This document shows, piece by piece, positions 1-64,000 of a DNA stretch of 64,000 nt. Position 1 is the stretch's first letter. Each line of letters begins with the position of its first letter. The translations under genes and the position numbers were made by a program. The stretch comes from Heptranchias perlo (taxonomy: Eukaryota). Below the pieces are notes generated by a model, which did no database searches, was not told the origin of the DNA, and saw only the letters and a program-made list of their open reading frames with translations. The stretch lies in assembly GCF_035084215.1 (NCBI RefSeq), contig NC_090327.1:91760001-91824000 (forward strand), written 5' to 3'.

Positions 1-1001
1 GGTGATCGGTGCTGGGTCCGCTGTTATTTGTTATTTATATTAATGATTTGGATGAGAATTTAGGAGGCATGGTTAGTAAGTTTGCAGATGACACCAAGAT
101 TGGTGGCATTGTGGACAGTGAAGAAGGTTATCTAGGATTGCAACGGGATCTTGATAAATTGGGCCAGTGGGCCGATGAATGGCAGATGGAGTTTAATTTA
201 GATAAATGTGAGGTGATGCATTTTGGTAGGTCGAATCGGGCCAGGACCTACTCCGTTAATGGTAGGGCGTTGGGGAGAGTTATAGAACAAAGAGATCTAG
301 GAGTACAGGTTCATAGCTCCTTGAAAGTGCAGTCACAGGTGGATAGGGTGGTGAAGAAGGCATTCGGCATGCTTGGTTTCATTGGTCAGAACATTGAATA
401 CAGGAGTTGGGATGTCTTGTTGAAGTTGTACAAGTCATTAGTAAGGCCACACTTGGAATACTGTGTACAGTTCTGGTCACTCTATTATAGAAAGGATATT
501 ATTAAACTAGAAAGAGTGCAGAAAAGATTTACTAGGATGCTGCCGGGACTTGATGGTTTGACTTATAGGGAGAGGTTGGATAGACTGAGACTTTTTTCCC
601 TGGAGAGTCGGAGATTTAGGGGTGATCTTATAGAAGTCTATAAAATAATGAGGGGCATAGATAAGGTAGATTGTCAAAATCTTTTCCCAAAGGTAGGGGA
701 GTCTATAACGAGGGGGCATAGATTTAAGGTGAGAGGGGAGAGATACAAAAGGGTCCAGAGGGGCAATTTTTTCACTCAAAGGGTGGTGAGTGTCTGGAAC
801 GAGCTGCCAGAGGCAGTAGTAGAGGCGGGTACAATTTTGTCTTTTAAAAAGCATTTGGACAGTTACATGAGTAAGATGGGTAGAGAGGGATATGGGCCAA
901 GTGCAGGCAATTGGGCTAGCTTAGTGGTATAAACTGGGCGACATGGACATGTTGGGCCGAAGGGCCTGTTTCCATGTTGTAAACTTCTATGATTCTATCA
1001 T
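1..1001 (+). mobile_element. CR1 LINE, 3' part (ORF2 RT C-terminus + 3'UTR), relatively young
   Basis: ORF 9-932 uninterrupted, with [35 protein letters not shown] motifs; ends in ctatgattctat tail; runs off the left edge. Confidence 0.95.
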
Positions 1002-1206
1002 AGTTTTTTCAAGGAATTAATAATGTGAAAGTAACAGTTTGTTTGTATTAAAACCATTTACGCTCCAATGAAGGGCATGCACTTGCCGTGTTCTGTCTGT
1101 TACATTTTATAGGTCTGACCTGAGAGGCTAAGTGACCACTTCCAGCACTATGTCAAAGTCCAGTTTAGTTGGTCTCTGGGGGGTGTGCAACAGTGTATCC
1201 AATAAT

Positions 1207-1463
1207 AACATAGAATTACAAAGAATTACATAGAATTACATAGAATCTACAGCACAGAAACAGGTCATTCAGTCTAACTTGTCTGTGCCGGTGTTTATGC
1301 TCCACACGAGCCTCCTCCCACCCTGCTTCAACTAACCATCAGCATATCCTATCCCTTTCTCCCTCATGCTCATCTAGCTTCCCCTTAACGCATCGATGCT
1401 ATTCGCCTCAACTACTGCATGTGGTAGCGAGTTCCACATTCTAACCACTCTTTGGGTAAAGAA
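1207..1463 (-). mobile_element. CR1 LINE 3' tail fragment
   Basis: (catagaatta)n tail repeats followed by the reverse complement of the CR1 3'UTR. Confidence 0.85.
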
Positions 1464-2260
1464 TAACATCCCCATCTATTTCCCCCTCCCCTGCGAGACA
1501 GGAGATGCAAAAGTCTCCTCTGTCTGGTACAACTTGGATCACGAGCTGAGTGCGGTGGGGGCTGAACCCTTGCAGTGCTACTGCTTCAATGTGCAGCACC
1601 TCCCTACCACCCACACACGGATATCATTTATTTTTCAAATTATGTTTACAGCACACTTTCTGCGTCAGAGTCATGACTCAACATTATGTTGTGCACATCC
1701 AATCATAGAAAGCAAACAGCAAGAATTCATCCGCCATAAGGCTAGTAATTACTGATGCATATATCAGTGAATAAATGCTTAACTCATTCGAATGATATTC
1801 CTGTGTCTGATGTTTTAATTAAGGTGATACACCCATTTACAGGTCAATGCCTCAGTTAAAATAGTAAACAGACCAACGTTATACAAATGTGTTAAGTGTG
1901 TCTAATATCGGCAACAGTCATTTCTTGCCCATGGGCTTTATTTTGTCAATCAAGAATCAAGTCCAAACTCTGCTCAAGGATATCTAGTACTCCACCTAGT
2001 GGAGTATCACAACTTTTTCATTCAATTGACATTATCGCACTTCAGAACTTGCTCTGAAGGAAATTATAACCAAACACAAATGTAACATCTACCACACTGT
2101 GGCACACTGTGTTCAATCTGCACTGCTTTGCTGCTTTCAAAACTGTTCTCACCAGAGACAGAGAATTAAGGAACAAATCTGTTGTTAATACTCAATTTAA
2201 AATAAAATTCTGTTGAATTGTAAGAGACGTCTGTTTCCTGAAATGTATCACAGTGACGTT

Positions 2261-2340
2261 ATGATTGATAAATGTAAGGAGTCGTACAACACCAGGTTAT
2301 AGTCCAACAGCTTTGTTTGAAATCACAAGCTTTCGGAGCT
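2261..2340 (-). mobile_element. Truncated Penelope-like short element, same family as 2706-2918
   Basis: aaatgtaagga..acaacaccaggttatagtccaacag..tcacaagctttcggag matches the other copies; internal deletion after atgat. Confidence 0.75.
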
Positions 2341-2705
2341 TTCAAACTGGATTGCTGAACAGGATAGGAAGGCAAATCTATTGTGTTAAATTCAATTTAG
2401 GAAGCTTTGTATTTTAAAAACGAAGCAGATGCAAACGATTAATTTTAGCGGAGTTACTTATTTTTTTAAATCAGTGCAATGAATTTCAGCAAAAATAATT
2501 CTGAGATTGCAGATGTAGCTTTACTTCATGGTAAATCTCCTCTAACAGATATTTCAATTATGGGATAGCATTAGGTTAAAAGAAGAATCAATATGCTTTG
2601 TAAGAAAGAAAATATGATCTGGCATGAAAAAGAACTTCATGCTACATTTTATCCTCATTCCGAGGCAATGGGAAATAAATATGGCCCATCACATATCAAA
2701 GTAAA

Positions 2706-2918
2706 CATGATGTGGCGATGCCGGTGATGGACTGGGGTGTGCAAATGTAAGGAATCTTACAACACCAGGTTATAGTCCAACAGTTTTATTTGAAAATCAC
2801 AAGCTTTCGGAGGCTTTCTCCTTCGTCAGGTGAGCGAGGAAGGAGAAAGCCTCCGAAAGCTTGTGATTTTCAAATAAAACTGTTGGACTATCACCTTGTG
2901 TTGTCAGATTCCTTACAT
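2706..2918 (-). mobile_element. Penelope-like short element with fold-back inverted repeat
   Basis: 80-bp arms 2745-2824 and 2839-2918; 13-bp flanking direct repeat atatcaaagtaaa (2693-2705, 2919-2931). Confidence 0.8.
2797..2833 (-). ncRNA. Minimal type I hammerhead ribozyme motif
   Basis: Minus strand UCAC-CUGACGA-A-GGAG(AAAGC)CUCC-GAAA-GC-UU-GUGA: conserved core, helix II, palindromic AGCU helix III, helix I UCAC/GUGA. Confidence 0.7.
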
Positions 2919-3689
2919 ATATCAAAGTAAAAACAAGGATCTGACTGTCGGCTCATGTCCCAACTTTCTGATTGTAACAGTGTTCCTAGTGTGAAAAATA
3001 ATCAAGGTGCCATGATGAGTTCCTGTGTCATAGCAGCCAGCAAACAGAGGAACAATTCCCAGCATTCCCGGCACACCCACTGGCTCTATCTCACATTACA
3101 GCTCTACCTTCCTGACTCCTATGCTAGCATAAATGCTGCTCACTCCTTAGAAAGCCTACCACTTAATCCCCTGTCTCTCACCGTTACCTGCCTCAGCCCC
3201 TACCTGCTATTTCATCCCCACTCAACCTCAGACTCTTTCTCCTGCTTATTTCCAGGCCTCTGGCTGAAAGAGGATGGGCTGGGGTTTCCTTTGTCCATTT
3301 ATGTTATCTGCAATGTCAGCACAGTTTCCATTAAGTAGCTCAGACTGACTTCTAGAATTGAGGACAGAGGATCCCTGGGAGTGTCTTAGGATTTACAGAG
3401 GTTTTCCAGAGTGTGACTGACACAGAAAAGTTTGAAAACCACTGGGGTACAAAACTACTAAAGCTGATACCAGTTTCATACATCCCAGAATCTCTTAAGT
3501 GTTCATGATCTAAATATCAAGTGGAAGGTTCTCAAAAATTATAAAATGAAATTTTAAAAAAATGAAAAAGTATCGACAACACAGTAGAAATAGGGGAAAA
3601 AAAAGTTAGAAAAGATTTGCAAAGTTGTAACCCTTCAGTCACTTTTATCATTTTTAGCGTAGTCACTGAGTCCTTCCATTGGATTTCTT

Positions 3690-3915
3690 TAAGAGAGTGG
3701 TTAGAATGTGGAACTTGCTACCACATGGAGTGCTTGAGCCGAAATGCATAGATTCATTTAAGGGGAAGCTAGATAAACACATGAAGGAGAAAGGAATGGA
3801 ACAATATGTTGATAGGGTTAGATGAAATAGGGTGGGAGGAGGCTCGTGTGGAGCATAAACACCAACACAGGCCAGTTGGGCCAAATGGCCTGTTTCTGTG
3901 CTGTAAACTCCAAGT
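3690..3915 (+). mobile_element. CR1 3' tail fragment
   Basis: gtggttagaatgtggaac...ggccaaatggcctgtttctgtgctgt. Confidence 0.8.
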
Positions 3916-3949
3916 AATGTAAAATTGTTTGGTCGACTTAACTTGCAAC

Positions 3950-5597
3950 CAGGATTGCCAATCCTCCTGGATTGCTGGGGACTCTCCTGCAAAGGGGCAT
4001 GAATCTCCCGAGCGCTGCTAATTGCAGCCCAGGAGAATCTTGTGCTTTAAATTTCCAGTGCTCTCATTCCGCCACGCTCCGTGACATCACCAGCTGCCAC
4101 TGCAGAGATGCCTCCAGCTTAGTAACAGCCCCTTCCCTACCATCCCCCCTGCTCTGTCTCTGAGAACCGATCCAGCCGTTGCTTAGGGGAGACTGGAAAT
4201 GGGACCAGCTGGTTGCCGGGAGTTTGGTGGGGGTGGTGGGGGGGGGGAAAGAGAGAGAGACGGAGCCAGAGAGATGTGCGGAGTGCGATGAACAGGGACT
4301 AGAGGGTAGGGAATTGGGACTCGTGGGAGAAGAGTGGGTAACTGGGGACTGGGGAGGGTCGGGAAAGAGAGACAGGGGAATGGGGTTGGCGGGGGGCCCA
4401 GCATTTCCTGAAGATCCAGGAGTAGCAGCAGCATGAGTAACACTGAGAGGGGATCAACCAGTAATGGGGTGAGTGAAACCTGAGGGACTTTACTGTGGTT
4501 AAATAGTGAAAAATTGCTTCTACTGGGTGAATAGGGAACAAAGAGACACAGACTGAGGAGTCTCACTGGAAGAACCAAGAGGCAAGGTTTTTGTACTGAG
4601 GGCTATCAGAGCATGCCATAAGTAGCAATTGAGGCAGAGACTGGAACATCATTTAAGATCAGGGTAAGTATTTGAAAAAGAGGAATATAAAAGGGTCTGG
4701 GGAATGGGGTTACAGGAGAGAACGCAGCATTAGCACAGGTACAGGGAGCTGAATGGCCTCCTTCGGTGCTGTAATTTCTATCAGTCTATGAAAACTCTCC
4801 TTTATTGAGTCCGATCCCAGGGAGAGGTTTAGAAATGTTGGTGCTGAGCTAAGTTTCGAATGATGTGACCTGTGAGAAGTGTCCCAAACACTCACCTCTT
4901 CGCCCTTTGTGCGATCTCTAGATTTAGTTCAGGTCGGCCTGTGCTGGCCAGTTTTTATGTGAGAAGTGCAAGTTGAGATTGGCTGTGACTGAGGCTCACG
5001 CTTCAGAGGTAGCAAGTCCCCTTCACACATAACCCAAGTCCAAACCAGAGTCCAAAGAGTTAGGAAGAGGGATGTGGCCTGTTAAAAGTGGCATTGACTG
5101 GTGAGCCTAACCCTACATTGTGCAGTGTAAGGGGATTCTGGCTGTAGTTACAGACTGAATATCAACAGGTTGTAGGATTTCTACTAGTTACAGTTGGATA
5201 TCGGAGCATTACAGCTATTGCTACCAGTTACATAGCGACTATCAGTGAGTTATTGTATTACTGTTGGTTATGAGGGGAATCTGAGTGTTACCAATATTAC
5301 TATTAGTTATCGGTGCAATTTCAGTAAGTTACTATCAAGTACTCATGGAATCAAAGTTCCTCCCGCCTTTGGTTTCCCTTTCTTGCCTGCTCACGGGTGG
5401 CCTCCTGGTTCTCGGAACTTCTCGCACAACAACTGCTGGCGCGAATCCACGAGCAAAAATACTCAACCACAAGGGACCCGACCATTACAAGCTAAATGCA
5501 ATAACGTGATTGGATGTCACGTTGGCAGATGTCACGTGGTTAGATGTCACATGATCAAACATCCAGAAAATCCCTCCAACCAGAGATGGTAACTCTA
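3950..5597. mobile_element. Decayed non-autonomous DNA transposon (hAT-like ends) with internal insertions
   Basis: Ends caggattgcca / tggtaactcta resemble TAGGGTTGCCA; three subterminal gatgtcac repeats near 5513-5550; right end recurs in the opposite orientation at 47269-47316; 8-bp TSD only 5/8. Confidence 0.45.
4440..4790 (+). mobile_element. Old CR1 3' fragment
   Basis: Degenerate match to CR1 3' end, e.g. gctgaatggcctccttcggtgctgtaatttctat. Confidence 0.65.
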
Positions 5598-5869
5598 TTA
5601 ACAACTGACTTGCAGTCACAATTCTTCATTGACTGGGCGGCAAGGTGAAAATCTACCCCAAAGAACCTTTGTTATAGGTAAAACAATCTAATGGAAATTA
5701 GAGGGATAGGTCAGCTCTGTCACCTGAGAGCACTACCTGTAACAATCTTCTAGCTACCGAGTTTTGGATCCCGTCAAATAATAAATGTGCCCATGTGCCG
5801 GTAAGTCAGCCTCTGCAGCATTACGTATTTACACAAAGGAGAAAAAACAAATGTACCATCATTTTTTTA

Positions 5870-6318
5870 AATCAATCTCAGAATGTGGGCATCACTGGCA
5901 AGGTCAGTATTTATTACCCATCCCTAATTGCCCTGAGAAGGTGGTGGTGAGCCTTCTTTTTAAACTGCTGCAATCCATGTGGTATTCTTTGTAGTGGTTT
6001 AATATAATTAAATGGCTTTCTAGGCCACTTCAGAGGGCAATTAAGAGTTAGCCACGTTGATGAGGGACTGGAGTCGTATATAGGCCAGACTGAGTAAGGA
6101 CATCAGGTTTCCTTCCCTGAAGGACATTAGTGAACCAGTTGTGTTTTTAGAACAATCCGATAGTTTTTAATGATCACTTTTACTGATACTAGCTTTCTAT
6201 TTGCAGATTTTTGTTCAAACTGAATTCAAATGCTCAAAATGCCCTGGAAAGATTTGAACTTACATTCCATGAATTATTGTTCCAGGCCTCTTGATTACTA
6301 GTCCAGTAACATTACCGT
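5870..6318 (-). mobile_element. tRNA-derived SINE sharing its 3' tail with the LINE family at 33238 and 59075
   Basis: Minus head ggtaatgttactggactagtaatc with B-box-like gttcaaatc; tail ggcaattagggatgggtaataaat..ccttgccagtgatgcccacat matches 34050-34105. Confidence 0.75.
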
Positions 6319-7029
6319 ACCCAACAGAACTTATGCAGAACAACCTCCCAAACTAATACGCATTTAGGTACTTTGAGGAAATAAATGAGAAACTCCAGTC
6401 ATCCACTCTAATTAGATATACTGTTATGCAAATTAATTCCAGGTGACACCACAACAGGCGGCACTGTCAGGTTTATATTACAGAACTGCATCTGCTGCAA
6501 GCGTTGAATACTCTGCCCACCCATGGCCACAGCCAAGTGTCAGGCAGTGCTATTTACATTGAGGTAGATGAGCCTACACTGCAATCAGCACAGGCAGAAA
6601 TCACCTCAAGGTGGCCGTTTCTTCCTCAAGAGGCATTTACATTGCACATTTTCACTGAAGCAGCGGTCTGTCATTGGTAATATAACTATAATGTAAATGT
6701 AGCATTAACGATACTCGAGAAGTCATGTTCAGACAAGTTTGGAGCATTTACTTAGTGCAAAATGAAATACTTTTAGATGAATAGGGACTTTTGGTCCAAA
6801 TATATTTTTTGAGTCGAAGGTCTACAACAATTCTTTTCCACAATACTTCTAAATTATTGGCTTGAGACTGGAGTTATACTGCAACTACCAGTCTCAGACT
6901 TCTACCTGAGGAATGCAGTTGACACCAGGTAGACCCAAATTATACTAAGCAAATTGGCTGTGCGTTTGCCTATAAAAAAGTCACTGTACTTCAAAGTAAT
7001 TCATTACATGTAAAGCACTTTAAGATGTT

Positions 7030-7320
7030 TAAAGGATCTGATAAGGCTTTTAGAATCATAGAATGATACAGCACAGGAGGAAGCCATTCAGCCCATCGTG
7101 CCTGTGCCGGCTCTTTGAAAGAGCTATCCAATTGGTCCCATTTCTCTGCTCTTTCCCCATAGCCATGCAAACTTTTCTCCTTTAAGTATTTATCCAATTC
7201 CCTTTTGAAAGTTATTGTTGAATCTGCTTCCACCACCCTTTCAGGCAGTGCATTCCAGATCATAACAACTTGCTGCGTTAAAAAAAAATTCTCCTCATCT
7301 CGCCTCTGGTTTTTTTGCCA
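7030..7320 (-). mobile_element. CR1 3' fragment
   Basis: IWNALPERVVEA..FKRELDKYL; tagaatcatagaat tail. Confidence 0.9.
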
Positions 7321-8721
7321 ATGCCATTTAGGGGTATGCCCATACTATTCAATATAACTAAATAATAACATAAACTAAGGGTGTAACAATAGGACTCCCC
7401 TTGTGTTCTGAACTGAAATTTGTGCTTTTTGCAAGTCCCTCCACGTGTGCCTCTCCAAACTTTTCAAAGGCGGACCAAGAAAACACTTGGTAAGATGATG
7501 TCAGATACAAATTATTAAGCTGTTTTCTTTCGCAACACATGAATATACAGAGCAACAGTTATCATCAGATTCATTCAGTTTAATCAATGCAAATTATCTT
7601 TGCGAAATAATACAAAATAATAATCATGCTACACTTCCCCACATCAGTTGGTCATCTTGATTGATAGCTATTTTGTTTGTCAATTACCCACCTGCTTTCT
7701 AAGCTGGAGTCTGGTAAAAAATTGCCCTTACAGATTTCTTTTTAAAAGCTGTCTATTAGCAAGTGTTTCTGTCTCTGTTTTTGTCTCCCTTCGGTTCACA
7801 GCCCAAGGAGAGGCCTTATGCCAGACAACCCCTACCGAGTGCCCAGGACCAGGGACTTCCCAACACAATGGGTGCTAGGTGTTTATCAATTACGGAGACA
7901 CGCTAACAAATTGTTTATTGTTTACAGACCTTGGGAAAACAACTTCAATGTCTGGCTAATTAGTATTTTAATGACCTATCACCTCAGTGCCTTTTCAAAA
8001 ATGTGTGTGAATACATTTGTTTTAATATCTATCCTTTCCATGGAAAATGGTCAAAAATTATTTTCAATTTGTATTTCAGATTGCAATTAATCATAGTTTT
8101 CTCTTCACTCCAATAATAAAATTAATCCACTTTGAAATCGTTTAATGTGCTTCATAAAAAGGTCACATTGCAGCCTGGTCGGAAAATCCACTGGCGTACA
8201 GTATGTAATGACAGCTGTGTTAACACATGGGTTCACACCTACAATTCCCTCCACAGTAAGTTGTGATCTCAGCTGGGCAGCAGAGAGGAAAGCTTACATT
8301 TCATTGAATGCAAAAAAAAATCAACTGGAACAAATATAAAAGGTTTTTGGTCTGTTTAATATTTCAAGAAGAAAAAAAAAACTATTTTCACTGGCATTTC
8401 TGCCAAGCTTTGATACAGTTTGACAAGAGATGATGGCTGAAAAGTGGTATGATATTACAGATTGCAGTTCTCTAGTGTAATCACAAAGATATTTCTTTAA
8501 CAGTACATACAAGCAATCAAATAGATACAAGATGGGGGAAAAGCTTATGTTTTACATAATTCATGATTGCACCTTCAAATACACAGATTTAAAATATTTT
8601 GTTGTCAGATAAAGGCACTTTTTATCGACTGTTGATATATATTCTAACATGGTGAAATAGATTTGTTTTTTAATCAGCCAGCAATTGGTCTTATTGGGAG
8701 GCATTCCAAGGAAAATGTATC

Positions 8722-8784
<63 letters not shown>
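8722..8784. repeat. Compound microsatellite (AT)n(GA)7
   Basis: Directly visible. Confidence 0.95.
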
Positions 8785-9867
8785 ATCAACAAGTGTTTTA
8801 GTAACATATTATTGTGTATACTGAGTATCAAATATCACAATCTGCAGATTACTTTTTTTTTCCTTTTTAAATTATTTTTTCCCTTTCCCCTTTTTCATGG
8901 TTTTCCCATATCATGCACTTTTTTGGCTTGGTATGGGAGACAGGTGAATTATTCTCCATCCTCTGCCGATGCCACTTAAGAAGTCAAGAATAGTCCAGGT
9001 TCTTCTTCACTGCGGAGAGATGGCTGGGTTTCATTCAGGGCCCAGATCGGGAAGACAACATGTAAAATAATGTAGGCACATACGCAAGTGGCGAAGTACT
9101 TTGGTACTCCAGTATATCACTGATAGCACACCACCCCATACTACAGATTTTTTTTTGATGTAGCACTCAAAGTTATTGGTCTTCTTGAAGATCACTGAAA
9201 AGTGGAAACTATCATGTACTACCAGCAGACAAGACCAAAAACAGAATATAAATAATACGTATTGGCCTCATTATTTCCTGGTAATCAACTATTGGTTATT
9301 TATTAGGATAACTCAGTGATGCTGTGACAAGTATTGTCCCTTTAGTTTACTTGTCATCAAGGGTCAACCCATACAGAGCACTCTGTCCATCGAATTCTGC
9401 ACTAAAAACCATGGTTAGTAAAACCATTGTCTCTAAACTGGCAGATTAACTGCTTGAGCTTCACTGTCATGGTCTATGATGTAATTTAAGACCTAAACCC
9501 CCTCAATCATATTACTGTCTTTTGTATATTCTCTGTAAAATTACAACATAAGCTAAATCAATATAAATTTCAAATAATACGAATAATAGGGAATAATTGC
9601 AAGGCTGCATTTTAACCTTTGCATTGAGGTGACAGTTATAAACTAGGCAAGTATTGGTTTTGTGGTTTGAATATCATCAGAGTCTTAATTGGATTACTGC
9701 TCTGCAATGTTTTCCTAAATATCCATTGATACCCATAGATATCCATTGTTCTCTCTGTACTCATGTTCCACATATATGGACAATTTAAAAAGAAGCTGTC
9801 CAGTAAGCTAAGTACATCTAACAGTATTTAAGTACGTATGCTGCAGTGGTAGGCTTAAAATCAGTTA

Positions 9868-10080
9868 ACAACAACTTGCATTTATATAGCGCCTTTAACA
9901 TAGTAAAATGTCACAAGGTGCTTCACAGGATAGTTATCAAACAAAATTTGGCACGAGCCACATAAGGAGATATTAGGACATGTGACCAAAAGCTTGATCA
10001 AAGAGGTAGATTTTAAGGAGCAACTTAAAGGAGGAGAGAGGGGTAGCGTGGCGGAGAGATTTAGGGAGGGAATTATAGTT
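9868..10080 (-). mobile_element. L2-clade LINE 3' end
   Basis: aacaacttgcatttatatagcgccttt tail; NSLPKSLR..LSSFKLLLKIYLFDQAF. Confidence 0.8.
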
Positions 10081-10229
10081 TATAGTTATTCCCTGTTGAA
10101 GCACTTGAATATTCAGCTCAGAACCCAGCAATTTCAATGCAGATGTATTCCAATGACATGGGCCTGGGAACCCCAATGGATTGTGCTCATGACCCAACAG
10201 TATAGTTTGTAGCATTTATCATTGTAAAA

Positions 10230-10555
10230 GAAGATAGGGTAGATACAGAGAATCTATTTCTTCTGGTGGGGGAATCCAGAACAAGAGGGCATAATCTTAA
10301 AATTTGAACTAGGCCAGTGAAATCAGGAAGCACTTTTTCACACAAAGGGTAGTGGAAATCTGGAACTCGCTCCTCCATAAGGCTGTGGATGCTGGGTCAA
10401 ATGAAATTTTCAAGAATGAGATCAATAGTTCTGGGTATCAGAGGATATGGAATGAAGGAGTGTAAATGGAGGTGAGGTACAGATCAGTCACAATCTAGTT
10501 GAATGGCAGAACAGGCTCGAGGGACTGAATGGCCTACTCCCGTTCCTATGGATTC
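10230..10555 (+). mobile_element. CR1 3' fragment
   Basis: gatagggtagatacagag...ggctcgagggactgaatggcctactcc. Confidence 0.85.
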
Positions 10556-13349
10556 TCTGGTTTTGGTCTTGAATCCATCCCAGTGAAGTTTTACTGGGAA
10601 ACAAATGCTCCAAAACAGACACACTGGCTAGTGGACAAGCTAATTGCGATTCCTCCAAAAAAATTAAGAACTATAATAATAGTGAATCTATGGATTTAGT
10701 GTTCCATATACTAATGAACAAAGTGGGTAATTACATTATTTTCCATTTTAACTATGTAGCAGCTGTCATCTACTGATGATGTTGAACTGCTCAATTACAT
10801 TTGTATCTCAGCCCCATTTATGTTTAGGCATACAATATACAATTCTGTGATGCTATGATTAACTAAAAATGTGCGACAATGGAGCACAGTTGCGGCAAGT
10901 TTAATCTCAGCAGAGCCTAGAAGAGCTGCACCTCACTGTACATAAGTACTACCTTAAATAAAAGAATGGATGTTCTGGAAGAGCTAAGTTAAAAGGGGCA
11001 TGAATAACTGGGCATGAGAGAAAACTGACACAAGCCAATATCAATTATACGCATTATACAGAGCAGCAGCAAAGACCAATTCTGCTGGCTGAAACCTTCA
11101 AATTGTGTATAATTCCAGAGATTAATCATGTTGCATGGAGGCCAATGCCTTAAAGTAAAACTTGGGGAACCTGGGGAAATCAAGAGAAGGAACCTAAATG
11201 AAAAGGCAGCTCAGGTTATAAAGTTGAAAACTGCTGAAGTAACTCAAAACTATCCAATTAAATATGCTTCATTTCCCATCTAAGTCATTGGTGAGCTGCC
11301 TCAACAGTGATGAAACATGACATTCGATCTATCTCACTAGATCTTTTGCCATCAAAAGTAGCTCTGATATCAAAAGCAAATTTCTATTCCGCATTCATAA
11401 AAAACGTTGCCAAACATCAGCTACCTGATAAAAATGAAACATTGCGCATTTAGCAGTAAAAAGGATTACGTCTACCAGCTACTTTCCTTGCTAAAAGCGC
11501 TTGGATGCTGGATTTGATTCAAGAAGTTAGCACACCATTGTTCTTTTGTTTTTCTGCTACTAGAATATTGGGCAATCACGCACTAAAAATGTTCACACAA
11601 CCAAAATCCATGTCATGGTCATTAATATAACATTGTACATCCAAGTCACATTAGCCTCAATGCAAAGAACAACAGCTTTCTGTCAGCAGAGAAAAGCTGC
11701 TGTTATAGCTATTCACTTTTACACTGCAAGCTCAAATTACATCCCTCACTTTCATACTGCACAATTTTGAAAGTATAAATTGTCATGAAGAATCTATAAA
11801 CAAAACAGTATAGCAATTAAATAGGTAATATTTTTCTTTTATAATTGAACATTTTATCCTTATAACATTCACTTGGTAGTGTAGTAATATTTTGAGTTCC
11901 TTGTTAGAAGTGCAAATGCTTAATTTTCTCCTTTCTTTCATTAGTTTTGCATTAAAAAGTAAAAGATATCAACAATATTGTATTCAGCAATCAAAATGTA
12001 GCAAGAGGAAATAAAAAACAGAATACATTTCAATATAATACAAGATCAAGTGACTTTGCAGGATAATAGATTTATTCATATTAATTGGTTATTAGCCATT
12101 GGGTATCTTTGAAAAAAATATAGAGTTATGTCTTTTCTTTAGGTGTTGGAACTCAATTTGTGATCTTCCAGAAATCTAGTCTGTTTAATTTCTCCTCTCA
12201 ACTATGTCTTAATTGAATAAAGTTGTGCAACTTAAAATTCTCTGCATGCTTCTCACCATGGCATAACGGTTTATTGATTTTTTTTTCCCTGCAATGCCAT
12301 GATTGGCAGTTGTGTCTCTTCATACAAAACCCCAGGCACAATTTTGACTTTTAAAATTGCCCACAAGGATTGTGGAAGAATATATCAAATAATTAGATGT
12401 TGACAAGTTTATGATCAAAACTGCCAGAAATGTCACCAGTGCAACACTTGCCTTTTAAAGCATTGAGCCCATCCCAGGAATCTGTTATTAGAGAAGAATT
12501 AAGTGACATGAATAGCTATGATGCACTTCAAATAGACTAAAGTTGTAAATAGTCATGCAGCAGATTAACATCAGCCCACTTTGGTTCTGTTGATAATCTC
12601 TGCCCAGAATCTCACACTTCAGCAACCCAAAAAGAAACCTCATTTATTTTACCAAGTTTCCCAAAATCCATAATATGTATCTCCAAACAAGGAAAGTACA
12701 TTCTCTCCAAGGTAGAGAAACGATTGATTCTCAATGCATTTTAAGTAGAATATAAGTAACATAAATGATCTTTTTCTTACTTTCCAATGTGTAGCCACAT
12801 AAAAAGGTCTCTTTTTTTTCTCTCTGCCACTTCCTCTCTCTTTATGACTAGAATTACAGACATAATTTGAGACAACAGAGACAGTAATAAAAAATGTAGC
12901 ACACTATTATTTTGCTCAGTCCCAGGCAATAATTGCTCAGCACTTATACTGCACCCTTAAGGATAATTTAGAAAAGATCAATGGCAGCTCTTGTGTAAAT
13001 GTGCTGCAGTCATTAAAAATGAAATTTTAAAAATGTCCATGGTATTAATAATACTTGTTGACCCCATTGGCAATGCTCACATCCAAAATGAAAAAAGTGT
13101 ATTTTCTCACGGAACTACTTGTTTCACATCTCTTTTTCTGATGGACTTCATCTCTATCTCTCTCTTTGTTTCTGTCTCTGAATAGTTCAGAGATGTGCTT
13201 CATGTTGCCTTTCAGCTTGTCTGAGTCTTTTGACCTCTTTCTATGACACTGCTTCCATCTGTTTCCTCTGTGCCCTGCATGTATCCCACTCCATGTGTGG
13301 TTGTCACACAGGCTGTGACTGTAGCTGTTTCTGTGCCTGTCTTTTTCAT

Positions 13350-15385
13350 TGAAACAGAAAATTTACGGCTCAGAAGGAGGCCATTCGGCCCATCATATCT
13401 GAGCCGGTCGAAATAAAGCTACCCAGCCTAATCCCACTTTCCAGCACTTGGTCCGCAGCATTGTAGGTTATGGCACTTCAAGTGCATATCCAAGTACTTT
13501 TTAAATGTGATGAGGGTTTCTACCTCTACCACCCTTTCAGGTAGTGAGTTCCAGACCCCTACCACCCTCTGGGTGAAAAAAAATTAACTCAGTTCCTGTC
13601 TAATCCTTCTTCTAATCATTTTAAATCTATGCCCCCTGGTTATTAACCTCTCTGCTAAGGGAAATAGGTCCTTCCTGTCAACTCTATCTAGGCCCCTCAT
13701 AATTTTATACACCTCAATTAAATCTCCCCTCAGCCTCCTCTGTTCCAAAGAAAACAACCCCAGCCTATCCAATCTTTCCTCAGAGCTAAAATTCTCCAGG
13801 ACTGGCAACATCCTCGTAAATCTCCTCTGTACCCTCTCCAGTGCAATCACATCTTTCCTGTAATGTGGTGTGACCAGAACTGTACGCAGTACTCAAGCTG
13901 TGGCCTAACTAGTGTTTTCTACAGTTCTCGTATAACCTCCCGGCTCTTATATTCTATGCCTTGGCTAATAAAGGAAACTATCCCATATGCCTTTGTGGAA
14001 ATGCATGAAGGGATACTTGACCATATTAATGTGGACGTGCATGAAGGGATACTTGACCATATTAACTCTTTATTAACTCACATAATAGGTTTAGCCACAA
14101 CATACATAGAAGCACAATTGTGTAATTACGTTTAAGCCTTGGTTTGTTGATAATTATGTTAGTTGAACAGGTGCTTAGTTCAGCCTGGCCTCTCAAAGAT
14201 AAGGGTGTAGCTGACTACAGAATATAATAGAATACAGTTTCTTGAACGGCCATGTGGCCTTGAGACTAGCTTCAGCCCTACTGATAACAAGGACAGGAAT
14301 GTAGGGAGGAAGGGAATGCTCAGGCCTACGTGCAAAAGTAATAGATGGCTATGGATGTTCAGGGGGCAGGCTCACTACTTGATTGACCAACTACCTGAGC
14401 CAATAAAGAATGTATGTGTACACCCATATTCTGTAACATATGGGCCTTCTTTACTGAACTGTATAAACATGAGCTGTTTCACTGACTCGGGGAAGCTGTA
14501 CCTTCAACCATTGTTTTGAGGTGCTCTTCCACTTGTATACAAGTTGGGCGCAATAAAGTTTCTCTTTGTACTACTTGTTTAGGTGTTAATGCATTGGTAT
14601 AGTGTAAATTTCGACACCTTCTTAACCACCTTATCTACCTGACCTGATACCTTCAGGGATCTCTGGACATGAATTCCAAGGTCCCTCTCTTCCTCTACAC
14701 CTCTTAGTATCCTTTCATTTATTGTGTATTCCCTTGCCTTGTTTGACCTTCCCAAATGCATTACCCCACACTTCTCCGGATTGAATTCCATTTGCCACTT
14801 TTCTGCCCACCAGACCAGTCCATTGATATCTTCCTGCACTCTACAGCTTTCTTCCTCACTATCAACTACACGGCCAATTTTTGCATCATCTGCAAACTTC
14901 TTAATCGTGCCCCCTACATTTAAGTCTAAATCATTAATATGTACCACAAAAAGCAAGGGACCTAGTACTGAGCCCTGCGGAACCCCACTGGAAACAGTCT
15001 TCCGGTCGCAAAAACACCCATCGACCATTACCCTTTGCTTCCTGCCACTGAGCCAATTTTGGATCTAATTTGCCACTTTCCCTTGGATCCCATGGGCGTT
15101 TATTTTTTTGACCAGTCTGCCATATGGCACCTGTCAAGAGCCTTGTTAAAATTCATGTACACCACATCAAATGCACTACCCTCATCGACTCTCCTCGTTA
15201 CCTCCTCAAAAAATTCAATCAAATTGGTCAGGCAAGACCTTCCCTTGACAAATCCATGTTGTCTGTCCTTGATTAATCCGTGCCTTTCTAAATGACGGTT
15301 TATACTGTCCCTCAGAATTGATTCCAAGAATTTGCCCACCACCGAGGTTAGACTGTCTGGCCTGTAATTACTAGGTCTATCCTTT
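13350..15385 (-). mobile_element. CR1 LINE fragment (RT domain to 3' end) split by a solo LTR
   Basis: [39 protein letters not shown] on both sides of 13994-14616. Confidence 0.92.
13994..14616 (+). mobile_element. Solo LTR (ERV- or Gypsy-type)
   Basis: TG..CA ends (tgtggaa / ttcgaca); 4-bp TSD cctt (13990-13993, 14617-14620); CCAAT near 14400, tataaa near 14462, aataaa at 14552; CR1 resumes in register. Confidence 0.85.
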
Positions 15386-15936
15386 ACTCATTATCTCTTT
15401 CAGTATGTCTGGTACTGTGTATCACTCTCGTACACTTAATTTTTCTGTCTCATTTCTGCTATTTTTACCTTTTGTTGTCGCTTAGCCGCTTTCTTTCTTT
15501 CTAATTTTATCTTTTATTTTGTATGTTTTTATCTTTTGTGAGGTAGATCATACAGTTGGGAGGTGTCACATGCATGGTGGCCCCATTTGAACAGCGCCAA
15601 GCATCCGCAGAGAGCAGGAAAAGATTGAACAACTGCAAGTTTCTGCACGCATGAATGAAATAGGTGGAAAAACATAGCGACCATACATAGCTACTGAGGG
15701 CCAAACAAGAAACAGTGAGGGACAATGGCCCTGATATTAGAATGGAGACAGGATGGCAGCGGGGTGGTGAATGAGCGCGTGGGTAACCCAACCAATAAAT
15801 TCAATTAGTGCCACTTAACGTGGCTTCCGGGTTTGCCGTCGGAAAGCTGCGCAGCAGGCGGACTGCGGACCCGCATCACAGGCTGTCAGCTGGAGGAGCT
15901 CTATTTAAAGAGCCATTGCGCCAAAGGCAAACCACA

Positions 15937-17799
15937 ATGGAGCAGCATGGAGCAAGGCTGCTCCAAGGTTCAGTGAATCCTCCTCCTCCTCACACCGTCC
16001 TGGAGTGAGGCAAGTGTTTTACCCCGCGGACGGGAGGAAGTACCCTGCCTCTGCCACCAAGAAGGCCTGGCTCGAGGTGGCAGAGGAGGTCACCAGCAGC
16101 AGCAACTTCTCCCATACCTGGATCCAGTGCAAGAAGCATTTCAATGACCTAACTAGGTCAGCAAAAGTGAATACACTTACTGAGTCTCCTGCATTCCGTG
16201 TTGTACATCACCGCCTCCCCCCTGCCCCAACTCATTCTGCACTGCCAAGACTACTCCATCACATCACTCCTCACACCCACTTAAGGCTCATCCTCAACTT
16301 ACCTGCACTTCCTCACCTCCCCATTAGTCACCCCACCACTACCACTCACCCCAATCCTCATCCAATGTGATGTCTCTATCTGATACTCATCCTCTGATGC
16401 ACCTCTTTCACAGTCAGCCTCACCCAGAGCAATGCATTCATCGGCTGAGCACTTCACCATCACTCACACGTGTGTTCTTTGTCCCCTTCTAGAAGAGCGC
16501 GCAAAATGCAGGAGAGAGGGCGAGGACTGCAGGTGGGCCACAACAAGTAGTGGTCCTCACAGACGCAGAGCAGGAGGCGCTGGAGCTCAGCCATGCCCCC
16601 GAGTGCCTGTCCGTTGGGGACGGCGAGACTGGCAACCCTCAAACATCTGGTGACACAACTTTAACATTCATCACACACAATGTGAATTGATGTTAACATT
16701 GCCTGCCATCTTCAACACCTCAGTATGCTCATCGCAACATGACACATCTGTGATGATGCTTAATACTGCCTTCAGTTCTCTTACAGGGACTTCAACGACC
16801 GCAGTGACGGCAGAGGGCGATTCCTCAGGGGACCTGCCGGCCTCTGAGGGTGCACCGTCACATCTTAGCAAGCCATCCACCAGCACAGATACTCACACCT
16901 CGGTGGGTCCTAGTAGTCAGTTAGTTGAGTTGGCACCTGGTGAGTCACCACACACAAGTGAGCACGAGCAGACATTGGTGGCAGGGGCAGTTGTGGAGAG
17001 TCCACGTCGGTGGGCGCACTCCTCTCCAGGCTCTGCTCAGCTGGACTCAGAAGCTGAACCCCGGGGGCCGTCCTTTAAGAGGAGAATGATCGAGGGACAG
17101 CAGCACATTTGCGAGGTACTAGAACAGGTGCCATGCATACTTTCCACAATAGCACAGAGGATGGAGGAGTCCAACTCCTGCATGAGTGGACTGGTGGCAC
17201 AGGTACGGGAGGGAATCTCTGAGATAGTGTCACTGGGACGTGAGCAACTGTCTAAGATAGTCTCACAGGTAAGTGCAGGAATATCTGCGATAGAGAGATG
17301 GCTAGCCTCCGTTGAGCTTCAAATACGGCTCACCAATGAGTCCATTCGGACTCAGAGTGAACAACATTCTGCTGCCTTAGACAGGCAGACAGATACACTA
17401 GCACTGGCCTTAAAGGCATCACAAATGTCCCATCTCCAAACTGTTGTCCAGCAGAGTTGTAAGAGTGATGTGGCCCTACCCCAGGGGAGGGACGATGGTG
17501 AAAGGGGACGTGGAAGTGTGGACGCCACTCAAAGCGCTCCCACATCTCACCCATTGCCCCCCTCTCTACCAGTACCCGCAATGCTGCCTCCTCTCCAGGT
17601 GGCCGAGTCTGTCCCTGCACAGGTGCAGGTGGAGCAGTCTTTGGAGGGGCCCTCACAGGCTCCAAAACCCAGAGGGCGTAGGCCCAAAGCATCTGAGCAG
17701 CCAGGGCATGAACATGAGCAACCTGCCACTACCTCTGCTGCAGCCATAGGGGATGCACCACGTAGAAGTAGTCGGAAGAGAAAGGCTAAAGTTTTGTGA
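15937..17799 (+). pseudogene. Harbinger Myb/SANT-like DNA-binding protein, 3 exons (about 15937-16166, 16493-16649, 16787-17799)
   Basis: KKAWLEVAEEV..WIQCKKHFNDL trihelix motif; GT/AG junctions; TATA-like ctatttaaag at 15901; exons 1-2 appear disrupted, exon 3 open. Confidence 0.8.
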
Positions 17800-18114
17800 A
17801 CACAAAGGGTATGCACAACAGTGTTTGACAGATGGTCATTTTTTCCATTTATATTTGCTTTTTGTTAGTCGCATTAGATGTTATGACTGTCACCACTACT
17901 GCCACATCTTACCCATTCTTGACTGACTTTTGTGTTAGGGCCCTTTCATGAGGTCCAACATGAACGGCGACAGTTGATGCCACCAATTGGGTCACTTTAC
18001 AGTGGGTGTATGTTTAGTTGCAGGACTGTTTTATGCAGGGAGGGGTGGGCGGCCTGGTCTGGGCGCTGCTCTTTCCAGGTGGTCGGAGGACTGGACTCTT
18101 CACACTTTCTGATG

Positions 18115-19280
18115 TTAGGAGAACCGTTCACATATTATTGACTCCCTGGCCTCACGAGCAGCCAGGTGAGCCGCTGCTCTGCCCATGGGTTCCTCCTCCT
18201 CAATGTGGTTGGCAGATGTGGATGTAGCCTCCTCAAACAGCACTCCTCTCTGTTGTGCCATGTTGTGCAGGGCACAACACATTACTATAATGCGTCCCAC
18301 TCTGTCTGGTATGTATTGAAGTGCTCCCCCAGAACAATCAAGGCACCTAAATCGCATCTTGAGCAGTCCTATAGCATGCTCAATTGTAGACCTGGTGGCG
18401 ATGTGGCTGTTGTTTTATTGAGGCTGTGGCTTGGTGATGGGGTTCCTCAGAGGTGTCATGAGCCACGTATGCAGGAGATATCTGTTGTCCCCGAGGAGCC
18501 AGCCCTAAAGGGTGTTCGGTGCTTGAAAGAGGGGCAGGATGTTGGATTGCCTCAGAATGAAGGAACTGTGGCAGCTGCCAGGGAGTCTGGCGCACACGTG
18601 AAGGAATCTTTTGTGGTTGTCACAAACGAGCTGAATGTTGATGAAGTGATACCCCTTTCTGTTGATGAACAGTTTAGGCTCGTGTGGAGGTGCTCGTATT
18701 GCAATATGGGTGCAATTGATTACACCTGCAGACATGGGAAGCCTGCCACAGAGTGGAATCCCACTGCCTCTCCATCTGGCTGAGGTCGTCCATGGGAGAG
18801 TTGACGTACTGCGAGGCTCTGCAAAACAAGCCATTGGTGACCTGCCTTATGCACTTGTGTGCAGACAACTGAGAGACCCCGGTGACGTCCCCGGTAGCAC
18901 CCTGGAATGATCCGAAGGCGAAGAAGTTGAGGGCAGTGGTGACTTTGACAGTGACGGGTAATGAGATGCCGCTCCCCCCAGTCAGGAGCAACTCGGCATG
19001 AAGGAGACTGCAGATGTCTGCGACTACCTGGCGACTTGCTCTTAGCCTCTGTATGCACTGCTCCTCAGAGAGGTCCAGGAAGTTGAGCCTCGGTCTGTAG
19101 ACCCTGTAGCGAGGGTAGTGCCTCCTGTGACGTCGCTCCCTCTATTGTTCCTCTCTGTGCTCTTATGCAGGTGCCTGTGGCGCAGAACTGTGTTGTGGAG
19201 CTGCAAATGGCGGAAGTGCACACCTTGCCTGGCGAGGCTGGTGATGTTGTAGTAGTGAATGCAGCCATGGTATCCCCCAT
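18115..19280 (-). pseudogene. Harbinger DDE transposase (HARBI1-like), frameshifted
   Basis: LPVTVKVTTALNFFAFGSFQ, GVINCTHIAI (catalytic D appears as N), NRKGYHFINIQLVCD, PGSCHSSFIL, RFRCLD, CCALHN. Confidence 0.9.
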
Positions 19281-20464
19281 CCTGATGGGGAGAGTTCGAG
19301 GGGGTGCGAAAAGTTGTTAAATATGTGAACAGAAGAATTGTGAGTGGAGAGTACGAATTTTCAGTGAAAACACAAAGATCTCGCAGCCAAAAGTTTGTGT
19401 GAAAGAATGAGTGCCCTGTAGCAAGAACTCACCTTTTCTCCCCATCTGTCAAACAAGTATTGAATGTCCAACTGGCTGCTGGCTGAAAACAGCTGGTAGA
19501 ACATGGAGTGTTTCCCACAGCACGGGAAACACGCTGAGGATGTTTAAAAATCGGACCCCTGCCTCAATGTTTACGAAATTAAGTACTTCAAGTATCTAAA
19601 TAAGTCTCTTAACTATCATCCCGTCGGCTTTAATTGCCGGTGGGACTTCTGCATTCGGGAGGCACACACGCACCCAGACGCATCAATGGGGAACCCAGAA
19701 GTCTGCAGGTTGGAGCCAGGTTCCAAACCCACTCGGGATTTCTGTGATTTTCGGAGCCCCTGCCCCCAACGCACTCGCTACTTCACTCGAAAATCGAGCC
19801 CAATGACTTCTCAGACCACAAGGGTCTGGAGGCATGAAAAATCTTGCAATCCAAGGCCCAACCCCAGGAACAGAATAGAGACCAAGCCTCAGACTGCTGA
19901 GAGAACGCATGACTGTGTCGGCAAAAAGTTTTGCTTCTATTAGAAGATTGGTTGAGTACGTTTTCTGATTTTTGTTCAGAGTTGCTAAATATTTTTAAGT
20001 TACAAATAGTATTTTTTGGGGTACATAATGGGAATGTGGGAAAACAACATGTCCATTAAGAGGACTTTGAAAGAAATGTTCATGGATGCGATTGGTTCCT
20101 TTTTTTGTGAAAAGCAATTTGAGTAACTGTGAAACAAAGGTGTAAGCATTTTTTGAATCGTGAAATTTAAACTGGTCGGCATGCTTTACATTCTATAGAC
20201 ACACTCTGGTGATTTTATAATATGAAAAATTGCACTCAAAGAACAAAGAGTACAATTCATTGCTAGAAACAGGATGGCTCCTGTGCATTTTATTATTTTT
20301 TCTTTCAATAAGTGCCCCCTATTGATGCAAAGCTTGTGAGAATTTACATCAGAGATTTGGGCCTTTAAATTGACCCATGGGATACTAACTTGCAAAATGT
20401 GTTAATCTGAAATTTCTCTCCACTATTTCAGCAGGAAGATTAACCTATTAATTTTAAACATTAA

Positions 20465-21191
20465 GGGGCAGAGTTTCCGCTTTGGGTGCAATCGGGATAT
20501 TGCGTCCAAAATGCACTCAAAATTGCACTTTTATAGGCTACAGTTCAAGTATCTGAAAATTCATTTGCATAATTACAAATGTAAAACCTTCAATGAACCA
20601 GCGTGATCGGGCAGCATAATAGAACGTAATCGTTTATTTATTTTTCTTTCAATTAAAGAGAATGCATTGATGTATTTAAGAGTGGTAACTTGATGCAGCT
20701 TTATTAATACCACTGATAATGGGTTTATCACAAAAAAATAAGCATTTTTAATGAGTGTCCAGTCCTCCATATGTGAATAACCTGATTTAAAATCATTACA
20801 AATGACTTTTTAAAAAAAACTATACTGAACCATTTACTGCATTCATTGGTGTACACTGGTCAGTTTCTTAGTAAATTAAGTATTTTTTGTAAAAACTTTT
20901 AAAATGTACCTACGCGCCTACGAAAACGAGCTCAATTTGACGAGCCTTCCCTAACCAATGCAATCGGTGGATTCTCGCAATGTTGACCTGGGGGCGTGGC
21001 CAGTTTTGTGGGTGGGGCCTGATCCGGGCGAATTGAATTTTAAACCAGTGAAAAAGATCGTAAACATGAACGCAGATGTTTTGGGTGCAATTCACTTACG
21101 TTTAATATTCCCCGATCTTTTGGGTTGGTTTGGTCGATTTCGCTCAGATTGCTCTGATATTACTGGCAGAAATGAACGGAAACTCTACCTC
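20465..21191. mobile_element. Harbinger-type MITE
   Basis: TIRs ggggcagagtttccg / cggaaactctacctc; CpG-rich ends, AT-rich core; no clean TSD. Confidence 0.7.
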
Positions 21192-22364
21192 GATATGTCC
21201 ATATGCGAAGATCCCACAGGATAATTTCAGGACTTGGATTTTCTTACCACAAAATATCAGTTCAATAATATTATTTTTACTGCTTTCTTTATGTAAAGTA
21301 AAAAATTATAGCAACCGCAGCTTATTTTCAATCATATTCACATCACATTCCAAAAACAACCAGAGACCTAATGCAAAGTCGTGACAAAACTATATAAATT
21401 GCATATCTCATTAACCTTGTTGCATTATAGTTTTGCTGCTACAAGTAAATAAACTCACAACTTAACCCAGCAATCATCTTGTTCAGTTATCCTAAAGATA
21501 TTTTGGTTTTGTCCTAGCTATGTTGTTGCATTTGCTATTTGTTCATTTTATCTGGACCTTCCAATACATCCTCAAATATTGTACATTTACAACAATAAAG
21601 ATCAAATAATCCTGTTGTATTATTCAGCCATTTGTTGCATTTGCTATGAATAATTTAATGGAGCTGTATCCACTTACAAGACATAAATTACACAGCACCA
21701 GATTAAGATATTAAAAATGCCAATGGCCATGATGTTTGCATTATTATAATTGTCTTTGACAAGTTTAAAGATATAAAGCATCTTTGAAACACCACTACCT
21801 AAAGAGCTTAAATGATACATGCACGCATTAACAGCAGAACAATGTCTCCATCTCCTCAAGGCCTGAGGTAACGGTTCCACCTATAAACATTACCTTTATT
21901 GCTAGGTTCTGATTGCATCTACTGTCATCGTCTATACCACAAACTAGCCTATATAATTTCTTTCTGGCAAGGTATGTTCATCAGATGATCCAGCTCGGTC
22001 AAATTCTATGAGGCTAAATTAGTTAAATTAGAAACAAGTTATATAAATGCTTCAATTAATTTTTATTTGCTCTCACTGGACTATGTTTCCATTGAAGAAA
22101 AAAAAATCTACAAATTTCAAAGAAAAGCTGTTTCCACTATATTTTGTTTTAAAATATTATTTTCAAGCTTTTACGACAACTCATAATATCCCTTGCGACA
22201 AATTTAAATTTCCCCCATAGGATGGTGGCTTGTCAGATATTGCACACTGTATAGGGTTCAACCCTACACTTCGGGATGCATTTGTGGATTTCTTTGAATA
22301 AAGGTTCATTGTGGCAATATTGGATACAATCTACTGAATCACATGTGCGATTCCTACTACCTTT

Positions 22365-24770
22365 ACATAGGGATATCAAGGACAACAATAAAGGTTTTTG
22401 CAAATATATTAAAAGAAATAGGATAGCTAAGAGTAATGTGGGCCCCTTATTGGCAGGCACAGGTGATACTCTAATTGGAAATCAGGAAATTACTGACTTA
22501 CTAAAAAGCTACTTTGTATCAGTCTTCACGGTGGAGAAGGAGGATAAAGGAATAGAATATAAAAGTAGGAATGTAATACTAGAACTGTATCAAACACTAT
22601 TTAGGCCACAGCTAGAGTATTGCATTCAATTCTGGTCACCACATTACAGGAAAGATGTGATTGCACTTGAGAGGTTACAAAGGAGATTTACGAGGATGTT
22701 GCCAAGACTGGAGAATTTTAGCTATGAGGAAACATTGGATAAGCTGGGTTGTTTTCCTTGGCACAGAGGAGGCTGAGGGGAGATTTAATTGAGGTGTATA
22801 AGATTATGCGAGGCCTAGATAGAGTGGATAGGAAGGGCCTATTTCTCTGAGCAGAGGGATCAATAACCAAGGGCATAGATTTAAAGTATTTGGTAGAAGG
22901 CTTCAAAGGGAGCTGAGGAAAAAATTTTTTACTCAGAGGGTAGAACTCACTGCGTGGAAGGGTGGTAGAGGCAGAAACCCTTACTGCATTTAAAAGGTGC
23001 CTGGATGTGCACTTGAAGTACCGCAACCTACAAGGCTACAGACCAAGAGCTGGAAAGTGGGATTAAGCTGGATAGCTCTTTTTCGGCCAGCACAGACATG
23101 ATGGGCCAAATGGACTCCTTCTGTGCCGTAAATTTCTATGAAAGTACTAGAGATACAAGAAAAAATTAAAATAAATTAAGGAGAGGAGCTAACTAGATTC
23201 AATATAAGTAAAAAAAAATGGTGATGGAGAAACTAACAAATTAAAGATTGACAAATCTCCAGGACCCGATGGTTTCCACCCCAGGATATGAAAAGAAGTA
23301 GGCGAGGAAATTGTTAATGTGTAGTTATGACCTTCTAAAACTCTCAATTCAGGAATTGTCCCCTTGGATTGGAAAGCTGCCGATGTCGCTCCATTATTTA
23401 ATAAGGATAGGAGAGATAAACTAAGACATTATAGACCTAGTCAATTGTGAGGAAGTTATTGGAATCTGTTATTAGGCACAGAGTGGCTGAGCATTTGGAC
23501 AAATATAAGCTGATCAGAGAAAGCCAGCATGGATTTGTAGATGGTGAATCATGTCTAATGAACCTATTTGAATTTTTTGAGGAGGTAACAAATGTAACAG
23601 ATAAGGGAGTGTATATGGATGTTATTTATAAGGACTTCCAGAAGGAATTTGACAGGATTCCACATAAGAGACAGTAAACAAAAGTGAGAGTGCATGGAAT
23701 TGGAGGCAACGTATTGGCTTGGATAGGGAATTGGTTAGGAGGTAGACAGAGAGTAGCGATAATGGGTATGTACTCAAATTGGCAGGTTGTGACTAGTGAC
23801 GTCCCCCAGGGATCTGCACTGGGCCCTCAGCTTTTCACTATATTTATAAATGACTTTGATGAAGGAGCAGAGAGCCATATATCTAAATTTGCTGACGACA
23901 TTAAGTTAGGTGGCACAGTAAATAGTGTGGACAGAAGCAGAAAATTGCAAAGGAACATTGATAGATTAAGTGAGTGGGCAAAACTGTGGCAAATGGAGTT
24001 CAATGTAGGGAAGTGTGAGGTCATCCACTTTGGACCTAATAAAGATAGATCAGAGTATTTTCTAAATGGTGAGAAGCTAGGAACTGTGGAGGAGCAAAGA
24101 GATTTAGGGATCCAAGTGCAGAAATCACTAAAAGCTAGTGGACAGTACAAAAAATAATTTAAAAGTCTAATGGAATGTTGGTCTTTATCTCAAGAGGGCT
24201 GGAATACAAAGGGTGGATATTATATTACAGCTATACAGAACTCTGGTTAGACCACTGTGTTCAATTCTGGGCACTGTACCTCGAAGGAAATATTGGCTTG
24301 AAGGGGGTGCAGCGTAGATTCACCAGAATGATTCCGGGGCTAAGACGGTTAAATTATGAGGACACATTGCATAGACTAGACTTGCATTCAATGGAAATTA
24401 AAGGTGTTTAAGATGATCAAAGAAGTTGATAGGGTAGAGAGAAAGAAACTATTTCCTCTGATGGGCGAGTCCAGGAGAAGGGGGCATAGCCTTAAAATTA
24501 GAGCTAGGCTGTTCAAGGGTGATGTCAGAAAGCACTTCTTCACATAAAGGTTAGTGGAAATCTGGAACTCTCACCAAAATAACTGTTGAGGCTAGGTCAA
24601 TTCAAAATTTTAAGATTGAGATTGATAGATTTTTGTTAAGCAAAGGTATTAAGGGTTACGGAACCAAGGCAGGTAGATGGAGTTAAGATAAAGATGATCC
24701 ATGATCTAACTGAATGGCAGAACAGGCTCGAGGGGCTGAATGGCCTACTCCTGTTCCTATGTCCCCATGT
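22365..24770 (+). mobile_element. CR1 LINE fragment, interrupted at 22546-23140
   Basis: [39 protein letters not shown], then 3'UTR. Confidence 0.9.
22546..23140 (+). mobile_element. Nested CR1 3' insertion
   Basis: GIEYKS..RPQLEYC..3'UTR ending tttctatg; aaag at both junctions; outer CR1 resumes at 23141. Confidence 0.75.
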
Positions 24771-24879
24771 ACTGTGCATGTTGGACACTGTGAACAACTT
24801 TTGCTGTTACTGCAAATACCCTGCAGTAACAGCAAAAGTTGTTCAGTGTCCAATCTTTGGTTCTTCAATCTGCAGAGAT

Positions 24880-25855
24880 TTTAAGAAATATTTGCTGTGA
24901 TTTTACTTGTTCTCAGCAAGTCTTTCTCCAAGCTTTTTTTTTGTTACTTTTCGTTGCTTTTACTTGTGTCTATAATTTACCTAATCTGCCTGGCAACTGG
25001 TTTCCTCATATGTTTTGAACTCTTTTTACTTATCCAAAATACTATTATTTAGATCCTCATATAGACCTGTGATGCCCTTTCACCTTTTCTGATTTGGCCA
25101 GGATGAATTTCAATTATAGGCTCACCAACATTTCCTTAAATACTTCCCAATTTTCTACTTTAGAGCTCTCAACCATTATTGATCCAATTAACCTTCCTGA
25201 ACTCATTTTGCATTTTCTCAAAGTCGGCTCTTTTAAAGTCCAGTAGTTTTGTGTCACTGAATCTTTGAATAACCTCAAATATTGCAGTTCCACGGGCATT
25301 ATGACCAGTGAATTCTAGATGCTCCACGGCTCCTAACTCATGTACCATACCTGGATTTTATTAATAGAACCAGAATAGCTACGGATTACACCAACTGTTT
25401 GACAAATTAACTGAGGAAGCACTCCTCTTTGGTTTTACCTCCAGGATTTTTCCAGTCAATATCTGGGTAATTGAAAATCCCCATGATTAACATTCTGATC
25501 TTTTCCTCCCAGATCCATAGAAACATTTTTCTGTCTATCCTCTCCTCCTACCAAGAAGCATTTAAGAACCACCATTAATTTTTACCTTTACTATCCTTGG
25601 TGTCAATCTACACTGTCTTAGCTGCATCAGTCAAGGCACTTGCATCATTGCTTTCTGTCATACAAAATCCTCTTTCTTCCATATTGCCACTTCTCAGCCT
25701 GCTTTTTTGTGCACGTCCCTTCTGTAGACTCTGTACTGTTGCATTTTAATAACACAGTCAATGTTATGATTTAACCAGGTCACTTATTCCTATTCTACTA
25801 TACTTTTCCTTGAGGGGTTCCTTAATCCACAAACCTGTTTTTTATGTTCCTGATA
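24880..25855 (-). mobile_element. Highly decayed CR1 5' ORF2 (endonuclease region)
   Basis: Minus strand encodes a degenerate GDFNYPDIDW-type motif near 25455-25485. Confidence 0.6.
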
Positions 25856-25857
25856 TT

Positions 25858-26260
25858 AACAACAACTTGCATTTATATAGTGTCCTTAATGTAAACTAAT
25901 GCCCTAAGGTGCTTCATAAATGGGTATAAGGAAAACAGATGTTGATCCAGGAAAGCAAAGATTATGAGGGTAATCAAAAGTTTGATCAAAGATAGGAGTC
26001 TTGAAGATTGTATTTTCCCCAAGTGGAGAGGCTTAGACAGGGGTTCAAAGAATAGGACCAAGGCAGTTGAAAGCTCGATCAACAATGATGGGATTCACTG
26101 TGGAAAGGAAAATCAGGCGAGGCGTATAACAAATGGCCGATCCGCCCCTGCCAAAGTTGAAAGTTCCGCCCATGGGGATGGAGGAGATTGAAAAGATAGG
26201 GTGGGCAAAGCCATGGATGGATTTATAGACAAGGACAAGGATTTTAAAATTAATGCATGG
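25858..26260 (-). mobile_element. L2-clade LINE 3' fragment
   Basis: aacaacttgcatttatatag tail; INFKILVLVYKSIHGFAHP. Confidence 0.7.
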
Positions 26261-26491
26261 CATTAACTATATTAGTGCAAAAATACTTAAGACTTACTCT
26301 ATTATTTCTGCTTCTTTGTTCTTGTCCTCCATCCGATTTACTTGTAAGCATTTTCTCTTGTGATACAGGAGTCCTCATTAGTATTATTGCATTCCGCATG
26401 CACATGTTTTATAATACAACATGCATACTTTCATATGCAGTATATATATTTCAGTACGTTATCTCTGCATCTTATTGCATGGGGCACATCA

Positions 26492-26669
26492 TGTTAAAAT
26501 TGGATAGCCATGTGGTGAAGGATAGAATACTAGAGCCTGGTCTTTAGTTGCTTTCAAGCCTTTATTCAGAGTTTCCTCTTGCACACACACCACACCCTAG
26601 CTGAGCTCTCCGATAAAAAGGATACAAGAAAGTCCCCAATCGATACCCACCACCTGAATACAATTAACA
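26492..26669 (-). repeat. Copia 3' LTR (178 bp)
   Basis: tgttaa..ttaaca ends; adjacent polypurine tract on minus at 26670-26686. Confidence 0.88.
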
Positions 26670-29600
26670 GATTCCCTTCTCCCTCCAAAATAAAAAATAA
26701 ACTTTATATATAATACCAATAAAAAAATTTAAAAACCAAAACTTTCCAAACTCTTTACAAACTATACTATTTACAGCATTACATTGTGAGGCAACCCTTC
26801 TCCAGGACCTCTAATAAATTCTTTATACACGCACCTCTTTTAGTAAAACAATCCGACAGTTGATGGCTTGAATCTACCCACTTAATTTTTTAGAGATTTC
26901 CTTTCTCTCCAGCATTTGTTTTAAGTCAGCAGGTCAATCCATAACCTTTTCTCAATCACATTTTTTGTAGAGTGTACATTATCTCACAATGAATGATTGT
27001 CTACGTAGCAATCAATAGGTATACTATCTTCAGTACTCCCTTTGTACAGGAAATCACAAAATATTTTCCAAATAGAATCCCATAACCACTGTATCGACGA
27101 GAGCCAGTGTTTCAGCAGCCAGAGTACTTTTAACAACCCTTTTTATTTTCTTGGCTTCCGAAGCTAAAGGACAATATTTCCCAGTCTCACCCATAAGAAA
27201 CACTATGAAACCAGCTGAACTAGCACACCCATCAGGAAGATTAGCATTTGAAGCATCGTTAAAGATAACTAGCTTAATTTTCTTTGGGTCACCTAAAGAT
27301 GGGAACCCAAGCACACATTTATCTGTATTTAATTTTCATAATGTTTTATTTGCCCTTAAAACATTCTCTACTATGGGGTGTTTCATTAAAGTACTTAACT
27401 CCAACACATCAAAACTAGCACCTGGTCTCATTTGAGTGCACAACCAGTTCAACTGACCAATCAAGCTTCGTAATTGCTCAGTCTCTTCTTCAGATATAAC
27501 ATCACCTTTCTGTGATGACCCAATACAATTCACTGGGATGGGAGTAACACTCTCTAAATAGGACTGTTGATTTAAAGTTATATCTGACCCACTCTGCTTA
27601 ATATCTAAACCAATATATATAAAAGGCCCACAGGCCTGATTCCCAATTTTAAATTCTACTCTAATCTTATTAATGACGAATCTCAAATTCTGCAGTACCA
27701 CCCCATTAGAAATTATCAACATGCACCATGAAGACACCTGAAAGTTTTCCATTATGATATCGATAAAACATTGAGGGAAATCAGCAAAACAGATCTCACC
27801 GAAAATTACCATACCCTGGAAGCAACATTTAAGCCATAGATGCATTTGTTTAGTTTCCATAGTTTTCCTTCCACATCTGCTGCCTCTTTAGGCAGTTTCA
27901 GAAATACTTCTCTCTGAAAAGTATTGCCCTGCAGAAATGCAGCTTTTATGTCAATTGACCTACACTTCCATGAAAATGTTGCCAAAAGAGCCAAAAAGAT
28001 TTTTAACATTACCTTTCCAGCAGTGAGAGAATCCACTCAAACACTTGTATCACCCAGTTTTTCTTCAAAACTCCGAGCTACCAGCCTCGCTTTAGCCTTA
28101 TAAGTCCCATCAGCAAGGACTTTTTCATTACAAACCCATCAATGCGACAAAGCTGGTTGACACTTATCTGTTACCCCAGAATAAACTCCAAATTCTTTCC
28201 AACTATCTAACTCCCTTCGCTTTGCCTCTCTTACTCGTTTCTCCTCAAGTTGGCAGCCACCAAAACGTCACAATCATGAGGACTTCTGCGTCTAGTTCTG
28301 TTATGTGACTGTTCCGTGGTCTTTGTTTCATTGTCTGACCTATCAATCTATATCCTCTACTTCCACTTCTATGCCTGCATGGACGACTACTGCAAGATCT
28401 CCCTCTTTCATCTCTAATTCGTGATCGTTTTCTGACATGAGATTCACTTCCAGAATCCTTATCACTACTCGGTCTCCACTTTCGAACTCTCCACTCTTTT
28501 ACCCCATTCTGCCAGTCCATGGACCTCATGGCCAAGGACATCATCCTGAACTTGCAACCAAAATTTAAACCTACCAGTAGCTTTGCCTGCATGTCCCAAA
28601 ATTGTTGCATCTCTCCATTTATTAGTCCCTTCTGGAACATATATCCCTTGTGTATCCACTTTGGGTAATTGTTCTTTGGATATGATAGCTCTGTCATGTG
28701 TTTCTTGACCACTGACATTACCGCTGTCCAGCCCTTTATCTCCCTTATTCTGTTCCTCAGGAATCTCATCAAAAAAATCATGAACATCGGAGGCACAAGG
28801 CGCCTTGTTTACTTCTATCAACTGCTCAGTCTGAGATTTTGTAATTAATTCTAATTAATTGTGAGGAATGAACCTTAACAGTTTGACTACCATGTTGAAC
28901 AATTACTGTTTTACCTTACCAGGGCCTTTCCATTCCCTATGACCCTCTTTTATAGTATACCAAATCTCCTTAATTGACCTCTATTTCAAATGGTCTAATA
29001 TGATGCCTAAGTGCTCTACAAATTTTCTCTGATACCTCAGCCTTGATAAAAGCTCATCTCCCCGCATAACATTTAAATGGTCAGAAAAAAATGGCACTAA
29101 TTGTAGGACCTTCTAGAGCAGGAGGATTATCACAAAGAACAGAAGGTAATTTGGGATTGCACCCATAGACTAGTTGGGAAGGACTATATCCTCCAGCCAT
29201 CTAAAAGAGAATTCTTTACATGAACTGCCTATGCAGTTGACAATTTACACTCTGGTCGATCAGCCAAAATTTTATGCACCATGATATCAATCACAGCATG
29301 ATTCCTTTTACAAAGGCCATTGCTAAAACAGCTCTCAGCTGCTGTATTCGTGACAATTATATTCATATTCTCATACATATCTCTGAACTCCGCATTCACA
29401 AATTCACCTCCATTATCAGTCAAAAACTTTGCTCGTGTTCCAAGTCCAGTCCCTATCCATTTTTCCATAATTTTATCTAGAATAACCTTCTTCTCCTTAC
29501 TATATTTTAGTGTAGAAATAGTAAATCTCGCAGTCAGGTCCCATACCTTCAGATCCATGGCAACTACCTCATTAAAGTCACATGCTAATGGAATACTTAC

Positions 29601-31245
29601 ATCTGGACACAAAGGCGTCCGTCTATACTTCTCACAGATTTCACAGTTTGCATTAATCTCTTCTATGAGCCTCGTTTATTCCTCATCAACTACACCTGCA
29701 TCTTTTAGCAGGCTTTTCAAATGTTGACAAGTAGGGTGGGCAAATTGTCTATGTAACTTTAAGACCATTTTATTTTCCTCTCTTATCCTTATCACCTGAT
29801 GCCATTAGTACTTGCCTAACATGCTGATGAGAAACATCAGGTTTTATTAAGGGGATACCATAATGCCCTGACTGGGTAAACTGCAAATCAATCAATTTCC
29901 CAAAAGTGATTGCCTCATCGTGTTCCATGTCAAGTTTCATTTTTGCCTTTTTCATGGAAGGTTTAGCCAAAAGCATCGGTATCTCACTAGAGACGACATG
30001 CGTACTTATAAAATGGCTTACTCCAGCTATCTTACATGGAATTACCACTCTCGAGTGACCTCAAAGTGTTGTCATCTACAAACCTATAACATGGAGAACG
30101 TTTATATTCCTTAACCTTGCTTCGATCCTCACTACTCAGTGAATCAAAATAACATTTTAACCAATCTACCCCGCATACAGTTGAAGTACATGCACTAGCA
30201 CCGCACAATTAAAGGAATCCGCAACTAATACATTCATCACAGGACTAAAACTCCTTGTGACCAGTATAATCTGTTCATGTTCATCATTATCTTCATCCTC
30301 TTCCTCAGAACTACTTTCTTCATGAGTCATTTTAAAGACCCTGCATCTTCGCTCTGGCAATTCGCCTCATAATGATAATTAGAGTCACATCTAAAGCATC
30401 TTCTGATTTTTCCTGGGGCATTCCTGAAATTCATTTACCTGTTATTACTGTCCCAATTTTGTCTTCTGTTGATATAAATGGATTTGCTGTACTTGCTTTC
30501 ATCACAATCTGGCTGTCTTAAATCCTTCCGTCATAGTCACGCCTTCGTCTGGTCTCTTGAAAATTTTGAAACTGGAACTGACGCTTACGTTTAGTATCTA
30601 GAACATTTCGAAACCTGGTAGCCATCAAATCTTCCATTCTTTGTGTCACAACGGAAGACCCCATATATTCCATGAAGGCTGAAGGGAATGACTGTTTGCC
30701 AGGAATTTCTTTAAGGCAGCAGACATTTGATCCTACAGAGTCTCCTTTTCCAAGAACTGGATGGTTAGGATCAATTGCCTGTCCATATGAGACACCTTAG
30801 CACAACCTAGTAATCTAAACGCTAGGGATTCCCAATTTGAACTTTGTCAACCTTTTGTACAATTTGTTGAAGTCCATGATATATTCTTCCATTGAATGAC
30901 CGTCCATTTTCCGAAATCTATTAAATGCTGACCAGGCCTCATAGGCATTTAACAGGTCATCTTTTTTGAAGATTTTATCCAGATATTCTAGTAGAAAGGT
31001 AAAACCTTCATCAGTATCCAAAAGATCTGCATCCATCTCAGAAAATACCTTACTTCTGATTTTACTTTGTTCAGGAAGCGACAACACCAAGGCCATGCCT
31101 TGCTTTCTCTTTGTAGAGTCGTAACCAGTGTCCACTGGTCATACGGTTCAATCTCCGAGAACATCGGAGGGGATTCATACCTCGACGATTGAGATTTGCT
31201 TTCTGTCAATTTCCACAATGGCCTCTAGACTTTCAAGTTTTGCTT

Positions 31246-31982
31246 TCATAGAATCATAGAAAGGTTACAGCATGGAAGGAGGCCATTTGGCCCATCGAGT
31301 CCACGCCGGCTCTATGCAAGAGCAATCCAGCTAGTCCCACTACCCTGCCCTATCCCTGTAGTCCTGCAATTTTTTCCTTTCAAGTACTTATCCAGCTCCC
31401 TTTTGAAGGCCATAATTGAATCTGCCTCCATCACCCCCTTGGGCAGTGCATTCCAGATCCTAACCACTCATTGTGTAAAAACCTTTTTCCTCATGTCACC
31501 GTTAGTTCTTTTGCCAATCACCTTAAATCTCTGTCCTCTGGTTCTTGACACTTCCACCAATGGGAACAGTTTCTCTCTATCTACTCCGTCTAGACCCTTC
31601 ATGATTTTGAATACCTCTTCAAATCTCCTCTCAACCTTCTCTGTTCAAAGGAGAACAACTCCAGCTTCTCCAGTCTATCCATGTAACTAAAGTCCCTCAT
31701 CACTGCAATGCCTCATTCTTCATTGGGCCAGAAACATACTGGTTAAGAAAGTTATCCTGAACACATTTCAAAAATTCCTCCCCCTCTTTGCCCCTTATAT
31801 TATTATTGTTATCCCAGTCTATATTAGGATAGTTGAAGTCCCCAGTTATCACTACTCTATAGCTATTGCACCTCTCTGTAATTTCCCTGCAAATTTGCTC
31901 CTCCATATCCTTCCCACTAGTTGGTGGCCTATAGATTACACCCAGTCGTGTAATAGCACCTCCTTTATTTCTTAACTCTAAC
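31246..31982 (-). mobile_element. CR1 insertion in the Copia leader, internally deleted (endonuclease joined to 3' end)
   Basis: catagaatcataga tail; junction near 31700; GVIYRPP and GDFNYPNIDW; cttt on both sides. Confidence 0.85.
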
Positions 31983-32018
31983 TTTGTATGTCCAAATTTC
32001 CAACCTCCACTTTTAAGC

Positions 32019-32036
32019 AACCATCCTCTGCTACCA
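32019..32036 (-). promoter_or_regulatory. Primer-binding site for tRNA-iMet
   Basis: Minus TGGTAGCAGAGGATGGTT, complementary to the 3' end of initiator Met tRNA, abutting the 5' LTR. Confidence 0.9.
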
Positions 32037-32170
32037 TGTTAAAACTGGATAGCCATGTGCTGAAGGATCGAATACTAGAGCCTGGTTTTTAGTTTCTTCC
32101 AAGTCTTTATTCACAGAGTTTTCTCTTGCACACACACCACGCCATATCTAAGTTCTCCTGTAAAAAGGAT
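32037..32170 (-). repeat. Copia 5' LTR, truncated
   Basis: Aligns with 26492-about 26623; the last ~45 bp are missing. Confidence 0.85.
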
Positions 32171-32182
32171 CATTGTAGAGTT

Positions 32183-32458
32183 TTTTTTCAGAAAACCAAT
32201 AAACCCAATTTAAAAAAATTTTTTTTTTGCACAAACCAAAAAACCCAAAACAACTGTCAAATCAAAATTTTATTATTCTGGTCCAGGATGCACTCCAGCC
32301 CCTGCGGTGCCCACCGGTCGTGGAAAGCCTCAAGCGTATCGGAAGATACCGCGTACTCCATCTCCAGGGTCACCCGGGCGCGGAGAATTCCGCGGAAGAG
32401 AGGCAGACAGTGCGAGCGACCGCCCCCATGGGCTATGTCTAACCTGGACCTGTGGATA
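32183..32458 (-). mobile_element. Tx1/L1-clade LINE 3' end, recent 5'-truncated insertion
   Basis: Open frame IHRSRLDIAHGGGRSHCLPLFRGILRARVTLEMEYAVSSDTLEAFHDRWAPQGLECILDQNNKILI*; T-rich UTR, poly(A); 11-bp TSD attgtagagtt (32172-32182, 32459-32469). Confidence 0.75.
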
Positions 32459-33237
32459 ATTGTAGAGTTGATTCAGTGCTCCTGTGCACCAGAAAAGCAA
32501 GTGTATCACTGGTGCCAAGATGGGAGAGAAGACTCTGTGCCAATATCTTTTGGGCTCACAATTAAGCGTTCTTCTATTCTGGTGAGCTGAAGTACTTCTA
32601 CTCACTTCAAGTGCGAGCCTCCTTATCGTCTAAGATTACATGCACAAATATTTAAATGAAAGCCCAGCCCAACTCAGTGGTATTTCTGCTGGGTATGCTA
32701 TTTTTATCTTGTAAGCAATGGTAGCACAGGTGCTCCATGGGTGAAGAAGCTCTGAAATAGTCTTTGTATGGATGTTTTTCATATTGCTTATGGTACTTCT
32801 TTAGGACTTCTTCCCATATTTTTGAATTTTAAAAAAATTGGAGGCTTATTTTAAGTTCTTAAGGTTAAAGTTTACTTTTAAAGTATCCCAAATAAAGTAT
32901 TTAATGGTCGACATCGTACAAAATGAAAAAAGGCATGCCAGAAAGGTCAGAAGGCCCCAGACCATATATGCAGACACTTACCAACAGTGCGCAACTATAG
33001 CTTTTAAGCCTTGCGTTGAATCAGTTCTTTTTTGGCATGTTTACCAATGGATTTTGAATTTTAAAAACCTTGTGGTCACAGACAAGGGAGGCCATTTAGC
33101 CCATCTAATTCATCCTTCCACCAAAAACTGCAGATCCATAACAGTATCTAATTGCTGCTTGAATGATCACTAATTTTTGGCCTTCATTACCCTATGTGAA
33201 AGCAAACAAAGCCTATTTCAGAGAAGAAGGAAGAGGA

Positions 33238-34115
33238 TAGGCCCAACCATCTTCAGCTGCTTCATCAATGACCTTCCCTCCATCATAAGGTCAAAAATGG
33301 GGATGTTCGCTGATGATTGCGCAGTGTTCAGTTCCATTCGAAACCCCTCAGATAATGAAGCAGTCCATGCCCGCATGCAGCAAGACCTGGACAACATCCA
33401 GGCTTGGGCTCATAAGTGGCAAGTAACATTCGCGCCAGACAAGTGCCAGGCAATGACCATCTCCAACAAGACAGAGTCTAACCACCTTCCCTTGATATTC
33501 AACAGCATTACCATCGTCAAATCCCCCACCATCAACATCCTGGGGGTCACCACTGACCAGAAACTTAACTGGACCAGCCACATAAATATTGTGGCTACAA
33601 GAGCAGGTCAGAGGCTGGGTATTCTGTGGTGAGTGACTCACCTCGTGACTCCACAAAGCCTTTCCACCATCTACAAGGCACAAGTCAGGAGTGTGATGGA
33701 ATACTCTCCATTTGCCTGGATGAGTGCAGCTCCAACAACACTCAAGAAGCTCGACACCATCCAAGACAAAGCAGCCCGCTTGATTGGCACCCCATCCACC
33801 ACCATAAACATTCACAGGAACACTGCAGCAACTCGCAACCCGAGACCTGTACCACCTAGAAGGACAAGGGCAGCAGACACCTGCACGTTCCCCTCCGAGT
33901 CACACACCATCCTGACTTGGAAATATATCGCCGTTCCTTAAGTGTTGCTGGGTCAAAATCCTGGAACTCCCGACCTAACAGCACTGTGGGAGAACCTTCA
34001 CCACACGGACTGCAGCGGTTCAAGAAGGCGGCTCACCACCACCTTCTCAAGGGCAATTAGGGATGGGCAATAAATGCTGGCCTTGCCAGCGACGCCCACA
34101 TCCCATGAGTGAGTA
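33238..34115 (+). mobile_element. CR1-group LINE, second family, 3' part
   Basis: GPTIFSCFINDLP, MFADDC, QVRSVMEYS; tail gggatgggcaataaatgctggcc. Confidence 0.88.
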
Positions 34116-34518
34116 AAAAGAGATTGTGGGCAAAAGGAGAAGGGGGTCTATTGTCACCCACACTTGGGGCGAGCAAGTGGGAGTGGGGCAGTGAGGATAG
34201 AGGGTTGAGGACGAGGTGAGTAACAGTGGATCAAGGGGAAGGGGATGGAGAGGATAGAGGGGTTGAGTGGGTAGTTGAAAGCGGAAGCAATAGAGTTACT
34301 GGTAGGAGAGAGAGGATTGTGGGAAGAGAAAGGTGTAGGAGACTCGATTGGAGTGAGGTGATGGGGGAAGCATGAGATATTGGTGGAGGGGATGGGAAGG
34401 TAACCACCGAGGGCCATACTTTTACCACAACCCCCACCACAAATGCAGCCTGCAGCTCTTGGTGGTTCGTTGCTCTGCCACACTACGCCATACCACCTGA
34501 AAGGAAAGAAGCAAAGGA

Positions 34519-34524
<6 letters not shown>

Positions 34525-34553
<29 letters not shown>
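34525..34553. repeat. (AG)n microsatellite
   Basis: Directly visible. Confidence 0.95.
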
Positions 34554-34557
<4 letters not shown>

Positions 34558-36474
34558 CAGATATCATAATGTGTACTGAATTCAAACTTCCTGAATTTCA
34601 CAACTTTATATCTTAAAGCACACATCTAATAATTTAGTATCCAACAATCAGATTTTTGGAATTAATATTAGCATTGAGTTTCTCTCACTCTGCAATAATA
34701 GTTAGTCTGAATTTTTGTTATAGCTAACGTTTAACCCTGCCAGATACCATTTGGTATTTTTAGTTATTTTTCAATGGGCTTCCTACAACCAACATGACTC
34801 AGGAGTAGTTCTGATATTGAAGTCAGTGTTCCTCCTACTCACCTAGAGCGTTGGAGGTTGATATTGACAGAAGTATTGGGTTTAAAAGAAAACAGGGAGA
34901 AAAAAAATCTCAACTCCTGCAACAAAAGAGCTTTAAAATGGCAGCAATTTCAATATGGATCATCCAATTTATTTTAATAGATTTCTCAAAAAGATGCCAC
35001 TTTAATTACATAAAAGTTCCCTCCAAGGCATAAAGAATCATTGCATCAAAAAAGTGCCACAGTGTGGAGATTTTCTGAACAGAAATATTATACAAATAAA
35101 AAGATAGTATTACCAGACAATTCAGATATGTTTCTTTGCTCCATTAGAACGTGAAACTATAAGGGTATTCATTTGATAGGTATAGGATCAAATAAAAAAA
35201 GACTAAAGAAGTGAGATATATGTATGTATATATATATTCAAGGTAGCATGCTCAACGAGATAATTCAATTTCCATAAAGGCTGGAACATTGAGCAGCCAA
35301 ATCCCTCCAGAATTTAATGTCAGTTCCATCATCAAGCACTTATTGTTCATCTCCCTGAAGAGTTTCAGTTGGAACCAACAGAAATTAAGCACCAGATCAG
35401 TGTGCAATAGTATATACAAATGCAGAGAATACAAATTTTACCTCTATGATGTTCAGAAGCTGCTTTTCGGAGAGCTAGGAAATGGATTCTGTTTCCCATG
35501 CGAGATCAAGTATTATTATGCTATTATGCATTCTTATTTCCTGTGAGCTTATGGTGTCATTAATGGTGTGTACACAAGGTTGCCAACTAAGAGTAAATGA
35601 ATGCCGTTAGTATTAGGAATGGTGGGTTATTTATCCTTATGACTTCTGTTCAAAAAAAAGTGTATCATACATAAATGCCATGAAAACGCTCATGGCTATT
35701 ATCTTGAAAATTGTATTTGAATGTCAGATGTGGACAGGTTGCAGTGTAAGAGTATGAAATCCCTGTATTTTCCTAGCACAAATGGTGGAATGAGCAGACA
35801 GATGACCTGTTTGTAGGCCACCTCCAATGTAACTCTTGTCAATAATGAGACACGCAAGAACGCCTGTTGATTTTTCCTTCTCCCATTCCCGTGGGGAAGC
35901 ATGTGACCCCTATGTATCCTTTGTCTCTGTGTCTTTCATCGAGGCATATTAATAAAGAAACCACACAGTGGCTGCAGGCTGTGGAGTCATAATCTTTTAC
36001 TTAGTCCTTCCCTGTTTTTCAGTACTCCTGATTTGGAATTGGTTTGAGTTTGTTTACTTATGTCTGATTATGTACTAAAAAACAGCTTGTAGATTATTGA
36101 TGCATCAGATAGACTGGAGGTGAAATTCAACTTCAGCAGGGTGCACAATGAGTGGTAGTGGATCGGCCGCCCATTAGACACCCCACCCAATTTTCCATTC
36201 CATTGAAGTGAGGATAGTTAAACTAATTTAACACTCTTATCAGTCAAAGTTTAAGTCTACAAGAGTTGTACTGAATTGCCAGGTTGCCATCAATCACTAG
36301 CATCCATATAACTCAATTTTCATTTTAATTGCCAAAAACATTTGTACAATTTGCCATTGGTTTATCCTTTTAATGATTAGCATTTGTTAAAATTAGGCTG
36401 TTGGATAATTCTTCCGTGGTACTACTCATAGCACTACTTTTACACAATTTAATAATGCAGGGAAATAACTGCTA

Positions 36475-36680
36475 GAATAGAATTACATAGAATTTACAGC
36501 ACTGAAACAGGCCATTCGGCCCAACTGGTCAATGCTCCACACGAGCCTCCTCCCACCCCTCTTCATCAAACTCTATCAGCATAATCATCTAATCCTTTCT
36601 CCCTAAAGCGTTTATCTAGCTTCCCCTTAAATGCATCTATATTATTCGCCTCAACTACTCCTTGTGCTAGCGAGTTCATA
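36475..36680 (-). mobile_element. CR1 3' tail fragment
   Basis: Same tail as 1207-1463. Confidence 0.8.
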
Positions 36681-36899
36681 TATTTTTTTTTTCGTACAAA
36701 TCTACAAATAAAAGTGTTCTGAGACATTAAGGGGCTGACCAATTGATAACAATCCGCAGTTTGTTTGGAATCAGGGACAACACAGCATGCACTTGATGTC
36801 TATAATTGTTGGGCTCTTGGGCTCAGTTGTTTGTGTCTTTACAATCTGGCAACAGTTATAGAGTTCTTCGATAATTAAGACATCAGCTGGCTTATTTCC

Positions 36900-37922
36900 T
36901 ATTGTTAGTGGGGTGCCGCAAGGATCAGTGCTGGGGCCTTAGCTATTTACAATCTATATTAATGACTTAGATGAAGGGACCGAGTGCAACGTATCCAAGT
37001 TTGCTGACGGTACAAAGCTATGTGGGAAAGTAAGCTGTGAGGAGGACACAAAGAGTCTGCAAAGGGATATAGACAGGTTAAGTGAGTGGGCAAGAAGGTG
37101 GCAGATGGAGTATAATGTGGGGAGATGTGAGGTTATTCACTTTGGTAGGAAGAATAGAAAAATAGAATATTTTTTAAATGGTGAAAAACTTTTAAATGTT
37201 GGTGTTCAGAGGGATTTGGGTGTTCTTATACACAAAACATAAAAAGTGAACATGCAGGTACAGCAAGCAATTAGGAAGGCAACTGGTATGTTGGTCTTTA
37301 TTGCAAGGGAGTTGGAGTACATGAGTAAGGAGATCGTGCTGCAATTGTACAGGGCTTTGGTAAGACCACACCTGAAGTACTGTATAAGTTTTGGTTTCCT
37401 TACCTAAGGAAGGATATACTTGACTTAGAGGCGGTGCAACGAAGGTTTACTAGATTAATTCCTGCGATGAGAGGGTTGTCCTATGAGGAGAGATTGAGTA
37501 GAAGGGGCCTATATTCTCTGGAGTTTAGAAGAATGAGAGGTGATCTCGTTGAAACATAAAAGATTCTGAGAAGGATTGACAGGGTAGGTGCTGAGAGGCT
37601 GTTTCCAGTGGCTGGAGAGTCTAGAACTAGGGAACATAGTCTCAGGATAAGATGTCAGCCATTTTGGACTGAGATGAGGAGGAATTTCTTCACTCAGAGG
37701 ATTGTGAATATTTGGAATTCTCTACCCCAGAGGGCTGTGGATGCTCAGTCATTGAGTATATTCAAGGCTGAGATTGATACATTTTTGGACTTTAAGGGAA
37801 TCAAGGGATATGGGGATCCGGCGGGAAAGTGGAGCTGAGTTCGAAGATCAGCCATGATCTTATTGAATGGCGGAGCAGGCTCGAGGGGCCATATGGCCTA
37901 CTCCTGCTCCTATTTCTTATGC
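36900..37922 (+). mobile_element. CR1 LINE 3' fragment
   Basis: [16 protein letters not shown], then 3'UTR; stops and frameshifts. Confidence 0.92.
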
Positions 37923-39000
37923 TCTTCTGCACAGTAGCAGATGATATATCCTGGTGGACAATTCAGGCCAGCACTGCTTTTATCACTTTAATAGCCATAT
38001 AAACCCTGTTAAAAAACAAACACACCCACCTCTCTGGGGGATGAGCCATAGAAATGCCTGATTCATGGAGCAGGCCCTGCAACAGCTTCTCTAACTTCCC
38101 CTGCACCATTACCTCTGGAGCCCACCAAGGATCTATCCTTGGCCCACTTCTATTTTTAATCTACATGCTGCTCCTTGGCGACATCATCCGAACACATGAT
38201 GCAGGTTCCACATGTATGCTGTCGACACCCAACTCTACCTCACCACCATCCCTCTCTACCCCTCCATTGCCTCTGTGTTATCAGGTTGCTTGTCTGCATC
38301 CGGTCCTGGATGAGTCGAAATTTCCTCCAATTAAATATTGGGAACAAGGGCCATTGTCTTCAGCCCTCACCACAAACTCTGTTCCATAACCACTGATTCC
38401 ATTCCCCTCCATGTCCACAGTCTCAGGCTGAAACAAATGGTGCTTCTGCATCCTAGCTTCCATCCTCCCATCTTCCACACTCCATAAACTTGAGCTCAAT
38501 AAATTTGGTGCTCATATCCTAACTCGCACCAAGTCCTGTTCACCCATCACCCTTGTGCTCGCTGACCTGCATTGGCTCCTGGTGGACCACCTTGATTTTA
38601 ATATTTTTATCCTCATGTTCAAATCCCTCCATGGTCTTGCTCCTCCTTATCTCTGTAACCTATTCCAGCCCTACAACCCTCCGAGAACTCTGTGTTCCTC
38701 CAATTCTGATCTCTTATGCATCCCCCCCCCTCTACCTTCACCCCACTATTGGCGGCCGAGCCTTCTGCCGGCTAGACCCTAAGCTCTGAAATTCCCTCCG
38801 TAAACAACTCTGCCTCATTATCCTCCTTTAAGATGCTCCCAGCTCTTTGACCAAGCTTTTCGTCACCTGTCCTAATACCACTTTCTTTTGCTTGCTGTCC
38901 ATTTTTATCTATGATGTGGAGATGCCACTGATGGACTGGGGTTGACAAATGTAAGGAATCTTACAACACCAGGTTATAGTCCAACTGTTTTATTTGAAAA

Positions 39001-39037
39001 TCACAAGCTTTCGGAGGCTTTCTCCTTCGTCAGGTGA
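39001..39037 (-). ncRNA. Minimal hammerhead ribozyme motif
   Basis: Exact reverse complement of 39047-39083. Confidence 0.7.
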
Positions 39038-39046
39038 GTGTGACAC

Positions 39047-39083
39047 TCACCTGACGAAGGAGAAAGCCTCCGAAAGCTTGTGA
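39047..39083 (+). ncRNA. Minimal hammerhead ribozyme motif
   Basis: tcac ctgacga a ggag aaagc ctcc gaaa gc tt gtga. Confidence 0.7.
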
Positions 39084-39739
39084 TTTTCAAATAAAACAGT
39101 TGGACTATAACCTGGTGTTGTAAGATTCCTTACATTTTTATCTAATTACGCTTCTGTGAAGCACCTTAGGACGTTTTTCTACATTCAAGGCACTATATAA
39201 ATGCAAGTTGTTACTATTGCTGTCATATCTTAAAAATGTTTGCTTGGAAAATTTGTGAGAATCTTTAAATAACAATTTTAGTCAGTAATCTAATTTTTTT
39301 TGGTGATGTACTGATTTTAATAATTATATTTTATCTTATAACCTACCTCTTGGACCTTTTAGTTACCTTTTGGCTCGTTGTCAATTTTTGTCTGATTATG
39401 TTCCTGTAAATTGCCTTGGGATGTTTTACAACAATACAATAGAGAGTGTTAGAAAAAGCAGAAATGCCCTCTATACTTCTGAAGGGCAGCCTACAAATGC
39501 AAGTTTATTGTTGTTGACATTTCAGATCTATTACAAGCTGCAAAGACAGACATGCAAAGTGGGAGCTGATAAAGGTTGTTCAATAATGACTTTGGAAACA
39601 CAAAGAACTGGGGATCTTAAAGTAATTACTCTGGTTACTGCAGCTATTAGTGTATTTGACATTTTATTCTGCTATGCTTTGCAATAAATACACTGTTACG
39701 TAAGCCTGCCCTTTTCTCTGCAAAATGCAATACTCACCA

Positions 39740-41330
39740 TTATTTTCCTTGCAGAAAGAAACAGCCTCCAACAGATGCTGATGGGTAACGACCGGAGGTG
39801 GCATGCAGCAAGCAAAATCTCTTACCCGCTATGAGGAGGCCATAATGAAATCGCAGGCTGAAAGACCATGCAAAGCATGGGAGATGCTTATATTTGTGGA
39901 GACGGCAACTCTCCTGGTATAGACAAGGTAAATGCATACATTCACTGTGCCAATTATTTTGATTTTCATGTGCTTCTGCAGTACTAAATTTTTTAAATAA
40001 TAGACCGCAAGCCCAGGAGCAGAAACCTAGGGGGAGATTTTAATTAGAAATGAATTTAGAGGCGGGTGGGGGAAGGGGCAAAGGTCAAACCCACTCGACA
40101 TAATCAATATGAGGCCCGGCCTATTTTAACTCCCAGGACTTATTTACATCCTTCTGGCTAACTGCCCGCCCGAAACGGGTGGGAAGAGGGGAGAGCCCGG
40201 GGCAGCAGAGACCCAGACTTTCCTTGTGGAGCCTGGAACAGTGCTCCTGCTCCTCCTGGCCCCACTAAAGAAAGTTTAACACTTACTCTACAGAGCCTCT
40301 TCTTCCTGCAGACCAGGTTTCACTCAGCGAGGTTGCTGCCCCACTCAGTCGGTGGTTAAAATGCTTTTGGGGTCCTGATGACATCATGGGACGTATGTGT
40401 GTATGTATTAATGATGCTACCGTCTGAGTCAGGTGGGTGCCTCGGCTGCCTGAAATGGGTTCCGTTAAGGCGGCGGTGGGCTGTAAAGGGGCGGTAAGTT
40501 TTCGGATGCATTTTTAACTGTGTTGGGTGGAGTGGGTTAATTTTGTCCCCCCTGGTCTCTTTGCTCCATATTGGTCTTGAAATTGAGGTGTGTAGATCTG
40601 TGATGCAGCCAATTGCATATTGACTGATCCCACTGATATCTCCTGCTAGTGGTGCAGTGGTCACTTTCACTTCCATTGAATGTTCCAACCAGATGTTGTT
40701 CCTTAGCTTCAGGCGTGGTTCCGGGAGCTGACATGGGTCACAAATCATATCCCTGTTGAGGGGTAGCCTCTGTACACACTGTTCCCTGCCAAGGCACATC
40801 TGCAATAGTTGCACTGCATCGAATAGTAGCTAACCCTTCTCCTCGGCTGTCAAACCTCCTGGGCCATCATTTCCTGTTTTTCATTCTCGTCATTCTCCAA
40901 AGTGTCTGACAGAAGATTTCATGCTTCACTCATACTGCTTGTTGACTGAAAGCCTTTTCTGACTGGTTTTGCACCCTGCTTTGTTTTGACCACCCACACC
41001 TCCCAGCTCTGGTAGCTTGCTCTGATCTTTTTACATCAGCTTCAATTATGCAGATCATGTACATTGAGAGTAAATTTGCATGTTCTCCATTGATTGCCAT
41101 TTAACAAGTACTTAACACTTCAAAGAATTACTAAAACTCAGTTAGTGCATTATTGTGCTGTGCAGTGCAGTTATAGCACTGTGGACAAAAGTTAGGACCT
41201 TCTCCATTAATGCTACCTCAGAAAATGACTACACTACCTTAATGCATAATTAGTATGTACACTGGTTTGAACGCTTAGAGAAAATGCACCATTATAGAGT
41301 GTACCATCAGTGTTAATGCCAGTAAAAGTA
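39740..41330. mobile_element. Decayed Harbinger (Myb exon on +, transposase remnant on -) with a MITE at about 40030-40552
   Basis: AG/GT-bounded 39755-39927 gives TTGGG..LTRYEEA with a stop; minus VKVTTA..GDISGISQ. Confidence 0.6.
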
Positions 41331-41331
41331 T

Positions 41332-42055
41332 GGGGCACAATTTTAACATTGAAAAACGGGTGGGTTGGGGGCAGGGAGGCATTGAAAATCACAACCATTT
41401 CAGACCCACCCCCCAACCCGCTCCAAACCTGCCTCCAATCCGCCCATTTCTGGTTTTCACTGGAACAGGCCGAGGGGTGGGCAACCAACCCGCTCCCAGG
41501 AGGCGAGTTGGTGACTAAAACCTTTCAAGGAGGCTGCGGCCCTCCGTTTTTACAGATTTTGCAATTTTAACTCCTGGGGGTCAGGATTCCCGAGCTTTCT
41601 CCTTCATGCCACATGCGAGGAGGCAAGAAGGCCCGAAACTGCAGGTAAGTGCCTTTCTGGCACAGCTTGTGGGCCCAGAGGAGCAGGAGTGCTTCCCCCA
41701 GGCCCAACAAGCCTACCTGCAGCGACCCCCCCCCCCCCCCACGATCTCCGATCCCCCCACAACGATCGCAGACTCCCCCCGCGACCTCCAACTCCCCCCC
41801 CTAACGATCGCAGACCCCCACGATGGCCCCCTTACCCCCCCAAACAATCGCGGACAGCTGCGAAAACCCCGGACCCCAACAATGACCCCTGATCCCGACA
41901 CCCTCACCTCCGTGACTGACTCCCCACATGCCCACCCATGTCCATCAGTGCCCTGTGCCCATCCATGCTCAAGTGCCCCATGCCAACCATGCCCCAGTGC
42001 CCAGCAATGCCTAACAGTGCCCCGTGCCAAGCAATGCCCAACAGTAAATAAATAA
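41332..42055. mobile_element. Harbinger-type non-autonomous element, left part
   Basis: ggggcacaattttaac end; C-rich acgatc and tgccc low-complexity arrays; no right TIR seen. Confidence 0.55.
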
Positions 42056-43110
42056 GGCAGCTGCCTGACTGCCAAGAAGAAAATCTAGAGTTTATACTTG
42101 ACAATATTCATTGCTATCTGGCACTCATTGACGAAGCTCCTCAGTTTCTGCCCTTGGAATGATGTTCCAATCCTTGAAACAACCTACTTCGCCACAAAAT
42201 TCAAACTCATCGGCGGACAGAGGTGTTGTGCTTACCTTACTTTCGATTCTGGTTAAAGTAATGGCTGTAAAGGAGTTTTGAGTAACACGTTAAGTTATTT
42301 TAGGATTTGAACTGGGACTGCATGAGCATAAGGTTAGAAATTGTTTGAAATACTGAGCAGTTTTTTATGACTTAAGTATTGACTAGGAAATTGTTTGACA
42401 GTAGTACTGACAATGGGCCATCATTGAAATACTGAGTGATGAGGTTGAGGGAAAGAGGGGAAATCAGATTCAAATTGTGAGTGGGGTTGAATTTGATTGA
42501 AAATGAGTGTGAAGGAATGACTTGACAGAAGTACAGAATGAGTTTTCTTGGGGAAGGGCCTGAAAATTGATTTGGGAGGGCGAATATTGACTGATGTGAT
42601 TGGTATGGATGGAGAGATTTATTTGAATAACTGAGTATCAGGGTGAATAACATACTGAGGGTTTAAACAAACCTAAAACACTATGTATGTGGTGGGAGTT
42701 GACTAATTGTGTAAGGTTTTGTCTAAAATGCTGTGTGCTTGTGTATATGGGTGGGTGGTTGGGGTGGGGGGAGGGGGGAGGGCGGCAGGCGGCAGGGGGA
42801 GGTTATAACCACTGACCCCACGTGAATCTTTAGACAATTAAGAATGCAGGACCAATTTGATGAGTAGGATTTGACTAATAAATCAGGAAGGAAATTTAAG
42901 GAAAATCTTGGAATTTTAAATGCATCATTGATTTTCTGATTTAATTATGCCATTTAACAACATTAATGGAGCAGATGGAGTTGAAAAATCATCTGGAGGC
43001 CAGTTCCACCGGATCCCAGCAGGTTCTGGGATTTCTGTCAGGAGTGACAGTGAACCTATTGAAAGTAGACTGTAATGACTGTCACATGTCATATTTTTCA
43101 TAATTACAAC

Positions 43111-44588
43111 AACATAAGAAATCGGAGCAGGAGTAGGTCATATGGCCCCTCGAGCCTGCTTCACCATTCAATAAGATCATGGCTGATCTTCGACCACAAC
43201 TTCACTTTCCCACCAGATCCCCATATTCCTTGATTCTCTTCGATTCCAAAAATCTGTCAATCTCAGTCTTGAATAGACTCAACGACTTGAGTATCCACAG
43301 CCCTCTGGGGTAGAGATTCACAACTCTTTGAGTAAAGAAATTTTTCCTCATCTCAGCCCTAAATGGTCGACCCCTTATCTTCAGACTATGATCCCTAGTT
43401 CTAGACTCTCCAGCCAGGGGATACAGCCTCTCAGCATCTACCCTGTCAAGCCTTCTAAGAATTTTATGTTTCAATGAGATCATCTCTCATTCCTCTAAAC
43501 TCCAGAGAATATAGGCCCATTCTACTCAATCTCTCCTCATAGGACAACCCCTCTTATCCCAGGAATCAATCTAGTGAACCTTAATTGCACCACCTCTAAG
43601 GCAAGTATATCCTTCCTTAAGTAAGGAAACCAAAACTGTACACAGTACTCCAGGTGTGGTGTCTCCAAGGCCTCTCAATTGCAGCAAGACCTCCTTACTC
43701 TTGTAGTCCAACCCCTTTGCAATAAAGGCTAACAAAGGTCCCAAGGACTATGGGGAAAGAGCAGGGGAATGGGACTAATTGGATAGCTCTTCCAAAGAGC
43801 CGGCACAGGCAAGATGGGCCGAATGGCCTCCTCCTGTGCTGTACCTACGATGATACTATTTGCCTTCTTAATCGTTTGCTGTACCTGCATGTTAACTTTC
43901 TGTGATTCGTGTACAAGGACACCCAAATCCCTCTGAACACCAACATTTAAAAGTTTTTCACCATTTAAAAAATATTCTGCTTTTCTATTCTTCCTACCAA
44001 AGTGGATAATTTTACATTTCCCCACAATATACTCCATCTGCCACCTTCTTGCCCACTCACTAACCTGTCTCTCTCCCTTTGCAGCCACTGTGCATCCTCT
44101 TCACAGCTTACTTTCCCACCTAGCTTTGTACCTCAACAAACTTGGATACATTACACTCGGTCCCCTCATCTAAGTTATTAATATAGATTGTAAACAGCTG
44201 AGGCCCAAGCGCTGATCCTTGCGGCATCCCACGAGTTATAACCTGTCAACCTGAAAATGAACCGTTTATTCCTACTCTCTGTTTTCTGTCTGTTAACCAA
44301 ATCTCTATCCTTGCTAATATATTACCCCCAATTCCATGAGCCCTAATCTTGTGTAACAACCTCTTGTGTGGCACCTTATCGAATGCCTTTTGAAAATCCA
44401 AATATACTACATCCACTGGTTCCCCTTTGTCTACCCTGCTAGGTACACCCTCAAAACACTCTAATAGATTTGTTGAACACGATTGCCCTTTCATAAAACC
44501 GTATTGACTCTGTTTAATCTTATTATGATTTTCTATGCGCCCTAATAATGGATTCTAGCATTTTCCCTACTACCGATGTCAGGCTATT
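43111..44588 (-). mobile_element. CR1 fragment with an opposite-strand CR1 tail nested at about 43734-43852
   Basis: YLDFQKAFDKVPH, WQMEY; nested + strand 3'UTR. Confidence 0.9.
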
Positions 44589-47500
44589 ACTGCTATTTTA
44601 ACACACCAATAATGTGTGCATATTACTGGTGTTCGGTGTTGCTAAGGACCTGTTGCAAAAATGATTGTAGAGAATTGATTCACTTCTTTTGACAGCGATT
44701 TTTAAATTTCAGGCACAAAAGACCACTATCCTTACACTGCCCCACGGATAGCTGGTACCCTGTTGCACTACTGTAGGTGTCTAAGGTCTGGAGCAGCTAT
44801 TTTCCATCCTTGCCTCACTGAGTCAGGCTCCCGGGCACAGTCATAAATACCACTGGGAGCCCACTTGAATGCAAATTAGGCTGACCCCAGTGAATTCACT
44901 GCAATCTGTTATGCAACAGTTGGTGGGAAAAGTTGTGCCCTGCAATACATACAGTGGCGCTGTTGCCATAGAGGCAAATCTCAGCCATTTTGACCAAATA
45001 AACTTACCAATTCTGTTATTTTAAATTTTTACCTGGACAACATTTTAGGCTAGTAAATATTCTTTTCTATTTCAAACCAGGCCTTGTATAACCCCTACAG
45101 TAATCACATTTGATCTACAGCATTTCTGTATATGCAGCATTAGATCAGATTTAATTTTCATGGAAAAGATGCATCATTTATGCTCAGTGTTATTTCATGA
45201 TATTGTCTATAATCTACAGGTATTGCATCCTGCAGATCTAATATAGGATAAGGAACATTTGATCAATCTGACATTATCATCATGGAAATAAAATTCAGTA
45301 GGTGAATCAAGACTCCCATATTCTTCCATTTAATAAATTTCAACTCGGATCTTTATCCTCCAAATTACATTCACCTTTCATCCTCTTTGGCGATATAAAA
45401 TATAGTGTCATAGCAAGTAACAAGAGTTAAGAAACAAGTATATTATTTTGTTACTAGATTATCATAATGTACGTGATTCACCTCTATAGCTTTCAGTCCA
45501 GTTTAATGGGGATTGATGAGATTTTAGGGTCTTGCCTTAGATATTATCTCGGGTGCAATGGTGTTGGTCACTTCCTTAAGTGGTCTGAGCATCATACGTT
45601 TTGGAGTGTGCCTGAACTGTCCAAAATCTAACTATGATAGCATAACCCAGCTTTTCAACAGCAGTCCTATCCCCTTGTGATCTAAACTGGGCATTCATGT
45701 CTTTCACACATGAGCTTCTTGAATTTCTCTGAAGGCCAACTGAGCAAACACTTGTGAGACAAGGCCAGAGACAAATTATTAGGCTGCTTAACTTCAAAGC
45801 ACAAACTACAGTTATGATTGAAAATAAGTAAATCCAATCATTACAACTTTGCTTCATGGAAGAGAACAAAATAATGAATATGCTGTGCTTCCCCCCTATC
45901 AGTGAGTCATCTTGCTTGACTTTTTTTTAAACAAAGGAGTGTAATAGCTATCCTCTTCTACCTTCTGACCTCGCAGCCTTTGCTGGCCGTACTGCCTCAG
46001 AGTTTTTTGTTTCAAAAACCTGATCAACTGCCTGTATCTCCATATCTGTGCTTTATCTTCCTCTACTCACAGCCTGAAAGGGATAAGAGACTATCCAATA
46101 CAACGGGTGTGAGCTGTTTTTCATTGCTGAGACAGGATAATAAATTGCTTATTATTTATGATCTATGGGGAAACCAGATCAAAGCTAGCTCAGAAGCATC
46201 TTAACTACCTATTATTTCAGGGGTATTTTTTAAAAACATGCATGAATATACTATGCTGTAAAACACAATATTTAAAAATAACTCCCTTTCTCCCCCAAAA
46301 CCTCTCTTTGGAAAAATGGCCAAAAAATACTGAAACATGTCAGGAGGTATGTTTTCTAATGAAGTAGCATACACATCAAAAAACATGTACATGTAGATGA
46401 AAAGTCAAATTCAAAATGTCAGGAAGCGTACCAAATTATGTGCCAAAAATCTAAGTTTTCTGGAAGCATGCCCTTTGACCCTTCTTGGAAAAGAAAATCC
46501 CTTGTGTACAGTAAACCCAGTTCTAACATGTCCACTATGACTTTGGTTCCGACCAAATAAATGAACAAATAATCAACTGCAATTTTGTGCAGATATCTAT
46601 GAAACATCTTACATTAATCATTAGTGCATTGTGAACTTGTACTTTACACCAAACATTTTGCTGATTTTGCAGTGATCAGAAAGTTACCACTGGCAGTAAG
46701 ACCACACAGAAGAGTTAATCTTGCATCATTGGTACTGTGCATCAACTGTAGTGTGATTGCAATCAGCGCGAAGCTAACTTATTAAATTCAGCAGGACAGC
46801 CAGCTCTTCTCTGAAAGTAGAAATTTCACCTGAATAAGGGTGATGAAGTAAATCCAATCCATTTAAGCATAAAGGTGTGTTCTCTCTAGCTCAAGAGCCG
46901 CGCAATTAGGGAGTTATAACTAAGGCTGCTCACTTATGCCACTGTCTGAAATGCTCCCAAACACTGCAGCATATTCTGCAGTACATCTACTACATTACAA
47001 ACTATTAAACAATGGGTATGTAAGCGTTCGGCATTCAAAATGGAGGGCACTGTCTTTAAACAAAACATGAACAACATTTTCAAGAAAGAAGGGAATGTAG
47101 TGGCCACCTGCTTTTTACAGATAACCACAACCTCCACCCCCTCCCCCACCACCCTCCCACCCCCCCGACCTCAACCCAGCCCGGAGACATCAAAAGCAGC
47201 GGATTATGTTCCCTTCTTTAAATGCTGTTCACTTGTAATATCTCCTAGTTCTGAGGAAGCATCTTAAGTAGGGTTGCTAACTCTGGTTTGATATATTCTG
47301 AGGAATTTGATCATGAAACAGTATTAACGGCTTTTTCTGGAATCCATTCCACTAATCTGTGGGGAAAACCATTTATCTAATATCAATTGAGGTTTGTTAT
47401 TTAGTATTTATCTTTCTTAATCCCAATTTCTGAGTGAGAACCAATAAATGTGAAGTGTGTTTTTAGTGTAGCACAATAGGAAATCAAGTCACAGTCAGCC

Positions 47501-48344
47501 CTTACACTCCTGCAGTGTGACAGTAGGGTACTATTCACACTACATAAAATCGACTCAAACTGAGTTCCTAAAACAACCTTAAATATCCTTTGTTAGATAT
47601 GTAAAGCAGATTCCACTTGGCAACACAACAGTCTTTTCTCCAAATAATAGCTCTTAATGAGAGAGGGACAGAGAAAGCAGAGAGGACAGATAAATCTTTT
47701 AGAAAACTCACAGCAGCAAAGAATTAATCAGAACTCAAGCCATAATCCCACTCCTGTCCTGTCCACTGTTTGATCTTGGACTTGGCAAAAGGTGGCAACC
47801 TGACTTCTCTTCTTCAATACTGACTTTGTTGGAGTTATGCTCGATCATTTCCAGTGACTAGAGAGTGCTTATGTGGAATTATTTGCCAGAAAACTAAAAT
47901 AGGATACCATTTTTGCTAGGAAAGATTGTATATGGACTGTGAAAGGAGCAGGTTTGATGAGCTGAATCGTCCTCTAAAGGCTCCATGTTTTACTTTTCCG
48001 TACCCTGGCTCTCCTCTTAACTAATCATGCTTATTGTGTGAAAACTTTGCAGCACCACGAATTTTCACTAGATGTAATACTCAGTTGAAGACTTTAGCCC
48101 CGATTTTAATTCAGGGCATGTTCGGGGCGGGAATGACGTCAAGGCAGCTGGTGACAGCCAGAACTCGTGCAGGAGCTGGATGCTGTCAGGGACCCAAGGG
48201 AACAGTCCCCAGCACAAGGTTAGTACTGAGGGGGAGGGGATGTTTCCAAACAGATGCCAGTGCTGGGAGGAAGATGGAAGATGGAAGATGGAAGGCAGGG
48301 GCTGTGGAGGCCCAAGAATTCGCTGCAGGGCTTGAAGGAGCAAT

Positions 48345-48487
48345 CGCACCTTCGACAAGTGCAGCGCTCCCTCGGTGCTGCACTGAAGTGTCAGCCTAGA
48401 GTGTGTGCTCAAGTCTCTGGAGTGTGGCTTGATCTCACGACCTCCCAACTAGAGGCGAGAGTGCTACCACCGAGCCAAGGCTGATAC
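48345..48487 (-). mobile_element. DeuSINE-like (SacSINE1/AmnSINE-type) 5' part
   Basis: gcagcgctccctcggtgctgcactgaagtgtcagcctaga..gtgctcaagtctctggagt; tRNA-like head. Confidence 0.65.
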
Positions 48488-50390
48488 CTTGGGAAAGCAA
48501 CATTGCCAATTTTTTTGTTTATACACACACAAAAATGCTTCAGATTAGAACGAAACTGGGACTATGATGGCAGCCTACGAAGCATGACATATCCTAAAAG
48601 CTTAGCTGACAAGGTAAGCAATGGGTAACAAGTATTTTGTTTCCTAACAAAGGCTGAGAAATGTCCCTTCTCAAGGATGTCAGCATATATTCTGCTAGAT
48701 AAGCAATCTTGAGTTTATCATCAGCTCTCTCTGTAGAGACAGGTGATAAGTTGTAAAGTGAAACCCCAAAGACACAGGAGGTGGTGAGGAGGAGGAGGAG
48801 CTGAAACAAGCAGAATACAATAAGGAAATGAAACTTGAAGGGGAAAAAAAAACCCTGAAAAAATCTCTACAGAAAATACAGAACACTTCTGTACCCGTCT
48901 GAACCTTCATTAAATAAATTTGTCTAATGTATTTTATCACAGCATAGTTGCATCAAATTTATTAATAAACCATTTCTACAATAAACATAATTTCCTGAAG
49001 TATCTCTAATGACCATCATACTGGTCAAAAGAAAGTACCTCGTAGGTTTACTTTTTTAAGGTTAATCTCGGTGGATGACAATGCTTGACAATGACATTTA
49101 GTGAGATAGATAAATTAAGTTATACAATTTAATAGCTAAAAAAGATATTTGGCAGTTTGAGTAGAATTAATTTAAACTTGACAAAAATCAATACTAGGTT
49201 TTACAGACAAATTGTCACAAGCTAATTACACTTATGATGAGGTAATACTTTGAAATGAGTGCTGATTACTACTAATAGGTCAAAAATCCAATAAGAACCT
49301 ATCATATTAGATCATAAATCATGTCATATTGCAAATTTTAAAAGTACAGGGTTTATCTTCAGTTATAATAGATATAAAAGAAACAATTGTAACGGTAGCA
49401 GAATGGTCAATAATTCTGACAAGCTGATATGATCATACAGCTTTAAAGTTTATCCTATCCTGATTATATATATGTTATTATCCACAGTACAGATGTACTG
49501 TATTTCAAAATATGACTTCTATTTTATACTATTGGGATAATTTTCAGTTTGTATTAGAATTATATGGTCCTTAAGGATTTAAAAAGAGGGATGTCCCCAA
49601 TTAGTTCACATAGCATTTAGTATTAAATTATCATCCAGCTAATACATAAGATGTCATATTGTAAATTTTAGAAGTACACTGTTAGTTTCCGTTTAAACTA
49701 GGAGCAGATTTCGTATCAATAATTACACTAGCGTCATGTGAATCTCCCACTTTGTATTCTCAGACAAACACGAAGGATGTGAAAGGCATTATTCCAAAAT
49801 CCAATTAGAGTAAATAACTGCCTATTTACTCTTGGCCAATTGTCATGATTGTGCTGCAAATTCACAACAAATGTTAATTTACAGTTTACTGATGAAAAGA
49901 ATCTTATGCCCCATTTATTGTAGCAAGTAGGAATTCTATGAAGGCATGATCTGGCTCTCATTTACCTCCAAATGACAACCTGCACAGTGCCCATCTCTCA
50001 CTCTTGATTGAGAGCTGCCTCTTTGATCCATTTCTAAAAGTTAGTAGCAAGAGATATTACAAACTAGGCTGAAGCCAAAAGTTAAACCAACAGTAGACAA
50101 AATAAAATGGGTTTTGCCAGCTCAATCTCTCTCACTTTTTTCCTAAATAACAACTGAAGGAATGCAAATAGGGCTGCTTTATGGAATCTTGCTTCCTTTA
50201 TCTCAAACAATAAAACTAAAATTTTAGAAAAGGTCTAAAAATAGCATCTGGCAGCTGATCGCGCACAATGCTTTGAATGTTTAATTTTTTACTTTTCTTT
50301 CCTATACCAGTATTAATCTGTTTCATAGACGAGCCACAGTGACAATAGCTGGTCTTAAAACCAGTTTTGTTGAATCGAGATGGCTTGCAG

Positions 50391-50524
50391 ACAGTTCTGA
50401 TGAAAGGTCATCAACCTGAAACGTTAGCTTTGTTTCGCTCTCCACAAGTGCTGCCTGACCAGCTGTGTGTTTTCCAGCATTTTCTGTTTCTATTTCAGAT
50501 TTCCAGCATCCGCAATATTTTGCT
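50391..50524 (+). mobile_element. Second Penelope-like short element with hammerhead motif (50393-50429)
   Basis: agtt ctgatga a aggt catca acct gaaa cg tt agct, followed by a pyrimidine-rich tail. Confidence 0.65.
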
Positions 50525-51377
50525 GCTGTGTTGGCTTGCTGACAGCTGGCTGACAATGACCATGTTTTCACATGCGTGTTCTCCCGGCTGATGGACAAAC
50601 TGACTTGTAATATAAACAAAGTTGTTTCAACAACAAGCGGGGAAACTGCAAATATAGAGAGCTTCCTTCAGAAGTTGATCCCTACCATAAGAATACTATT
50701 AGAGTACCAGTAATGGCTAATGGTTTGACAACTGTTGCACATAGTAGCATGCGTTGCACATCCTGGATTGTAAAACATTGAGCAATTGCAAGAAAGTAAT
50801 GACTTGCCTTATCAAAATAGTTAGAAATTTGCCCTTTATCACATTGAAATCACAATTTAAAAATCATCCATTTCATCACATTTAGAAATGTTCTGTTTCG
50901 TGACATTGAAATTCTCATTCATTACAGCATTTTAAACGTAAGAGTAAATTTTGCGAAGCTTCACTTCCAGTACAGAGCCTCGTTTGACAGCAGTGTGGTT
51001 CAGAGAACCAGACACATAGGTCCGTGTCCAATTTAAGGCACTGTTGACTTTCTGGTAATTAATTTTAATAGTCAGAAAATCAGGAGCACCATGAATCGAG
51101 CATGCTGACCTCGATCCTTGATTCATTGGCTCCTACTGGATGAAGCGCTATGTCTGAAGTGCAGCTGTGCAAAACCAAACCTATAATTCCGTTATAAATT
51201 CTTTAAGGCAATTTTAACTGCTTTACGTTATCTGAAATTGGTATGGTCATAGTCTGTACACTCTGCACTGTGTGTGACAAAAGTGTCAACCCATTTAGAA
51301 AGAACCAGATTACACAAAGAACAAATTCTTCAACCAGGTTTAATAAAGTATTCTTTTATAACATCCCAAGTATTTGA

Positions 51378-51450
51378 AAGAAAGACTTACATTTATATAG
51401 TGCCTTTCACGACCTCAGGACGTCCCAAAGCGCTTTACAATCAATGAACT
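51378..51450 (-). mobile_element. DeuSINE-like 3' tail
   Basis: atttatatagtgcctttcacgacctcaggacgtcccaaagcgctttaca. Confidence 0.6.
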
Positions 51451-52188
51451 ATCACTTGATAACAAAATGACCATTTCAATATGTATCGAAAGTATTCCCA
51501 TCCTTTTAATCAATTCCCATTTGAAGCAAGAAAGTTATTCATCCTGTATCCCTGTTTCTAGGATTGCTGTAAGCATAAGCATTACATTTAATCTTTTCTT
51601 CTTTTGGGAATTATATTTTCAAATTCATGTCCTATCTTAAAAGTTCAAAGGAATTTGCAAAATATCTTAAAAGAAGACGGGCGTATCCTAATTGCTTTCT
51701 TTAGCTCAATGCGTCGGGTTTTGTGATGTTTTCCACAAAATCCGAAAAGAAATGAAAAGCTGGAATTATGTGTTGATGCAGTCGTTCTACTTTTATCCTC
51801 AGGACAATTCCTTACCACGTGAACCATATTCTTACAAATAACTTCTATTAAAAATAGTTGAAAAAGAGTGCGACCCAGATACTTGACTGTATTCGGAGTG
51901 TTGTTATTTGGTAACCAGGGCCTGACATTAGCAGAGTTCCCCAAAGGAGTTTATGGTCTACCTCAAGTGCCTGTCACAAGCAGACAAATGCTGCTGACCA
52001 TTCTACAGGAAGCATGAGAAAAAAAGCGCAGGAATGTGATTCGCTCTCTGGTGCCAACACAGGTCCTGACATATTTGAGGCATGCATGAAGTTGGAGGTA
52101 AAAAAATGTTACTTTTTAGTACTTCCAGGCATTCACAATGTGAGATCAGAAATTTTATGTACAATTTTACTATTTATATGTGTACTTA

Positions 52189-52975
52189 TCATAGAACCAT
52201 AGAAAAGATACAGCACAGGAGGGGGCCATTCGGCCCATTGTGTCTGCGCCGGCTCGTAGAATAACCAGGTGCCCGTTCTAATCCCACCTTCCAGCACCCG
52301 GTCCGTAGCCCTGCAGCTTACAGCACTTTAGGTGCAGGTCCAGGTACTTTTTAAAAAGAGTTGAGGGTCCCTGCCTCTACCACCAATTCAGGTTGCGAAT
52401 TCTATACACCCACCACCCTCTGGGTAAAAAAGTTTTTCCTCATGTCCCCACTAATCCTTTCGCCAATCAGCTTAAATCTATGTCCTCCAGTTCTTGAGCT
52501 CTCCGCTAGGGGAAACAGATACTTCCTGTCTACACTATCTGGGCACCTCATAATTTTGTACACCTCAATCAAGTCTCTCCTCAGCCTCCTCTGCTCCAAG
52601 GAAAACAACCCCAGCCGATCCAATCTCTCCTCATAGCTGCAATTTTCAAGCCCTGGCAACATTCTTGTAAATCTTCTCTGCACTCTCTCCAAAGCAATTA
52701 CGTCCTTCCTGTAATGTGGTGATCAGAACTGCACACAATACTCCAGCTGTGGCCTTACCAGCGTTTTATACAGTTCTATCATTACATCCCTGCTTTTGTG
52801 TTCTATACCTCGGCTAATAACAGAGAGCATTCTATATGCCTTCTTCAAAACCTTATCTACCTGTACTGCCACCTTCAGGGACCTGTGCACATGCACTCCA
52901 AGGTCTCTCACTTCCTCTGCCCCTCTCAATATATTCCCGTTTACTGCGTATTCCCTTTTACAGTTTGCCCTCCCT
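52189..52975 (-). mobile_element. CR1 3' fragment
   Basis: RPQLEYCVQF, ERVQRRFTR. Confidence 0.92.
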
Positions 52976-53215
52976 TTACTTTAAATTTTAAAGAGACAGA
53001 TGTCTTACAAAAAATGATTAGACATTTACTGTCCGGTACACAATAAATTCAATATAAGTTGCTTAATCATAGCCAGTTCATTGAAAGTTTTTTTCTTTCT
53101 ATTCATTTACTGTTCTAGCTTTTTTATAAGATGAAATTAAACGTGATTCTTCCATCTCCAACATGATGTTACTTCTGACAGGTGATCGGAATGCCTAAGA
53201 AGATTTTTCTGAGCC

Positions 53216-53481
53216 AAATGCAAATTGCATTAAATCCTCGTGTCAACACTGATTTGCAAAGCTGCTTGAACGTAAGTCCACAGGCCTGACTAAAGTCTCG
53301 ACTTGCCTGCGCACGAAGCACCGGGCGTGGGTTAATAGCGGATCAGCTAACCAATCCGCTATTAACCAGCGCCCGGTGCTTCGTGCACAGGCAGGACGAG
53401 ACTTTCGTCAGGCCTGTGGACTTACGTTCAAGCAGCTTTGCGAATCAGTGTTGACACGAGGATTCAATGCAATTCGCATTT
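53216..53481. repeat. Long inverted repeat (128-bp arms, 10-nt loop)
   Basis: 53216-53343 versus 53354-53481, loop cagctaacca, few mismatches. Confidence 0.92.
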
Positions 53482-54972
53482 TCCAACAGCAGGGGGAGCC
53501 CCAATCCCTTAAAGGCAGGCTGTCTCTTAAAATCTCTGTTATTTGCTGAAAATAACAGTCTGCTGTCTGCACAGAGTCTGAATAGAGATCAGACATCACA
53601 CACGTTAAACACATATGCGGGTCCCGACCCTATGTTTACAAACTGATGAGTTATGTTAAAACATTGAATAAAGATTGCACACTGCTAAATCTCACATCCT
53701 CCAATCTGCATGCAAGACCTTACCAATCTGCCAATCTGAGTTTGTACCAGGCCTGCAAGACTGCGTGCACCAAGGTTCTCTGCTGATGCACTAGAGGCCT
53801 TGGTGCAAAAGGTGGACAGAAGGAGGGACATCCTATATCCGCAGGGGAGGGGGGCAGGTTGCAAGAGGCCCTCCGGGCAAATGCCCAAAAGGCAGTGGGA
53901 AGCAGCAGCGGATGAAGTCAATGCCAGGCGCACAGCAACATGAACATGGATGCAGTGCAGGAAGAAGTTCAATGCTTTGACACGCGTGGTCAAGGTGAGT
54001 GAGGTCAACTGTCAAGTGGCATCTCCTCCCAACTGCACCACTAGCCGCAGCCACTGCTCCAGCACTACACCCCCATCACCCACATACCAACAAACTCAGT
54101 ACTCAATTCAGCCAATCAGATGCTTCCTCTCACCCTTACACATTACCACTGTTGCAAGCCGCCCACCCACAACTTACACACACTGGCAGCTATTCAACCA
54201 CGGCAGGCACATCACCCAGACACACGTCCCACTCACTTGCAGGAGAAGGTGGTGCATAAGAGGAGGCAGCATGTGGCAGTGGCATTTAGCCCCTTGAGCC
54301 TGTTCCACCATTCAATGAGATCATGATGGACCTGTGACCTAACTCCAAATACCAGCCTTGGCCCAAAATCTCTTAGTACCCTTGGTTCACAGAAATCTAT
54401 CAATCTCAGATTTAGAATTCGCAATTGAGCGAGCATCAACTGCCGCTTGCAGAAGAGTGTTCCCAACTTCTCCCACCCTTAGCGTGTAGCGACATTTCTT
54501 AACTTCACTCCTGTACATCCTGGCTCTAAATGTTAGGCTATGTCCCCGCATCCTAGTATTCAAGTATAGGAGACCTCCAAAAACAGTTACAAATGTATCG
54601 GCAGCCAGAAGCAATAATCCAAGCAACTAACCAGTAAATCCTGTATGGTCCCTTTAAATAGCGCTGGTGGGGGTTCTCCAGACACTCAAACATGTTCGGA
54701 TGGTCGTGGTTAAGACTGTGCGTTGAGTTGAGCGTTAAGTCCCAAAATGGTGTCTATCACTTTAAATCAGCGTTGCACACTGATTGTTTCCATTTTCTCC
54801 TTACTTTACATGCTTCCGACGTTAAGTAAGCATGCGCTAATACCTATATCAAGATGGCGTCTGGCGCATGTCAGGCTGGAAATGTGCGTGCACAGCCAAG
54901 ACGCCATCTTGGCACTTCAGGAGGCCATGTAGTGCCTAGACAATGGGTGTTAAGCGCCCAAATTTCGAGCCC
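53216..54972 (+). mobile_element. Internally deleted Harbinger with fold-back left end; CR1 tail inserted at about 54275-54560
   Basis: Myb exon RAPRFSADALEALV..WMQCRKKFNALTR with donor gtgagt at 53995; right TIR aaatttcgagccc. Confidence 0.7.
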
Positions 54973-55038
54973 ATGATGACTTGTATTCGTAAAAATCTCT
55001 AGCCCTTTAAATGAAGAAGGCTTCTTCTATTTCTTTTA

Positions 55039-55164
55039 TGATGTGGAGATGCCGGTGATGGACTGGGGTTGACAATTGTAAACAATTTTACAACACCAAG
55101 TTATAGTCCAGCAATTTTATTTTAAATTCACAAGCTTTCGGAGGCTTCCTCCTTCCTCAGGTAA
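55039..55164 (-). mobile_element. Penelope-like short element, monomer, hammerhead motif at 55128-55164
   Basis: 10-bp TSD atttctttta (55029-55038, 55165-55174); minus core CUGAGGA..GAAAGCUU. Confidence 0.8.
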
Positions 55165-55437
55165 ATTTCTTTTAAGCAACAACCATATGGTTTGAAGTTT
55201 TTAAAACTCGCCTCCTAGCCTTTTGAACCAACTAAGCAGTCAGGACAAGAGCCTTTTTCTTTTTGTGCCAGTAAATTCAAGAACAAAGTCTTAGGACAGC
55301 TAATCTTTTTTTCATTTTGGGCTAAGTAGGCCTTTGTTTGTACAGCTCTTTCATTTTCTACTGCAGCCTGGAGGACGTTTTCACTGCAATGACAATGTTT
55401 ATTCATGCCACTCAACATTTCCATTTCACGAGTCTTA

Positions 55438-55963
55438 GGCCTTGATATTGACCCCCCTTGCCCAGCGAGAATGGTGCATGGGCGGGGTTAAGATCAGGCT
55501 GAGTCCACTTATCAGCCTGAGGTCATTGTACCCACCCGGTGCCGTTTCATCTTCACCGACCTTCAAGTCAGCTGAAGCTCCCGCTACAGGCAGGTGGGGG
55601 CCGAATTTAAATTTAAAAATCGCAGCCCGATGACGTAATCGGCTCCACAATGTGATTTTAGTGACGAGTCGGGGGGAGACATGCCCAGTGCAAAACCCGA
55701 CAGCCGAACCACGGCGGGAGGCGCCAAATGGTCAGAAGAGGCCAAGGTACGTTTTGAAAAATTATTTTTGTTCGAAATCCTTGTGGGCCAGTAGGAGCTC
55801 CCGCCAGGCCCGGCAAGGAGTCCTTGGGTCTCCCCAGCCCCGGCCTTGCCTCTCCCTCTGCTCGCTGGTATCGGCTGCCAAAGCATTGAAACCCCCGCAG
55901 GGGTTTTGCTCCCGCCTGCACGCCCACCCGTCCCTAATGCACCCCCCAGCACAAATCGAGGCC
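55438..55963. mobile_element. Harbinger/Tourist-type MITE
   Basis: TIRs ggccttgatatt / caaatcgaggcc; canonical TTA TSD; CpG-rich. Confidence 0.85.
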
Positions 55964-56237
55964 TTACTTTCACCCTTCATCAGCTAGAAATGTCTCTGTG
56001 CTCACCATATATCTGCTCCGCTCTGCCAGCCTTTCACACACAATCTGTAGTTCAGTCTAGAGAATTTTACTATGTATGGAGTGCAGGGAATTGCATCAGC
56101 GACCACCAAGTCCATTTTTATTGAATATGGGAAATAAATCAATGAATATATGGAAATATTGATTTATAATGCAAGACTTTGAGTAATTTGTCAAACTTCA
56201 ATATCACAAAAGCACTAATATTTTCATGTAACTTATT

Positions 56238-56756
56238 ATCGTAGAATGGTTACAGCACAGGAAGCCGCCATTCGGCCCATCAAGCCCATGCCGTCTCTTT
56301 GTAAGAGCAATCCAGTTAGTCCCACTCCCCTGCTCTTTCCCCGTAGCCCTGCAAGTTTTTTCCCTTCAAATATTTATCCAATTCCTTTTTGAAAGCCACG
56401 TTTGAATCTGCTTCCACCACCCTTTCAGGCAGTGCATTCCAGATCATAATTTCTCGTTGCGTAAAAAAGTTTTTTTCATGTCGCCTTTGGTTCTTTTGCC
56501 AATCACCTTAAATCTGTGTCCTTTGCTTCTCGATCCTTCCGCCAATGGGAACAGTTTTTCTTTATTTACTTGATCTAAACCCTTTAACGGCCTGAACACT
56601 TCCATCAAATCTCCTCTCAACTTTCTCTGTTCCAAGGAGAACAACCCTAGCTTCTCCAGTTTATCCACGTAACTGAAGTCCCCCACCCCTGGAATCATTC
56701 TAGTATATATTTTCTACACCCTCTCTAAGGCCTTCACATACTTCCTAAAATGCGAT
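56238..56756 (-). mobile_element. CR1 3' fragment
   Basis: LEKLGLFSLEQRKLRGDL. Confidence 0.9.
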
Positions 56757-57074
56757 GCATTATCTCGAACGCCCCATATTTTATTGAATTATTTTGGATT
56801 TGGATTTCAAGTATTTGCAACTTAATGACCTATTATTTACTGAATTTTTTAATATAACATAATTTGATAACATGTCAATAATATGCATCAATGACAAGTA
56901 CTTCTACGCTTTCCTGATTTTATATGAATACCCTCCTCACCTCTACAGTTTTCTCAAACTGCCAAAGTGCTGGCAATTCTTTTTATTAGCAGAGGTAAGT
57001 ATCAAAAGCAACTTATATTATAAAACATCACTATTTGGCTGAGAAGGGAATTACAAACAACTTAAGATCCAGTG

Positions 57075-57452
57075 CACATTTAAATATCACCTTTCATGTC
57101 ATTCATGTGCTTTCCAACCAATGGATTACTTTTGAAATGCAGTCAATGATATATAAGAAAACATGGCAGACAGTTTATGCACAGCAAATCCCATAATACT
57201 TTGTTTTTGATTGTACTGGTTGAGGGAGGAATGTTGGCCAGGATACCTGGACAACTTCCTGTTCTTCAGATTTTTTTTCCTGAGTAGGCAGACAGGGCCT
57301 CAGTTTAACATCTTATTTGAAAGACAACACGACTGACAATGCAGCACTCCCTCAGTACTGCACAAAATTCTCAGTCTAGATTATACGCTCAAGTCCAATA
57401 TGAGACTCGAACCTTCAGACTTAGAGGAACGTGTACTACCAACTGAGTCAAA
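57075..57452 (-). mobile_element. DeuSINE-like SINE, near full length, decayed
   Basis: gggcctcagtttaacatc..gaaagac..gcagcactccctcagtactgcac; tRNA-like head at the right end. Confidence 0.7.
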
Positions 57453-58044
57453 TGGAGACTAATTAGAGTGCTGGCTAGTGGTTTAGGGTTTGTATGTGCA
57501 TTTTTAAATACATCAGTGACGCCCGTCAGATGGTAAAGACCTTTGTAATTCCTCCAAGCTATCCATTATTGGAACAATATCACTCAGTAAAATCTAGCTT
57601 GACAAAAACTGCAAGTATTACAACTATGCACACAAAAATGATGGCAAAGTTCTTACAGTAAAGAATTTAGAAATTCCCAGATCCTCAATTATTGATTACA
57701 AGTTGTCATACAAAATTAGGCAGCAAAGCTGCATGAATCCCAAGCTGGAAGATTTCAGTAGTACAATTGGAGGGTGATGTGGAGATGGTTTTTAAATGAA
57801 CTACTGAAATGGCTCGCAAAAGACAGCAGGATATTAAAGATACTTATTGCAAAAAAGGAGGAAGAAAAAGAACTGACTAATTAGCTAATGGCCAAGGATA
57901 CTACTTTAAAAATATTGTTAATGTTTAGACTAAGATTATGAGCGCAGAGGCAGAGATAAAGTCATTCTAATTTGAACTTTTGTGCCCAAATTAGAGGGAG
58001 AAGGAATGGAAGTAAAAAAAAATTGTTAAAAAGGATTTGGACGC

Positions 58045-58525
58045 ACAAAAAAGGATAGCGAGGCACTGAAGAAGGTGCAAAAAAGATTTACAAGAATGAT
58101 ACCAGAACTGAGAGGTTACAACTATCAGGAAGGCTGAACAGGCTGGGGCTCTCTTTAGAAAAGAAGTCGAGGGGTGACCTAATATAGGTCTTTAAAATTA
58201 TGAAGGGGTTTGAGAGGGTAGATGTTTCTGGAGGAGTCCAAAACTAAGGATCATAAATATAAGATAGTCACTAATGAATCCAATGAGAAAGTCAGGAGAA
58301 ATGTTTTTATCCAGAAAGATGTTAGAATGTGGAACTTGCAACCACATGGAGTAGTTGAGGCAAATAACAGATGCATTTAAGGGGAAGCTGGATAAGTACA
58401 TGAGGAATAGAAGGATATGCTGATAGGGTTCGATGAAGTAGGATGGAGGAGGCTTGTGTGGAGCATAAACCCTGGCACAGACCAGTTGGACGAATGGCCT
58501 GCTTCTATGCTGTAAGTTCTATGTA
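58045..58525 (+). mobile_element. CR1 3' fragment
   Basis: LKKVQKRFTRMIPEL; 3'UTR. Confidence 0.85.
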
Positions 58526-58756
58526 AGGGTCTGGGAATTTTGTAAAAATCACAAGATTCTGTATGACCACTCTCCAGCTCTTTACTAGCCATCTGCTGGG
58601 GATGAAGAATGCAACTTGTGGTCACAATAGTTACTGAATCACTGGTTCATGAATTTAGGATGAAATTTTAGCAATTTGAATCAAAATTTGAAAAAAAGTC
58701 TTTAAATCAGAATTTGACGGTACAGAATTACAACACACAATCATCGCTTCTACTAA

Positions 58757-58834
58757 GAACATAAGAAATAGGAGCAGGAGTAGGCCATACGGCCCCTCGA
58801 GCCTGCTCCGCCATTCAATCAGATCATGGCTGAT
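58757..58834 (-). mobile_element. CR1 extreme 3' tail
   Basis: aacataagaaataggagcaggagtaggcc. Confidence 0.8.
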
Positions 58835-59074
58835 TGATAAGTAATTGCTTTATACATTCTTTATCTTCATTTTGAATTGTGGAGAAAAAATAACTTTTCC
58901 GAGCTTCGCTACTTAGTGTTACAGTACGTTTGTTTTTACAACTGAGGCGGTCCCATGGGTTTAACTGTTCATTCCTACTTGAAGGGATTTTAATAATCCT
59001 CATTAGGTCATGTGAGCCGCTTTTTAATTTTCACTCCAAATATTGCTACCCAGTCAATATTCTCTACATCTTGT

Positions 59075-59790
59075 TTTTTTTTAATTAGTTCATGGGATGT
59101 GGGCGTCGCTGGCGAGGCCAGCATTTATTGCCCATTCCTAATTGCCCTTGATAAGGTGGTGGTGAGCCGCCTTCTTAAACCGCTTCAGTCCGCGTGGTGA
59201 AAGTTCTCCCACAGTGCTGTTAGGTAGGGAGTTCCAGGACTTTGACCCAGTGACAATAAAGGAACGGCGATATATTTCCATGTCAGGATGGTGTGTGACT
59301 TGTAAGGGGAACGTGCAGGTGGTGTTGTTCCCATGTGTCTGCTGCCCTTGTCCTTCTAGGTGGTCGAGGTCGCGAGATTGGGAGGTGCTGTTGAAGAAGC
59401 CTTAGCGAGTTACTGCAGTGCATCCTGTGGATAGTACACACTGCAGCCACGGTGCGCCAGTGATGAAGAGAGTGAATGTTTAGGGTGCTGGATGGGGTGC
59501 CAATCAAGTGGGCTGCTTTTTCGTGGATGGTGTCAAGCTTCTTGAGTGTTGTTGGAGCTGTACTCATCCAGGCAAGTGGAGAGTATTCCATCACAATCCT
59601 GACTTGTGCCTTGTAGATGGTGGAAAGGCTTTGGGGGGGTTCAGGAGGTGAGTCACTTGCTGCAAAATACCTAGCCTCTGACCTGCTCTTGTAGCCACAG
59701 TATTTTTGTGGCTGGTCCAGTTAAGTTTCTGGTCAAAGGTGACCCCCAGGATGTTGATGGTGGGGGATTCGGTGATGGTAATGCCGTTAA
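59075..59790 (-). mobile_element. CR1-group LINE, same family as 33238-34115
   Basis: MEYSPLAWMS..TLKKLDTI. Confidence 0.88.
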
Positions 59791-60099
59791 TATGTGCTAT
59801 ATCTCAAAATTCTTCTAATATTGGTTAGCTTGTGGAGCTAATGTAATGTACAGTATTATACTGTAATTATCGGTATGGTATGATATCTTGGTGTTTTTAA
59901 ACTACATTTAATATGCCTGCAATGCGCATTATTTATATTTTCCAATATATTATTTCCAGTGTCAGTCTTATTCGTCTATTAGATATTAGCCAACATTTAT
60001 TTTTAATAAAATAGTTTCTAAGGTTTAATAAAGAAAACATGCCAAACATCTTAATTATGATACATTCCTTGCTACAAAATTCTTTTAATATATCTCTTA

Positions 60100-61377
60100 T
60101 GAGGCAAATCGTGTTTAACTAACTTGATAGAGTTTTTTGATGCGGTAACAGAGAGGGTGGATGAGGGCAATGCAGTTGATGAGGTGTACATGGACTTTCA
60201 AAAGGCATTTGATAAAGTGCCGCATAATAGGCTTGTCATTTAGATTGAAGCCCATGGAATAAAGGGGACAGTAGCACCATGGATACAAAATTGGCTAAGT
60301 AACAGGAAGCAGAGAGTAGTGGTGAACGGTTATTTTTCGGACTGGAGGGAGGTGTACAGTAGTGTTCCCCAGGGGTCGGTACTGGGACCTTTGCTTTTCT
60401 TGATATATATTAATGACTTGGACTTGGGTGTACAGGGCACAATTTCCTAATTTGCAGATGACACAAAACTTGGAAGGGTAGTGAACAGTGAGGAGGATAG
60501 TGATAGACTTCAAGAAGATATAGGCAGGCAGATGAAATGGGCAGACGTGTGGCAGATGAAATTTAACGCAGAAAAATGTGAAGTGATCCATTTCGGTAGG
60601 AAGAACGAGGCGAGGCAATATAAACTAGAGGACACAATTGTAAAAGGGGTACAGGAACTGAGAAATCTGGGGGTATATGTGCACAGATCATTGAAAGTGG
60701 CAGGGCAAGTTGAGAAAGCGGTTGAAAAAGCATATGGGATCCAGGGCTTTATAAATAGAGGCATAGAGTACAAAAGCAAGGAAGTCATGATGAATCTTTC
60801 TAAAACATTGGTTCGACCACAACTGGAGTATTGTGCCCACTTCTGGGCACCACACTTTAGGAAAGATGTGAAGGCCTTAGACAGGGTGCAGAAAAGATTT
60901 GCTAGAATGATTCCAAGGAAGAGGGACTTTAGTTACATGGATAGATTGGAGAAGCTGGGATTGTTCTCCTTGGAACAGAGAAGGTTGAGAGGAGATTTGA
61001 TAGAGGTATTCAAAATCATGAAGGGTCTAGACAGAGTAGATAGAGAGAAACTGTTCCCATTGGTGGAAGGGTCAAGAACCAGAGGACAGAGATTTAAGGT
61101 GACTGGCAAAAGAACCAAAGGTGACATGAGGAAAAACTTTTTTACTCAGCGAGTGGTTATTATCTGGAATGCACTGCCAGGGAAGGGTAGTGGAGGCAGA
61201 TTCAATCATGGCTTTCAAAAGGGAACTGGATAAGTATTTGAAAGGAAAACATTCGCAAGGCTATGGGGATAGGACAGTGGAGTGGGACTAGCTGGACTGC
61301 TCTTGCATACAGCCGGCATGGACTTGATAGGCCGAATGGCCTCCTTCCATGCTGTAACCTTTCTATGATTCTATGAT
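60100..61377 (+). mobile_element. CR1 LINE 3' fragment
   Basis: [25 protein letters not shown] 60481-61233, ttctatgattctatga tail. Confidence 0.93.
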
Positions 61378-62753
61378 AAGACAATATTATGGAGGGGGAC
61401 AAATATAGTTGGGTATTACCTTTTGTGATGGTAATACAAGGGGTGTAATAGTTGACACAAGTTAAATACAGCTTCTTCCGTAAAAAGAAAAATTAGTTTT
61501 GTTTTGCTGGGACTGAATCAACCCCAGAAATTAGATACAATGGTACCTTGTTTGGTTTTTATTATTTACAAATCCACAGAATTTTATCTTACCTTGAAAT
61601 CGCAGATTTTATGACCTGAAATTAGATTCATTTGGTGCAGAAATTTCCGTTTACAAAATCATTTACAATGGTGAGGTAGAGGCTTTTCCTTTCACCATTA
61701 AGAAGAGTTCATTTGTTTCATAGCTGACAATTTTGGAACTGAATGCATTCTCCACATATCCAAAAGAAACTAGAGAAACTTGCAATAAAAAAAGTGGGCA
61801 GATCCTGACCAAAAGTCTTCACATTTTGATCAAAAAAGGAAATTAAGTGGCAGGTCAGAACAACTTCGATCTACTTTCGATCAGCTATGGCATTTCTGTT
61901 ATTCACAAAGTACACACAAACCACACGTCCAGTGGAAATCCAGAGAACGGCACCAATTATATCATGTACACAATGGGCTGACACTTTTAAATTCTGCTTG
62001 GTTACCTTTCTTGTAAAGGCTACAGAATTGGACTGGTATTTAGAAAGGTTACACAATTTATTCGTATCAGGTGGCCAAAGTATTAAACGGTCTACCAAAT
62101 TCAACTCAACCATCCCACCTTGTAAAATCTCCACGATTCTCATGAGAGATAAGTGTCAATATTACAAAATTTCTATCCAGCAAAATTCTTACCACTATGT
62201 TGGCAACCACAAATATATTTTCTCTCTGTTCTTTCTTATTCCACTGATCCTCCACCCCTCCAGCATTGTGACATTTAAATGTCTCTCTCCTCTCCTCCCC
62301 CCCTCCCCAATTTCAGCCCTGGCTATCACTGCTGATTTTAAATCTCCTTTCCCTGCTGGGCTGGCACCAATTTTACACCATCTAACAGAAATTGCTGATG
62401 GGAAGGCACTGACACGGTGCTGCTAATGCATCTGCCATCTTTAGAGAAATTGCTTCACCTTGAGAGAAACCAGTCCAGGGGGAAACCTATCAAATACATG
62501 ACCCATGTATTAGATAACCTCCTATTGTTACCCTCAAACAGGGACATACATTTCTATGAGTATGTACAACTATACAACACAACCCACACCACTGATTTGA
62601 AGAAAGCAGATTTTAAATACCCTACCACTAGGTGTGTGACTGGTAGCTTGCATTTGCTTCTATGAGTGTCGCACAGTCAACAATTTACATTTGCTAACAT
62701 CACAACAATCAATGAACAAAATCACCAGATCCTTTCTTCATTCCAGTACTATT

Positions 62754-63282
62754 CATAGAATCATAGAAATGTACGCGGCACAGGAGGTCGTCATTCGGCC
62801 CATCATATCGGTGCCGGCCGAAAAAGATCTATCATGCATAATCCCACTTTCCAGCACTTGGTCCATAGCCTTGTAGGTTATGGCACTTCAAGTGCATATC
62901 CAAGTACTTTTTAAATGAGTTGAGGGTTTCTGCCTCTACCACCCTTTCAGGCAGTGAGCTCCAGACCCCCACCACCCTCTGGGTGAAAAAAAATTCTCCT
63001 CAGCTCCACTCTAATCCTTCCACCAATTATTTTAAATCTATGCCCCCTGGTTATTGACCTCTCTGCTAAGGGAAATAAGTTGTTCCTATCCACTCTATCC
63101 AGGCCCCTCATAATTTTATACACCTCAATTTAATCTTCCTCGGCCTCCTTTGTTCCAGAGAAAACAACCCCAGCCTATCCAATCTTTCCTCATAGCTAAA
63201 ATTCTCCAGTCCCCTGGCAACATCCTCATAAATTTCCTCTGTACCCTCTCTATTGCAATCACATCTTTCTTGAAATGTGGTG
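62754..63282 (-). mobile_element. CR1 3' fragment
   Basis: catagaatcatagaa tail; LENFSYEERLDRLGLFSLEQRR. Confidence 0.9.
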
Positions 63283-63399
63283 ACTTTAGTCACAGACAGC
63301 AACTGCTCCCTCATTACTATTAATGGTAAGGAACCTTTTTACAGATTATGCACAATAATAGCATACCTGTTCAGAGGGACCTTTTGTGTCTCAACCCCT

Positions 63400-64000
63400 T
63401 CCTTTTTTAAAAAAAGAGGCAAGTTAGACAAATCCACAATGGTCTTGATTTCGTACAAATGTCTATTATGAAGGACAGCTAAAATGGTCCAATTCAATGC
63501 AGCAGCTCCAAGTGGAAATAGTAGTGTGTCTTGTCCCTTCACAAACTCTCTCCATCATGATTTGCAGCTCAGACATGAAGCTATGTAGCACTGCCCAGAT
63601 GTGGGTTGTGGACTTTGCCACTGGCACTCCCAAAATGTGCAGACCACTTGATGCACACTCCAGTGATGACATGAACTGCTGAACAACCAAATTGAGTTTG
63701 TAGGCAGGCCCCGTGATGGTTGAATCCATGGGCTCAGTAGCTGAAGGAGAACTCGAGCTGGTCCTCTGGTCTGAAGGTTGCAACTCTTCCAATTCCAGCT
63801 GCATTGCTCCTCCTCGCTTGTGCTCTATGTTGCACTAAGTCCTCCTGCTACTCGCTCACTGACCCTGTCAAACCCAGAGTGGATGTATCTGCAATGGTGC
63901 TTGCTGCTGTAAAACTGGGTGATGCAAGTGGTCTAAGATGCTTGCTTGAGACAACATATAGTGCTCTGCACTTCCTCCTTGGGTAAGAGAATTGTACTAT
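63400..64000 (-). pseudogene. Probable remnant of the last exon of a Harbinger Myb gene
   Basis: DSTITGPAYKLNLVVQQFMSSLE loosely resembles DSEAEPRGPSFKRRMIEGQQHICEVLE near 17045. Confidence 0.4.

What the first reader, a model, noticed from the sequence alone, without database searches (positions are those of the whole stretch)
2261..55174. Short ribozyme-bearing retroposon family whose copies stop or turn back at the hammerhead
Seen: four copies (2261, 2706, 38912, 55039) share a fixed end (tgatgtgg.gatgcc.., reduced to atgat in the first). Three have 10-13 bp AT-rich TSDs and end or invert within about 0-5 nt upstream of hammerhead helix I; the fourth ends inside helix II. The core is retained, so these ends are not the self-cleavage site, which lies 3' of the core. 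Inference: either a ~125-nt non-autonomous retrozyme-like unit, or RT stalls and switches template at the uncleaved ribozyme.
Basis: partly seen in the sequence, partly recalled or inferred. Interest (0 to 1): 0.7.

Follow-up and report, generated by a model that had tools for sequence, protein, structure and literature searches.

The report
Penelope copies stop at transcript start
The four short inserts are clipped ends of a very common Penelope-type jumping gene, and about half of its sampled copies end about 30 bases downstream of a TATA-like word rather than at a fixed point of its ribozyme, which likely means that the copying enzyme starts near the front of the element's own RNA and runs off its first base.

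Summary
The four copies are real. They are 5'-truncated ends (pLTR plus tail) of a Neptune-type Penelope-like element. A parent with RT, Zn-linker and GIY-YIG was found, and its tail 21-mer occurs 53,628 times in the genome. The pile-up of ends is real: 112 of 251 tail-selected copies end at -20..+9 of the hammerhead core, a rate 8-15 times that elsewhere. Short copies interleave with long ones on a tree, so there is no separate non-autonomous unit. The ends do not stay fixed on the ribozyme: they shift one-for-one with each subfamily's TATA-like word (slope 1.00 +/- 0.14, mode TATA+30), and genome-wide counts show a subfamily-specific cliff. Best reading (inferred, 0.7): RT starts inside the tail near the RNA's 5' end and runs off the transcription start. 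Palindromes are likely two separately primed cDNAs joined head to head. No RNA 5' ends could be measured. The element is a known kind, and this scan noted the same family and the run-off idea on other DNA of this genome. The TATA-tracking test appeared in none of my paper searches or note look-ups.

The parts
2265..2343 (-). Copy 1: solo pLTR arm starting in hammerhead loop II (about +12), no CUGANGA, probably tail-less, no TSD found
   Evidence: (90% over 81 nt)
2693..2705 (.). Copy 2 left target-site duplication (13 bp)
2707..2834 (-). Copy 2 tail arm: minimal hammerhead (C3 at 2829), AATAAA at 2785-2790, tail; 5' end at -5
2836..2918 (+). Copy 2 inverted tail-less arm, from +2 of the core to 38 nt short of the tail end
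2919..2931 (.). Copy 2 right target-site duplication
38900..38911 (.). Copy 3 left target-site duplication (12 bp, overlapping the element end)
38912..39042 (-). Copy 3 tail arm: minimal hammerhead (C3 at 39033), AATAAA, tail; 5' end at -9
39043..39137 (+). Copy 3 inverted tail-less arm (C3 at 39051), 5' end at -8, fully complementary to the tail arm
   Evidence: (I25)
39133..39144 (.). Copy 3 right target-site duplication
55029..55038 (.). Copy 4 left target-site duplication (10 bp)
55039..55166 (-). Copy 4: non-inverted pLTR plus tail of another subfamily (C3 at 55160); 5' end at -6
55165..55174 (.). Copy 4 right target-site duplication

Best explanation
These inserts are 5'-truncated ends of a Neptune-type Penelope-like retrotransposon, and their 5' ends cluster about 30 nt downstream of a conserved TATA-like word, likely because reverse transcriptase starts inside the tail near the front of the element's own transcript and runs off its transcription start. 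Shown: a parent ORF whose ATG begins at the tail end; a subfamily-specific TATA-like word 36-47 nt upstream of the hammerhead core; ends tracking that word; 10-14-bp AT-rich TSDs; no poly(A); inverted arms starting 33-40 nt inside the tail end. Inferred: (1) the word is a Pol II TATA box and TATA+30 is the start, so the mRNA opens with hammerhead, AAUAAA, tail and ORF; (2) the endonuclease nicks both strands about 12 nt apart and each nick primes a cDNA, one at the outer and one at the inner edge of the tail, as shown in vitro for the Anolis Poseidon element; (3) each cDNA copies about 100-135 nt to the RNA's 5' end, often losing a few bases on joining; (4) the two cDNAs join head to head (palindrome), or one joins the target (solo arm); (5) longer copies come from read-through RNA of tandem copies or from a template jump. 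On this reading the hammerhead is a passenger that sits just behind the start, and short copies lack the TATA box and are dead ends.
For: Parent: L031 has the pLTR, tail and ATG running into an RT frame. L037 holds an unbroken 695-aa frame with RVT_1 at E 1.8e-10. L045 hits GIY-YIG at E 2.7e-4, just under gathering. Peak: 112 of 202 at-risk tail arms end at -20..+9, 2.7% per nt against 0.18-0.36% in the other four intervals. Tracking: the TATA offset was predicted from sequence downstream of C3 only (leave-one-out rho 0.73, mean error 1.5 nt). Furthest reach against offset has slope 1.00 +/- 0.14 (n=117), with 0.90 +/- 0.35 for 37 non-inverted and 1.05 +/- 0.13 for 80 inverted copies, and the mode is TATA+30 (19 of 131). 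With TSD-confirmed copies only, the slope is 0.93 +/- 0.16 (n=86). Class medians are -16, -13, -9, -5, -4.5 and -4 for offsets -46, -44, -40, -38, -37 and -36. Genome-wide exact counts in the -46 class are 8,365, 4,270 and 3,806 arms reaching -16, -20 and -24, a 49% loss followed by 11%. The -37 class goes from 1,397 to 1,087 over -16 to -20, a 22% loss. Two start sites: 95 of 129 inverted arms begin 33-40 nt inside the tail end, and body:tail counts are 105,204:53,628. Internal initiation at two sites bounding the tail, cutting and extension of both strands, and no need for cleavage were reported in PMC11167929. AATAAA lies at +38..+40 in 64 of 64 long copies, and an A-run follows the tail in only 5 of 251.
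Against: No RNA 5' end was measured: only assembled contigs were available and they cannot show starts. The TATA-to-start distance of about 30 nt is textbook recall, not a call result. The points are not independent: there are eight offset classes in two lineages, so the p-values overstate the support. The peak is broad (middle half TATA+29 to +36.5), and 96 of 251 copies reach beyond -20 and need another template. The -40 class has several ends at -14..-22, upstream of its predicted start, at a local palindrome. No extra G from copying a cap was seen at non-inverted junctions. The motif's conservation (0.84-0.97 per column) is partly circular because rows were aligned on it. My first -37 control pattern gave 0.51, the same as the -46 class. 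It missed a variant carried by 6 of 11 long copies and was redone after I had seen the result. All sampled copies come from contig C1 and were picked by exact tail match.
Confidence: 0.7

Rival explanations
1. The conserved TATAAATGCG-like word is not a promoter but a binding or cutting landmark. Bound element protein would block RT, or the endonuclease would trim the new copy, about 30 nt downstream. Short palindromes at the junction might add to the bias.
For: It predicts the same one-for-one tracking. The Anolis protein cuts AT-rich DNA in its own pLTR (PMC11167929). Many inversion centres sit on short palindromes.
Against: The spacing equals the usual TATA-to-start distance (recalled), pyrimidine-CA words lie at TATA+28..+34 in most classes, and pLTR promoters are reported for Penelope, Chlamys-3 and (putative TATA plus Inr) Pen2a_Av. 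Non-inverted copies, which need no palindromic joint, show the same slope.
Confidence: 0.14
2. One reading: RT stalls at the uncleaved hammerhead and switches template or folds back.
For: Ends cluster within 20 nt of the core. In the -36 to -38 classes the medians (-4 to -5) coincide with the helix I edge. The window's three tailed copies end 0-5 nt from it.
Against: In the -46 class the median is -16, ten bases beyond helix I, in a stretch with at most a 3-bp hairpin in the folds. The slope against the TATA offset is 1, not 0. RT meets the 3' strand of a helix first, yet the rate inside the fold (+10..+29) is at background, 0.27% per nt. The inverted arm is the longer one in 38 of 110, which a fold-back of the tail arm cannot give.
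Confidence: 0.09
3. One reading: a ~125-nt non-autonomous retrozyme-like unit that amplifies itself through multimeric or circular RNA.
For: A few head-to-tail neighbours exist (L172, L121), and one contig of a run guessed to be RNA joins the unit's end to its start. Retrozymes derived from pLTRs are reported in vertebrates, one chondrichthyan included (preprint 10.64898/2026.07.22.740005).
Against: Short copies form no clades of their own: 35 changes against 36.9 shuffled, 138-153 of 500 shuffles as low, and six sets of identical rows hold both short and long copies (only 105 columns). There is no fixed 5' end. A tail is directly followed by another core in only 1 of 251. The unit runs from upstream of the core to the tail, not from cut site to cut site.
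Confidence: 0.04
4. The ends mark ribozyme self-cleavage of the template.
For: Arm ends are denser downstream of the predicted cut than just upstream of it (56 in 32 nt against 15 in 19 nt, binomial p 0.005), which fits a minor cleaved class.
Against: 193 of 327 arm ends lie at -20..+9 and only 10 at +29..+32, with no sharp peak there (p 0.22). The AT-rich tract downstream favours microhomology joints anyway. PMC11167929 found cleavage unnecessary in vitro.
Confidence: 0.03

Closest known systems
Endonuclease-positive Penelope-like elements, Neptune clade (PMC8557442, passages; PMC3846280, passages)
   Same: Single ORF with RT, CX2-5CxxC linker and C-terminal GIY-YIG; heavy 5' truncation; inverted 5'-truncated pLTR; 30-40-nt tail on one end only; short TSD; putative TATA plus Inr in the pLTR (Pen2a_Av).
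   Different: The passages read describe truncation as frequent but give no positional peak, and explain head-to-head palindromes by self-priming on an antisense template. Here about half of the copies end at TATA+30, and either arm can be the longer.
Poseidon element PAc of Anolis carolinensis (PMC11167929, parts 1-2 of 4 read)
   Same: Internal RT starts at two sites bounding the tail; both strands cut and extended; AT-rich target; ribozyme cleavage not required.
   Different: PAc is Penelope/Poseidon clade and its ORF starts inside the ribozyme, whereas here the ATG follows the tail. PAc showed no strand bias between the two start sites in vitro, whereas here one arm has the tail and the other lacks it in 128 of 129 (sample selected on one tail). 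The parts read do not address 5' ends of genomic copies.
Minimal type I hammerheads of metazoan PLE pLTRs (PMC4209133, parts 1-2 of 4 read)
   Same: CUGANGA, extra nucleotide before helix II, G10.1-C11.1, short helix I, palindromic 15.2-16.2 with no true helix III, thousands of single dispersed motifs tied to truncated PLEs.
   Different: Helix II is 4-5 bp here. The paper proposes cleavage and circles, which the insertion ends here do not follow as a main route.
Non-LTR retrozymes (bioRxiv 10.64898/2026.07.22.740005, part 1 of 5 and passages; PMC7229834, search listing only)
   Same: Small, non-coding, type I hammerhead, pLTR-related.
   Different: Retrozymes are defined by head-to-tail tandem units with a ribozyme each. 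These copies are solo or head to head and do not form their own lineage.
Minus-strand strong-stop DNA of LTR retroelements (recalled, no call)
   Same: Works like it: priming close to the RNA's 5' end gives a short cDNA ending at the start site, and the pLTR has TATA, start, poly(A) signal and tail in U3-R-U5 order.
   Different: Target-primed and integrated directly; no tRNA primer site, integrase or Gag was seen in the parent; strand transfer is not shown.

Membership tests
EN+ Penelope-like element | Single ORF with RT and C-terminal GIY-YIG endonuclease | tested here: met
   695-aa unbroken frame in L037 with RVT_1 E 1.8e-10; GIY-YIG E 2.7e-4, 21.6 bits against gathering 22.6, in L045; no fully intact copy was sought
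EN+ Penelope-like element | pLTR both before the ORF and after it | tested here: met
   L031 has the pLTR before the ORF; L033, L035, L037 and L045 have it after; 3 of 251 tails run on into the ORF
EN+ Penelope-like element | Inverted 5'-truncated pLTR and 30-40-nt tail on one end | tested here: met
   129 of 198 short copies inverted; 95 of 129 inverted arms start 33-40 nt inside the tail end
EN+ Penelope-like element | Short TSD at AT-rich target, no poly(A) end | tested here: met
   134 of 198 with TSD of 10 nt or more, 71% AT, control 0 of 198; A-run after the tail in 5 of 251
Neptune clade | CX2-5CxxC linker motif between RT and EN | tested here: met
   C-x4-C-x2-C before the GIY-YIG region in L037, L045 and L031; definition from PMC8557442. 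Nematis shares this motif
Neptune clade | RT phylogeny groups with Neptune rather than Nematis | not tested
   No reference PLE proteins were fetched; the label Neptune rests on the linker motif and the vertebrate host
Minimal type I hammerhead | Core boxes, helix I and II, extra base after A9, palindromic 15.2-16.2 | tested here: met
   GGAG/CUCC helix II with GCUU in 123 of 151 parsed cores; one GGGG/CCCC and five G.U variants; helix I of 4-6 bp varying between subfamilies; Rfam gave no hit
Minimal type I hammerhead | Self-cleavage (as a dimer or protein-assisted) | not testable with these tools
   Needs an in vitro assay
Non-LTR retrozyme | Tandem head-to-tail units, each with a ribozyme | tested here: not met
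   1 of 251 tails directly followed by another core; none of the four window copies is tandem
Non-LTR retrozyme | Own lineage with a fixed unit length | tested here: not met
   Short and long copies interleave; 5' ends scatter over 30 nt and shift by subfamily
Non-LTR retrozyme | Circular or multimeric RNA | tested here: inconclusive
   One end-to-start joint in one contig of a run only guessed to be RNA; genomic dimers could give it

The most novel reading that the evidence does not exclude
Penelope-like elements replicate like a target-primed LTR element. The pLTR is a true U3-R-U5 (TATA, start, hammerhead, poly(A) signal, tail). RT primes twice in the tail at the mRNA's 5' end and makes strong-stop DNA, and a jump through the repeated R region to the RNA's 3' end yields the long copies. 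The tens of thousands of ~125-nt solo and palindromic inserts are failed jumps, which map the start site of every subfamily. The palindromic hammerhead may serve to pair two RNAs for the two primers rather than to cut.
Probability: 0.3. Interest if true: 0.75.

Novelty: new member of a known kind. Interest (0 to 1): 0.45.

Why it matters
How Penelope-like elements replicate is open: the one in vitro study shows internal initiation but leaves later steps and the role of the ribozyme unexplained. If the ends mark the transcription start, a large share of insertions come from the front of an ordinary mRNA. That would explain the tail, the head-to-head palindromes and the thousands of lone minimal hammerheads reported in animal genomes, without needing ribozyme cleavage. 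It gives exact per-subfamily predictions (start at -16/-17, -14, -10, -7) that one CAGE or 5'-RACE run can test, and it warns against annotating such inserts as SINEs, MITEs, microRNA hairpins or retrozymes.

Tried and rejected
Rfam scan: no hammerhead family reached threshold. The first genome search by the 130-nt copy favours full matches, so its copies were used only as long references. Sequencing runs: no RNA holder listed, all runs are contigs. Laying them shows higher summed depth over hammerhead-to-tail than upstream in every run, but contigs cannot show starts or levels, so this is not used as evidence. Extra G from the cap: not seen among 44 listed non-inverted junctions. Extended helix I as the stop: folds put its edge at -4 or -6 in most rows seen (output partly cut). 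Unknown subfamily posing as a breakpoint: the upstream flanks of 23 peak copies with neither TSD nor inversion are unrelated to each other, one chance pair aside. Splice acceptor at the peak (in D. virilis the intron ends at helix I, PMC4209133): no AG at TATA+26..+34 in 60 of 62 references. Chimeras between subfamilies as a trace of strand transfer: none convincing among 64 long copies; two flags were misclassifications and one pair involves an aberrant row. This neither supports nor excludes jumps within one RNA. The first -37 control pattern was flawed and was redone. The 40 kb flanking the window hold no further match to the 130-nt query. Paper searches returned no paper linking PLE 5' truncation to the start site. 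Subscription journals, Repbase and Dfam entries, figures and all supplements were not seen; the supplements of PMC11167929 (Fig. S2 coverage) may bear on this.
Full report
Observation. The four inserts read on the minus strand as the same ~125-nt unit: a minimal type I hammerhead (helix I, CUGANGA, an extra A, helix II GGAG/CUCC, GAAAGCUU with the cut predicted after it), AATAAA, and a fixed 3' tail. Positions are counted from C3 of CUGANGA = 0, so the predicted cut is at +29 and helix I begins at -4 or -6. Copy 2 ends at -5 with an inverted arm from +2 and a 13-bp TSD. Copy 3 is a perfect palindrome with arms ending at -9 and -8 and a 12-bp TSD. Copy 4 ends at -6 with a 10-bp TSD. Copy 1 starts in loop II, has no TSD, and is probably a tail-less solo arm. 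Rfam has no matching family.

What it is. The genome is 3.25 Gb; earlier scan notes call it a shark, which I did not check. Related loci extend upstream into a 3' UTR and an ORF, and in L031 the tail runs straight into the ATG of that ORF. L037 holds an unbroken 695-aa frame with RVT_1 (E 1.8e-10). A C-x4-C-x2-C linker and a GIY-YIG region follow (E 2.7e-4, just under gathering). By the definitions in PMC8557442 (passages) this is an endonuclease-positive Penelope-like element of Neptune type; no tree was built, so Nematis is not excluded. The tail 21-mer occurs 53,628 times and a pLTR-body 21-mer 105,204 times, controls 0. Inverted pLTR, one-sided 30-40-nt tail and TSD are the published PLE insertion form (PMC8557442; PMC3846280, passages), and minimal hammerheads in pLTRs are published too (PMC4209133, parts 1-2 of 4).

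Sample. I fetched copies chosen on the tail alone, in genome order on contig C1: all of the first 100 hits, 90 of the first 100 and 70 of the first 100, plus copies met in their flanks. Copies with under 600 nt upstream or 120 nt downstream held were left out. That gave 259, and 251 after dropping 8 with near-identical downstream flanks. 5' ends were read against 64 real long copies. 53 of 251 reach the ORF end; 198 are shorter, 129 of them with an adjacent inverted arm, and 134 have a TSD of 10 nt or more (71% AT) against 0 of 198 with shuffled flanks.

The peak is real. 112 of 202 at-risk tail arms end at -20..+9, 2.7% per nt, against 0.27, 0.27, 0.36 and 0.18% per nt at +30..+89, +10..+29, -60..-21 and -280..-61. 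By furthest reach, 95 of 118 peak copies are confirmed by a TSD or an inversion, and the other 23 have unrelated flanks. It is not the cut site: 193 of 327 arm ends lie in the peak and 10 at +29..+32. A step in density at +29 (p 0.005) leaves room for a minor cleaved class.

Not a separate small element. On a tree of 96 peak and 53 long copies (105 columns, FastTree) the label needs 35 changes against 36.9 for shuffles, and six sets of identical rows mix both kinds. Each subfamily makes its own short copies. A tail is directly followed by a second core in 1 of 251.

Not a stall at the ribozyme. Subfamilies differ upstream of the core but share a TATAAATGCG-like word at -36 to -47 (one row at -25). 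I predicted each short copy's offset from sequence downstream of C3 only (leave-one-out rho 0.73, error 1.5 nt) and regressed the furthest 5' reach of either arm on it. The slope is 1.00 +/- 0.14 (n=117, reach -25..+10), 0.94-1.21 for other windows, 0.90 +/- 0.35 for non-inverted copies, 0.70 for tail arms alone and 1.17 for inverted arms alone. The mode is TATA+30 (19 of 131) with a tail towards the 3' side. TSD-confirmed copies give 0.93 +/- 0.16 (n=86). The helix I edge moves only 2 nt. Whole-genome counts agree. In the -46 class 8,365 arms reach -16, 4,270 reach -20 and 3,806 reach -24. In the -37 class 1,397 reach -16 and 1,087 reach -20. My first pattern for that control missed a common variant and gave 708. 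The complementary cliff at about -7 in the -37 class was seen only in the sample, not counted genome-wide. Limits: eight classes in two lineages are not independent points; the -40 class has ends upstream of its predicted start at a local palindrome; no cap-derived G was seen.

Mechanism. PMC11167929 (parts 1-2 of 4) showed for an Anolis Poseidon element that RT starts inside the RNA at two sites bounding the tail, needs RNA downstream of them, cuts and extends both target strands, and does not need ribozyme cleavage. Here the tail lies directly before the ATG, and AATAAA (+38..+40 in 64 of 64) and a GU-rich word (+63/64 in 60 of 64) lie before the tail. A transcript starting at TATA+30 (distance recalled from Pol II promoters) would therefore carry the tail about 110-140 nt from its cap. 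I infer that RT primes there and runs off the start. For palindromes, 95 of 129 inverted arms begin 33-40 nt inside the tail end and only 1 carries a tail. Among 110 with a standard inner end, the inverted arm reaches further in 38, the tail arm in 51, and 21 are level. A fold-back of the tail arm cannot make the inverted arm longer, so two separately primed cDNAs joined head to head is the likely route. PMC3846280 instead proposed self-priming on antisense RNA. The 96 of 251 copies that pass -20 need read-through RNA from tandem copies or a template jump; I found no chimeras between subfamilies. RNA evidence could not be had: no RNA holder was listed and contigs show no starts.

Earlier notes of this scan. 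76 notes in this genome fit the look-up. Several describe this family, twin priming and run-off at an RNA start. They are unchecked AI notes and not independent support; my reading was written before I saw them, and they led me to PMC3846280. One note from another genome found nothing to show that such TATA words start a transcript. Look-ups for a TATA-tracking test returned no note holding all the words.

Verdict. The element is a new member of a known kind, and the window's copies are ordinary products of it. The value lies in the population: ends track TATA+30, which turns an open question about PLE replication into a precise test. Run-off at the start 0.70; landmark or roadblock 0.14; ribozyme stall 0.09; non-autonomous unit 0.04; cleavage as main cause 0.03. 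Interest 0.45.

Noticed in passing
window 50397-50425 (+): A second, unrelated minimal hammerhead-like motif (CUGAUGA, extra A, helix II AGGU/ACCU, GAAACGUU with a palindromic AACGUU), probably another PLE-type end.
   Followed up: no
window 53216-53481: A 266-nt palindrome with 128-nt arms, 93% complementary, unrelated to this family; looks like a MITE-type element; no TSD examined.
   Followed up: no
L049:7370-7400 and L015: A subfamily whose TATA-like word lies only 25 nt upstream of the core; run-off predicts ends inside the core (about +5). No short copy could be assigned to it.
   Followed up: partly
L172 (second copy), L121:3948 and 4083; joint 8781 to 8655 in run X5: Rare head-to-tail neighbours of the short unit, and one end-to-start joint in a contig of a run guessed to be RNA; possible raw material for retrozymes.
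   Followed up: partly
L316, L323, L334: Tail-less solo arms ending at the inner start site (3 of 30 body-selected loci); L323 and L334 may be far arms of long inverted insertions.
   Followed up: partly
long references, about -60 and +60 from the core: A word upstream of the TATA box is complementary to a word downstream of the poly(A) signal, and both seem to change together between subfamilies (seen by eye): a possible long-range helix in read-through RNA.
   Followed up: no
L110, L111, L117-L122, L128, L137 (G000:C1 about 3.1-4.9 Mb): A cluster of closely spaced, near-identical long and short copies, including a tandem running into the ORF; candidate source loci for read-through RNA or local duplication.
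   Followed up: no
window 1-64000: The window is dense in other dispersed repeat families (at least 60 direct-repeat families), by recall CR1/L2-like LINE ends; many Penelope copies in the sample sit inside such repeats.
   Followed up: no
window 39004-39080, 2799-2866: The palindromic inserts score weakly against microRNA precursor models (below gathering), so they could be mis-annotated as miRNA hairpins.
   Followed up: no

Follow-up and report, generated by a model that had tools for sequence, protein, structure and literature searches.

Inverted pLTRs, one-sided tails, target site duplications (TSDs) and palindromic junctions are already known from insertions of EN+ Penelope-like elements (PLEs), as described in the sections of PMC3846280 and PMC8557442 drawn on here. 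According to the cited part of PMC8557442 it is undefined how PLEs come by their inverted pLTRs and tails, and Arkhipova et al. (PMC3846280, in the excerpt used) favour self-priming on an antisense template for the inverted pLTRs. A CX2-5CxxC linker upstream of GIY-YIG defines the Neptune/Nematis-type PLEs in the relevant section of PMC8557442. Opposed minimal hammerheads are likewise known in PLEs: the excerpted text of PMC4209133 reports dual motifs on opposite strands 100-700 bp apart, with no cleavage by single minimal motifs and weak cleavage by dimers. In vitro, the protein of a PLE from an anole makes cuts in both strands and extends them, with RT starting at two internal sites that bound the tail and using uncleaved RNA (PMC11167929, in the portion cited).

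We analysed a window of 64,000 nucleotides of the Heptranchias perlo genome (contig NC_090327.1, positions 91,760,001 to 91,824,000), in which a palindrome with two opposed hammerhead motifs had been predicted. This palindrome is real but ordinary in kind, one stub among thousands. It is almost certainly a single dead-end PLE insertion, in which, probably, two short cDNAs primed from the ends of a 12-nt staggered cut lie head to head.

The Palindromic Insert and Its Target Site

The features of the locus, in coordinates of the window, are as follows.

38072..39212 (limits approximate), plus strand: older, decayed, LINE-like host repeat, recognised from its translation and with paralogues 84-95% identical; the stub lies in its 3' part
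38900..38911: left TSD copy, 12 nt, a direct repeat; a host-repeat paralogue lacks the insert and one copy
38912..38946, minus strand: PLE "tail", 35 nt, on the left alone; its last base in full-length copies is the A of the ORF start codon
38947..39041, minus strand: left arm, a pLTR stub with the element sense on the minus strand
39001..39037, minus strand: putative minimal type I hammerhead motif, minus copy, read from the sequence
39042: central base of the head-to-head joint, as would fit a left arm extended by one more templated base
39043..39137, plus strand: right arm, a pLTR stub that has no tail and stops at the inner end site; its last 5 nt are common with the TSD
39047..39083, plus strand: putative minimal type I hammerhead motif, plus copy; predicted cut after 39079, isolated-arm pair probabilities 0.85-0.97
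39133..39144: right TSD copy, a direct repeat

The two arms (38947-39041 and 39043-39137) are 95 nt each and 100% complementary across a 1-nt gap, as the original prediction had it. The flanking duplication that it named also stands: the 12-nt direct repeat CATTTTTATCTA occurs at 38900-38911 and 39133-39144, and when the 350-nt neighbourhood was shuffled 2000 times, a 12-mer direct repeat arose in 10 of the shuffles. We regard the repeat as a true TSD because one paralogue of the host repeat (L193) lacks exactly the insert and one copy, as a single gap of 233 nt (221 of insert plus 12). This was the case in 1 of 14 paralogues; the remaining 13 show split or partial gaps, and the target-like motif stands no more than once at their sites. 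The right TSD copy and the right arm share 5 nt (a CATTT microhomology). Overlooked in the earlier reading was the one-sided PLE tail, a 35-nt element extension at 38912-38946 on the left arm only, so that the 221-nt insert consists of a tailed arm of 130 nt and a tail-less arm of 95 nt.

From its RT-like remnants we tentatively label the host repeat L2/CR1; a Pfam search with two remnant frames gave no match. No host gene was identified around the palindrome locus.

An assembly fold-back artefact can be set aside almost entirely. It would not give rise to a TSD, a one-sided tail and a correct inner end site, the paralogous empty site matches to the base, and structures of this kind number in the thousands, many of them having diverged arms. 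What speaks for it is that no contig was seen across the whole palindrome: one exact contig covers the left junction (38850-38939), but with only 28 letters on the element side against a 31-letter bridging rule, and it may derive from the assembly's own sample.

The Parent Element

The 27-nt pLTR motif has 66,848 exact matches in the 3.25-Gb genome, and junctions in head-to-head orientation, with 30 nt or less separating the core patterns, number at least 2,959; a subfamily 55-mer is matched exactly 1,927 times and the exact 37-nt centre of the window palindrome 14 times (control 0 in each case). To judge from its 1,927 exact 55-nt matches, the subfamily is young. With at least 2,959 such short palindromes genome-wide, and another in the window itself at 2708-2918, the locus is not the special case that it was first thought to be.

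Longer PLE copies continue into an ORF. A 918-codon open frame holds in 12 of the 102 scored protein matches, and nine of these 12 long copies were fetched. All nine carry the frame, with 902 aa from the ATG, beside pLTRs; their ORFs are 0-12 aa apart, the tail ends at the A of the ATG in each, and each is a pLTR-ORF-pLTR partial tandem with the hammerhead in the pLTR. The tail followed by ATGG has 4,875 matches genome-wide. The 902-aa protein matches RVT_1 above the cut-off (40.3 bits, E 3.8e-10) and GIY-YIG at 21.3 bits (E 3.4e-4), 1.3 below the Pfam cut-off of 22.6. RT motifs are present (ADKG at 295, YIDD at 532), and the C-terminal nuclease reads VVYLIRCRKGCPRAWYIG with C796, C800, H820 and H836 (CCHH; two Cys between the GIY and YIG boxes). 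Upstream of GIY-YIG lies the linker C753-x4-C758-xx-C761 (CX4CxxC). A single-sequence AlphaFold model of the nuclease region (pLDDT 33) was uninformative as to fold, and a PDB sequence search with a 410-aa fragment gave no match below E 0.56.

Arms identical to those of the window over 86 nt immediately follow RT-EN ORF pieces, on their downstream side, in five loci (L164, L165, L172, L173, L186); the pieces have 87-96% aa identity to the full ORF. The Penelope-like nature of the insertion, its inverted 5' end and its minimal hammerheads are borne out as predicted, and the 221-nt insert is almost certainly a PLE stub. Its parent is a C-terminal EN+ PLE, putatively of Neptune/Nematis type, by the definitions in the cited section of PMC8557442. 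Our first label, "Poseidon-type", was dropped and the Penelope/Poseidon clade set aside, since the CX2-5CxxC linker is present. Among Creative Commons PMC papers and bioRxiv preprints we found no study of this PLE family in sharks, apart perhaps from one listed review.

Hammerhead Motifs

Each strand carries one motif with a core and helices I and II, as predicted (39047-39083 on the plus strand, 39001-39037 on the minus strand), the two being opposed head to head and 9 nt apart. In the plus-strand copy, helix I is formed by 39047-50/39080-83, CUGACGA lies at 39051-57 with an extra A at 39058, helix II is formed by 39059-62/39068-71, and GAAA at 39072-75 precedes the predicted cut after 39079. 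Helices I and II have 4 bp each in either motif, and a palindromic AGCU stands in place of helix III. These motifs fit the minimal type I hammerhead that the excerpt of PMC4209133 describes for PLEs. The covariance-model check suggested for them returned none: an Rfam search over 36000-42000 at E<=5 gave 15 matches, all generic hairpins, with 0 hammerheads and 0 at gathering score, from models that may or may not score a motif without helix III.

Among 269 arms with the hammerhead core, only N7 of CUGANGA/GAAA/UH varies freely (C in 176, G in 81, T in 12) and the other core positions are kept in at least 262, in counts for which the sampling patterns had fixed part of the motif. Helices I and II are also kept: 95.7% of 234 cells are paired across 26 haplotypes, and the changes are mainly to G-U. 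Two-sided helix changes occur only in an optional fifth pair, which the window copy does not have; the haplotypes are related to each other, and the pattern gives a weak hint of helix covariation.

In predicted folds of an isolated arm, helices I and II have pair probabilities of 0.85-0.97. The 95-bp duplex outcompetes this fold in the full insert, where the predicted probability of helix II is reduced to about 1e-19. The long duplex expected of a read-through transcript is upheld by prediction (MFE -178 and -176 kcal/mol), and a stub transcribed from outside would be predicted to form a 95-bp hairpin that abolishes both ribozyme folds. An siRNA or ADAR role of the window hairpin is conceivable by analogy with Penelope inverted repeats, which match siRNAs in transgenic Drosophila (PMC3681739, in excerpt). 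The genome's thousands of perfect ~95-bp duplex templates might also supply dsRNA pathways, wherever transcripts include them.

Junctions Across Sampled Copies

We compared 191 fetched loci and the window, which gave 330 distinct arms and 117 head-to-head pairs; the loci came from similarity matches, consecutive pattern matches on one contig and long copies, with some bias, and many short pairs were taken with a pattern that sets the centre upstream of the core. Exactly one tail is found in 109 of the 117 pairs, and 65 of 105 arms in the position-ordered sample belong to one-tail pairs. The 3' ends of arms are bimodal, falling near position 91-102 and 127-130. TSDs of at least 7 nt flank 101 of 103 pairs (mode 12; 12-14 nt in 76), in a search that allowed one mismatch, ran without a shuffled control and held one duplicate row; they are 67% A+T. 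Both outer ends carry the microhomology expected of target priming.

The lengths of the two arms bear on the fold-back mechanism of the original prediction, and on the self-priming that the cited part of PMC3846280 proposes for head-to-head palindromic junctions: one cDNA (or antisense RNA) of the same PLE stub would fold back and be copied, and the hairpin intermediate would then be resolved. Among the 72 of 106 pairs that could be assigned (34 were left out as unassigned or ambiguous), the tailed arm is longer in 28, the tail-less arm in 26, and the two are equal in 18. If a tailed cDNA folded back, its arm should in no case be the shorter, yet it is shorter in 26 of 72 pairs, sometimes by kilobases (in L097 the tail-less arm has 2,947 nt and the tailed arm 114 nt); two separate primings therefore fit these counts better. 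Overlaps between arms at the centre are mainly 0-3 nt, which leaves little to nucleate a fold-back, and the target-priming microhomology at the outer ends on both sides also argues against it. Self-priming would, on the other hand, explain why the arms of a pair come from one source: they differ at no more than two sites in 74% of 103 pairs against 18% of random arm pairs. Near-equal arms in long pairs (less than 10% unpaired centre in 10 of 30; p 4.5e-4 against a uniform split) fall outside run-off at the transcription start; a hairpin intermediate would account for them, as would one broken RNA copied twice. Overall we consider self-priming unlikely.

L024, L026, L088, L117, L179 and other loci hold long pairs in head-to-head orientation whose arms measure 280-1,040 nt and are almost exactly the same length. 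At L089 the arms differ at 9 of 81 sites, possibly from two subfamilies in one insertion or from a second insertion.

The 5' ends of arms pile up in the 20-nt window just before the core (44/104 and 20/45), and some of these ends may mark a missing subfamily reference rather than truncation. Most long copies of several subfamilies have a TATA box 27-38 nt upstream. Of 74 short pairs, 40 were dropped as unassigned or ambiguous; in the other 34, for which the reference is unambiguous, the longer arm begins at TATA +28 to +30 in 17 and at +27 to +33 in 25. The window locus has its start at TATA +28/29; measured from the TATA box in long copies, base 39042 lies 28-29 nt behind it, at the predicted transcription start. 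The spacing from a TATA box to the start of transcription is established knowledge, and the start site was inferred from it. A centre with a cap-derived untemplated G is indistinguishable in the sampled pairs from a templated C on the other strand.

Two primings might also yield arms that stop near the hammerhead through stalling of RT on the ribozyme fold or its arrival at the cleavage site, and the pile-up of 5' ends does adjoin helix I. The ends nevertheless track the TATA box across subfamilies with differing TATA-to-core distances, and most lie upstream of the ribozyme structure, hence after its copying. Among the loci listed, 52 have their centre at the core or after it, and about 2 of these, judged by eye, have an arm that starts at the predicted cut; the class numbers about 300. 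We find stalling very improbable, and the rarity of centres at the predicted cleavage site is in keeping with uncleaved templates as in the cited portion of PMC11167929.

The 14 loci with the exact centre of the window have their tail on the left in eight and on the right in five, with one not assigned to a side. Since the tail side varies among loci of the same centre, the palindrome is rebuilt at each insertion instead of moving as a unit. A non-autonomous palindromic mini-element or retrozyme moving as a unit, which the shared centre and the very stable predicted hairpin might suggest, is largely refuted by this variable tail side; the same copies also vary in their inner end, centres form a continuum, the stub has no TATA box, and the tandem unit array that a retrozyme requires according to the excerpt of bioRxiv 10.64898/2026.07.22.740005 was not seen at the insert. 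For a regulatory hairpin or ribozyme at the locus one may point to the siRNA matches in Drosophila, but a ribozyme is hard to reconcile with the vanishing helix II probability of the full insert. We give this group of explanations very little chance.

Age and Expression of the Stub

The window copy is young in relative terms. Zero differences over 107 paired sites only bound divergence below about 2.8%, and 34 of the 103 sampled pairs have identical arms, so that "very recent" says more than the arms allow. Homogenisation after insertion was considered as a cause of perfect arms and looks minor, given five shared against 47 private, single-arm variants.

Two small-share sequencing runs of other organisms revealed no orthologous empty site, and no joint skipping the insert appeared among the DNA-run matches listed. 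Over 32000-46000 the best DNA run shows 10 single-site differences and one 2-nt gap against the assembly in unique sequence; this run represents another haplotype or individual than the assembly. No RNA run was listed among the sequencing runs that hold the sequence. In three presumed RNA runs of the same sample, contigs fall on repeats including the pLTR, and the unique flanks are uncovered. With neither a TATA box nor an ORF, the stub is predicted to be inert.

Other Features in the Window

Three further pieces of the same PLE repeat lie in the window, one of them palindromic. The last (2708-2918) is a second, older stub with a tailed and a tail-less arm, 95% complementary and with a TSD of about 16 nt. 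The others are a solo tailed stub with a TSD (55039-55162) and a partial, more diverged piece (2265-2343).

An unrelated palindrome at 53216-53481 has 128-nt arms, 93% complementary, and a 10-nt spacer. Its arm is another dispersed repeat with 1,215 candidates, 84-89% identical, and the two other copies viewed are both not palindromic. It contains CTGACGA; a complete hammerhead was not seen there. A short imperfect palindrome (~73 nt, 85%) occurs at 24781-24853. The GC-rich block at 15900-19150 holds a Myb/SANT-like frame (E 0.002, below the cut-off), and presumably resembles a Harbinger-type transposon in its opposite-strand frame, for which a Pfam search gave no match.

A Proposed Model of Two Primings and Run-off

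For the window stub we favour, with some reserve, a mechanism of two primings, read from the junctions. RNA would start about 29 nt behind the pLTR TATA box and about 8 nt before the hammerhead core, a start placed by TATA spacing. The RT-GIY-YIG protein would cut both target strands 12 nt apart. One 3' end would then prime at the outer site, at the ATG of the ORF, and give the tailed 130-nt arm, while the other would prime at the inner site 35 nt upstream, through the 5-nt CAUUU microhomology, and give the 95-nt arm. Both cDNAs would extend across the ribozyme, still uncleaved, and run off at the 5' end of the RNA, and their two ends would be ligated with 0-3 nt of microhomology.

We lean slightly towards a wider reading, in which the stubs record PLE integration across the whole genome: on uncleaved RNA initiated in the pLTR, two fixed sites would serve both cut strands for priming, and the palindrome centres would map the transcription start to the base. 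If true, this would replace the published model of inverted pLTRs by self-priming or an antisense template, and would account for the one-sided tail. A search confined to Creative Commons PMC papers and bioRxiv preprints found no statement of a two-primer, run-off model.

Of the overall interpretation first proposed, the element type and the duplex are borne out; the special status, the fold-back mechanism and the very recent age are not. The window locus alone, an inert-looking stub among thousands, is of little importance. The class is of modest importance, as its thousands of young junctions let rival models of PLE integration be weighed by counting: a pair has one tail, the longer arm may be either of the two, and centres fall at TATA +29.

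Comparison with Known Systems

As far as the cited sections of PMC3846280 and PMC8557442 go, EN+ PLE insertions such as Pen2a_Av resemble the window stub in their head-to-head inverted, 5'-truncated copy and in a tail at one end only, which is optional and 30-40 nt long there and 35 nt long here. They share the TATA box and Inr-like sequence of the pLTR, and the reach of pLTR and tail into the ORF's beginning. Their TSDs are 8-10 bp against 12 here. In the window the two halves have only 130 and 95 nt with no ORF between them, which sets the stub apart from the insertions in the excerpt of PMC3846280, and the self-priming favoured by its authors contrasts with our junction counts, which favour two primings.

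The hammerheads agree with those that metazoan PLEs carry (Cervera and de la Pena, 2014; PMC4209133, in the part consulted) in a helix I of 4-5 bp, an extra base between positions 9 and 10.1, the G10.1-C11.1 pair, palindromic positions 15.2-16.2 and the lack of helix III. They differ in that the window motifs are only 9 nt apart and have a helix II of 4 bp (5 in other subfamilies).

Poseidon PAc of Anolis carolinensis is alike in that two RT start sites bound the tail, both strands undergo cutting and extension, targets are AT-rich and ribozyme cleavage is not needed, according to the portion of PMC11167929 cited. Its ORF, as given there, begins in stem II and its RT start sites lie more than 100 nt into the ORF, whereas the ATG of the parent element of the stub lies about 120 nt after the core with the outer site at the ATG. 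This parent element also has the CX4CxxC linker that Penelope/Poseidon lacks.

Non-LTR retrozymes, as the excerpt of bioRxiv 10.64898/2026.07.22.740005 describes them, are non-coding like the stub and carry a type I hammerhead related to PLE pLTRs, but they form head-to-tail tandem arrays with same-strand ribozymes, in contrast to a head-to-head stub that is built anew at each insertion. The window stub was rejected as a non-LTR retrozyme: tandem same-strand units are absent, and there is one motif per strand, head to head.

In the twin priming of L1, both target ends prime cDNA on the retroelement RNA, which yields a 5' inversion with a TSD. Twin priming inverts a different, upstream part of the RNA; in the window stub the same region is copied twice, and the product is a palindrome.
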